In this document: in pieces, positions 1 through 64,000 of the stretch
Layout: each line of letters opens with the position of its first letter
How positions within the stretch are numbered: position 1 is the first letter of the stretch
Source of the DNA: Perna viridis
Taxonomy: Eukaryota
Assembly: GCA_037379345.1 (NCBI GenBank)
Contig: CM074511.1
Span: 48,490,862 to 48,554,861 of the forward strand
DNA: 64,000 nucleotides
Reading direction: 5' to 3'
Made by a program: the position numbers and the translations under genes
Notes under the pieces: model-generated
The model's database searches: none
Told to the model about the DNA's origin: nothing
The model's input: the letters and a program-made list of their open reading frames with translations, nothing else

Positions 1-336
1 AACAATATTAAATCAAGTTTAACCCTAAAACTGGATAACCTCCCCTTACAGTGACTTGACATTGATTATTTTCATTAAAAACACCTAACATTTCCATAAA
101 AATATTATCAGAATTAAGATGAGTTACACTAACAAGGTTTAATTTAACATGTAAAACCCCTAAATTGGATTATCTCCTTTTCCAGAGTAATGATGATATT
201 AACCAGAACTGTAGAAATACTAGGAACAAGTAATCTAATCCTACTTTAACCAGCTTAATTCATGTTTTTATCCCTTCTAGGCTTAATACTAAAATCCATT
301 CAGGCAATGACGACTTAGCTGAATTTCTGTTTAGAA

Positions 337-785
337 GGTCTCATTAACCACTTCCTGGTCAAATGGCCACCCCTCTATGTAGTACCAAAAACACACTGAA
401 CCTAGATCTGTGCATTGTAAGTGCATTATTTGCATGTATTCTGGTCAATAGTAGTCAAAATAAGGCTGATAATGTGTACTTTAAAATCATATTTGCAATT
501 TACTGCAAAATTGTATGAATATTGTTTACATGTAATTTGCCTCCATGCTGTCAGCAGAAAAGGTAAAAATGTGGATTTCAGTATTTTTTGTTCAAGTTAA
601 TTTTGTGAAGAATTTCTATGATCATCATACCATTAGCATAATGATTTTGAAAGCCTAATTTTCCAAGCATCGTAATGGTATGCAACTTAAAGATGTCATT
701 TGTCCTAGAAATTAACAGTGAAACTTTGAAAATTACATTTTTAACATGTAAAGCAATGGAAATATTAGAAGTGGTAAGGGAGACC
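337..785. mobile_element. Non-autonomous TIR element (MITE) with GGTCTC...GAGACC ends; empty-site paralogue of 46592-47450
   Basis: Ends are ggtctcattaaccacttc and gaagtggtaagggagacc. It aligns end to end with 46592-47450 apart from the nested insertion there. Confidence 0.85.
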
Positions 786-2952
786 AAAACACTTAAGTTG
801 GATTATTGCCCCTTGCATAGATCTAACAATATGATGCATGACCTTCCTCTTAAATTTTCCTGAAGTCTGTCAAGTGGTTAAGGAGGAGACATGCTTGCAA
901 GATGTGTGGACAGAGATATTTTCTATATAACCCCAAAATAAACTTTCTTTGTGGGGGTATAATATAAGTTTATCTAATGTTTTAAGATTGTCTTGGTGGT
1001 AACCAACAAAGACAGATCATGGACATCAAGTGTTGCTCATAATCCTTTTAAGAGATCATGATGTAAGAAAATATCCTAACATAACTAGCTATTTAAGTAT
1101 GATAGCAACTTTTCACACTGAACAGAACCCCATCATGTCTCTGTGTGAACTAGAACAACATATCATTGATTTCAAACATTTAGAAACCACCATAATGAGT
1201 AAAGTTCATTCAACCATACCCTTCTGACATAGAAATTACTTTATCATATGTCTTAAAGTCCAAATGAACTATATTTCTATTACAAGCATTTTAATTTCAA
1301 TTGATTTCAAGGATTCCAATACAATTCATGGTCAGACCAATTCAAAAAAAAAAAAAAAACACCTGAGTCAAGACCACCTATACAATGTAAGATGGTAGTT
1401 TTCTTGTTAGGACTAAAGTCTAATATATGAACAAATAAAACCAAATCATTGAAGCAACATTTTAGATGTCCAATATTTACAGAGCATGTCATTATACTGT
1501 GTCAACATACATATATCTACTTAAATCCCAAAATCTACTCTCAGTAAATAACAGTACTGCACTTCAATGACCATCTAATGGTGTAATCTCAATGCCAACA
1601 ATATTTTCTGAAATTTTATTCCTATATCAAACATAAAAAAGTTTAAATAGTATATATGCATTATATTCATTTCTTTCATAAATATTTGTCAACACAAATA
1701 AAATATCTAATAATGAAAAGTCATTTTTAAGCAATAAATACAAAATTAGCTTTTTGAGAAGATACAATTTGAAAGGTAATAAATTAAGAATAAATTACAG
1801 ATAAATTCAAACCAAAAAGGAAATACCAGTACATAAAAAGGTTTTTGTCATGTTTCCAGTGTATATCCTTGGAGTCCAGTAATGCAATTTATACATAGGC
1901 TTGATGAAGTTTAAGGGTAGAAAATAATGAGTGTCAAAATGAACCCAAAAGGCTTCAACACAGTAACGGTACCCAGACCAAAATTGAAATTAGGACCAAC
2001 ATCATTTCTCCATTTGTAGTTTTCAGAAATCTTTAATCAGACCAAATGATAACAAAAAACCAGTACATCAGTTATTATATAAATGAAAATTCAAGTTATC
2101 AAACTTGATGACACTGAATTATTAACATGTGTGGTAACTCTGTAACATGAAATGCCATGTTTTTAAGTAAAGGTTTAATCCATCATACATATAATCAAGT
2201 ACTCAATCTCACCATACAAAGGAACACTTTCAATAGATAGTATTGAAAATTCTATGAACAAAAAAATCTTCATTAAAAACTTTGTATTCAATATGCAAAT
2301 CTGTAATCCTTAGAGAAATTCACTGAGAATGAAGTCCTTTCATAGCAGTACAAGTAAACATGTAAACCATCTAAAATAATGAAACTTTTCTTCATGAAAA
2401 ACATTGCAGAATATTGATTATGATCAATTAAACAAAAACGTAAGATATAGGAACAAACAATGACTTTTCTAATATAAATGATAGTTTTCCCAAATGAAAG
2501 TGTAGCCATTTCCTGTTGAAATGGGTACCTTTAGAATGTTATCTGCTTAATATAGCAAAGAACAAAGACTTCAAGGGAAAATATACTTTACATGTGTATC
2601 AAATCAATTTTTTGTATCTTAATAATTTGGTCAACACTACATAAGTAAGTAAGGGATGTAACTTTATTTCTAATAAGACATGTTTCTAAAGTCTTTAGAC
2701 CACAACTGTAGTATGATGGTAATAAACATGTGACCCATGTCATAGACCTACAAAAGTCTTAATTTCGACAACATTGGTAGATTTTATCCATTTTTACTAA
2801 AGTCAAAGAACAATTTTGATCCACAATAGTCGCCATTTCATACAACAACACGGTGAAATAAATGGCCAGCCATGCCAAAACAATGACCAAATGAAGTCAT
2901 CATGAGTTACTTCTTAAATTTAGACCCACAGTTAAGACAAACATAATACATG

Positions 2953-3157
2953 TACTGTAAACTGGGAAATTCATGTGCCATTTATTTCACACTTAATGTG
3001 ATTAGTCTACTTTCAGGCAGATTTATATTCACAGTCATTCCTCATTTGGTAATATTAATTTCTACAAGGAAAATATTTACAACAGTTTAATTTTTGCATA
3101 GCAGGTCTAACAATTTAGGAAATTATAATTGTAGTGAAAATTACACAATTTACAGGA
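2953..3157. mobile_element. Degenerate Tc1/mariner-like MITE
   Basis: Termini tactgtaaa...tttacagga, close to TA-CTGTAAA...TTTACAG-TA. Confidence 0.4.
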
Positions 3158-3429
3158 TGGGTTGTTACTGAATCAGAATAATAGTGTATTTAAAACTTAA
3201 CAGGAAAGCCTTATACAAAGTTTCAGAAAAAAAAACAAAAACAAAAACAACTGCATGTAAAGTAAAAAAGAATGTTTGTTTAAATCTATAGTAAAAGTTT
3301 TATAAGAGTAACTACAAACACATGGCACTAACATCACTCATCTGGACAAATAAGAACATTACAAAATGGCATCATGAGGTAGGAAATATGATCTAAATTC
3401 CTTAAACATGACATGTTCTCAAATTGTCT

Positions 3430-3590
3430 GTGGTCAAAACATGCCCCTGTTTTAATGCATTGGTGGTCAAAACATAACCTGCTCTAATGTATCGGTGGTC
3501 AAAACATGCCCTGTTCTAATGTTTCAGGGGTTTAAATATGCCCTGTTTTAATGTATCAGTGGTCAAAATATACCCTGTTCAGGTGTATCA
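3430..3590. repeat. Minisatellite, ~32-bp unit x5
   Basis: Repeated gtggtcaaaacatgccctgttctaatgtatc(g/a). Confidence 0.9.
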
Positions 3591-4291
3591 GAGAAGCTTG
3601 ATCCTTTACATATGTAGTGCTGATAAATTCATGTTTTAAAGGACAAAATTGGTTGATGTTACACAAACCACAAAAATAACAATGAATTTAGTCAACAGAC
3701 CAAGAAATGATAGATTATTCCTTCAGATATGATCCAGGATTATCTCAATGGATCATTTACAAAGGTCAACGCTTTAAAGGTTTAGATCAAGATAAAAGTA
3801 GAGGACAGGTCTGGCAGGTGGCAGTACAGGTCACATTATATCTAATTCCATAAAAATAGGAATTAATGAATTGATCTAATACGTACAATTATGATTTTAG
3901 ATCTCACTGACAAACCAGTTGTAAAAGGAGTAAGCCAAGAAAAAAACTATTTGAAAGTGATTGATAAAATGATTGAATTCTAGAGAACAAATGAGATCAA
4001 ATGGTTGCCTTTTAATACAAAGATCACCCCTAGCAACTATAAGACTGATTAAGTTCATTGTAGATAACATTAAGATGAGTAGAAGAAATAATGGTGATTT
4101 CTTTAATGACATTTGATCTGTGAATGAAAGAATTCCTTAAAGAAAGAATGCAGTTCATTGTCTGATGAATGGAGCCTTAAAGAAATCCTAATCATTTCAA
4201 TCCAAATTCATTTTTGTCGATGTGGAAAGTAAATGATAAAAGTTTGAAAGTGAAAAGAAGAGAGAAAAGAGAAAAGAAAAGATGTACTCAC

Positions 4292-4515
4292 GATGAGGGC
4301 TGAAGGTTTGACTGGTATGGTGGGACCCAGTAATCTGCGTATAATCCCAAACGTGCAGTCTCTCGAAATCTTGAGCGAATCTCCACCATTTTACGTCTGA
4401 ACTTTGCAACATAGTCAGGAAATGACATGTTCACTTTCAAGACATGGCCACGTTTTATCTCTACTCTGAACACCCAGTTTGTTTCCGTGAATGGATTCGG
4501 AAGTCTGTACACAGA
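4292..4515 (-). CDS. Shared (constant) internal exon of the unidentified minus-strand gene: (SVYR)LPNPFTETNWVFRVEIKRGHVLKV...WVPPYQSNLQPS
   Basis: Only one frame is open across the exon and GC is raised. Acceptors are ttttcctcag|4515 and tgtacag|4504. A strong donor TC|gtgagt follows 4292, so the ORF-track TGA is intronic. Confidence 0.8.
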
Positions 4516-7100
4516 CTGAGGAAAATATCAAGTCACATCAATAGTGTAGAAGCAGTAATTTTTTTTAAAAAATTGTCAATTGACAACACTGAAGTTTCCC
4601 AGAATTCCAAACAGCATCAACTGTATCAATGTTTTATCACAAAAAAAGTTACATTTAAACATAATTTGAAACATTTAATGTCAATGTCTTTCTGGGTTTA
4701 TAGGTAGTGACATAAATTATTTCACCTTTAAAGTTGTAGAGAACACATAAAATACATTAGATTAACAATTCTCATATGGTAATGAGACTTTTCCAATCAG
4801 ATGCTTTTTCGATTTGTACAAGAAGTCATCATTGTAGCGGAAAATATGAATTATGATTTATAGATGAAATGAACTTGTATTCCAATATCCTTTGAATGAA
4901 ATGCAATTGTTTAAAGTACAATATTGCAACAGAACACAGCACTTGATCAATATATTGCAATGTTATCATGCCTCCTGAAATTTCAACTTAAGTTTCTGTC
5001 CATTTACCTTAAAAACATTGGTTAAGTCCAAGATAAAATCTTTTGAAATGAATAAGTCCTTAAAATCTAACTCTGTTTAACAGCAAATTATGAAATTGTT
5101 GCCATATTTAGAAAACAATTCATATGAAGCTAAACATAAATTTGACACAATGGTTCAGACCTTTAACTCTTCATTGCTCCTAAAGCCTAATAACAGCCCA
5201 TTAACAAATTACTTGTAAAAATATCTATTCACTATACATATACACAACATAGAACACAACAGTAAATATTTGATCATATTCTACTATCCTATTCCATTTA
5301 ATATAACTCCTCAGGATAACATTTCAATAATCACTTAATTTGGTTTTCAAATGTCTTTTCACAAACCTTAAGTTTCATAGAAGGAAATAATGAAAACCTA
5401 ATCGTTATGTAAGGTTATAGCCTGATCCTTCACTTCATGAACGTCAATTGTGTAAATGACAATGATATTTGATTATGTAAATAAAGCTTCATGGAAAGAT
5501 ATCCGAGATTGACAAGCAAAATAAATCTCCACTGCATTTATATGACGGATTGACATATGCTGATTTAGTACAAGGGAAATCCTAGTCCCCAAAGCCTTTC
5601 CGAAAGCTGAACCGCCAGGTTAACTTGTTAACAAAATATATTCTATTCAATCTATGACACAGCAAATAGTGAAAAAAGTTTTATCGAAAAATTACCATTG
5701 TTATAGTGCACCAGATTCCATTTAATTTCCAATCTCAAGGTATATTACATCTAAACACTGAAGCAATCTCTGCTCAGGGCAGTAATCACAGATTTAAATC
5801 TTCAATACCTGATAACGATTGTATGAAGTCCTTCATAGTCAGAAAACAAAGTTTGTGTCATTCTAACAAACCAAGTTGATGTCAACTAAAAGTCTATGTC
5901 GACAAAGTAGTAAAATCTTTCATTTGTCAGCACTACTTGATACAATTGAAAGTTACAGACTCAAAAAACCAAATAAATCCATTGACATTTAACTTATAAT
6001 ATCATTATCCCATCACAATATATATTGAAAAGTAAATCTTTTCATAACTCTTCCAGCTCATGTTGCCTTTATTAAATTTTTTTGATAACTTTTATTTTCT
6101 GGCATAATAAAAGATAACTTTGTGATAACCCTTCTTTTTTGTATATAAATTTCACACGAAACCAACTCCATGTGAGGGATCTAATCGGCTCAGAATCATT
6201 ATGTTAGTAGGTATCACCCAGATTTAATGGGACTCAATAGCCCTACAATCCTGGCTGATTGATTCAATACTACATTATTTATTTTCACTCAAGTCTAACC
6301 CCATTATGGCCATATTTCAAACAAACTTAATGTCTTTTAATTACATTTAAAATGAATTTGTTATTATCTCTTCAGCTTGTCTCCCTGATAGCCACTGTTT
6401 GGTTCATGAATTTACCATCAGTGACCAAGCATTTAATTGTGATGTAAATTGTTATATCTGTAAGTTTGTAGAATTTGATAGATATGAAATACTTGAGGTC
6501 TTCAAAATCTTAATACACAGTATTGTGATGAAGTACCAAATATCAATTTTCATCAAATAAAATCCAGTTTTGTTTCAATATTTGCTTTTCTTGCTTTTAA
6601 ATCTGATATTTGATTTGGGATCAGATCTGTTGTAAAATTTAATTAAATACCTATATAATGCAGAATTAAATCTAGGCAGGGGTTTATTAGTATTAAGAGA
6701 CAACATTCTGACCTCCATTCACATTTTAAAAAATCTTATCCTTCTTATAATATATCCAACAATAGCTCCACTACATTTGCGTAAATTTTTTATGAGGACT
6801 TAGGTTAAAAATACAATCATTTACTTTCTTTTATAAATGGAATATAAAAACAGATATTAATACAAATTATTCTTTTGAATAAAAGTCCATTTTTCTGTAG
6901 ACAATTACAGTAGCAATATACTTAAAACACATTTCAAATTTCTGAAAAATCACTACTACCCACATTTTCCTCTACAGAGAACCACTACAAGCAAAATCAT
7001 TCCAATTTGTCTAGCCTCTTCATATTTATGCATCAGATGTATTATATCAATGAAAAATATTCAAATTCATAACAGTAAACATGGCTGAAAAAATATTTAC

Positions 7101-7166
7101 CATTCCTGCTGCTGATGGCATTGCTGCAGGATGATCTGTGCAATGGGAATAACTCTCAAGTTGTTG
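7101..7166 (-). CDS. Candidate 66-nt exon (QQLESYSHCTDHPAAMPSAAGM in phase 0)
   Basis: Acceptor tttcttcccattgttgacgttgtctgtag, donor ATG|gtaaat. It is symmetric and in frame with the 4515 acceptor. Confidence 0.45.
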
Positions 7167-7422
7167 CTACAGACAACGTCAACAATGGGAAGAAAGATAA
7201 CTCTAATTTCCAGTATTTCAAGGGGGATAACTTCCCATCAATAAATTGGTTATTCTAACCTAAACTGTTGTTTTTACTTCTAATGTAGTCAAAAGAAAGG
7301 TAACTCTAATTCAATGATGTTTAGGTTTATTATGAAAATTGTGCTAAAATTACAAAAATAAATAATTTAAATAAATTTAAACAAAGGATACATTAATTGT
7401 CTTCATCTACTTCTTGACCTAC

Positions 7423-7601
7423 CTGTTTGGCTGAAGACGTATTGGTAACGTCTGTCGCCTGTGGTTCTGCATAAGTTTAAATCTAATCATTCTGTGTGAG
7501 TACATCTGTATAGGAGTAAGACTCCCTGTATTTCTGAGTAAATTAAGCTGTTGGTTAATCTGCATCTGTGACAATAATCTAGGAGTGAGTCCTCCGTCAT
7601 G
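7423..7601 (-). CDS. Internal exon, phase 0 to 2 (HDGGLTPRLLSQ...HRRQTLPIRLQPN)
   Basis: Acceptor cttttattttcttcag, donor AG|gtaggt, 179 nt open. It joins the 16278 donor to the 4504 acceptor in frame. Confidence 0.75.
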
Positions 7602-10600
7602 CTGAAGAAAATAAAAGCACTTTTTTTCATATAAATGATTAACAAATTTTGATTTTTGTCTTTTTCTTATTCTACTAATTGTTTTGTTTTATGTTTTTTT
7701 TTTCTTTTTTGTTTTACATGCATTTTTATTTTTTTTTTCCCAATGCATTGTATTGAATTTGTATTGAAACATGGACATACCTTAGTATAAGTTGTTTAAT
7801 GCACCCAATACAGTATACACAAAAATAACTAAAAGATATAAGTTATGATTTTAATGCTGAAGTCACTATGACGTCAACATAATATCAGATGACGTCAGGG
7901 AGACAATTGTGATGTCACAAATTGTTCTTTTGTATCTGATTTCTACACTGACCTCTACTTGATCTTAAATGAATTTTAGGTTATAACCTCACTGCATTTA
8001 ATATCAATTTTTCTACGAAAGTGGTATATATTCATACCAGCAGTTTTTGATTGTAGGGAAATCATTGGGGCAAACTTTAGTTTTGAGAAATGCTTCCATT
8101 GATAAGCCTGTATAGCACATGGGGAAGCAAGATAAATGAATATCAACACAGAAAATATTATACATTGTCTTTATCCTGCGCTGAACGAAGCTACTTCACC
8201 AGATGCTCAATTTTAAGTTGAAGAAGGTCTGTCAGCATTTTTCCAGCTCAGTATATATATTACTGTGCTTTGGAGCCTTTCCAGCACTATCATTTAAGCA
8301 CTGTTCTACCTACACTTATTGACTTAAAAATGAACTAAGGACACTGTTCTAAAATTAAAGGAAAAAAAACAATAGACCTGTGCTTTCACAGAAAGAACCG
8401 TGCTATTTAAAATATACTTTTTAAGACTTTTATTTGTTTAATCTTATACAGACCGAGAGGAAATTATATGGACCTCCTCACTTTCAAACTCAAAGCATGG
8501 CACAGTTGTGTATGTTTCTCTTTCTTCCACATGAATGGTCCAGAGTAAACTATATTCAAGAAGTATAATATAGCAAACAGTTCATAAATCTTCAAGTCAA
8601 CTTGCAATATATTGATGGGTTAGCCGTCCCAAAAAATTCAACAGACCTCAGCCAAGCTATGATCCATAAAATATTTTGGGGGAAGACTAATCAATTCATA
8701 TATTGATCCATTTGTTAGTTAATGGGAAGAACATCATGTACATCACTGTGTCTGAGGCTGTCAAAAAAATTACTTTCTTTCTTTGTTTCACTTTAAAAAA
8801 AAAAATACAGGAACTTTTTAAATGTAAGCTGGGTTTTTTACAGAGTAAATCGCCACAAAGACCATTATGTGTGAAATCTTATACAAATACGAAATGTATT
8901 TCTAAATGAAATTGTACCCTTTTACTGAGAATAAGAGAAAACTTTCTTAAAGTGTACAAATATCATTTGTACAAAAAAATGTTGATTTATTCAATTTTCC
9001 TTTAAAACAAGCAATGAATCCTTATTTCAGGAGGTTTAATAACAATTTACAAACTTTATTTTCAAACAGATGAAAATTTTTCACACAACTTCTTTACACA
9101 ATTATGCTGTTATCAACATATGTACCATAAAATGACTGCAAAGAACATTGCAAAATTTTACATAACAGGAAAGTTTTACTTACATGTTTGTTGTGTAATT
9201 ATGTCCATCTAAATGATTTTAAGAGGCAAATACCAATGTATTTTTTAAAAAAAAGCTCAAATCAATAGCTGCTGTACAGAGAATACTTGTGTAAAATCCT
9301 TATATTTACACTACTAATATCATACTAGATATATGATATTGATTCTCAATTCTAATAAACAACTAATTTATTTGAACATTTGAGTTTTGTGTCGCAATAT
9401 TAAGATCTTCTATACTAAAATCAATTCCAATAGAGAAATTCAAGATATATGACCTTTCATGTGAAAAGACTAGCAGCAATAATCCATTCTAATAATTAAA
9501 CCTCTGTGTGGAAATACTGTAATACCCGGTACCAGTTCTTCTCCAGAAAATTTCAAATTTATTCACAGTATTAGAATTGTACATTCAGATAAACAAATAA
9601 ATCATCACACATATATTCCAAGGAACCTAAATAGAAGCAAGTGAAATAGACACATGATATTACTATAAAGAATAATCCTCATTTAAGTAAATAAGTTTAA
9701 ATGTTCCTTTGACAAGTTAGGCTGTCTTATTGCCTCTTGGATGGCTACTTCATAAATCCTAAACAAATATACCCATATATAACATGAAAAGTCCTTCAGT
9801 TTTGGTGTGAGAGGTATATGTGGTGACAATTATCCCCCGTAGCCTGACAACAACTTATTACACACAGTCCATTTAACAAAACTTCATATCTTTAATATCA
9901 AATATAATTTGTTTTTGTGTTAAGACCTCAATTAAATAGGTCAAAAAGGATTTTTAAATAATTAGCACTCCTTTGTGTACCCCACAAATCATATCAATTT
10001 AGTTAATCAGTTAATTATCTTTAAACAGCATTAAGGGAATGGATCTTAATTTCAATAATCTATTTCAGTAATCTGGTACAACATTCATTGTATTTACATT
10101 TCTTTTTTTAATTTCTTAAACCCAAATTTTTTCTTGCAATAAAAGTTATGTAATAGTTTTAATGACTCACTTAAGCATTATACTCATAAGGGATTTAGGC
10201 CTTTCCTTAAACTTTACATGGTATTTCCTTAGATGGCACTGCAGAATGTAATATTGCATATATCTTTAATCAAAAACAAGTACCATCTTAAAAAAACAGA
10301 AAAAGCCAACGGAATATTTTTTCTTTCTTTTACTTATATTATACACATGGCATGCAAATTTTCGATACAGTTATTTCGAGCACCACTGATCTAACAGTAT
10401 TTAGAAATAGTAATCTGAAAACCGAAAAAAATAGCCAACACAGTAAATTTTTCTTTCTTTTACTTATTATTTTCTACATTTCATTCAGGAAATAATACAT
10501 GGCATGCAATTTTTGAGACACTTTTTTTTTAATGCCACAATGTTATCAGTATTTGGCCAATCAGGAAACAGAATTGTGATCAGGTGACTTGCATTTCCTC

Positions 10601-11982
10601 AAAAAAGGGTCTTTAAGGTCAAAAGGTAAAAAGTGGTAAAAAGTGAAATTATACAGAGACTGCATGGGAAAAAATATTGGCCCCAACAAATTTCAATTAA
10701 CTGTGCAATTTATTGACAAGATGGTTTATATTTGTGATGTCTAATTTTGTACTGTGAACGAGTCATTAGCTGTTACTCAAACTGTGCCAATTTTTGTTAA
10801 ATTTGAATAGAACCTGCTAAATAATTACAATGCATTGCCAGGCAATGTTCAGCAGCCAACCACGCAGCAACCATACATTCCCCAAATAACAACCTATTTT
10901 TTCTCAAAGAAAATCTGCTTAACACTCAGAACTGAATTTTTATTTTTGGCGTGTCCGAGCAGCCAAATTATTTTCACATAACGTATCGCCCTAGGCGGAA
11001 TTAATTTCTGAACATGTGCTTGAAAAAATGGTGACTCTTGCAATACTTGAGATTACAACACCATTCAACATTGTAGAGTTGTGAAATTTGATATTAAACT
11101 TCCAATCCTATTCTTAATTCAAAGCATGCTGGAAAATATAACATTGGATTTAACATGGATTGCTCCCCTTTAATTACTTCTTAATAAGTCAAAAAAAAAT
11201 TGAGTAAAAATGATATTTGCCCGTTAAAAATATTAATGCAAAACATATCTAATTATCTTAAGCCACGTGTTTCAAAATAAATCTAATTGCCAGATTAACG
11301 GCAGTACATGTGAAATGAAAAACCTTGTCGACACCATTTGTAAATGTATCACACAGTCCTATATAAATAACTGAATTTCTTTAAAATAATGTTAAATGTG
11401 CCTAAAATAGTGCAGGAGATGGAAGTAATCCAACTAATGCACATAAGAAATAAGAATGAACTCAAAGATAATCCTATTAAATAATTATGTGCCAAGATTG
11501 AAGTTAAATTCAAATAATATGTACACAAGGCAATTACTACAAGTACATGTATTTCTATTCAAACACAAAATGTTTTATACTTTTGATTTCATCCATTCTT
11601 TGAAATACAAATCACACAACTTAGAAATTACTTACAAAATTTCACCTGAACATGACAAGTTAATTGAAGTGATCGTCTCTGTTTTGGTAGGGAATACTGT
11701 GTGATGCACATAAATATATTCAATTTGGTTAATAACCACAAATTATATAGTTGCAACTATAACATTCAGCCTTTTTTGGCTTCAATATACGATTCAGTTC
11801 TGGTCTAGGTATCAGTAATAGATATTGCTTAGCTTTAACCGTTTTTCTTTGTTTTTCTGAACTCCTTTTTTTTCAAATCTTAATCACTATCAAAGCAAAA
11901 AGTATGATTTTGATATCAGATGAACTTCGATTAAAAGGTCAATGATTTTACAATACAGTTTATAGAGTCACCAACTGTGATT

Positions 11983-12136
11983 AAAGTCTCAGTCAGATTT
12001 TGCATCATAGCAAGGTGCATATCAAAGTCTCAGTCAGATTCTGCATCATAGCAAGGTGCATATCAAAGTCTCAGTCAGATTCTGCATCATAGCAAGATGC
12101 ATATCAATGTCTCAGTCAGATTCTGCATCATAGCAA
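11983..12136. repeat. Minisatellite, 41-bp unit x~3.8
   Basis: aaagtctcagtcagattctgcatcatagcaaggtgcatatc starting at 11983, 12024, 12065 and 12106. Confidence 0.95.
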
Positions 12137-14750
12137 GTTCCATAGCTAAGTTTTGATACCAGAACCAACAATAAAATTGAAGTTGCTGGTTGTTTTTTTT
12201 TAGCATTAAACAAACAAGTTAAAATATTTTTTTAGTTCTTCTGACATGAAAACTTTTTTGCTCTAGGAAACATCAATTTCTGAAGAATTAAAACTGTAAA
12301 AATCTTAAAACATTTCAACAAATGAGTCAAAAATCATTTCTATGTGGAACTTATATATTGACTAAATTGATTGATGGATATGATCTAACATCATATGGCA
12401 GATATTTTATGCATTTCAGGACAAGAAAGTTTGACCATTCAAACAGACCCTGCCTTGTACTAGCCCACATGCTGAGCCCAATCTTTAATGTGCTAGCTCA
12501 CAGAAACAACATGCAACCCCACTTGAACCCATCATTCCGACTTTAATACGACTGAGCCAACCAGAGTTGATTACTCATAAATACCAATTTTAAAGTCTGG
12601 GTGTGACTCAGCCATGAAAGAACCAACAACCTCCCATACAACACAGAGGCTACTGACAGAAATATTGTCTTGAAGGAATTTTTAAACAATGGTACCGGTA
12701 ATATGTTCACAAAAGAATTTTGATCCTTAGAGGTTTGCCTTGAGGGAGGTTCGGACATTACAATCCTAAGGACAGAAAGATAAAAATAATGTTCACTCCT
12801 ACCTTAGGGTAATATGATCTATCTGACTGGCAACGATCTCGATAATATATATCCCTTATTTTATCTCGAAACTCCATTTTAAGAAAGTCTTGAATTGCCA
12901 CAAAATATTATGTGCAAATAAATAATGTATTTAAATCAATCATTATGCATTCTGAATGTAAGAGTTTTAAGTGTGTTAATCCCCTAAGACCATATAAATT
13001 CTCCTGGCATCTAAATTTTTTCAAATTTATAATTTTACTATTAGTAAATTCAAATAAAAGTGTTTAAAACTACAATGGCAAGTTTACATTCTGTAGATTG
13101 TTAGATTTATGCAAATTCTGATGCATTAAAAATATTTTGAATTTAAAAAGGGAAAGTGATTTTTAACTGATTGTTGAACTGAATTTAATCTGTCAAGATA
13201 TATAGAATGAATTCAGCTTTAAGAGGGGTTAAGGGTTACCAATCCAAGTCCAATCTGGTGAATAATACAGTATCAATATACATTTTAGCTGAAACAAATT
13301 GCAGGGCCACTTGATTAAATTATGTTTTAAAAACAAAGTTAAAAGTTTTTTCAATAACTGAATGAATGTATCTATTTACTGAACAGGTTATTTCATATAA
13401 CCCTTTAGAAAAATAGAAAAACAAAAATTCTTATAATTTAAATTCTAATGGATTCCTTTGAAAAAAAATAGGACATTGATGGAACATTAAGTGATACTCA
13501 ACCACATAATGGTGAAAAAAGGGGGATAGCAAAATGTTCAAAATAGCCCTACTAGAAAACAACATTTGGGATTTTGATAAATATCAGTTTTCAAGTTATC
13601 ATCAAGACACTGTTGGGGATGGACAGATGGATGGAGACACAACTTTTCGCAGGGTATAATGTAAAACTGTGGCGGGGACAAAAATGGATTTGTATTGAAA
13701 ACCTTACTTTGTGTGGTATCATTTGATTTTGGACTGTTGACCAATGGACCTAAAGTTATGTCACAGTACCAAACCTGGTTATACAAACTAAGCCAATAAG
13801 AAAGCTAGTTACATATGTAATACAATTATTTACCAATATATTATATGGGCATTTTTATTGCAGATCACAGGGGCTGAAATAAGCACTGGTTTTAGGTCAA
13901 GAACCCTCAATTTCAGATGTATAAGCATTGAAATTTCATATATACCTAGGTTACATAATCACACATCACCACGACGGTTCCTATACAGGTAAAATTCAAT
14001 GGATGATCCCAGAAAAATCACTTTCTGTAATCTAACAAGGATGCATTACGGACAGTTTATCTACGGATTTTTACCTACTGGTATCTACCAAGGATTATTT
14101 AAGAAATTGGCTAATTGGCAGCAAAATTGATACAGATTGTTGCCGTATGATAGAGTTGGTAAAGGATACAAAAATAACTCTGTTTAATTAGAAAGGATAC
14201 CTATCAAGCCATATGCACTGCAGATATACAGTAGCGTGATACGGTATAAGTAGGGCCTAAAACAGATCAGTACGGTCTGATACAGAAAAGTAAGACAGGC
14301 TACAGAGCAGTACACAGAAATCCTTGACGAGTTGAACTTACAGATTAGCACAGGTTCACACTGTTTTGCCATGGATTAAATTGATCAGTACGTTCTATTA
14401 CTATTTTGTAAGGATGTACTGCAGTGGTTTGATCCATAGTAAAATTTTAAGCTTGCATAAAACTTGTCACTGATATACAAGTATTACTACAATCGATCAT
14501 GAATGGCTACGGTTTCTTTATGTACTGGTACGAACTAATACAGATCACCATGTATAAAGACAGATTGTACCCAAGGTAATCTGGCAAGATGATCCGTGAA
14601 TGTGTGACCTTGGCAATACCTAGGTCCTAGACCAACATACTTAAACATTTACTCTTATTGGGACTGCTCACTTTCTTCTGTTGGACCTTTTATGCAAAAA
14701 AAGTCAAGAACTTTTCCCTCCGGAAAGTATATTTGAACCCCTACAGACCA

Positions 14751-14905
14751 TTACTGAAATCCCCTCATCCATACAGATAGTAGAAGTTACTGAAATCCCA
14801 TCAGTTATCCTTACAGATAGTAGAAGTTATTGAAATCCCCTCATTCATCCTTACAGATAGTATAAGTTACTGAAATCCCCTTAGTTATCCCTACAGATAG
14901 TAGAT
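14751..14905. repeat. Minisatellite, ~36-41-bp unit x4
   Basis: Repeated ttactgaaatccc...tcc(t/a)tacagatagtagaag. Confidence 0.85.
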
Positions 14906-15752
14906 GTTGGGATCGGATATTACATCATCAAATATCTTGTCTAGAAAAAAAGGTATCAGCTACAATGAAAATTGGTTGGCAAAGAGCACTGGAAAAACAG
15001 CTGAACATGTGAAATATTGACTTATCTCTGATGAACAGAGACCAAAGTACTCTGAACAGAAGACTGTTCAACATGTTGAATTTTGCCTATTACCTACCTA
15101 AAAAATTAATGGAATGCACCATGTGACACTGCCTGATATGACACAACAATTCAAACCCTTAAAATTTTGGGAAAAGTTTGACACATATTTAACCTTGATA
15201 CAGTTCAGTACTTGGATTGTGATAAATTGGTTTAATCAAGCATATTTCTGAATTAAAATGAATGCTGTCACACTCAAAGAACTTAAAAATTTCAAGTTTG
15301 GACAATTATCTATTACAGTCCAATTTGCAAAGTCTAAATACCAAACAAGAAAAACTGTGAGCAATGCTCCCTGACTTTATACTCCAATCCCCCCCCCCCC
15401 ATTTGGTAGTATGCAACTTTTGATCTCCAAATTGATTTGGATCAAAATCCAATATAAACAGTGAACAATGGAAATATGTAATGAAGATTCTGTGAAAGTT
15501 TCATCAAATTAAATTCATAGATGTAGGAGAGGCAATGGACCTCCGTATTCTCATATTCATGAATGACAAAGTTCATGTTTTGATACTTGAAACCTCAAAT
15601 CTGACTTGGAACAAACTTTTAAGTAAAAGGTTCACACTGGGAATATGTAATAAAGATTTGGTAAAAATTTCATAAAATTCAATTTAGTGGTGTATGAGGA
15701 ATAATAGACATGTACCCCTTACTTTTAAGTGAGGGGGGGGTAGGGGTATATA

Positions 15753-15861
15753 ATGATTGAGGTGTCTTTCCTTCTGTCTGTACTTCCTTCCTTCCCTTAT
15801 GAAGAGGGTTACCCATCTGTAATGAAAGGAAGTAAGTACAGAAGGACAGACATCTCAATCA
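15753..15861. repeat. ~110-bp imperfect inverted repeat (hairpin MITE-like)
   Basis: tgattgaggtgtct...ctgtactt pairs with aagtacag...agacatctcaatca. Confidence 0.7.
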
Positions 15862-16277
15862 CCATACATTTGCTACTCAAAAGTATATTTTATTTAGTGA
15901 AAGATAATGCAGCATTGATTACCCACTAAGCAACCACTTGGGTCAACACAGAGAAAAAAACAGCATTAATTCAAATTAGACACTTCTAAAGATTTACTGT
16001 TTGTAAATAATGAACTTAAACTCAGAAATATACACTTGATAAGGTTCTTTTAACCTTGAAAACATTCATATTTATTACTTTTACTTTTGAAAGACAACTC
16101 AAAACTTATTATTTGTAAAAGGAGAAAAAGTGGGGTTCAAAACCACAAGACAAGTCCTTGTGCTGCAGAAACCTTTTTGCAATCATAAGAAAATTTGATA
16201 TATATTTGAATAGCTGGCAATGTTTTAGAAGTACATGTAACATGTACATATACATTTATAATAATAATAATACTAAC

Positions 16278-16838
16278 CTCTTGATCAGATGGGTCTGGTG
16301 GTGGTAAAACCCGAATCCTATTAACAGTCTCACACACTGTACATTTACATGATATCCCATGTTCACGATGTTCCTTGAAAACTTTTTCTACAGGAGATGC
16401 ATTGATTATTCTGGATGCTTCACACACACCACAGGGTCCTCGGCATCTCTTGTCTTTTTTGTGAACATGTACAAGTTTAGGAAGTTTTAAAACATCTTCC
16501 CTTCTAGAATCTGCTCTTGAAAATGCCCTGGAAATACTCTCAGCCTCTCTCTCTAACCTGGAGGTCCATCTTAAACGAATTGTTTCCTCCTCCCTTTCCT
16601 TGATGTAAGCTGGTTCATGATTTTCGATGGTTTCAAACTTTTTTACCTCAAATTTCTTGGTTTTATCCAATGAAATGACATCATCAGGTTTATCTTTCAC
16701 TTTGTGAGGATCATCAATAGGTGGTAATGAAAATTTCACAACTTTTGCTCGCTTATGAACTGGCTGATTCAGAATATAGCGAATTTTTTGTCGAGCAAAA
16801 GGATCACGTTTTTGTGTCAGCAATCTTGGAAGCTTCAT
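16278..16838 (-). CDS. Alternative first coding exon, 187 aa (MKLPRLLTQKRDPF...PPPDPSDQE), phase 0
   Basis: Longest ORF in the window. An in-frame TGA lies just upstream, the start is aaaATGaag, and the donor GAG|gttagt is followed by AT-rich intron. Confidence 0.8.
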
Positions 16839-18221
16839 TTTTCCAATTTTTCCCAATCATAATTTCTCAGGTAATTTCACGATATATATCCTTATATTTC
16901 ATTATGTCAAATACTAAACAAACATTATGTCAATCAGTATATTATAAATATCGTCATTTATTTACTTATTATATTATTGTTAAACAAAGCCTTTATTAAA
17001 AATCCTGTTATGTATTATTTCAACACTTGAAAATTTATTCCATAGTTGCATAACAGTATAGAAATCTGATTAATCCAAATTATAAGCACATGAAAAAAAG
17101 TAAACACTAGAGCTATAACTTCACAAATTTTAATTGTTCCAACTATAACCACTTATTCTTTTCTCTGTCACCAAATGTCATGGGTAATAATACTACTATT
17201 TTTGTTAAACAAAACTACATTATATCGTCACATTTAACTGCATATAAATGTGATAACCATCGGTGAAATGTTGCCAAAGCTGTACTGGCCTCAACATTTC
17301 AACAATACGATAACTGCATTTAAAACATATCAAAATACATTGAATATAGCTAAATCTCATTGGAAGCCAGGGAGTCATAAAATTCCATCGAGTACTTTAA
17401 GAGGTTGGAACAGAAGATAAAAGAAATCGTTTGGATTAGGAAATTTATTCTAGTTTTCAATTGCTAAGCTACTAGTGATTGTTCAAGGGTTTTGTAAAGG
17501 ATTCATACTAAATTAAGAAATAAATAAGACAGAAATTTCAATATATTTTATCAATAAAGAAATTAAATTTTAATCACTTAATTTCGAGTAAGTTGCAACA
17601 AAAATATTTGTTATGGTAATATTTTGTTTTGACCAAATTTCAGCGCTTCATTTCCCAAAAAAAGCCCCCACAGATTGGTAAAAGATAATATATAAAATAA
17701 TTTAAACTCAAATCAATTCCATAAGAAAACCATTTGACAAGGTATCAGTACATCAAAGTGTGGACCCTATTATGTTACATTAGGTCACTCCTAGCGGGTG
17801 GTGTTTTCAATACACACAATATCCAGGCACATGTAAATTAAATAATTTTCAAGATATACAATGATTTATTTGTACAATTCAGTTAAAGACTTAGTTAATG
17901 GTTTCTGAATTCTGATAAAAACCTAAGGTATTATGTTTTGCAACTGTTAACCATTTATAATCTATGGACTACATTATAGACCTTAGGTATAGAAATTATG
18001 TGGCAATAAGTCAATGCAAGTTAGGTGCATTTGCATAAAAATAATAAATAAAATCTGATACTATTTGTATACATACATCTAAGTAATATCACAAAAAACT
18101 GGTTACTTGTAGAGTAGACTATAAAATTTGAGTTATCTCCCATCGCCAACAGAGGAGAGAAAGTGAAATGATACTAGTTTGAACACTTCTAGTCACTATC
18201 GCAGAGAATGTCCCCACTTAC

Positions 18222-18299
18222 AGTAAACCAATTACTTTGATTTAAATCCACCAGAATCAATTGATTCAAGGATTTGGGCCTCATTTGGTTTCTTAGCAT
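18222..18299 (-). CDS. Candidate alternative first exon (MLRNQMRPKSLNQLILVDLNQSNWFT), phase 0
   Basis: 26 open codons from ATG to ACT|gtaagt. Confidence 0.4.
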
Positions 18300-18729
18300 A
18301 AAACAGAAGTCATTTTGGGGTGAAAAAGTATAAATCGTGGCAAGTACTTCTCACAAAAACAAATAGGTCACTGGCCCCAAACAAAAAATCGGTTTAAGTA
18401 AATCAAATTTTCAAGTTCTTTTCAATGTCAGTCAGTTAATACCTTCATGCACAAACCAATTTTCAATGCCCAATAAATACATTACCAGTCATACTGGTCA
18501 GGCAAACAAATCTTATGTCTGATTCCTGCTAGCATACCTACCCTTTTTTTGATGTCCCTACCCTAAACAACATATTATGGCAATTTTGGCTAAAGCAAAA
18601 TAAAAGTCTTAAATTGTATCCCCATTAACCCAATGTAAAAATGTTTTTGAAAAATAATACTTCCCTTCTACTCACTGATTACAGAATCCAGAGTTTCATT
18701 AGTAACTATAGGATAACTACAATCTATCG

Positions 18730-19086
18730 CTACCCACTTTAATCATCTACTTTGGAGTTATCCAATTGAAATTATATTTCTTCATGCACATCTAAATATA
18801 ATGCCCTACCTTCCTATAAAATGACATCAAAAACCCTTGAGTGGTTTAGGAGGAGTGGTGCTTACAAGAACTCTTAATTTGGATCATCTCTCTTTTGAGT
18901 TCTCAAGCAGTAATTATATTCCTTCATGCACATCTACATATGGTACCAAACCTCCCTATAAAAATACATCAAAATCCCTTGAGTGGTTTAGGAGTTGTTA
19001 TGCTTACAACAAATGTGGACAGACAGACAGACAGACGGGGTTATTCCTATATACCCTCTAAACTTTGTTTGCAGGGGGTATTATAA
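18730..19086 (+). mobile_element. Helentron/HINE-like repeat fragment with an internal ~140-bp duplication and (GACA)n
   Basis: Duplicated ...cttcatgcacatct...ccttgagtggtttagga, gacagacagac, and end motif tataccc...aactttgtt...gggggtata. Related ends occur at ~830-965 and ~19570-19690. Confidence 0.6.
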
Positions 19087-21045
19087 CAAAATTTCCATAT
19101 ATAACAGACCATCATCACTTTGCAGAACACAGCCATCTTGAGTGAAATCAAAGTAAGCCAATAATCATCTTTCTCGTTGCATATTTTCAAATCCTACCTA
19201 TTCTTCCTATAAAGCTACAACCATGTCCTTAGAGTAGTTAAGGAGGAGTTGAACTTGCTTGATGTGTGGAAATACTGCTAGAGTGATCCAATACTAAATT
19301 AATGCAGAATATTATGGAACATAAAAACAAATAACTGAAAAACAGAAAATGAGAAAATTTAATCAAATATTTTGAAAAAAAACCCACTTAATATTCAAGA
19401 CATATTTTTATGAAAGAAACAGGGTATTCAAGAGTAGACTGTTGGCCTATTTTACATTACCCTAAATAAATTGCCAATTACTTTTTCTAATACCTCTTTT
19501 TTTTTCTTAATTCTTTAAATTGAACTAGTCAATAGTAAAAAAAATCTACAAATTTAAAATTTTACACAAAAATCTTTGAGCAGCAGAGGTGAAGTTGCAC
19601 TTGCAAGATAATTTAGACAAAGTTAAAAACAAGCAGAGAGAGTAATTCCTATATACCCCTCCAAATTTTGTCTGTGGAGGATATATGTAATAAAAATGTC
19701 AAATGACAGAAACGGCAAGGGTTGCCATAAAGAGGAAGTAAAAGTGTGACAGACCTGAAATCACATCCCACTATACTGAAGTTGCGTACCAAATATCTAT
19801 AAGCTGTGATTTATAGTTGTTGAGAAAAAAAGTTACAAAAATATTTCCCTCTCCCTCCAAGCCCCCTCAACTGACATTCACCACATTCATATGTCAGTCA
19901 AAAGCTCAATAGAGCTTATCTTTATTATTAGGTATTTAATGCCAACTCTAAATCAAACTTATTTATTTATTTATTTATTTACACCATTCTATCAACCAAT
20001 TTGCATGAGTGCAACTGGTCTAAAAAAAAAACACCAATATGACTGACTAGCAATATCTGCACAGAGAAATGTATTGATCTAGCAATCACTATGCATTACT
20101 TGAACATGCTTCCACTCTATATTATATTCATTCTGGATTAAGTGGTATACAACCTGTGAAGGCTTTACAGAATGTCTAACTCTTTGTTAAATAGTATCAT
20201 TATGGTTGATATCTCATATTGAGATTTTTCTGAAATACCAGTCCCCCTGCATTTTTGTTCAAATTTTACATTTCTCACAATCTGGTTGATTGAAATTAGG
20301 ATTGAGAGGGATTTGAGGAATAAAAACTCAATCAGAATTTTTTTTTCCCATAATAAGACAAACATAGGCCAACAAAGAATTTTGACAGTGAGATACATAC
20401 CAGGCTACTTTGTATAACTAACACTGTTTATAATTATTAGAAGTTTGGATATACATCATGCTATAAATGTCCATGCTTAAGCAAGACTGACCATAACACA
20501 AATGTTATCAAAATACTAGTATTCTAAATATTATTCTGGCTACAGTTTGATATTCAAAAGTCACATGCATAAAAAATTCAGTTAACTCAGTGGTTAGTTC
20601 AGTTACATAGCAGGTTGATGAGTTAAGTCTGTTAACAACACTAAGCAATAGGAACAGACTTAGTAAAGGCTACATAATAAGATGTTTTAAAATTTGTAAC
20701 TGTTAAAGCTTAAATGAAGTAATACATATCAACAGTAATGTAGATCTAGAAGAGCAAATCACCTCTGTAAACTAGCATCATAATACAATTATGTAGAGCT
20801 CTGAAGAGGCTTACATGATATCGATTCCATCAAAATATATAAAAAATAAATACCGGTAATTTTTTTTAAATTTGTGTTTTAAGATAAAGAGCTATATTGT
20901 TTTTTTTTAGTCAATTTTTTTTTTATATATATTCTTATCAATTTAATGTAATGATATGGTTTTAGCCACTTAATTTTGGGCATATAATATTCAGGTAAAC
21001 CTCCAGAGCTGACACGGATACCAATATCAAATGCATGAGACCTAC

Positions 21046-21098
21046 CCTCTTCTGATTCCAGTTGTAGATTTGGAGTCCTCAATAAACAGACGCATCAT
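21046..21098 (-). CDS. Candidate alternative first exon (MMRLFIEDSKSTTGIRR-G), phase 2
   Basis: agaATGATG runs open to GG|gtaggt; the phase matches the 4504 acceptor. Confidence 0.5.
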
Positions 21099-21776
21099 TC
21101 TGCTAACTGATTCATTATCTCTGACAAGACAATAGTATCTTTTATACTATATTGTAGAGAGGAAAACCCATGTATTGAGATGACCACTAAAAGAGGTCTA
21201 GGAATGATAACGGTTTTCTGACAAATAATGGTAATAGTGTTGCTAAGTATAATTGCTATACCAAACCATAAGTTAAGTACAAAATCTGTACTAAACATGA
21301 GTATAGTAGACTATTTATCATAGAAACATAATTGTAAATAAAGATACCTTAAAACAATACATTGATTTTGTTAAGGATAATTGACTTGCATTAGTGGTAT
21401 CATTAGTCAGATCCTTTTGCAAAAATTTTAAAGCAACTTGAGAGTCCAAACTGTAGTTCTAGTTTTAGAACAGAAGCTCACAGACAGCAACATAAACACA
21501 TGCACCATTATAATATTATGGAACCACAACTTAAATTACATCCGGAAAATGAGAAACAAACTTTCACTATAGTTCTAAAAACAATTGCATGGCCAGTGCA
21601 TAGTACAGTATACAGTGTTCTACAACATTCATCAATGTCAGAAGAAAATTTAAAAGATTCTAAAAACAATTAGTTTTATACATCAATTTCAATACTAAAG
21701 ACACATTTTCCAAATTTTTATCCCTTTTAAAAAAAAACATTTTATGACAAAGCTGAAGATTTTCCATTAGTATTTT

Positions 21777-23365
21777 AAACTAGAGGCTCAAGAGAGCCTG
21801 AATTGCTCACCTGGTTAACCATTTGCTCATTTGAAAAACTTGAGGAATAAGAAAGGCTAAGTAAAAAATTAACTGAACTGTCAAATACTGGAAATGCTTT
21901 TGATAGCATTTTTATGACCTGAACCAGAATTTTGCTAAAGGCAACAGTTTTTGAATTATTTTAAAAAAATTGATGTTAAATGGCTTCAAAGATGATCTTC
22001 GAAGTTGTAAAAATAAAAAATGATAATAATATGCTTTCAAGGGCAGTGATTCCTATTTCAGTTGATTAATTGTTTTGATAATTTCAGCATAAGTTCGTTT
22101 CATGAGGCTGAACAATATCAATTTGCTAAAGGCAACAGTTTTTGAATTATTTGCATGAAAAACATCTTCCGACCCCAATGTTCCATTTTTAGTAATGGCA
22201 GCTGTTTCTATTCACTGATCAAACATCACGAAAGTCATTTTGAGCACATACCCTATAGGACAAATATGCATATCTTCTTTGAATGATCTTAAATGGTATT
22301 AGAAAATTTTCAAAGTTGTACATGTGAAAACAAAAAACAAAAAAAAATGCTTAGGGGCTGTAACTACATTAGTTGACAATTTGTTTTGAACATTTCTGCT
22401 TAAGGCATCTCATTATGTTAAATAATAAAACCCTGTCCGAATTTTGCTGAAGGTAACAGCTCTTGAGTTAATTGCAAAAAACTGCCTTCTGACTACAATG
22501 TTCTATTTTTAGCAACAGCTGCCATGCTTTTTTCATTGACCAAAAATCCCTACCCTCAATTTGTGTGGGATACCCTAAGGTACAAATATGCCAACTTTCA
22601 CTGAATTCTGTAAAATGGTTTTTGAGAAAAAGAGTTCAAAAGTTGCACATGCAAAAAATGGCAAAAAAAACTGTTTCAGGAGCATCAACTATTACATCAA
22701 ATCATGAATTGTTTCAAAAATTTCAGCATAGGATCTGTCTCATGATGCTGCGCAATATTACCCTGCCGGAATTTTCCTTCAGGCAACAACTTTTGAGTTA
22801 TTTGCAAAAAACTGCCTTCTAATGCCTATGTTCTATTTTTAGTAACAGGGGCCATGTTTTTTTCATAGATCAAAATCCAAACAATCATTTTGTGTTGGAT
22901 ACCCTAAGGTACAAATATGCTAACTTTCATTGAATTCTGTAAAATGGTTTTTGAGAAGAAGAGTATCAAAAGTTGTACATGCGAAAAATGCCAAAAAAGC
23001 TGTTTCAGGGGCCATAACTCCTACATCAGTAGATAAATCATTTTGAATATTTCGGCGTAGGTCTATCTCTTGTTGCTGAAAAATATTATCTGCTGCCAAT
23101 TTTACTAAAGGCAAAAGTTTTTGAGTTATTTGCAAAAAATGCCTTCAGACCCCTATGTTCTATTTTTAGTAACTGCAGCCATGTTTCTTCACGGATCATA
23201 AATACCAACAGTCATTTTGTGCACAATACTCTAAAGAACAATCATGTTAAGTTTACATCCTGTCGGTTTATTAATTTCAGAGAAGATTTTCGTAAATTTG
23301 TCCATGACAACAACAGACACCAAATGATGACATAAGCTCACTTGATCTTTGCCCAGGTGAGCTAA
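21777..23365 (+). mobile_element. Helentron-associated non-autonomous element (HINE-like) with an internal ~330-bp tandem array
   Basis: Subterminal inverted repeats gctcacctgg (~21805) and ccaggtgagc (~23353), with terminal hairpins. The unit motif (c)tgccttc...atgttctattttt recurs at ~22163, 22482, 22812 and 23140. Confidence 0.75.
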
Positions 23366-23930
23366 TAATGTAAGTTCAGCTTAGTGTTTGATCCCATTTC
23401 ATTTCCATGAAATATAATAATAAAATACTCAATAACATAAACACAACTTCCACATGGGATGTTTCTATCCATTAGTAGTCTCATCATCATTCAGAAAATC
23501 AATACAATATTACTTATACAATCTATCAAGAAGCACATTGAAAAATTAAATACCTAAATCAGATAGTGAATTATTTACCCATATCTTTAAAAAGCCAGTT
23601 TTAGAGTCAAGATTTTGTAATATCTATTAAATTTTGCAATCTTCAATTTCAGAGAAACAAATACTATATTTTTCATAGTAGCTTATTTGCTTGGAAAATT
23701 CTACAACTTATTGAAAAAATATCAATATCCTTGCCATACTTATTCATTTCTAATTCAATTTTTACGCTCTCCTAAGTCTTTTTAAAAGATGAGCTGAGAA
23801 ATTCTGATACAACAAAGACAAATCATAGAAAAACCTAAATTCCATAAAACATAATACATGTAATAGTAATTAGCAGTTTACAAGAAAGCTCTGAACAATC
23901 TGAATAAAAATCATCCATATGAAAGCTTAC

Positions 23931-24202
23931 CGGTCCTTAGCAGGTATCATCTCTGTCATTTCCTTTGACAATCTTTGCTCGTGTTTTCTCTGTAATTCTT
24001 CTATTAACTCTCGCACTGTTGGGATCCTGCTTCGTTTCTGGCTACGGACCTGCATCCTAACACGCACCCCGGAATTGGCATACAGCCTAGTCAATAGGTG
24101 ACTATTAGTAGGAAGTTTAAGTACCATGCTGTCCTTCAGGGCTACCCTGTCCTCCATCAAAGCCCCATCCTCTAAAGTTGTCCATGAACGATGAGGCTTC
24201 AT
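23931..24202 (-). CDS. Alternative first coding exon, 90 aa (MKPHRSWTTLEDG...EMIPAKD-R), phase 2
   Basis: GC-elevated ORF from ATG ending at CG|gtaagc; CG+A gives Arg in frame with the 4504 acceptor. Confidence 0.78.
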
Positions 24203-24948
24203 TCATTCCCTTTTTACCCCAATCAGCACAAGAAAAAATGTTCTGTATCACGAGAATTTATCCTTCACTTGGGTTTAGATACCACTAATACCAATGTTTA
24301 CCACTAGTACTGTCCTAAGGATTGGATAAATAATATATGATGCACACAAAACAATTTCATTTAAACTCCTGTGACACTTGAGAAACTTTAAAATACAATC
24401 ATCCGTCAATTCACGTCACAAAGTAATAAGTTTCAATACATCCCAACATGCAAAGAAATATTAAAATTTACCTCCATCCAATGCCACAAAAACTAAAATG
24501 AATAAACGACTTTCACCTATCTTGTACAAACTTTCATTTCAATTTCTCACTTGTAAGGATTACACTTTTCCTTTTTCAATAACTTGAATGGAAGACATGA
24601 TTTGGATCAAGTGATGGTTTAAATCTAGTCTTTACATATGAACAAACCTAAAAAAACAAATAAATTAAATTAACAATACCACATAAAGACATACCATATT
24701 TCCAGATTTATATTGACTTATGTAAATAAAAATTACATAAATTTTCTCATTTTATAACGTAATAAATCATAAAATTATTGACTACAATAGTAGCAATAAA
24801 GTACAAAATGGATATGATTAAAGAGGATTTTAACCTTTTCTACTCTCCATAGTATATAACATTTGACTAAGACTTAAAATGAAGAAATAGAAAGTGAAGA
24901 AACCAATAAATCCTAAAAATATAAACCAATGAAACAGACAAATGACTC

Positions 24949-25066
24949 CAGCCAAACAAACCGAAGTATACGGTAAAGTCAACAACAATACAGAGAATAG
25001 AAATGTCAGCCAAACAAACCGAAGTATACAGTAAAGTCAACAACAATACAGAGAATAGAAATGTCA
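24949..25066. repeat. 58-bp tandem duplication
   Basis: cagccaaacaaaccgaagtatac...gaaatgt at 24949 and 25007. Confidence 0.95.
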
Positions 25067-28000
25067 TTGTCATGAATGGGAAGAACATGTTTTGTTTCTT
25101 ATATGTGTTGTACATCTGTTCATATAATGGACTAAATGTTAATACTTAAAACAAAGTGAACTAGAAATACTAATAGAGACCTGTACAGTATTTCCACTAA
25201 AGTGCAGACACCTTTTTGTATAAACAAAATACCAGCCCAAAAATTGACATTGAAGGCAGTCCATAAAAACAAACACTTAGGCCTTTCTTTCCATTTGTGA
25301 AAAAGTAAATGGGGTAAAATGACTAGCTCCTTTACCTAGAGAATTTCTTGAGTCAAGATATGATAAATAATATCTGGTAAATCACTGCCTACACAAATGT
25401 TGAAATTTCAATTTACTTCATTTTATGTTATTCCAAGTTTATTTTAACACAAGATAAATCTAGAAAACACTGAGTAATTTGTAAAGACACCAAATATCTA
25501 TATTCTGAAGAGGCAAGTGGAAACTTAAAATGGAAATAAATAGCCACTCACTGTCATAGAGTTCCTTAAGATCCTTTGATTAGAAGACTGTAATGTCTAC
25601 CTAATGAATATAAAATGTGTGTAAGACCGAAATCGTACATAAACTGTAGTCATTCAACTGAAAGGAAAATTCATGGACAAGTTCTGTGAAAACCAATAAA
25701 TCTAGAATACTAATACCTTCCTCTCAATAAAAATCATATTAAATCTGTCAAATCAATTTTTCACAAGTTTTTGTCAGTGTATTGAAAAAAACTATAAACC
25801 ATTTAAAAAGATCTAAATGTATATTTATTACACTTTAAAACTCTTGGTTTCATTTGATGTTAACCAATAGTGGTGATTAGATTGAAAGATCTATACTTAT
25901 ATGATACATTTGTATAATCAATGTATATATATTAAGTTATTTTTGGTAAGCCAACATTTATTAAAATTGTTACTCCAGATAATAATTATCAAATTACAAG
26001 AAGTACCATCTACTATTGAGGCTTCATTTGTCAAAAGGAAGCCAGAAAATTGATATCTAATGATATGTTTAAGCCTGTGTTACTAAATGGCTAAAATTAA
26101 TATCTAAAGTTATGTTACAGCCTGAGCTACAAAATGGCTAGTCTGTTCTAAAATAGTTGTCTGAGCGTTCCAAGAAGTACGAAAATATTTTTCTGCTTTT
26201 ATGACCTTCAACTGATGAACAATACAAATTCATACATATACTGATTATAAAATCAGTAATAGTGTCGTGTCAGAGAGGGGCACATGTATACAAATGTTTT
26301 AGAGAATGAAGACACATGACAATAGTGTCTAAATTGTCATGCAGATGGTTTAACATCAAGTTGGCATAACTACTTGATAAAACAACCAAATAAAAAAACA
26401 GCCTCAAAAAGAGCAACCTGAAGTGTGGCACCTTCCTTACCATAAAAATGTGACTCTTTGACTTCAAAAATCAAGAGCCCCAGACTCTTCTAATAAATAA
26501 ATATAAAGGAAGTTAGGTCAATCCCAAAAGGAGGATGTTTTGGAATGAGGGACAACCTTTGGACTACTGTGGTACATATTCATCTACATTTTTGTTTAAA
26601 GAGGAAAAAGTGAACAAATGGCAAAAAAACTTCTTTTTCAAATATTTATGCACATGCAAGGCTTTAAACTTGTCAATTCAAAGCACCAAGACTTTTATAA
26701 AGGGCTCTTATTGATATGTTCAGATGTACTAAAAGGTTTTAATTAGCAATCGCATGTATGTCTAAGAGTGAGAAAGCAAACATCAAATATTGCCTAACAG
26801 ATCTAAAAACTTCGCATACTCAAATTTTGAAGGGTTCTTTTTTCACTTTCCAGATAATAAAAAACTTATCTATTTGCTCTTCAATTACAAAGTTGATGAT
26901 ATGTGACCTTGGCTATTTAAAATGTAGAAGTTTACTTTAGAAATTAAAATGCTTTTTGTGTCCAAAAGTATGAGTCTTTATATGTCAAAATATTAAAAGC
27001 TGAGAGAGGATTACCACGAACTGAACCAACATTTTATTTGCTTAATAGAACAGAAAAATATGTTATACAAACAAATTTTAATGTGATCTTGGAGTAACCT
27101 AGGAGTTGAATGAATGCCTTGTACAAAATTTCAGTTATACATTGTATTACACAGAAACAAATTTTATACATTTGATAGTTGTAAGAGACTGTCTGGTTAA
27201 AGATTCTCCAAAACAATTATGTTATCAAGTTGGTTTCATCTAAGTTTTTCCTGCTACCTTGATGATAATTACAAAGTAACCAGTAACTACAGTATTGTAA
27301 TAAAAACACTATGAACTCTGTTGCAGTGAGCCCAGAAGGGCAAGGTGTGATCCAAGAGATACTACCATTGATCAAAAGTTACTGATGAAATATGTCTGAC
27401 AGTAAAACAATGGGAGAATGTTTAAAGTTGGCAAAATACTGGATCAATATCATACAAGCACATTAATACCCAAGTTTTTCTAGTTCTTATTCTGACCTGA
27501 AGACTCAAAAATAATGCTTTAAGTATTTCTTACACATAAACTGACTTGTAACTATCACTCCGTTACATTTTACTTCTCCCTTACTGTAGTTACACTAGCT
27601 TGTCACACAGAACTGTTGGCCAAGTAAACATATTCTAATGTTTACTGGTCATTAGCTATACATGTACAATGTTTATGAAAGAGGAATGACAATTGTAAAA
27701 CAGCAAAAAACTGAGGATTCAAATAACAATACAAAATTTCCCACCACCCTATATTTGAGAGTTGCCTGTGAGAATCCTCATTTGGTAAATATACACCAAT
27801 ACTTTTTTCTCATTAAATGAACTGATCTCAAACAGAACATTGATTTGTTTAATTGATAATATAGTCACACTTAACATGAATAATGTGATGAGGAAAATTT
27901 TAGACAAACCTCATACCATGACTGTCAATGTCTATACTAGTTTTCTAAAGAATGAAAGAAGTAAAACGGGAAAAAAATGCTTACCTTACCCCAAATTGGA

Positions 28001-31000
28001 GAGGTTGAAATCCAAATTGTTTATTAAATGGTAAAAATAAAATCACATATCTATTTTAACCAATTAAAGATTGGGTGGAGAGAGATTGCTCTGCATACAC
28101 GATGGTATTTAAAATTTAAACTTCTATCAATAACATATTAGTGAAAGTGAGGTTCTTACTATCTGGCATATCACAGCAGAACTTAATTCATGCATAAAAC
28201 TTCTTTCCGAACACCTAAAACATCCCTAAATCTAACAATATAATCCATAAAGACAAAAAAGATATAAATACAAATGTACTTATGATGATGGTCCTCTGAG
28301 GCTCTCTATGATTGAAACTATATCTAAATGGTAGAATCATGATTTGTGATATCATACAATACTGCCCATCCTTGCCTTATTGTCCAAGAGCATTCACAAT
28401 TTGAATTTGTATAAATTGTGTATGTCAATGACTTTTAGCTTTATGGCACAAGTAAAACAGAAAACAGGGTTGGAAATAGAATAAGAAAAGAAGTAAAATC
28501 TTAGTATCACAACTAAGGACAGATGATACGATACAGGTATCTTTCTAACCAACAGTCTGTTATGACGGCTCATCGTTGAATTGTTACACCTCTATTAATC
28601 TGAGACATAGCAAAGCTTACATGATATGATAAAAGAAATGCATTATGGTATACTTGTAATAAGGATTAGAAAAGTGACTACATGTACTATGTATACTGCT
28701 TACCAGGATTTAGCGAACTACAGACCTCCTTAGTCAACTATAGCCTCCTACTGAGTACTGCTGTGGACGAAGTAAATATGATTGATTTGGGAAACAGTGT
28801 GACAGAGTCCTAAGTATTGCTGATAAGAATAGAAAGCTTACGTAAAGTGCATGTTGTACACAAATACAAATGACAAATAGGGTAAAGTTGAACACAATAA
28901 ATACTTTTCACATGTACATGGTAAACTGATCAGACTTGACTAACTGTACTAACAACATTTTGAGAGTCTACATGATTGTGTGAGAGTGTTAGAGAACAGT
29001 GAGAGTTATCTCTGATTAAATTCTATTTGTTTAACACCGAGGTTTCTGAGAGACTAAACTATTGATATACATGTAAACAATTCTAAGATCAAGTTTTATG
29101 GTCTTGATTGATTTTAAAGATTTCTGAACTATTGACAGGTACAAAAAGTTATAATCCATTGAAACCAAAGTTATGTCCGATTCTTGTTAAAGGACTTCAG
29201 AAAAGACAGGTATTAGTAACTCTGAGAAATATAAGGTGCATGACCCTTTCATGAAATCAACAAAAGATCACCCTGTGTTCACGTGATATAAGCATTGAAT
29301 AACAGTCCATGAGAAGCTATCAACTTTTACTGGACATTTTGTGCCATGAAATTTTTAATCTTGCTGGATCACATGAAATACTTTTTCATATGTTCAGTAA
29401 AGTATTATTTATTCCCAAACAAAGTCTAGACATTTACCAGTACTGTGAATAATAAAAGCCTTTTTCCACATCATAGATCTTTTACATGGAGATGACCAAA
29501 CATCCAACTTTTTCTGTACATGTACAATAATAAATATTTTAATCAGAAACTGATAATCCTCAAACACATATCTGGGACAATTCTACAAACAGCAAAGATG
29601 GGAGAAAAAGATGCACTGTACATTTTATAACTGCAAGTCTTTGTTTAACACACGTTTTTTTATAAAGTTGAACAAATTGTGTGTATAAGAAGGTAAATGA
29701 ATATGTACAACTTCAGATAATGGTATGAGGAATAATTGCTGAGAAAATGCACTGAAGTACATTCAAAGAAAAAGTTATCATAAGTGAATAGGAATTCGGA
29801 AAAATCTTCCAATGATAACCAGTATAAATTAACAATGACATATATTCTCATATGATTTTGTTTTTTTTTTTTCATTCAAGCTTCAATGTACACAGAGGAG
29901 AAATTATTCAGATTCTTCCAAAATATTTGTATACAGTTACACACCTATTTCAATGAACAATGCAATAACTTTAAATACAATGTAATGAATACTGAGTCAG
30001 TGTGTGTAACAATACTACATCTATAGTCAAAACAGCATTTAAATTTATTATAACATAACATATATTCCTTGTCAGATTCTCAACTTGATACAAAATTACA
30101 TTATCATAGAATTACAAAAAAATAAAAAAACAACATTTATTCTAATGGTACATGTATTATGAAAAAAATGAATTGAGTATATACTGATTTAGCTTACCTT
30201 GTAAGAAGGAACACTTTTCCATGAACTGTGGTTCCCTATTAATGATCCCTACAACAGGTCAGCTAATAAATGAAGATGTTTATCGAATCAATAACACTGT
30301 TGTGCTGTTCAAATCCATGCGTGTTCTCAAAAAAAAAGATATAATCATATACCTACATTACAGCTCTGTCTCAATTAAAATTGAGGACTCGTCAAGATCC
30401 GAGACTATAATTTTATCATCACTTGGAATCTAAATTACATATATAAATGATCATACTTATAGCAATTAACATTTAAAATAACATCAATTATTTATAAAAT
30501 GAATGGAAAAATAGTTCTGATTTTATGTCAATCTGGTGTTCCTTGAATACACAAACTGTAATACAAACATTAGTGATTGTTCAATCATCAAAGTAAAAAC
30601 AAATTACACAACATTTCCTCCTGAATGATTTAAAACTTAAAGTGTTGTAAACTATAAAATCATTTAGGAATAAACCACAAGTATCACAATTAATAGAACT
30701 ATTTACAGAAAGAATAATAACATCTAGTAAAAGCATAAAAATTGATAAAGGAAAAGTTAATGGTGTCCAAAACATTAATTAAACCTCCACAACATTATTG
30801 TTATATTTGCTCAAAATTCTCTCTCTAACAATTAAACTGGAATCTGGGGCTACCAGAGCATTACCAAGATGTATGATAAAAACATTTAACCTTCTGACCA
30901 AATAAACTTCTTTATACAAGTTTCCAATTCTTGATAAATTTTCTCAGAAAGATGGAAACTATATCTAGAAAGCCAACCAGCACATCTATCATTTTTACAT

Positions 31001-31658
31001 CCAATGGCTTCCTTAAGATTTGATAATACCCGAGTAGATCATCTATTCTCTATAAAGCCAGAGAAAGCTACCTTGTTTAACTAGTTACCTTAAGCTCTCA
31101 GAATTGCTTTCATGCTTGTATGTTGTTCTTTACATTGGTGGTAGTTTTCTTTGCCTGTTCTCTGTCAATTGACAGTTGAATTTTGAATATTGCTATATCT
31201 TTATACATGTATATTCCCAGTAATGTTGAAAAGTAGTCATGAGGGTAAAATAAGGCAAAATGAAATGTATTTCCTGTTACCCTACCTATCCTATTATGTT
31301 TGTACTTACCTTAAACATTTTATGGCCATTTTGCCCCAAGCACTGTCTGGACTAAAGTCTAGATTGTTCCCCATTAACTGACATAATGTAAATGCTTTTG
31401 AAAAATAAATTCCCCTCCCTACCTAACTTTTTTTTTAGCTGAAAGAAGAAAACAAGATTAATACAATTTTTTAGCATATTGGGTTTCGAACTAAATGTTA
31501 ACACCAGTACATCATTAAAACTAAACAAAAATATCTTAACAATACATGTAGTAATTATCTCATATAAAATTCATCAATGTAAATATCTTCATCACATCAT
31601 AACCACTTTACTTCTACAGACATTCATATACACAAAAAATAAGCAAATGACTGCTTAA

Positions 31659-32040
31659 GCGTCAGTCCTTGTAAGAATCAGGCAGTAGGTGAAACATGGT
31701 ATGAAAAAAACCCATCATTTTGATAGTGTAATTTGACTATTTGCAGCATCAGAATCAAAGAAAACAGACAAGATTTTCCATATCATGCTGGACCACTGAA
31801 TTACAATTTTATTGAAATGCACTGAAAATGAACATTTCAAGGACAGATAACTCTGTCAAATCCTCATTTTTCTAAGATTCTATCGAAAAATTTCTGAGCA
31901 AAGCCAATGATGCAGAGATCAAATAATGATCTTTTCAAATAGAGAAAGTATCCTTGAGTGACATTTTATTGTCAGATTAGTGGGGCTTTGACATGCATGT
32001 TTCTGATTTTTTTCCATTTTGCCTGATTCTTACACATAAC
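31659..32040. mobile_element. Degenerate TIR element related to the TTAA-flanked element at 46758
   Basis: Inverted repeats gtaagaatcaggca and tgcctgattcttac. Confidence 0.55.
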
Positions 32041-33419
32041 CATCTGCAAACCACTGTATCAGGAACTTTAAAATGTACATTTTCAAAAGCATTTTGTTCT
32101 CAATAAAAATCCTTTATATGTTGCACATACACTAATACCTATACATGTAAATTAAAATGACCATGCAATTGCTACAATCTAATGACTAATATCACTTTTT
32201 ACAGAAAAGAGAACAAAGTTAAGGAACCTGTTAAACAAGTCAAAACCACACACAGAAATATAAATACAGTTCAATTTCTGTAATGTTTTACTACAACCAA
32301 TAGTGTTGTATTTTACTGCCATGAGTAACAAATTATTTGATTAACGAAAAGATGATTGTAGGCCTAGTGTAAGAAAAGTTTCAGAAATAATGCCATTAAT
32401 GGATAATAAAAATTAAAAAAAAACACTCTTAAATTGTTCAGGAATTTAAACAGCTTTAGTTAAGCAATGACACCAAATGGCCACATTTCCTTAAATAAGA
32501 GTCCATCAACTGATACATTTCCCTGGTTTATGTTATTGACTATGATCATACAAATGTACCATTAAAAACTTTAACACAAAATCAACATTTATTTCATGTA
32601 AAATATCCAAGGTACATTGTACTTCAATAAGCTATTAGTGTTAGACCAACTTTTTCTCATCAATAATGAAATAAACCTGAATCCTTTTAATAGAAATTCC
32701 AAAATAAGCTATAATTTTACAGATAACATGGGACAATTCTACAAAAGTTGTTAGGATGTTCTCAAATACATGTACATATATTTTAAAGAGTATCTGAACA
32801 CTACAAGAAAAAACTTGTTCAAAGGGAAATAACTCAAACCAACAAACTGCCTTTCTGTGACACTCACAAAAGTCAAGTTCAGGGACCAATACTAATAGTA
32901 ATCTGGTAGTCCTGTGCCAACCTAATTTTCAAGAGGGCTACTGAAAAACTTTCATGATTGTCCAATAAGCTATCTAAATTCTGCCTTATTTTTCATAAGA
33001 ACAGAACAGTCATTACCATCTGCAGACTACCTGTTTTATCTCTGAAGTAGTCCTGTTGACCAGCAAATAAATTAAGTAAGTGTCAAACCCTGACGTAAGG
33101 TTCATGAAAACAGTAATTAACCCATTTCATTTCAAACCACATTTATTCAATAATTACAGATGATAAAGTAGGAATTAGAAGAAACTAATCCTGAATGGTT
33201 TCACTAGACTTATGAATAGTTAAACTTTCCTATACTGTCACTCATTCAAAAAATTATTTCTGAAACACAGGCTTTCATTTATGCTTATTCTAAAAGAACA
33301 AATCACTCACCAAATGATTGTGGCAAAAATGAGTAGGAAAAAGTACATACAAGTAAAAAACAGACATGAATAATTGTTACTCGCTATCTCCAAATACAAC
33401 ACAAGAAAGAGAGACTTAC

Positions 33420-33573
33420 TTGATTCTGTCCTGCTTTGTTGGGTCATCACTTTTGTTCTGTCTGTCACCATCACCATTCTTAACTGGTGTCTTCTTCCTG
33501 TTGGTTTCTCCTTCCAAACTTTTACCAAAACTGATGCCAGTTACTTTCTGTCCTTCTGCATTAGCTAAACAAT
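33420..33573 (-). CDS. Second exon for the distal first exons, phase 1 to 2 ((D/Y)CLANAEGQKVTG...DPTKQDRI-K)
   Basis: Acceptor ctttctttttatttcag, donor AA|gtaagt. It is open in the frame set by the 38175 and 37921 donors. Confidence 0.8.
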
Positions 33574-36500
33574 CTGAAATAAAAAGAAAGTCTTTTGCAG
33601 AACAGTGCTGTTTGAACCATTCCCCATAATATAGCTAGAAAATAATGCAGTTAATTTTCAGCAACTACTACTAGTATAGTACCAGTTAATAACAAAAAAT
33701 GAAAATCAATCCTAACCTAAAAAATCAGGTTTACAGCTTAAAACATTAATGAACAAATAATTCTAGATGAATGCAACAAGCTTCTTGAGCTAAAATTAAA
33801 TATTGTAAGTGTGCCGGTAATGTTTTAATGAACTAATTGTCTGCATTGACAACCAAAAGATAAGGTCATCATGTGCTTAGTTCTTCTAAAGTAATGTATA
33901 TTTTGACTTCAGAGAACTTTAGAGTAATGGTTTCTGTGACACCAGTCGGGCTATAATAGCTTAACATATTTTAAAAATCTTTATCTAGAACTACTAATAA
34001 AAGCCCGACACTCAGAAGCAATCGAAAGCAACAGTCTTTGCCATTGTCTATCTCATTACAAAACCTCTTCAATAATTCAAACATTGGTTCAAACTGGTAC
34101 ATGGGTAATTGTACTCAATACTCCTAAGTTCTCAATACATGAAGATCGAGTCTCAAATGCACATTTGACATTGATACTTAACATGCTTAAACAAAATTAT
34201 CACTATAAAATTATGCAATATTGGAGGCAGAATTGAAATCCATTTCTTTATATCTCATTCATGAGTTCTATAATGTAATTTCAAAAAATAAGTCATTGTT
34301 GATGAACACATTTTTATATTATTTTGATTTTGATATAAGTACTATAATTTTCATAAGTTCCAACATGCCGCAATGTTCTTCCATTGAAACCACTTTTAAT
34401 CCCTTCTTTGAACGATTTTTTTATTTAGAAACGCACAATAGTTTAATAATGTAAGTGCTTCATTGTTTTCAATTGCTTATGAAGAGCTGCGTATAGAAGA
34501 ATTTGATGTACCGGTAAACAAAAGCTAAAGATTCCCTTGGTATGCTACTCTTGGTACATGTATGTGTTATCATACAAATTTGATCAAAACACTGTTTGTA
34601 ATATTCTGCCGGAAACTGAGACTTATAATTATCAATTTAAGTTCATATACAGTCAAAACTGTCTTTTAAAAGTAACCTACAAAGAGACAGAAAAATTGTG
34701 GTCGCATAAGACATAGTCTTTATGTACAGGTGACTTTATACATAATGCACTTCATAGGGATATCATACAATACAAAAAAAATGTACAATTAACTGATAAT
34801 AAAATCATAGGCATTCCATTGCTGACAGACATTTTGAAGAACATCATTTCACAATTCCCAAACCAAACAGTCAGATACACATAAGACCAAAATTTTAATT
34901 TTTTGGGGTATTCTGAAGAAGTTTTCTACACCCCAATATCAAAATATGAAACAGTTTATACAAATAATGAAGATGTAAAACAAATACATTATGTATAATG
35001 AATGAAATACAAAGCATTCATATGAAAAGGTTATTGAAATGGCAAAAATTATTTACACTTTAAATGTACATGTAGTCTTGGTTCAACCATATCTATTTAC
35101 CTATATAGTCAGGTGTCAAGGGGCCCGGGTCAACAGTATAGACCTTAACAGTCTCTAGACTATATGTGTAAATTTTGACAAAAATATCAGCAACTGATAG
35201 ATGATAATATGAAATAATGACAATACTGAAAAGTTAGGTTACAAAATCCAAATATGTTATCAATGTGTTTTATAGATTAGAGTTGATGGCATTGATATAA
35301 AAAGCTTACATATTTTATGTTCACTGACCTCTCATGAAAAAGTATGAACTATAATTTTAATTATGTTTTTTTTTCTTGTAACTCTGATTTACTTTCCTTG
35401 ACTTAAAAACCTTAAGAGAAATCTAATTGAAAAACACTTGTAGGAATTTTCATATTGTATCTAATAAAATCAAGTTTTGAATTCATGAATTTAAATTTAA
35501 TTTGAAAAAAAAAAAAAAAAAAAAAAAGGGCAATAACTAATTACTTCACAATATAGAGTAGTAATTGTGTAAATTGTAACAACATCTTATAGTAAGTCAT
35601 ATCCCCTTTATAAAAAAGCCACATTTACTACAATGATCATATTTTCCCCTACTTATACCAACAAAAATCAAATAACCCACAGGTCACTGGACACAAATAT
35701 TAGTAAGAATTCAACAATTGAATTAAGTCCTTGGACAGAATAACATTCTTAGCTTTTTCAATAAAAATCATCTTTGTTAAATTTATCCTTTGCAGACAAA
35801 TCAATTTACTATAATCAGTTCACACTGGTTTAAACTCTACTTCTTTTCATTTTCAGTCCAATAACTACTTATAAAAAGGTAATCAAGTTGATTAAAAATG
35901 TTCTTTTTGTGTCTTTTCATGTCAAATTGTTAAGTTGTCACACTGTTATTCAGGAAAGATGAATACAAAATTAGCTGACACACTGTATTACATTGTAACT
36001 AAAATGAACACCGAGATGGAAAAGTTGCAAAACTACAAATACATTTAAGAAAGTTCATCAGAAATGTTATTTTGCTCACATATAGTAATACTCACTACCA
36101 TAACTCTAAATTATTCACTGCTTTGGTCCCTCATGAGGAAAATGAATTTAGGTGAATAAAGTGTAATAGGTAAAAGAAACCATTGTCTAAGAAAAGTTGG
36201 TATGAAGGGTAATTCAGTCACTCAGGTATTGGTCGTACAAACCAATGTCAATCTTAGGGTACCCTTAGCTTTTATTAAAACTTATTCTTCCAATGTTCCC
36301 AAGGAGATAAACTCTCCAATCAGAGGTCTAGTGGGTCAATACTCAGGCCAGAAAACTTGCCATTAAATTGTCAATCTGGCATCAACAACTTTCCAGAATA
36401 TTGGAAATAACACGCAATCCTCCAAAGACAGTAAAGAAAAATTATGAAAGATAGTTTTCATCAAGTGTTCAATATATATATGCTTTACCATACTGGTAAT

Positions 36501-37920
36501 ACACTATATTCTCTACATAGTAAAAATTACAGCACTTCAGACATGTCTAATCTACTGGTAAATTCATTTTTGGAAACCCATTTATTAAAAAGCTAATCAA
36601 CCAGATTACAAAAATATGACAGATACATATCAACAGCTTCCCAGACATTGAAAAAAATATTTTTATAACTAACTACTTCTATTAAATTTATGAACTCCAC
36701 AGTGTAAACATTGTTTGAGTGCTTTATTAACTTCAATATTCCTTTCTTTTGTTGTCATTTGACAAGCAAATATTGCATTAACGTTACTGACTGGTATCTT
36801 TTAATATCAAATATGTGCTTCAATTAGTTAACAAACATAAAGAGAAAAAATAAAAAGACACTGTGAACCATCCGTGTGATAATATAATGAAAAATGACAC
36901 CATTCACTAAAACTTCAAATTATCAATTGAACCAAAACAGCTTCAGCTAGTACAGTTAATACAAGAAAGAAATGGTGCCAATAGGTTATCTTTGAAAGCT
37001 GTTTATGCAAACAAACTTGCCTTTTTAATCTATGTATTATTTGCCAAGTAAAAGTTTTATATCCTCATAGTAAAGACCTTTGATAACTATCTGATAATAT
37101 AGTATCTATATCTATATAATATAGCTACAAAAACAAGTGTAGATTTATACTTCAAAGCATAGACTTGTAATTACATTTCTCCCATTTTAAGTTGGTGATT
37201 GAAATTGCATGCGACTTTCTAACCATCAAGCAGTGATTAAATTTCTGTGAGTTTTCCCGCCATTTTACATAACTGAATTTTCTACAGATTTCATGAGAGA
37301 AACCAATTCTCCTTCAGCCTATTCTTGATTTAAATCATTACTCCACTCTCTATGGTAAAATTAAGGTTTTATCGTGCTCAATAAAGCCTGCATGATGAAA
37401 ACTGTTTTAACTTTCTTCAGTGGAGAAATAATTAAAACCACTCTTACTGAAGGAGAATCTGTATTTAATTCCAGGTCTATGTTCAGAGACTACAGGGGTT
37501 CAAGTTTTCCATCAATTAAAAGTTGCAGTAATTTGAAGCAACACCAAATTTTTTTTAATGACAAGGGGAATTTGTACAGTTTTTTTTACCATATAAATGT
37601 ACTCCTGTATTCATAGACAAGTATTGCTGTAGTTAACACATGTAATATATACAGGTATATATGATAAAATTTTGAAAACCTGATCTGCCCACGTGAAATA
37701 TCTAAATCAGCTATAATAAACAACTCTCTCAGAGTCTCGAGAGAAAATTAAATGTATTCTGAACATCCTACTTATAGATTTTTATACAAAAAATGATTTT
37801 GTATATGGTACAAGGTATCCTAGCTGTAATAACTAGATGTGTGTTGGTGCTGATGGTAAATTGCCCAGACACCTTGTTGGGTATATATATAGATCTATAT
37901 ATCGAGTTCACCCCACTTAC

Positions 37921-38113
37921 ATCGAAATTGTATGTTGTTAATATATGAGCTTATTTCGTGGCATTTCGAGCAGTTACATAATGCCAATAGGTGGAGTAAG
38001 TGATCCTCCTCGGAGATTTTTTTCACATTCATTTTCAGTGTGAAAATCGGTTTTGCATGGCTTCGATCTTTCAGTTCAGTTGTGTCAAGCTGTGATAGCG
38101 AAACGGCTAACAT
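37921..38113 (-). CDS. Alternative first (or cassette) exon, 64 aa (MLAVS...HLLALCNCSKCHEISSYINNIQFR), phase 1
   Basis: ORF ends at T|gtaagt, in phase with the 33573 acceptor. Confidence 0.6.
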
Positions 38114-38132
38114 TATGAGATCAGTCCCGGTT

Positions 38133-38144
38133 CTACCATGGTAG
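38133..38144. promoter_or_regulatory. Palindrome CTACCATGGTAG, resembling an RFX X-box
   Basis: Perfect 12-bp palindrome 20 nt upstream of the 38113 ATG; similar to GTTNCCATGGNAAC. Confidence 0.35.
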
Positions 38145-38174
38145 CGGTCAAATTTCGTAAAAAAAATTACTTAC

Positions 38175-38406
38175 CGGAATTATCGCTTTGAATAAAAGTG
38201 TTAGATTTCAGGAGTCGGAAACTACTTCTGTGTTCCACTGGCAATAGTACTTTTTTCTTGTATCGCAATTGGTGGGGTGGCGTTTTTGGTACATCATATT
38301 TTAACTTCACAACTGGTGCAACAACCTGCGATCTCTCCAATGTATAACCTCTGGAGAAGGTTAAGTCCGTCGTTGATCGTGTAAATGATTTTACTATATC
38401 ACTCAT
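38175..38406 (-). CDS. Most distal first coding exon, 77 aa (MSDIVKSFTRSTTDL...FIQSDNS), phase 1
   Basis: ataATGagt start and G|gtaagt donor; in phase with the 33573 exon. Confidence 0.78.
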
Positions 38407-39315
38407 TATAATTGATTCCGTTCATTATCCACCTATCAATGAATTAAATCTTACGTTATATTCCAATCCATTGCCACTTCAATGAATATATATTCACTTG
38501 TGAATTTAGTTTATGAGCATAAAACCTCCGCACATTCTAACAACACATCCGCAACTCCTGTTGGATTTTAAAGGCTAATATTAAAACATCAAATAAATAC
38601 ATCCACTGTACAAAAGATTTGTATCAGTTGTTTTAAATAAATGATCATTTCATTTAACATATCAAAGTGTTCAAATAGACTGTCATTATCGCACAATGCC
38701 CTTTTCAGGTGTTACATTTTAACACATGCCAGACGCAAAAGGCAACACTTCTACACAGTAGCAAAGCGATAGTGATTCTAAATACTTATCAAAATGTAAA
38801 CAATACAGATATATTTTTAATGTAGCTATAAAGCATCTAAATCTCTTTCATACATTGTAGTATCACTAATGGTGTAAATTTGATGCTCTATCTCCTGATC
38901 CGAACAAAAGAACCTACTATTTCGTAATAAAAATTATTCTCCTGAATAAGAAATTGAGTGTGATAACGCTATTTTAATCGCGAACTCATTACAAATTCAA
39001 ATCTAATATGATCAGACTGAATTAAATGATATTATTTCTATAGTTCAATTTTGTGTCGTTGTCAACTGTTGAACCGTAAAGTGCAAATTACAACGCTATA
39101 TACCAGTATATACAGCTGTATATATATTTAATAGGTACACGATAAACATTGATATGTCTCAGATATAGTAAAGAATCGGAACTATCCGCGGAAATTCGTT
39201 CACTACGCTGATGAGCAAAAAAGTCAACCTGTCTGTCTTTTTAGTATTTTAATTTAAGATTTAGAATCCAAAGAGAGAATTTCCATACAGATACTGAAAA
39301 AATGAAATTGGCATT

Positions 39316-39669
39316 TTGGTTAAGCTCTTCCTCGAAGCCTTTTTATGCGGAAGCAAGTATTTGTTTAATGTTTTTACAAAGGAGGGATTTGTCTCCCTCC
39401 GATTCATTAACGACCTTCTACAAATGTTCCAGACAAGTGGTATAGGATGCTTCATTGGCTCTATACTTTGCGGTGTTCCAACCATTGCTGAAGACGTACA
39501 TGCTTAGCGGCACATGATCCACTAGTATTACAATGCTAGATATACAACAAACTTTTGGTAGAGAGAGTGATACCTGGTTAGTGAAACAAAAACAAACATT
39601 ATGACTACTAGTACTAACTGCATGTGAAAACAAAGGGATCTCGAACCTTTGGACTCTTAATGATGCCAA
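39316..39669 (+). pseudogene. Non-LTR retrotransposon (LINE) reverse-transcriptase remnant, 5' part
   Basis: FINDLLQMFQTSGIGCFIGSILCGVPTIAED resembles the RT ADD region, then MLDIQQ... and NLWTLNDA, with frameshifts. Confidence 0.8.
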
Positions 39670-39817
39670 TGTCGAGGATTGTAGGCTACGCTCATTGTAC
39701 TTACTTTATGTCCTTGTGACGTTCATAACGTTTCAGTATCAATACAAGTTTGAAAGCAACCTGACGTTTTCATTCACACTCGAGTTTATAGTGTCCGATT
39801 CAAACCATTCTACGATA
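39670..39817 (+). repeat. 5' LTR (148 bp)
   Basis: tgtcgaggattgtagg...cattctacgata; direct repeat of 42443-42602. Confidence 0.95.
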
Positions 39818-39818
39818 T

Positions 39819-39836
39819 TGGTGCCGTGACAAGGAT
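39819..39836 (+). other. Primer binding site for tRNA-His
   Basis: TGGTGCCGTGACAAGGAT immediately after the 5' LTR, complementary to the tRNA-His 3' end. Confidence 0.85.
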
Positions 39837-42442
39837 GACATCCGAGCTACGCGCAGGTCACAGGGGTGTTGTTTCAAGATTTTTGAACAAGTTCAAGGAA
39901 GTCCGTGATGATGAAAATGTAACAGTGAATACTCAGGGACTAACGAGGGTCATCAATAATCTTGTGAAGAAGCAGGAGACTTTACAAACATTAGATCAAG
40001 AAATTATACAGAATTCAGAAGGAGCGGACATAGAGAGAGAAATCGTTCAGATATGTATGCTTACATGTTAGATGAGAAAATTAGCGAAATTCAAAATCAC
40101 ATAATTGTCAATATTTCCTTGCTAAACACAAAAGCAGTAGAGTTCATAACTTCAATAGAGTCATCGTCGGAACCATCCCAGCCGCCCATCCAAAATCAGA
40201 CCGCATTAGCTCAAGCAACAAACGCCCCGCAGCCCACACAAGTTCGACAAGCAAATTTTCAGCCCGCGAGTCCTCAGTACGTTCATAATCAACACAGCTA
40301 TACTCAGTCCGAGACAGAAACGCACTACAATACATGTAATTCTAACTTCCGTGAGCCAGAATAATCACAAACACGAAGTTTTTACCCGAGTTCATGAATA
40401 CAACAAGTTGCCCAAATACACATTCGAGGTTTAGAAGCATTAGGACAAAGAGAGGAGACATACGGAGCGTTTCTTTTACCTATCATTCTCAACAAACTAC
40501 CAGGTGAAATCCGTAGAAATATTGCTAGACAGTATAAATCGACAGACTTAGATTTGAGTGAGTTACGTCGTGCAATTTTTTGACTAACTGTACATCATAG
40601 ATGCAGGGAAGATGTTCGAACAAAGTGAGCCGTCTACAGCAACAGCTGCCTTTCTGACTAGCACTAAATCGAGACCACGCACCGACTATAAGCACGTAGA
40701 AAGAAGTAACAACAGCAGAACTTTTGTGACTTCAAACATAAACTTGGTTGTACATAATGCAAAGAACCACACTCGTCTACAAACTGTACAAAAGTTACAG
40801 ATCATGATGCCCGGATGTCAATCGTGAAAAGAGATCGCCTATGCTTTAACTACTTAGGAAACCACAGTTTAGTCAAATGCCAATCCTAAAAAAATTGTAC
40901 TGAATGCAAGAAACGTCATCACACCAGTATTTGCAAAGAAAATTCACAAACACAGGAGCCTTCTAAGACAACAGTGGAAGTTAACGTAGGAACAATACAA
41001 CACAACGCGAAGGGATCGGACAGTATCCTAGCTACACTCACAACCATCAGGACGTGTTATGTTGAAGACAGCAGTAAACCTAGTAAGTGCAGGACATGAC
41101 ATTATTGAAGCAAATATATTATTTGATGGAGAGACACAGCGATCATTTGTCACCCAAGAACTAGCAGATAAACTGAAACTCAAACCCAGTGGAACCGAGA
41201 GTATCAACTTATCAGGATTCGGAGATAACGGAAAAAGCACGAAATTTCGACATTTGAAAACCGGTGTGCTATATCTTATGACAAGAGAAGGAAAACTACT
41301 TATCCGAGTCTTGATCGCACCAGAAATCGCTACACCCATGAAAACTTTCGTCCGACAAGTCAAGCATCAACTGGTCGTATTTATCTGATTAAAACTAGCA
41401 CACCCAGTATCAGCCGATGAGAACTGAGATTTCTATCCTAATAGGAGCCGATTACTAATGGTCAATAGTAGAAAATCATATTATCAGAGGAGACGGACCA
41501 GTAGCAGTTCAATCCAAGATCGGATACTTGTTTTCCGGAATGCTTAATTCGCCCACTCACAGCATTGAGACATAGAGAACATCTGTGATGAATGTGGTGG
41601 TCGCCAGAAAATCTGAAGAAATCGATTTAGAGCGATTTTGGAAAATTTAATCGCTTCCTAACGCGAAAGATAGTATTGATTTTACAAATAAGGAAATTCA
41701 GAATCATCATACGTTACCGACAAACAAAGCTATTGCACAGCGAATGGCAGAAAAAGTATTAAAAAGACTGAGCAAGGAACCTAAATTATTTGAGAAATAT
41801 GGAGAAAGTATGACTGAGTAGGAGAAAAGAGGTTTTATAGAGAAGATTGATGCTACTAGTGGAAGCAAGGAGCCGACTAAAATACAATGCCTTACCTCAC
41901 TATGGGAACACCACAGGAAGACAGAAGTCCCCACACAGGACGCAAAAGTCGGCGATGTAGAGCAAATATACGACAACACACCTAGGACAATGTAGAATAT
42001 AGCTATCGTAATGAAAGTGATTCGTGGAGTAGATGGACTTTGTAGGTCTGCCATTTTACGCACTAAAAATGGTACGACATCAAGACCAATTAGCAAGTTA
42101 TATCCACTTGAACTCATATCGAATGTTGAAGATGAAACATCCAATAGTACAGGTCCAATTCTGAGCCGACGAGCAAAGTGCGATGCCAAGGAGAAAATCA
42201 AGAGATGGATTCAACCGAGATGCAAAACATAAGAACATTTTAAAATACGTTCATTTAGTGAGAATTATCTAAGTTTATTTAATGAGTTCACATACATTAA
42301 TTTAGTTCAGTTTTCACAATGCTAATTGTTATTCATTTACAGAGAGACAATTGTAAAGGTTAATATTTTCCTTTTCTATAATGTTTTTTTTTATATTCAA
42401 TTCATTTTTTCTATGTAATTTGTTTCATGAGCGCCCCCAGAA

Positions 42443-42602
42443 TGTCGGGGATTGTAGGCTACGCTTTTTGTACTTACTTCATGTCCTTGTGACGTTCATA
42501 ACGTTGCAGTATCAATACAAGTATGAAAGCATGAAAGCAGCCTGACGTTCTTTTTCATTTATACTCGAGTTTATAGTGTCCGATTCAAACCATTCTACGA
42601 TA
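42443..42602 (+). repeat. 3' LTR (160 bp)
   Basis: About 9 substitutions and 2 small indels versus the 5' LTR (manual count); preceded by gcgcccccagaa. Confidence 0.95.
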
Positions 42603-43200
42603 GCCGCTATACCTACCATGAGTAATGTGATACACATTGGAATATATAAAGGCAATTCCAGTAGATTAGGAACATTACTGATTGTAGAGGAGAAAATTTC
42701 TATGCTCAGAAAAATCGCATACTCGTTGATGGGTGTCGGTTAAATGGCCACATTGACTGAAGCCAAACTAGCTTATCGTCAACTGGCAGTAAACGATAGA
42801 GACTCAAACAGTTTGTTTAACCACTTCCAAGAGATTTTGCAGTTTGTCTTTCTCAACAAATCCGATTGGTCTAATGGAAATGTACATAATACATGGATTA
42901 GTGTTGGAACAGACGGCAAGGGTATATCAAGAGCAATTCTGAAGGTCAAACTTCTATTTGGAGTATATAAACTTAAACAATAATGCAGCAAAATTCACTG
43001 GAACAAGTAGTACATGCGTGAGGATGATGAAGATATGGAAAATTTCATCTATAGATGCAAAACGCTTGTGTCCAGTCATGGGAAACGCTCCAGAGCTTTG
43101 CCATAAGTGACACTATTATCTACCTGTTCTTGACATCAACATCTCATTTCACCCGAATTGTTCTAAACTGTACAAACTTCTAAGTTATGAAAGGAGATAA
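42603..43200 (+). pseudogene. LINE ORF2 remnant, 3' part (continues 39316-39669)
   Basis: AAIPTMSNVIHIGI...RKIAYSLMGVG, AYRQLAV, RAILKVKLLFGVY, and a degenerate C-terminal Cys/His region. Confidence 0.75.
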
Positions 43201-44229
43201 TTTACAACACAAACTGGAATGTAATAGCAGTGGACTGTATTTTTCGCTTCACTCTCAACGAACCCATATACTAGCCGACTACTCATAGGACATGACAAGG
43301 GACACTAAGCAATCTTTACCATTATCTCTGAATTAATTATTTTAGACCCGTAATACCGATAGGAATGTGCACCTAGATCTCTAGGATACTAGGAACCATT
43401 TCCGTTCCCCAATATCGGGCCAGCAAGCAAGAACATGCATATGCATTACCACCTGTGAGTCCACTACGGTATATACCGGTACTTTACTGAATCATAACTG
43501 CGCGTTCTGGGAGTAAGCCCGCATTTTCCCTATGGCTATGCCCCACGGAACAGTATTCAGTAATTCAAAATCAAATCACCAACATTGATGGTATGCCTTA
43601 CCACTCTCAAACGCGTTGTAAATCATTCTTGGCAAGTATAATTTTTGGGATCGACATATTTTAAATGTACCGGTTGTCGGCATTTCGGGTTTTCAACAAT
43701 CTTCCAAGACACCTAACAAATATATTGAGTTGCCATGGATGTGCTATACTTCATCACGTGATATTAAAAAAATTGTCTCCCTTTACAAGGGAAATAACTC
43801 TTGTGCTAGGGTTCCATTTATGGCCTAGGGGCACTGACCCGAGGCACTGATATAATATATGAAGGGGTTGGGGAGGCAAAGGGCCATTGGCCATTTGCCG
43901 CTTCTAATAGAAAATGGCCACTTATTTATATGAGTTGTTCATAAATGAACCCACCAAAATTAGAAAGATATCTTTTAGTACTGCGGACAGGTATCAAAAA
44001 GTGCTTTAGTTTTCGAGTTTAATGGACCTAGAGGGTAGGCATATGGCTACATCATTTGTCAATGAAAAGATAAATCAATGTAGTTTATCTAATATCGTAC
44101 TTTACTTATCAAAGTAAAAAACGTTTAAGTTTTCTGCTATTTTGCAGTGATTAGAGAAGGGGTCAAAGATCAATCGACCCCAATACACTTTGATAAGTAA
44201 TTTAAGTGAAATCGTTTATTGTAGGTATT

Positions 44230-44360
44230 GGGAAACTGGTAACATGTAAAGATCACATGTACAGAATTTCAAAAATATAAAAAAATAACGTTTTCCCACA
44301 AAAGTTGACAATTTAATCGCAACAAAATTGTCTCTAAAAATTGTAGCATTTTAGTGCAAT
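44230..44360 (+). repeat. Dispersed repeat fragment; second copy at ~47888-48020
   Basis: gggaaac..gtaac.tgtaaaga.cac.tgta...caaaagtt...gcattttagtgca at both sites. Confidence 0.75.
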
Positions 44361-45166
44361 AATTAAGAGATAACGAGGCACCGTCATGCGTAAAATATTG
44401 CAATGTGTATCTAAATATTTTGTACGGAATAAGAAATAAAATAAACACAACGTTCTCGATTCGATCTGCAACATGAGCTTTGCAAAATGAGTTTGAAGTT
44501 GCAATTTTTCACATATTTTAACAACTAATTATATTAAAATTGTAAGTTACGAAATCAATTCCCAAACAACCTGTTCTGTTTCCGAACTACTGCTACAACA
44601 GAAAAGCCTAAATATTATCCAAAGTAACTTATTTTTTGACATGATCAATATTCTAAGTGCTTTTAAGCAGATGGATAAAAGTTTGTCATATTTTTTTTTC
44701 TGTGATTCAATAACTCAGCGCGCAATAACGTTCGTTTTGAGGAAATTGGAACGAAGAGCAGAATACCCATTGTAAAGACAAACCATCAAAAATACAAAAA
44801 ATAGTCATAAGAATAACAGATATAAATATATAAATTTAAAGAATTAATGAACAGCCCAGGCTTAATAAAGAAAAACGGGGGTTCGGATCAGGTTCTTCGG
44901 TAAGATATTAATTTTAACGTCCTTTCTCGGTTTTTCCTCAAACGCTCGTAGATGTTCTTACATAAATTATGTCATTCCGGATTTAAATGTAGGAGAGAAA
45001 CTCCGTCATTGCTTAAAGTAATCTAGTATGTGACTGTAAAAAAGAACGTTACCAAGATTTTTTTGTAAATTGGTTATTTCAAATAAAATCGGCCTTTGCT
45101 ATCATATAAACCGATCAAAAGTTTCCAAGTTATGTGTTGCTTATTTCCGATTCCTAGCTTTTACAG

Positions 45167-45253
45167 CCTCTTCGCTACTCAAGGCTTACGGTCCTGTACC
45201 TCCCATTATGTGAAGGGAAGGGACAAGACCGTAACCCTTGGGTAGCGAAGCTG
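45167..45253. mobile_element. 87-bp hairpin mini-transposon with 9-bp TSD
   Basis: Arms ttcgctactcaaggcttacggtc and gaccgtaacccttgggtagcgaa; TSD cttttacag at 45158-45166 and 45254-45262. Confidence 0.85.
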
Positions 45254-45825
45254 CTTTTACAGTTGTGATAAATCCCAGATTCAGTTTAATTTTATTGGTA
45301 TTTAGATTATAACAAATCAGAATTCGAGAAGTGAACCATAAAGTGGCTCACTTATTCATTTTTTACGTGAAGCAGACAGACGTGATTGGCTAAATCATAA
45401 CATAAATCTTTTCTACCTTTTCAAAATATGATAACAGAAGTAACGATACCTTTTTATACTAATCAATTCAATGCACAAACCACTTACTACAACTGCTCTG
45501 TACATGTATGTTCAAAAAAAGTAAGTTTATGACAACTTCTAGACAATAAGTAGCAAATGATAGATTTGTATCCCCTGTTTATAAACGTCTTGATCAAAGT
45601 CCATCTCTTGATCCGCCCTAGCCTTGGACAATAATGTTTCCTCCAAACAAATATTCTTTGACAACTATCATGTTACCATTGTTTCCTATTCATACGGCTA
45701 CTAAAACTGGAGTCTTTTTGAGAGTTGAACAATTATAATGCGTCTGAACTCCTGTCTTCTTTTTGCGTTGGAATGTTTACAGGGAAGATGGTTTGTTTTT
45801 ATCAGCTTCTTTATTCCGTTCAGAG

Positions 45826-46005
45826 CAGCGACGGATCCAGAGAGAATGCAGGGAGTTGGTACCCGCCTTTTTATTGGAAAATTTGTCATTTTCATGTGTA
45901 AAATTGTCAAAAAAATGATAAATAATATACTAGCACACACACACACGCTTTTTCTGAGGAACCCCGGCCGGCATCCCTACTTTTCAAAGTGTGGTTCCGC
46001 CCCTG
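45826..46005. mobile_element. hAT-like MITE (CAG..CGGATCC / TCCGCCCCTG) with 5-bp TSD
   Basis: TSD cagag at 45821-45825 and 46006-46010. Confidence 0.7.
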
Positions 46006-46591
46006 CAGAGGATATTGAATTACATGCATCAGCCTGGCACACATTGGAACATCATAAGACATAAATATTGTAACACACATGCACATGCTTCCATACCAAG
46101 TTCATAGTTTATGTATGGTCAAATTTATTACGAAGTCCAGCCTTGTCATGAACCCCCGAGTCACATTATTTTGTTTGTTTGAGAATCCCTGATTCATGGT
46201 TAAATCTTTAACGGTTTATTTGAAGTCTGCAAATAAAGACAACGCAAAAAAATATATTTGATTTTGTATGTACAAGAATAAATCTCAAAACCTTAAGTCT
46301 TTTAGTCAAAACATAAGGTGGACTCGATGCTTTACATGTGCCTCTGTTCATACATCCTCCCAAGTCAGGGTTTTGAGTCCACCCTCGCTCCCTCAAACCC
46401 CTGACATCACTCATTCGTATTTAGCGGGTATCGCCCAGCCAATTCCGATTGATGGCTTCTCCGGGTGCAAAGCACCATGCAATGAAATTGATTTGACATA
46501 AAATGTTCGTGGAAAGATAAACAATGATACGAGTAACTGATAGTTGGAAGATGTCACAAATGATTCAATATGACCAAAAAATGATAACTGT

Positions 46592-47450
46592 GGTCTCACT
46601 AACCACTTCCGGGTCAAATGGCCACCCCCTTATGTAGTACCAAAAATACACTGAACCTATACATATGCATTGTAAGTGCATTATTTGTGTGTGTTATGAT
46701 TAAAAGTAGTCAAAATAAAGCTGAGAATGTGTACTTTCAAATCACATATGTAATTAAGTAGCTGTTTTTGTAAGAATCATGCAAAATCTGAAAAATGTGA
46801 TACACCCCAAAAAGGCTACATATTTTTATTTTTGTACTGAAGTTGTTTTATGGGTCTACACTATGAAATAAGTAATTATTCATTCAAATCTGCCTGCTCT
46901 TAGGAGATAATGAACATTGAAAATCCAGTAGATTCTATTGTATTTGAGCGTCATTTACAGAGTTATCTCCCTTAATTTTGAAATCTACGATGCATTCTAT
47001 ATGATTTTTGTCTCCTAAGAGCACGGGTTATATGAAAAACCACATGTTATTTTCTGTTTACTATGACATTTCAAACAAAATATCAAAAATAAAAACATGT
47101 AGGCTTTTTACCCATGAATCACATTTTGCATGATTCTTATCTGGAGTGCTACTTAACTACAAAAGTGTATGAATATTGTTTACATGTGTGAGTAATTTGC
47201 CTCCATGCTGTCAGTTAGCAGAACATGTAAAAATGTGAATTTTCAGTATTATTTATTCAAGTAAATTTTGTGAAGAATTTCTACAATCATCGTACCATTA
47301 GCATAATGATTTTGGAAGCCTTATTTTCTAAGTTTTGCAACGGTATGCAACTTTAAGATGTCATTTGTCCTGAGAATTCACAGTGAAACTTTGAAAATTA
47401 CTTTTTTAACATGTAAAGTAGTGGAAACGTTAGAAGTGGTTAGTGAGACC
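46592..47450. mobile_element. MITE with TIR GGTCTCACTAACCACTTC and 3-bp TSD TGT; middle layer
   Basis: Perfect 18-bp TIRs; paralogue at 337-785. Confidence 0.9.
46758..47152. mobile_element. TTAA-flanked, near-palindromic (Kolobok-like) element; inner layer
   Basis: ttaa|gtagc...gctac|ttaa with long internal inverted repeats; absent from the 337-785 copy. Confidence 0.85.
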
Positions 47451-47580
47451 TGTAGATTCTATTTAGAGTCTTTACTGGGAAAAAAATGACGTCATGTTCA
47501 GCCACTTTGTAAGTTATATCGAAGAGTTTCTATTACGAGTGATTTGATTGGATTTTGGATCCGGGTTAAATTTAGGTAAC

Positions 47581-47596
47581 TCACCAGATGGCGCTG
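47581..47596 (+). promoter_or_regulatory. CTCF-like motif TCACCAGATGGCGCTG
   Basis: Close match to the CCASYAGRKGGCRS core; motif match only. Confidence 0.4.
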
Positions 47597-48749
47597 GACG
47601 ATACCCGCTAAATATGAATGAGTGATGTCAGGTGTTTTACTTTTAGGGAGCGAGAGTGGACTCAAAACCCTGACTTGGGAGGATGCTGTTCATAAAACGT
47701 CCCAGAAACTAGACATATTGTCTAGAAACGATTTCGTATTATACAATTTTAGTACAATTAATAGTTTTGTGAAAATTTGCAAAGCCCACGTTGTAGATCG
47801 AATCGAGAACGTTGTGTTTATTTTATTTGTTATTCAGTACAGAATATTTAGATATACATTTTTTTTAAATCGTTCATTGAAGATATCGGGAAACAAGTAA
47901 CCTGTAAAGAACACGTGTATAGATTTTTAGAAATACAAAAAAAAATAACCTTTTCCGACAAAAGTTAACTGTTTAATCACTGAACAAAAATGCCTTTAAA
48001 ATTGGTTGCATTTTAGTGCATTTTCAATGATTTTTTATAAATTACTTAGGAATTCTTCACGAAAAACTAGGGGCATGGACCAGGTGCAACGATAGGGTAA
48101 GCGTCCTCTACTTTTCAAGGAACACCCGTCGAGTTGCTCATAAAAAGTCAAGTCCGGGGTTGACGAAAGGGGAAAGGAAAACCATTACACGTTGGGAAAA
48201 AAATAGTTCAAATTTATATGCTTCGTTTACATCAGAAATCATCAATCCACAGTGACTTCATTTTCGGCGAACTGAGTTGCTAATTTTTTTCCTTTAGAGA
48301 TAAACATCCAAATTAGAATCATGTCCTACTGGACAAAAATTGTAACCGGCAAAGACAGCTAACTCGCTGTCCCCGTAATATTTAGATACACAATAAGAAA
48401 AAATAAGTGTTTTTTTTTCTCACCTATGCTATGGACATATTAAAATACAATGGCACTGATTAAATCATTAGTCAAACAAATTTATACAGACGTAGTAAGC
48501 AACACGAGGTTCAAGATAATACCAAATTTAAGCTCCCAATATAGAAAGTGCTACGTTGCAAAAGAAACCATCCAAATGGTGTGTGCTGTGTAATTGGTGA
48601 TAAAAGTGAGGGTAATAGTTCATGGTCGAATAGAAAGTTATTTTGAGAGTACATAACTAATTTTTTTTTTAATTTGACACTATTGTGAATCAAAAACAAC
48701 ATTTATAGCCGAGAAAACTGCGTACATTTATTATAGAACGTATGCTGAG

Positions 48750-50350
48750 ATAACCCCTCGTGCACCCCACTCATCAACCAAAATATGATTTTCAATTACC
48801 CATATACATTGTATTTCAAATTTACGAATCTTTTTGTCGCTAAAAAATAAACTGAAGCATTTTTGTGTTTTTTGGCTATGTTTTTATAATTCGTAGTGGC
48901 AAATTTTTTTTATGTTTTTTTTATCCATCGAACTTCTTTCTACAAAACGAAGTATAACACTGACATATATATATATGTACCATCATGTAGCCATAGGTCT
49001 CAGCTTTATAAAGGTACCAAGAAAGTTGCGGTAACACTTAGGGTTTTTGGTGTAAGATGAAAAAATATACCCTACCCCACCGAAAAATTGCTTAAACTGA
49101 CATATTTTTTTCAATATCAAAACCCCTAGACTATTTATGTTTCAGTAAAAAATGGCTTATTATTATTTTCTGTTTAGTTTTATCACAATTGATACTTCTG
49201 GGGTTATTTTAGAGAACTTTGCAGATTTTCGTAGTCAGAATTTATCAAAAAATGTAAAAATGGGATTTTCGATTTTTCCGTAAAAAGTCACACGAATTCA
49301 ACTTATCGCTCAACTAAAACGTCTCAAATTTTGTATCGTACGATAGATAATTTAATTTTCTACGTCAAATAAACCCCGAAAAACTATTTCTTTTAGAAAT
49401 AATTTTCCAAAAAATTTTTTAAATAATACCCCTACCCCTAAAAAACTGGTTTCTCTCAAACAGAATTCTCATTCACAGCATATGTATACGTACTCCGTAA
49501 AACTCATAATCAAGGCATTCATAATTAAGATAATGATGTACCCAACATATCTGATTAATTCAGGTGCTTAAATTTCCTTTGTGGGGTTAAAATTACTGTA
49601 AAATCGTGAAAAGGGATATTGTCAGAATTTCAGAATTTCTTCTTTATCTCACGTTATTTCCTTTTTCAGAATATCGTAGTTTAAACGTGCATTTGTGTGA
49701 TATAGTACATTAATATAGTGCCTTAGCTTCCAAATAAATATTTGAACTCACCAAGTTCAATTAGGTTCTAAATTGCCACCCGTACCCATGAAAAAATACT
49801 TCAACATGAACTAAAATGTCAATTTTTGGCATATAAACGGTAAACGATAGACATGGGTGCCATTATCTAATTTATCGATTTATCAAACATCTTTTCATTT
49901 CAGGCTTGTATTTTTCAGTTTCAGTGTGACAATGAGTTTTTCATAAAAAGGGGAATTTTCGGAATTCATATTTTTTTTCCATTTTACCTATAATTTGCAT
50001 TTTTCTTTCAAATACTGTACTTCAAACAAGCTTTTGTATATTCAAATAAAGTTATACAGTTTGTTAGCTTTCTAATGAGCCCGAGTAATAAATATTTGAA
50101 AACTTTTCCAAGTCCAATTATAGATGTAAAATGGCCGCCACTACCCATGAACAGAAAACCTCAACATGAACCACTTTGAAACTAGAACTATTTTCACATC
50201 GGTAAGTAGCCAAATGGTTTGAAATAAAATATTTAAAAGTGTCCAAGTACTTACCGTAGCTCCAATAGGTAAAATATTTAAATTTGAAGTCTACAGCTGT
50301 CCATTACCCCCATCGGGCAGTAAACCAATCTGTCGGTTTAGAGTGTTACT
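48750..50350. mobile_element. Old repeat element with a degenerate ~360-bp internal periodicity
   Basis: taccc motifs at ~49071, 49432, 49782 and 50142; the last two share tacccatgaa...tcaacatgaac. Confidence 0.45.
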
Positions 50351-52402
50351 TTCATTTGCTCATTTAAAAAAACCAAGTCAAAGTCTGGAATATGAAAAAT
50401 TAAGGTCTAATGCTGCTATCCTGAAATACTTCAAACAATTACGGATACATCAGGATGATTTCGGGATTTTAGTTTGTGTAGAAGTTTGCCAAAAATAAGC
50501 AAAAAGAGATCTGAACCCCTTTCTTTATCGGAATCACTGCCCTATTTATGTAAATAGTTGGGTCCTCCTCAGCATGAAATGTGAAGACAGCTCTGTCGAG
50601 TGGAACTAAGCATTGCTCTTTATATTTTCCTATTTATGATTAATGACTATTTCTGATAGCATAAGGTTTCTCTTCCTATATAAATCATAGTACGGACTAA
50701 AAGGTTAAGAAAAAGGAAAGAAAAAGGTTTTGTATTAGCGTAATGTAACATGGAATTAAACTTGATATTTTAGAAATAACTGTTTGTTTGTTTGTTTGTT
50801 GGGGTTTAACGTCCGAGCAGCAAAGAAATAACTGTAAAGGGGACTTAAGTGTTTGCATTTGAACCTTAAAGGGGTATGCAAATGTAACTATTTTCCTGCT
50901 GTGGTGTATAAGAGATAGTTGCAGATGTTGACAGGCTTTACTAATCTAAAGGCTCTGCAGGCGACTGCTATATCAATTCTGGTCGTCGATCTAAATTGAT
51001 AAATCAAGGCACTCATGCACTGAATCAAATTACATCGGTTGTTGCATTTTTACTCCTCGAATAAGAAAATGAAAAGAATTTCAAACGTATCTAAACACAA
51101 GCTTGTTGTCGTAAATTGTTAACATCAAACTGTTTGATATAAATTCACCATTCTGATTACAAATAGCATTCTATTTATCTTTAACAGATGGCATCGTAGC
51201 AGTGCGTCAGTTTGTGTAATGTATAGGTTCATTGTTGGTTTACAAGAAACACCTAGATAAATGAACTACAATGCAAGTTGACCTTTTCCAGTTTCTAAAT
51301 TATCAAGTCGAAATTCAATTTAGCCAAAATCAAATCATTCAAACTTGAGCCACAATTGTTGAAATCAATCTTGTCCTTATACAGATGTACCTCTCATCTA
51401 GCTACAACTATTTCCCACTTGATAAGCTATATAGCTTAGATGCTTCAAATTGGGCAATAGACATCTATGTGTCCTGTATAATCTTTTAGTTTCTGTGAAC
51501 CTACATCTAGAGACACTTGCATAACACCGAAGTCTCGGTGACTTCATCAGTAAGGTCTGGTGAAAGTAACACTAGCCATGCGATTTTAAGTCCCTTGAAC
51601 ACAAACAGCACTATTATCGCATATAATCTTATATAATATTATATAATATTAATTTAAAAAAACACATGATCAGATAGCATATAGCAAAAAAAAAGAAAAA
51701 AAAAGAGAATGCTTATTACAAATAGCAATAACGCCAGATCGCAGACTGACACCATTCCTGGGAAAATTACATTATAAAAGTTAGTATGCCACCATTTTAG
51801 CAAAATTATATATTTTTTATTGATCATCTCCTTCCGATGTCAAGCGATAACTGTTCTAAAAAGATTGGTCCACAATTTATTTTCAACCTAGCTATCAGTT
51901 TTTAGTTCATTAGATCGGCGTTTTATTTTTTCGTTTTGCGTTCAAAGGATATACAAGATGAGAATGTGTTCTATTGCCATAAATAATAGAACGTACCCTT
52001 TCGGCATAACGGTGTAATGCAAGAAACAGCATTTAATAAAATGTTTTTTTTATTTAACGAAAGAGTGACAGACTGTCACCCTTTTATTTATAATTTTGTG
52101 AGAATAATTTGGCCAAAAATGAGTAAGTAATAGCTTGGAACTCACTTCCTCCTTTTTGTTGATATTTGGACCCATTTCCATCTGAACTATTTCGATTGAT
52201 ACTCAGCATCCCTCTTTACATTTTCCCTTCTATGACTGATAATTATATTTATAATCTTGTAGGAGGTTCCATTCTAGCTAAACATCAAATCGCTCGTTAT
52301 ACGTTTAACATTTGTAGACAACTTCAATATCAAAAGGAAACGACTGGTTATTTAGTTAAATGCATAGAAATGAACAAGTACTAATAAGAAAGTTAGAGGT
52401 CC

Positions 52403-53272
52403 TAATAACTTTGTTTATTTTATATCCAATTTCGTTCCGTAAAATGTTTCATTTAGAAAAAAATAATTCATATTTTGTATGTGAATTTATGAAAAAAAGT
52501 TATTATGATTTAAAGTTAATGCCCCATGCCACTCAATGGATTTTTTTCATTGAGAAATAATATCCTCTGGAAAAAAATAATGTGAAATGATTTCTACAGG
52601 AAAGGATTTAATCCGGATAGTATCATCTTACATCTGTACTTGAACTGTAACAGGATATGTCAATGGAACTATTTTCCTGGTGTGGTGTAAGAGACAGTTA
52701 CAGATGCTAACATGTTTTAAAAATCTATGGGTTTTTGCGACTGCTTTATCAATTCGATCTTCGATCTAAATTAATAAAAAGTTACAGCGAGGACACGAGT
52801 TTGTAACGGACGGATGGGCGGACAGACGAACAGAGTGATCACTATAGGGTGACCGTCACTTTTCGCTGGGCCCTAATATTTACAACTATAGGAGAGTTCT
52901 TCGTGATGTCATCACTTACCTGTGATTTGGTTTTGGTTGGCAAAAAGTCCATTCAGTGGTATGGGGCATCAACTTTAAATCACCATAACTTTTTTCAATT
53001 TTAAAGATAATTGAAAAATTCTTTTGGTTCCCAAATTTGCTAATAAAATTCTTTTTATCCATGAAATTTTTAAATAAATATTCCGTAATTAGACTATATG
53101 TGCATAAGATTTTAATTGAAATTTTATACGAAAATAGAGGTTTACATATAAATATCACTACAAATTTATTTTCAAGTAAAAGAGTTATAAATTCACATTC
53201 AAAATAAGAATTATTTTATCTAAATGAAACATTTTACAGAACCAAAATTGGATATAAAATAACAAAGTAATA
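52403..53272. repeat. Two inverted copies of a repeat fragment (52403-52545 and 52948-53272)
   Basis: ttttatatccaattt..gtaaaatgtttcatttag and gccccat.ccact.aatgga occur in both orientations. Confidence 0.75.
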
Positions 53273-53358
53273 AAGTTTTGAAAATTGGGATTCTGATCAT
53301 GAAATTGTCAATTGTTTATTTATTTGTTTATTTGCCAACCAATTTGACACTTAATGAT

Positions 53359-53586
53359 ATGCAAATTAGTGAATTTGAAATCACTAATGAGATTGGCGAA
53401 CTCTCCTATAAATTTGTATTTTTGTTTTCCGCCTTTGCGTTATTTTTTTCGGCGCCAAATAGAATTATCGTTCTTATTTGTGGCCTTCACCTTGTCGGGT
53501 CACATGAGAAAACTGTCCAATCAAATCACTGTGTCTATTGCCGCCATCTTATTCTGTCTGGAGAGTGGCATGGTGTGAATTTGAAT
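53359..53586 (+). promoter_or_regulatory. Nup153 proximal promoter and 5' UTR
   Basis: ATGCAAAT at 53359, CCAAT boxes at ~53392 (-) and ~53517, E2F-like TTTGGCGC (-) at 53452-53459, CHR-like TTTGAA at ~53374 and ~53580, YY1-like GCCGCCATCTT at 53540. Confidence 0.55.
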
Positions 53587-53639
53587 GAAATTTTATTCTT
53601 TTTACTTTATTAAACACTTTCTCCCAGACTAAACTGAAT

Positions 53640-53714
53640 ATGTCTGAAGAAGGTGGGGGAAAGATAAAAAATAAGCGTCAACACGGCCAAAACAAACCAT
53701 ATGAAAGGAGAAAA
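53640..53714 (+). CDS. NUP153: Nucleoporin Nup153 coding exon 1 (MSEEGGGKIKNKRQHGQNKPYERRK)
   Basis: GGGKI...KPY matches the Nup153 N-terminus; donor gtaagt. Confidence 0.9.
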
Positions 53715-54229
53715 GTAAGTCTGGAAGATAGAAACCGTGGCATGGTCACATTTTGATCTCTACTGACTACTGTTAGGACTGGTATTCGTTTTATATTATT
53801 ACAGAATTGTACTTTGCTGGTGCCCAGTTGCCTGTGCTACTGAACTTGAAATTTTCGTTCTATCGCTTACTTTATACAGATGAAGTCCCTCAATGTGTAA
53901 TTCAAATTTGTCTATTAAAATAAAAGGTAGTTAATTGAAAGCCAATTTCTTTTTGTATTGAAACAAAGTGCAGGTCTTTGATTTGTATCCAGAGTTAATA
54001 GGTTTTTATCTTTGTGTTTGTCATCTAACTGCATTTGGTCAGTAGGCTCTTTTGTGCTGACCTGGATAGTTTTAGAGCATGCTCAATAAACACTTCTGTG
54101 AAGAAAATTCTTTTGTCCTACCCAAGACCTACTTCGTGGAAGTGTATATCGAGCCTGCTCATCAACTTAACACAAAAGAATTTATTTGACAGTATATCAA
54201 TACATGTAGCCCTCAAAGATCAACACACA

Positions 54230-55130
54230 TCTGAGCACGATTTCCTTCAGCATTGAAGGAGAATTCTACATTCCAATGAAATGTACCAGAGCAATTAAAA
54301 TTATGTCTGAATAGTTCTGTCTTAGGTTTAGGAAAAAAGAGCATTGTCTATGGCATTTCTTGGTTTGGATTTTAATTCAGAAACAAATTTTATTTTATCT
54401 TCTAAAGAAGATGGATCTATTCCATTTAAACATTTGAAGATCAATAGGCATTTGTGATGTATAATTCTGTTCTCAGCAGTTAGCCAATCTGAAGAATTCA
54501 AGAGGGAATTAGATGGGGCACAGTAATCTGCATCAAGTATAAGCCTAGCTGTCCTCTTTTGTAGTATTAAGTACACATTGTAATTTTTTTTTGTACAATT
54601 GCCCCAAATAGAACTACAGTAGTCAATTAATGGGAGAATATATCCTGAGTAAAATAGATTCCTTGTTTCTTAGTTAAGGTACTTTTTAATCCTAGAAAGA
54701 AGATAAATTTTTGAGCATACAATGTTTACTTGTTTTGACCAGTTCAGTATCAGATCAATTTAGACTCCTAATAATTTTTCACATTCTGAGTTTTTTAGTT
54801 CTTCAGATTTGATCAGTAACTCAGGGGCACTATTTTTTTTTTTTTTATAAAATCTGTTTAGTCCCAATAACCATTCATTTTGTTTTACTACAATTGATAA
54901 ACATTTTTATTTCTACAACACCAATTTTGTAATTCATTCAAGTCTTACTGAACTTTTGGTTGTACATCATTAATACTTTTACCAGAACAATGAATAGTTG
55001 AGTCGTCAGCATAAAAATCAGTTAAGATATAGTGGAAGGTCATTTAGATAAACGATGAATAATAATGACCTAAGAATGGATCGTTGAGGAACACCATGAT
55101 TGATTGGTAGTTCATCAGATAAAGTACACC
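54230..55130 (-). pseudogene. CR1/L2-type LINE reverse-transcriptase fragment in Nup153 intron 1
   Basis: GVPQRSILRSLLFIVYLNDLP, FYADDST, LQKRTARLIL and IFKCLNG, with stops and frameshifts. Confidence 0.88.
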
Positions 55131-55156
55131 AAATTTATCAAAGTTAGTAATAAGTG

Positions 55157-55744
55157 CAGGGTCCTAGCATGGGCAAAATGGAGGGGCGCAGTGCCCCTCT
55201 GCCCCTGTTGAGTGCCCCCTTAGTGCCCATTTACAATTATCATTGAGATAATGCAGGATTTCCACTCTTGTTAATAAATTACCTCTATCCAATTAAGAAG
55301 TGTCACCTTTGTTAACTACATCCTGTCGTAATTAACCATCAAGTAATTATCAGTGATCAGTCGGCTGACCAGGGTTATCAGATAATGATAACTGAATTCT
55401 TAACTCTTTCTTACGGGAAATTGAGGCTTCAGTAATACATTATCAGCTCGTTCACCTCTATATATATGTGTTATATAAGATGTATCTGTTTTCTAAAAGC
55501 ATTTGGTCATCTGAGAAAGGTCTTTCAATACAATAAGGGTGTCATGCATATATTAATCATGCAGTCAAATTATGGTGCGACCCTCATTTTCGAAAGTTGG
55601 CAGGTAAGCAATAAGAATACAAATTACTGACTTAACACAAACATACAAAATCAATGTCCCTTTTTTGTTGAAAAAAAACATGCTACATATTCAAGTGCCC
55701 TCTTCCCTGCACCCTTCTATTTTCAAATCCTAGCTAGAACACTG
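55157..55744. mobile_element. hAT-like MITE with 5-bp TSD AAGTG
   Basis: TIRs CAGGGTCCTAGC and GCTAGAACACTG; aagtg on both flanks. Confidence 0.75.
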
Positions 55745-55805
55745 AAGTGTATTGACTCACTAATGAATTTTTAAGATTGTAGGTGATTAAAACTTCTCTT
55801 TTCAG

Positions 55806-55916
55806 TCTTGGCTAGGAAAAGTGAAAGACCTTGTAACACCATCATGGTTGTCTGGTTTTGTTAAAACTCCAAAAGAGCAGGACAAAGAGTGTCATAAAGA
55901 AGAAAAGAGAACTAGG
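55806..55916 (+). CDS. NUP153: Nup153 exon 2 (SWLGKVKDLVTPSWLSGFV...)
   Basis: ag/gt bounded, phase 0-0; resembles the conserved VK..VP.WL amphipathic segment. Confidence 0.9.
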
Positions 55917-56421
55917 GTATAGTTTATGATAAATATATGAAATTGATTTTTAATATGTATTTGGTAAGATTATTAAGAAGCTGTCTATGTAAAAATTAGG
56001 CAGATCCTTTGATATGGTTGACACAGGGTGAATTTGATCCCACTGAATTTATTGTTCCATTGTAATGTTTATACTGTTTGTGTGTCAGATAGTGAAGAGA
56101 TTTTTTTAAAAGCAACAACAGATAGGTCGGAAATGAAATTTGAATTTCCTAACTGTGCAACCAATTTTGCATGAAATTCAAGAGTTATCTCCCTTTGTAA
56201 TCATTGCAGTCAATCAAAAACAAACATTCAACTTCAAAGAGAGGATGCATTTGTGATAAGGAATTGATGAAAATCTGTTTTAAAACAAAATTTATCATGT
56301 GCACCCACTGTTTGGTTTTTGCATGCACACCCTCTTGAAATTTAAGTATAGAAAAATATATTTAAAGAAAAACCCAAATTAGCTATAAGAATTAACTTCA
56401 GTGATAAATGTCACCACTTTA

Positions 56422-57217
56422 TAGTGTTCTAGGATTCCCATTACCCGTTACCCGTGGTAAGTGAGTTTTCAGGTGGGGGAAAGTAATTTGGTTACCCGTG
56501 TGGAAGTCAGTTTTGATGTTTGGGTATATTGAAAAAGAGTCCTAACTTTTCCAACATGTGGCAATTATTTCTGAAATTATTTCAGCAGAATTTTAAGCTT
56601 TATTCTTTAGAAAACATTATTGTTTTGTTTTGCTTTTTTATTCATCACGATCCTTTCGGAGCTTGTATTGAAGTCAAACAAGATCATGATGCAAAAACTT
56701 TTTTTTATCCGAAAACGGGAAGTTTCATCATTGTATATTTGTTTGCAAATAAATATGAAATGTATTGAGGGGAGAGGGGGCACCTGAGTCTGAGAAAGGT
56801 AACCAAAGGGTAAAAAGCCAAAAAATGTAGAAGTTCCCGTACAAGTTTTTATCAGAGTTATGCCCAGCAATGTTTTTTAAATACAAAACTTAATGTTTGA
56901 ATGGTGGGAAATTCAAAATAAAAATGGGTTCACATCCTCAAAAGAGGTAGAGCCCCCTCTTGTGAAGAATCAAAATTGTTATTGCCTGGTCATCTTAGTG
57001 TATTCATTTATAAGAATCAGACAGTAAAAATACATCACATTCTCTGCTTCTCAGAAATGATTGCACATGTTACCAAATCATATGACACATATTTTGTATT
57101 TGAAATGTTACTTTCAATGTGGGTAAGTTCATTTAAATCTTAGTAAGTCATTTTTTTTTTTTTTGGAGGCCACTTACCCCTGGTAAGTCAAGTTGATCAA
57201 AAAATCCTAGAACAATG
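56422..57217. mobile_element. hAT-like MITE with 5-bp TSD CTTTA
   Basis: TIRs tAGTGTTCTAGGAT and ATCCTAGAACAATG; cttta on both flanks. Confidence 0.75.
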
Positions 57218-57897
57218 CTTTAACTGGTTGAGACCACTAGAAATCTTGCATACTTAAGAATGGCATGCCTCTTAGACCAATTGAGGAACATAACAATGGA
57301 CTCAATTAATGTGTTATCAATTGACCAATTGCTTCAATTGTCTACTAATACAGCTGTATTGAGAGTTGCTCATGTTTAAATTGTAATAAAAAGTTTTCTG
57401 TTGAAGTTTTGGTTTCGATTCCCCTTTATTTCAAATACATATTGGGTTAATATGGTATTCTATCTATTCTATGCTCATGAAAATTTGAATGGGAATTTCA
57501 CTTTCGTGTAATTACCTGATAAAGCATTTTCTATGAAGGTGCATACTTCCTTCCAAGACTTATTGACTAGATAATATACTGACAGTCATTCAGTTCATGG
57601 AAATACTTCTTTATGCAATATTGTTGATATTCTGTGTTAAAGAAGACAATGAAAGTTGTTAGGGAGATGGCAATTGAAAATGTACCTATTAAAACACACA
57701 AGAACAACTTATAGTAAACTTGCAATAATGACATATTCTGGTATCGCATTGACTTGAATGGTAGGACATTCCCTATACATGTACAGGTATTCAATTTCTT
57801 TATATAGAAGAATTCCCAACCTGTTGAAGCCTTCTACAGACCTGTTTACCTTTACAATTTCAGCATAGTTTCAACCTTTCACCCCTTTATTATGTCC

Positions 57898-58051
57898 CAG
57901 AGTTAGAAATAGTAGCCTGCTCGCCAGCCTGAGACTGGCTATTTTTTGGCAGGGCTGGCTAATTTTAGCAAAAATTTATATAGCCATATGGTAAATATAT
58001 TGGAAAATTGTATTCAGGGCTGGCTAGAATGTGAGTGAGTTTCTTACCCTG
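57898..58051. mobile_element. Short CAG...CTG MITE with ~7-bp TSD
   Basis: TIRs CAGAGTTAGAAA and TTTCTTACCCTG; flanks tatgtcc and catgtcc. Confidence 0.55.
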
Positions 58052-58687
58052 CATGTCCTAGGTGGCCCTGCCCCTGATCGTCAATTTCCATGACTTAAGT
58101 TTTAAAACATTGAAAATTGGAAAGTAGTAGCTTTCACAGACTTTCAATAAACAAATCCTTGACCTGGAGTCGGATGTGATAAAAATGACTGGTGGCATGT
58201 CCATTCAAAAGAACTAATGTTATTGACCTGCATTACACTCGTATTAGTAAAAAAATTTTAACATATAATTCAACCAAGGGCTATTTAGTAACGTTCAGAA
58301 AACATTCATGCGATGCAGGAAATGGTACTTTATTTTCAAGTTTTTTTTGGGACAAATTATTATTTTGACTAAAACTACTGAGTCACTGGAGAAAATACTT
58401 CTAAAGGCAAAAAGGTTTAAACAAGTAAGCTTTTAGTGAAACCCCTTGCAAGAATGAAAATATTTAGTGACTGAACTTGATATTTCTTAATCTATACACA
58501 TACATTTTTATTGTATAAGCTTGATTTGTTCAAGCAGAGGCTGTGTGATTGTCTTGTATGTTAAGTGTTATTTGTAGTTCTTCATGCTTTATGTCACTTG
58601 TTGGATAATTCATCTTAACAAGATGTAACAAATCAGATGGTAGGTATAGCAGGATTATGATATGAATTGGTATTTGATGTTTTTTAG

Positions 58688-58934
58688 GCTCTTGCTGTGT
58701 CTTCATTGGAAAATGACACTAGAACACCACCAGTTATAGTTCCACTTAACAAACATAATGGAAGTCCTGGTCAATTAATGGCCCCTCCTCAGACAACTGT
58801 TACAACTCATCCTAGACCCACAGAGACACATAGGCAAGAAAGTTTACCTTTTCAAGCTGGATTTACATCTTCTCAACTTCCTTTGATACCTGAAAAAATC
58901 TCCGACCATCACTATCAGCACTGCAGTGACAATG
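58688..58934 (+). CDS. NUP153: Nup153 exon 3
   Basis: Starts ttttag|GCT and ends G|gtaagt; phase 0-1, open. Confidence 0.85.
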
Positions 58935-59089
58935 GTAAGTACATTTTCAATGCATGAAACCAAACAAAATAATATGAGTACAGTTGTGATATTCCAAAAA
59001 AAAAATTACCCCATATTTTTCTTGCCATGGCCTTAAATTGTATTCTGGACGGTTGGAGTAGTTACAAAAAATTAAATATTTCATTCCAG

Positions 59090-59263
59090 ATGAGAGTATA
59101 TCAGATAAAAGTGATCACTCTAAATCTACCAGTGGCTGCTCTTCAATGATTCCTCATCCACCTAGTACAACACAGAAGGATCGTGTAATGTTGGAATTGA
59201 ATGATACTGATTTAGGCAATATTAAAGATAAATTAGTTGGATCAAGTGAAAAAACTCAGTCAA
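59090..59263 (+). CDS. NUP153: Nup153 exon 4 (DESISDKSDHSKSTSGCSSM...)
   Basis: Phase 1-1, open; STSG.SS motif. Confidence 0.88.
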
Positions 59264-59447
59264 GTAAGTTTACTTTTTCATGTACAAACCATTCTTGATA
59301 TATAGTAAAAGTGAAGTTAGACTGTAAAAATGTATGCCTTGCTGTATCGTAAAGTAGTTTAAGCAGTTCTTATGTTGATTGCTATTTCGAGAAGTTTAGT
59401 TTACTATGAAATATACTAGTAAGCTATTGTGATTTTTTTTTTTGCAG

Positions 59448-59560
59448 GAATAAGTAGATCTGCTACTTGGACAGCCCAATATAACACCAAGAGACCAAAA
59501 AGACCTGCATTAGCTTCCAAACCAAGCTTTGATGTGTCATTATTTGGATCACCTATTTCT
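59448..59560 (+). CDS. NUP153: Nup153 exon 5 (...KPSFDVSLFGSPIS)
   Basis: Phase 1-0; conserved KP.F..S.FG motif. Confidence 0.92.
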
Positions 59561-60215
59561 GTATGTTTATATTACACTTTCAAAAATTAGATAAAACGAG
59601 ATGAGAAGCCTCAGACAGCTTGTACTGGAAGTAAATACCCATAGTCTTGTTGTTGACTATTTGCTCTGAAACTGAGAATAGCTCCTTGAAGTTTTTAATT
59701 TCTCTATCTATATTTATATAAAAAAAGTCTTTCTAAACAATATAAGGGTGTTAACTGAAATTTTTGGTCAATTTGTACATCTCTGTAAGAAATGTAGATT
59801 CTGTCAACTCGAGTATATTCATTAAAAACTAAAAATTCGTATCCATACAGTGATTCCTAAGGTCTATCATTTGTTGTCCAACTTATCTCTGGACAATATG
59901 TTTGAGGAACATTTCATATGGAATTGAATGGTCTGGTATTACCTTTATTGAAATAAGACAGACTAGATGTTTGCATGGTCACCTGTTATGCCTTTACTTA
60001 GCTTTTCAAGTACACTGTTGACAATGTCTGCATTTGAAAAGGAGTTAACTTTTATCTGTATTGATAATCTAAATATGCACATTGTACTCTTCATAATTTG
60101 AGCTTTTTTTAAAATTTTTTCGTCCTGCATGTATAAGCTTGTCTCTGTCTGACAAGAAATAATTACTTTGGGAATGATGCGAATCACTAGGGATAATCTG
60201 CTTCTGTTTGTTTAG

Positions 60216-60338
60216 GGATCCAGTGGCACCATTCCAAGAGACAAACTAAATGAGTCAACATTTTACCCAGGAAAAACTGCTTTTGGAGGAGCAGCATCAC
60301 AAAGAAGACAGAGCCTCAGTACAACTGCCCCATATCAG
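60216..60338 (+). CDS. NUP153: Nup153 exon 6 (...FYPGKTAFGGAAS...PYQ)
   Basis: Hallmark FYPGKT(T/A)(Y/F)GGA motif; phase 0-0. Confidence 0.95.
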
Positions 60339-60362
60339 GTATATTTCAAGCATTTTATAGTA

Positions 60363-61306
60363 CAGTCGACTCCACTTAATCGCATATCGCTTTATTGCAT
60401 ATTTCGGTTTTTAGCATAATTTTCTCCTGCACAAAACCATTTCCTATTATTCTATTAGGGAAAAAATCGCTTATTTGCATAGGCCTTGCAGGTGCATTTC
60501 GGTTTATTGCATAGAGAATTTTGCCTCATCCAGGTAAAGACAGGTTTTCCCAAATTCTATTTTAAGCCTTCGGGTCATAAATATGTCAATCATATTTATT
60601 GTTGTAAAACTAGATTATCATCAATCAGGAGGTGTTGATAATGGATTAAAAACATAATTGACATAAAAGACAATTTAAATGATTTCTAATTACAGTAAAA
60701 TAAACAAGCACCTAGGTGAACAATGACTTCTGACGACATGCCAAACATCACCTTATGATGCGGCTTGGGGTATTTTTGGTCTCTATTTAAATTCTTCCGA
60801 CTACAAATGATTATCAATGTAAATTTAATTTTCTTTAATGAGCTGAACAGTTTTTAGTGAGCTTGGGTGTACTAGGCATAAATATCAACCGAAAATTAAG
60901 TCATCATTCATTCAGTACAATGTCTAATGAAATTCAACTACCCTAAGGTGCCCCATACTATCCACACTTCATAGGAATATATCGAGGTCAATGACGCGTA
61001 TAATACACAACTATCAGTGTACAACGGTGATTGAACAGAGGAATAAAAACGCACAGACCATTTCAAAAGCCCAGAAACTGCAAACATTGATGAATATTAC
61101 ACTGAATCCTGGCTGAAATATGAAATATGGGACTTTCTTTCATAGAAAGGTCAGGAAATTACTTGACTATTTATAGATGAGAAACACATGGTTTTACTTA
61201 AAAATACACACAACCGGTAAAATCGTAATTTCGGTTATAAGAATAGCCCGGTTAATTGCGTAATTTTTACTGGCAAATAGGCTATGCAATTAAGCGGAAT
61301 CCACTG
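60363..61306. mobile_element. Tc1/pogo-like MITE with TA TSD
   Basis: TA|CAGTCGACTCCACTTAATCGCATA ... TATGCAATTAAGCGGAATCCACTG|TA. Confidence 0.88.
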
Positions 61307-61803
61307 TACCACATAGTGTTATTAAACCTGTTTTCAACACAAAGCTCAAGAGAAGAAACTCTCTACTTAGGCCTAAAACAAAAATGTCTGTGTTTCTGCT
61401 TAGGGCTATTCCAGAAATAATGTGAGGGGGAGTCGGGGAGCACCTCTATTAAAATTTGATGGATGGTTGTGAATTAAGATAGATAGCATTAACAATTTAA
61501 ATTGTATGCATGATGGGGTAAAATTAAAAGTGCTTTCTGACCTCCCCCCTACAATCCCTGTGGAAACACTGGTTTTTTTTTCTTGGCTTTAGAAATGTTG
61601 TGTTGGAATTATAAAAAATTGTAATTTTGCATTTGAAATAGTCCATTATTCAACAATGACAATCTTGCTAATACATGATGTATATGGTCAGTTATCTGTA
61701 TTGGGGAATTTTAAATAACACATAGATATTATATTTAAATTTATGCTTTCCATAATTTGTTACCAGTAATCTATCTGAATTAGAAAGCATTTTATACTTG
61801 CAG

Positions 61804-61935
61804 TCATCACCATTCCCTGTTAGACAAAAGATGAAAGCCAAAACTCTTAACAACACTTTCTCTGGATCTGTTTCCACAAGTGGAACTGCTAGAAAAATAT
61901 TGGAGACCCTGGAGAGAATGACTACACCTTTAGGA
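61804..61935 (+). CDS. NUP153: Nup153 exon 7 (...PVRQKMKAK...TARKILETLERMTTPLG)
   Basis: Matches vertebrate TARRILQSLEKMSSPL. Confidence 0.95.
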
Positions 61936-62406
61936 GTAAGCATGCAGTTGCTTTCAGAATTTTGGTTGAATGAAGCCCAAATGAAATGGATTTTCATAGC
62001 ATGTTGCAGATTGCAAATCTGAATAGAGGGATTGATACACAATGTTTAATGTGTAGAGATTCATAACCTTTGAATTTATTGGAGAAACTTATTACACATA
62101 ACATTCAAAATTATGTAATGTTAAGAGTTTTTGGTAAACAGCTCGGAAGTGTTTTATAGAATAATTGTTCCTTTGTAATTGAATTTTGGTACAAATAAAC
62201 TTTAGTAAGATACCTGCAAATTCATCTGCATTTAAAATGGAGGACAAGGAAGGTAGGGGCTATGGGACCATTTGCCCATCAGCATGGAAAACAGCCTTTA
62301 ACATTTTAATTTCGCTTTTAAAAAAAGCCGATAATAGTCTTGTAATTGAAAAGAAAACCTTTCTAATCCTTGAAAAATGCATGAACGAGTATTTTGTTAT
62401 TTTTAG

Positions 62407-62472
62407 GATGCAAGAAAAATACCAGTTGATGACACAGTAATGCAGAGTTTGAGTTCATCATTTTCCTTTACT
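62407..62472 (+). CDS. NUP153: Nup153 exon 8 (DARKIPVDD...)
   Basis: Matches DAKRIP; phase 0-0. Confidence 0.92.
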
Positions 62473-62716
62473 GTAAGATTTACAATTTTGATTGTGTCAA
62501 TATATTAGTGTACTTCATATTTTTGTATTTATGTGTACTGTATATTTATGTCCATCCATATCATTTTGCTTATTTCTTCACCCAAGCATTTTTAAACTAT
62601 CAACCAGTGGTTAATTTGAATCCTTAATTGGAGCTCTTGTACACATTCATATTAAAAGATTAAAATATGTGATTATCTTGAATATACACTCTTTCAAATC
62701 TAAAGAGAGAAACTTA

Positions 62717-63023
62717 GAATGAATCTACTACAGAATATAAACAGATTATTTACTAACGTACATGCTTGAGAATGAATCTACTACAGAAAATAAACAGATT
62801 ATTCACTAACGTACATGCTGGAGAATGAATCTACTACAGAAAATAAACAGATTATTCACTAACATACATGCTTGAGAATGAATCTACTACAGAAAATAAA
62901 CAGATTATTCACTAACGCACATGCTTGAGAATGAATCTACTACAGAAAATAAACAGATTATTGACTAACGTACATGCTTGAGAATGAATCTACTACAGAA
63001 AATAAACAGATTATTCACTAACG
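62717..63023. repeat. Minisatellite, 53-bp unit x~5.8
   Basis: Units start at 62717, 62770, 62823, 62876, 62929 and 62982 and are nearly identical. Confidence 0.97.
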
Positions 63024-63066
63024 CTTTGTTAATGTGGTAATAAAAACCTTAATTATGAAATTTCAG

Positions 63067-63135
63067 CCGTCTGTATATAGAAGACCTACAAGACATAGTA
63101 TAGGTGGCTATCTAAACTCCTCAAGAGAATTGCAG
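63067..63135 (+). CDS. NUP153: Nup153 exon 9 (PSVYRRPTRHSIGGYLNSSRELQ); the gene continues beyond the window
   Basis: Starts tttcag|CCG and ends CAG|gtgtgt; phase 0-0. Confidence 0.8.
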
Positions 63136-64000
63136 GTGTGTTTAATTTACAATATGATTTTAGGTATTTACTACATAACTTTTGTCTTATTTGATAAGAA
63201 ATTTGTCTGCATTATTGATTGTAAAGATCATTATGTTTTTGAGTTTTATTACAGTACTGAAAGAGGCATACCATGACTGAACTAACACATAAAGAGATTT
63301 TTTGTTACTTCTATTTTTTTTGTGATGGTAGGCTTTGCCATTTTAAATGCGTAAAAGATATCAAAATAAAAATTTTGCCAATGGGACTATGGCCCCCTTA
63401 CCCTTCATTTCAATGGACGTGTATATAACTATCATATGTTAATGTCAATAGATTGTCACTTCAGATCATTTTCCTTTTCTGTTGTTTGAGTTTTTATACT
63501 TGTGTATTGTCTAGTGCTTTATCAGAGTCCACAGACCCCTAAGTTGTTTATGTGAGAGCCTGTTTCTTAGTTTAGTTATAATTAAATTTTGCCCATTTAT
63601 CTTGGAATTTATTTTGGTTGGGCTTTAGGACCAGATGACATGACTTCACCGTCATCAGTATTTTTGCAATAGGGGGTTCAGAATCATGTTCAGCTGCCAA
63701 GTCTGTTTCTACAACTATTTCTGTTTGATTTTAGTTACCAAGGCCATACAAAAAATGCCAAGGTTCTCGGGTCACTTTTTCGAAAAAAAATTTTTTTTTT
63801 TATCAGAAGCAAGTTTTTTTTTTCTCGGGAAATTTCATCAAATTTAACAATTCTGTAAACGTACAGGATGTTGAGAAATTAAATAAAATACTTTGTGGCA
63901 TTAAAACTTTACTGGAATATGAGATGTAGCAAGAAATAAAAGTCATCTCTCCGCCACTAGACTAACTTCAGTTTTTTAATGATCAGTGCTTAATAACAGC

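What the first reader, a model, noticed from the sequence alone, without database searches (positions are those of the whole stretch)
4292..38406. Array of unrelated alternative first exons converging on one constant exon (variable N-terminus locus)
Seen: ATG-initiated ORFs end exactly at donors at 38406-38175 (phase 1), 38113-37921 (1), 24202-23931 (2), 21098-21046 (2), 18299-18222 (0) and 16838-16278 (0). Phase-1 exons are converted to phase 2 by exon 33573-33420, and phase-0 exons by exon 7601-7423. Every route enters the single open frame of exon 4504-4292, giving QDRIK-, AKDR-, GIRRG- or QPNR-LPNPF. Known: protocadherin, UGT1A and PDE4 loci use such variable/constant designs. Inference: this is one unrecognised gene with about 4-7 promoters producing N-termini of roughly 18 to 246 aa. 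I cannot assign the constant region to a protein family.
Basis: partly seen in the sequence, partly recalled or inferred. Interest (0 to 1): 0.85.

Follow-up and report, generated by a model that had tools for sequence, protein, structure and literature searches.

The report
Many-headed mussel gene, shared tail off-window

Summary
One minus-strand gene with many alternative 5' exons is really there, but the convergence point is wrong. RNA contigs of this species join 16278 to 7601, then join 7423 to an exon starting at window coordinate -33237 (G000:C1:48457624). They skip exon 4504-4292.

Spliced relatives and RefSeq isoforms agree (M. galloprovincialis LOC143067591 to at least X19; M. californianus LOC127699443 to at least X14). 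Heads homologous to 38406+33573, 24202 (with or without a 75-nt cassette), 16838+7601 and 4504 each join the same four common exons directly.

- Exon 4504 is itself a head.
- 21098-21046 is part of cassette 21120-21046.
- 38113-37921 probably hides a shorter first exon, 38032-37978.
- 18299-18222 has no support and is at chance level.
- Eight more lie left of the window.

The heads are mutually unrelated, and several are conserved in other mollusc classes. The tail is predicted disordered and ends in a DUF5537 helix. This is a sound, larger-than-described alternative-promoter locus of a known kind, already auto-annotated in relatives and uncharacterised. The scan earlier found a similar design in a septin gene of this genome.

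The parts
43602..43683 (-). ATG at 43683, 27 codons + 1 base, donor gtaagg, phase 1. It feeds exon 33573.
   Evidence: tblastn E about 1e-7 to the heads of M. trossulus X7 and M. edulis X8 (P0095, P0096); the motif LPRM..NAFE is also in scallop heads P0037 and P0039. Sequence context. No RNA laid here.
38175..38406 (-). First exon, 77 codons + 1 base, phase 1. It feeds exon 33573.
   Evidence: 64-69% identical over 84 aa to the heads of Mytilus isoforms P0026 and P0099-P0102, which continue into the 33573 homolog and then the common exon. A scallop isoform (P0036) shows the same order.
37921..38113 (-). Inside it, 38032-37978 (head MNVKK.., donor gtaact, phase 1) is the probable homolog of a Mytilus first exon.
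   Evidence: No isoform matches the 64-aa ORF. Mytilus genomic contig L023 has the first exon of P0097 about 95 nt after the donor of the preceding exon. That is the same position, with the same ATG-AAY-GTG start and the same phase, but sequence similarity is weak. Inference only; no RNA.
33420..33573 (-). Shared second exon for the upstream group of first exons. Enters in phase 1 and leaves in phase 2.
   Evidence: 41-55% identical to the segment that follows four different first exons in Mytilus (P0026, P0095, P0097, P0098) and then joins the common exon. The junction codon AA+T = N matches Mytilus.
23931..24202 (-). First exon, 90 codons + 2 bases, phase 2.
   Evidence: 71-82% identical to the heads of mussel isoforms P0021 (a spliced RNA contig of a mytilid), P0025, P0029 and P0130, which join the common exon directly. 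49-55% identical in scallop and gastropods (P0038, P0063, P0073). Exon GC 0.47 against 0.29 in the flanks.
21046..21120 (-). Optional 75-nt cassette exon, phase 2 to 2, used after exon 24202.
   Evidence: 57% identical to the 25-aa insert of Mytilus isoforms P0024, P0087 and P0089-P0091, E 6e-5. Acceptor tgtcag at 21121-21126, same length and phase as in Mytilus.
18222..18299 (-). No support; probably a chance ORF.
   Evidence: No isoform match. Not conserved in three mussel contigs that cover the neighbourhood. GC 0.33 against 0.34 in the flanks. 35 comparable ORF-donor combinations on this strand.
16278..16838 (-). First exon, 187 codons, phase 0. The transcript contig reaches about 16866.
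   Evidence: RNA contigs of runs X1 and X3 join its last bases to exon 7601. 64-72% identical to mussel homologs, with conservation ending at the donor. It heads the 480-486-aa Mytilus isoforms (P0031, P0117, P0119, P0125, P0127).
12803..12877 (-). 25 codons, donor gtagga, phase 0. It feeds exon 7601.
   Evidence: 68% identical, E 5e-9, to the head of M. galloprovincialis X5 and M. edulis X7 (P0113, P0121), which continue into the 7601 homolog. No RNA laid here.
7423..7601 (-). Shared second exon for 16838 and 12877. Phase 0 to 2. It splices to common exon 1 and not to 4504.
   Evidence: Contigs of X1 and X3 show exon 16838's end on its 5' side and the start of common exon 1 on its 3' side. 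93-98% identical to Mytilus. An X2 contig (depth 38) reads through the acceptor to at least 7643, so a start just upstream is possible.
4292..4504 (-). It is in fact another alternative 5' module, phase 2 in and phase 2 out, with an internal Met at 4428. There is a second AG 11 nt upstream, giving a possible exon start at 4515.
   Evidence: Expressed and spliced at donor 4292 in X1, X2 and X3. The contigs run on upstream of the acceptor to 4516, 4533 and 4587 without any joined exon. In relatives it is at the N-terminus, either starting at the internal Met (P0010, P0013, P0016, P0122, P0126, P0134) or after a 14-aa first exon (P0030, P0133, P0135).

Best explanation
The window holds the 5' two fifths of one minus-strand gene of about 85 kb (window 43683 down to -41623; G000:C1:48449238-48534544). 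It is the ortholog of the 'uncharacterized protein' genes LOC143067591, LOC127699443 and LOC134716281 of Mytilus.

Four common exons encode about 245 residues. This tail is predicted to be disordered apart from one C-terminal helix that matches Pfam DUF5537. The first common exon has a single acceptor at window -33237 that takes phase 2.

Upstream of it lie at least 14 alternative 5' modules spread over about 77 kb. Each starts with its own ATG and ends in a phase-2 donor. They are mutually unrelated in sequence.

The modules are organised in two tiers:
- First exons 43683, 38406 and probably 38032 (phase 1) share second exon 33573-33420.
- First exons 16838 and 12877 (phase 0) share second exon 7601-7423.
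- Exon 24202 goes directly, or through cassette 21120-21046.
- Exon 4504-4292 is a module of its own.
- Eight shorter first exons to the left of the window go directly.

Which head a protein gets is most likely set by which promoter fires. That step is inferred; no start-site data were available. The transcript then splices its head to the common acceptor and skips the acceptor-bearing exons of the other modules, even where these would be in frame.
For: Shown in this species: RNA contigs from two studies (X1, X3) carry exon 7601-7423. On its 5' side are 30 bases that occur once in 114 kb, at 16280-16309. On its 3' side are 30 bases that occur once, at the start of the exon at -33237. Exon 4504-4292 is expressed and spliced at 4292 in three runs, but no contig joins anything to its acceptor.

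Shown in relatives: spliced mytilid RNA contigs P0010, P0017, P0021 and P0033 carry four different heads on the same tail. RefSeq isoform sets of four Mytilus species, scallops, clams, abalone, Gigantopelta, Pomacea and a chiton have different heads on one tail.

tblastn places 14 head homologs and the four common exons collinearly on this genome at 52-98% identity. All donors checked are phase 2 into the common exon.

All 15 aligned orthologs hit DUF5537 at the C-terminus. AlphaFold gives mean pLDDT 45.5 and one helix, 277-299. All-against-all blastp of the heads gives nothing significant.
Against: Only one route (16838 to 7601 to common exon) was seen directly in this species' RNA. The other routes rest on homology to isoforms that are partly automatic Gnomon models.

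No transcription-start data exist, so 'one promoter per head' is inferred. Logan contigs drop rare forms, so minor isoforms that do pass through exon 4504 cannot be excluded; they would be in frame.

The function of the protein is unknown.
Confidence: 0.8

Rival explanations
1. Same gene, but far fewer real heads in this species. Part of the 14 modules are annotation artefacts of relatives or dead exons here, and only about 4-7 promoters are active.
For: Only the 16838/7601 and 4504 modules have RNA support here. Several heads are short (24-40 aa) and known only from Gnomon isoforms. Three Mytilus pieces have no detectable homolog here: the heads of P0098 and P0030, and a 16-aa cassette.
Against: All 14 homologs keep an ATG (one was not checked), an open frame and a phase-2 donor in this genome. 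Four heads are confirmed by assembled spliced RNA in a related mytilid. Several are conserved as far as scallops, gastropods or a chiton.
Confidence: 0.1
2. One reading: every route passes through exon 4504-4292, which is the first constant exon.
For: Phase arithmetic allows it: 33573, 24202, the cassette and 7601 all end in phase 2, and acceptor 4504 takes phase 2. The part of exon 4504 upstream of its internal Met is conserved as protein, so something splices into it.
Against: RNA contigs of two runs join 7423 to the exon at -33237 and skip 4504. None of about 60 isoforms from relatives combines another head with the 4504 homolog. Eight further first exons lie downstream of 4504 and cannot pass through it.
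Confidence: 0.05
3. The ORFs are consecutive internal exons of one long linear transcript.
For: 38406 could be joined in frame to the body of ORF 38113 through a 71-nt intron (my reading). The phases of 38406, 33573 and 4504 chain correctly.
Against: Each head starts with a conserved ATG and has no acceptor-compatible open frame upstream. The X1 contig begins about 28 nt upstream of ATG 16838. Relatives never chain the heads. A phase-2 exon cannot enter the phase-0 exons 16838 or 7601 in frame.
Confidence: 0.02
4. The ORFs belong to several separate genes or are chance ORFs.
For: ORFs of 60-90 aa are frequent here: 80 ORFs of 60 aa or more in the window, and many ORF-donor combinations. The exon peptides have no Pfam domain.
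Against: There is direct RNA linkage from 16838 through 7601 to the tail. The exons are homologous and collinear with multi-isoform single genes in many molluscs. This explanation does hold for 18299-18222, and for 38113-37921 as drawn.
Confidence: 0.03

Closest known systems
Orthologous RefSeq loci: Mytilus galloprovincialis LOC143067591 (isoforms to at least X19), M. californianus LOC127699443 (to at least X14), M. trossulus LOC134716281, Mizuhopecten LOC110442007, Pomacea LOC112574238, Liolophura LOC135471455
   Same: Same gene: collinear exons at 52-98% identity in Mytilus (the distant molluscs mainly in the tail), the same heads, the same two shared second exons, the same 75-nt cassette and the same four-exon tail with a DUF5537 end.
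   Different: These are automatic annotations named 'uncharacterized protein'. No paper mentions them. In this species three Mytilus pieces were not found, and the junction residues differ.
PDE4A-D type multi-promoter genes (from my own knowledge)
   Same: Unrelated N-terminal regions, each from its own 5' exon and promoter, joined to a common body. Some regions are shared by subsets of isoforms, like exons 33573 and 7601 here.
   Different: The PDE4 body is a folded enzyme and its heads are known targeting regions. Here the body is a predicted disordered protein of unknown function and the role of the heads is untested. No sequence relationship.
Clustered protocadherin and UGT1A variable/constant loci (from my own knowledge)
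   Same: An array of ATG-bearing 5' exons over tens of kb that converge on one acceptor of constant exons.
   Different: Their variable exons are paralogs from tandem duplication and encode whole domains. Here the heads are unrelated, 25-246 aa long, arranged in two tiers, and some modules carry their own acceptor-bearing exons that must be skipped.
Mussel septin alternative first exons
   Same: Same genome and same design of several heads on one core, likewise already visible in Mytilus annotation.
   Different: About four heads there against at least 14 here, and a known protein family there.

Membership tests
Ortholog of Mytilus LOC143067591 / LOC127699443 | Collinear homologous exons along the whole gene, heads and tail | tested here: met
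   tblastn of about 60 isoforms onto 114 kb of this genome places heads and common exons in the same order at 52-98% identity.
Pfam DUF5537 (PF17690) | Match to the profile at or above the gathering score of 28.4 bits | tested here: inconclusive
   Gastropod and chiton orthologs pass (33.2 and 36.1 bits). The closest mussel proteins score 26.5 and 27.1, just below. All 15 aligned orthologs match at E up to 0.01, but only profile positions about 111-159 of 160. The last exon of this genome is 96-98% identical to those mussel proteins.
Variable-first-exon / constant-exon locus (general design) | Several ATG-bearing 5' exons converge on one acceptor of shared exons | tested here: met
   One route is shown by RNA. 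The others follow from spliced RNA contigs and isoforms of relatives, plus phase-2 donors in this genome. The acceptor is at -33237, not at 4504.
Variable-first-exon / constant-exon locus (general design) | Each variable exon has its own promoter or start site | not testable with these tools
   No CAGE or 5'-end data. The only hints are contigs that begin about 28 nt upstream of ATG 16838 and contigs that run upstream of acceptors 4504 and 7601.
Protocadherin / UGT1A-type array | Variable exons are paralogs of each other | tested here: not met
   All-against-all blastp of 19 module peptides gave no convincing match. The best hit was E 0.002 over 20 aa, with a tiny database and many comparisons.
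   It is skipped in X1 and X3 contigs. It is absent from most isoforms of relatives, and eight first exons lie downstream of it.

The most novel reading that the evidence does not exclude
The locus is an ancient 'one tail, many heads' system that predates the divergence of several mollusc classes. At least 14 promoters each graft a different, individually conserved short peptide module onto one disordered DUF5537 tail. Promoter choice may then select the protein's partner or location. Upstream transcripts must also skip up to three in-frame-compatible acceptors, which would make the locus a natural case of promoter-coupled splice choice.
Probability: 0.4. Interest if true: 0.55.

Novelty: new member of a known kind. 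Interest (0 to 1): 0.4.

Why it matters
It corrects the gene model. The shared part is off-window, the 'constant' exon is a head, and the array is about twice as large as proposed.

Biologically, the locus has an unusually large set of non-paralogous N-terminal modules. Several of them are conserved in other mollusc classes, on a protein family with no known function. That makes it a convenient entry point for asking what DUF5537 proteins do and how promoter use is coupled to acceptor choice.

The principle of alternative first exons is well known, and relatives already carry the isoforms in automatic annotation. It is therefore a solid but not surprising finding.

Tried and rejected
- Pfam on the single exon peptides found nothing above noise.
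- A profile of 15 orthologs against all PDB sequences gave no hit at E up to 10.
- The ESM Atlas, searched twice, gave no usable hit.
- Literature searches for DUF5537, PF17690 and five LOC names found no paper.
- AlphaFold on the ortholog alignment gave a disordered model, pLDDT 45.5, so no fold search was run.
- Homologs of three Mytilus pieces were sought in 114 kb and not found: the head of P0098, the 14-aa exon before the 4504 homolog, and a 16-aa cassette.
- The idea that the conserved exon-4504 peptides P0011-P0015 were vertebrate was dropped. The two that carry a source organism are gastropod, Nucella and Elysia.
- Contigs L016-L018 were fetched but not used.
- The single read-laying run covered only 2001-8000, so the junctions of 38406, 33573, 24202, 21120 and 12877 in this species remain untested.
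- Every exon was searched on its own by reference, and the joined-protein search was left out.
Full report
**What the sequence shows.** The window is AT-rich (about 31% G+C). It is G000:C1:48490862-48554861 of a 723-Mb genome that earlier notes of this scan call a mussel. My homology results agree: the best matches are Mytilus. They have ATG starts, open frames and GT donors, or pyrimidine tract plus AG for the three internal exons, and the stated phases.

**Is it more than chance?** Length alone does not settle it.
- The window has 80 mechanical ORFs of 60 aa or more.
- ATG-ORFs that end at a donor-like site are common:

| Minimum codons | Minus strand | Plus strand | Shuffles |
|---|---|---|---|
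| 17 | 53 | 47 | 26 |
| 26 | 35 | 22 | 13 |
| 64 | 11 | 3 | 0.55 |

- The 17- and 26-codon 'first exons' therefore carry no weight by themselves. The longer ones are enriched on the gene's strand.

**Identity of the gene.**
- The 187-codon exon 16838-16278 has 67-70% identical counterparts in genomic contigs of other mussels. Similarity stops exactly at the donor.
- The peptide of exon 4504-4292 finds mollusc proteins. Among them is spliced RNA contig P0010 of another mytilid, which starts at the exon's internal Met and continues for about 245 residues.
- A sister contig, P0017, has a different head on the same 245 residues.
- On this genome that other head lies at window -23569..-23814, which is downstream of the supposed constant exon. 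The shared residues lie in four exons:

| Common exon | Position in G000:C1 |
|---|---|
| 1 | 48457399-48457624 |
| 2 | 48454853-48455008 |
| 3 | 48450130-48450345 |
| 4 | 48449238-48449390 |

- So exon 4504 cannot be constant.

- Contigs of X1 and X3 contain exon 7601-7423 flanked by foreign sequence on both sides.
- The 5' flank is the last 30 bases of exon 16838-16278. It is unique in 114 kb, at 16280-16309. The two extra aligned bases, 7603-7602, are the AG shared by the exon end and the intron end.
- The 3' flank is the first 30 bases of common exon 1 at window -33237, also unique.
- The route is therefore 16838 to 7601 to the common exon, skipping exon 4504.
- Exon 4504-4292 is itself expressed. 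Its depth is 186 in X2, and 2-4 in X1, X3 and X16. It is spliced at 4292.
- No contig joins an upstream exon to its acceptor. The contigs simply run on to 4516, 4533 and 4587.
- A mytilid RNA contig (L019) likewise runs about 80 nt upstream of the homologous acceptor.

**Relatives.** A search with the shared part found 56 proteins. The cluster listings add many named isoforms:
- M. galloprovincialis LOC143067591, to at least X19
- M. californianus LOC127699443, to at least X14
- M. trossulus LOC134716281 and M. edulis
- scallops, clams, abalone, Gigantopelta, Pomacea (to at least X6) and the chiton Liolophura

Their heads differ and their tails agree. Mapped on this genome, the heads and common exons are collinear.

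In the window:
- 38409-38179 followed by 33574-33449
- 24202-23930, with or without 21122-20979
- 16838-16200 followed by 7586-7413
- 12877-12800 followed by 7586-7413
- 4515-4291

Left of the window there are first exons at about -1496, -10774, -15571, -18823, -23569, -26674, -30182 and -31606.

- A sensitive search added a first exon at 43683-43602 (E about 1e-7).
- In no isoform does the homolog of 33573, 24202, the cassette or 7601 precede the homolog of exon 4504.
- That exon is always at the N-terminus, from its internal Met or after a 14-aa first exon.

**The two doubtful exons.**
- A Mytilus genomic contig (L023) carries the first exon of isoform P0097 about 95 nt after the donor of the 38406-type exon.
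- The corresponding window segment is 38032-37978, with the same ATG-AAY-GTG start, the same phase 1 and a gtaact donor. Similarity is weak, so I rate this as probable only.
- 18299-18222 is not conserved in three mussel contigs that cover the neighbourhood. Two non-coding blocks upstream of exon 16838 are conserved there.

**Architecture and mechanism.**
- Every supported route ends in a phase-2 donor and enters the single acceptor at -33237.
33573 serves phase-1 first exons and 7601 serves phase-0 first exons. These are shared second exons of two sub-groups and they go straight to the tail.
- The heads are unrelated to one another. This separates the locus from protocadherin or UGT1A arrays and brings it closer to PDE4-type multi-promoter genes (my own knowledge).
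- Several heads are old. The 24202, 7601, 4504 and -26674 types are recognisable in scallops, clams and gastropods, and the last two also in a chiton.
- Inferred, not shown: each head has its own promoter, and promoter choice sets the head.
- Transcripts from upstream promoters must skip the acceptors of the cassette, 7601 and 4504, although the cassette and 4504 would be in frame.

**The protein.** The tail matches only the C-terminal third of Pfam DUF5537. Two distant orthologs score above the cutoff and the mussel proteins score just below it. AlphaFold predicts disorder with one helix at 277-299. No solved structure, paper or atlas cluster helps. My working model is a disordered adaptor whose alternative heads supply different short binding or targeting motifs. 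This is inference.

**Limits.** Only one route was seen in this species' RNA. The other routes rest on homology, partly to automatic models. 

**Verdict.** The true locus is about twice as large as proposed. It is a new, well-documented member of a known kind and is already visible in the annotation of relatives. The scan earlier found a similar design in a septin gene of this genome (s1-763676).

Noticed in passing
window 39800-42300 (+ strand): G+C-richer stretch with broken ORFs that hit DUF1758 (putative peptidase, which I recall from Bel/Pao elements) and DUF5641 weakly. It is probably a degraded LTR retrotransposon remnant lying in the intron between first exons 43683 and 38406, on the opposite strand.
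   Followed up: partly
window 328-600: About 270-bp dispersed repeat with at least 40 copies at 87-89% identity on many chromosomes of this genome. It looks like a SINE-type element.
   Followed up: no
window 17219-17527 and 17743-17860 (minus strand): Two non-coding blocks upstream of first exon 16838 are 70-74% identical in genomic contigs of other mussels (L012-L014). They are candidate promoter, enhancer or untranslated exon sequence.
   Followed up: no
The high-depth X2 contig starts at 4516, which would fit use of the upstream site or a branch point there. The Mytilus isoform with a 14-aa first exon uses the site homologous to 4504. Undecided.
   Followed up: partly
window 4381: C in the assembly but T in all three raw RNA reads of X16. 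The other runs' contigs show C. Most simply an allele.
   Followed up: no
window 4292-4504 versus 7423-7601: Relative contig depth of the two modules differs strongly between runs: X2 186 against 21-38, X3 4 against 23, X1 3 against 8. This hints at sample-specific head usage, but contig depth is a poor measure.
   Followed up: no
G000:C1:48490376-48490756 (window -105..-485, minus strand): 127-aa open frame of a type that looks like a mobile-element protein fragment, lying in the long intron.
   Followed up: no
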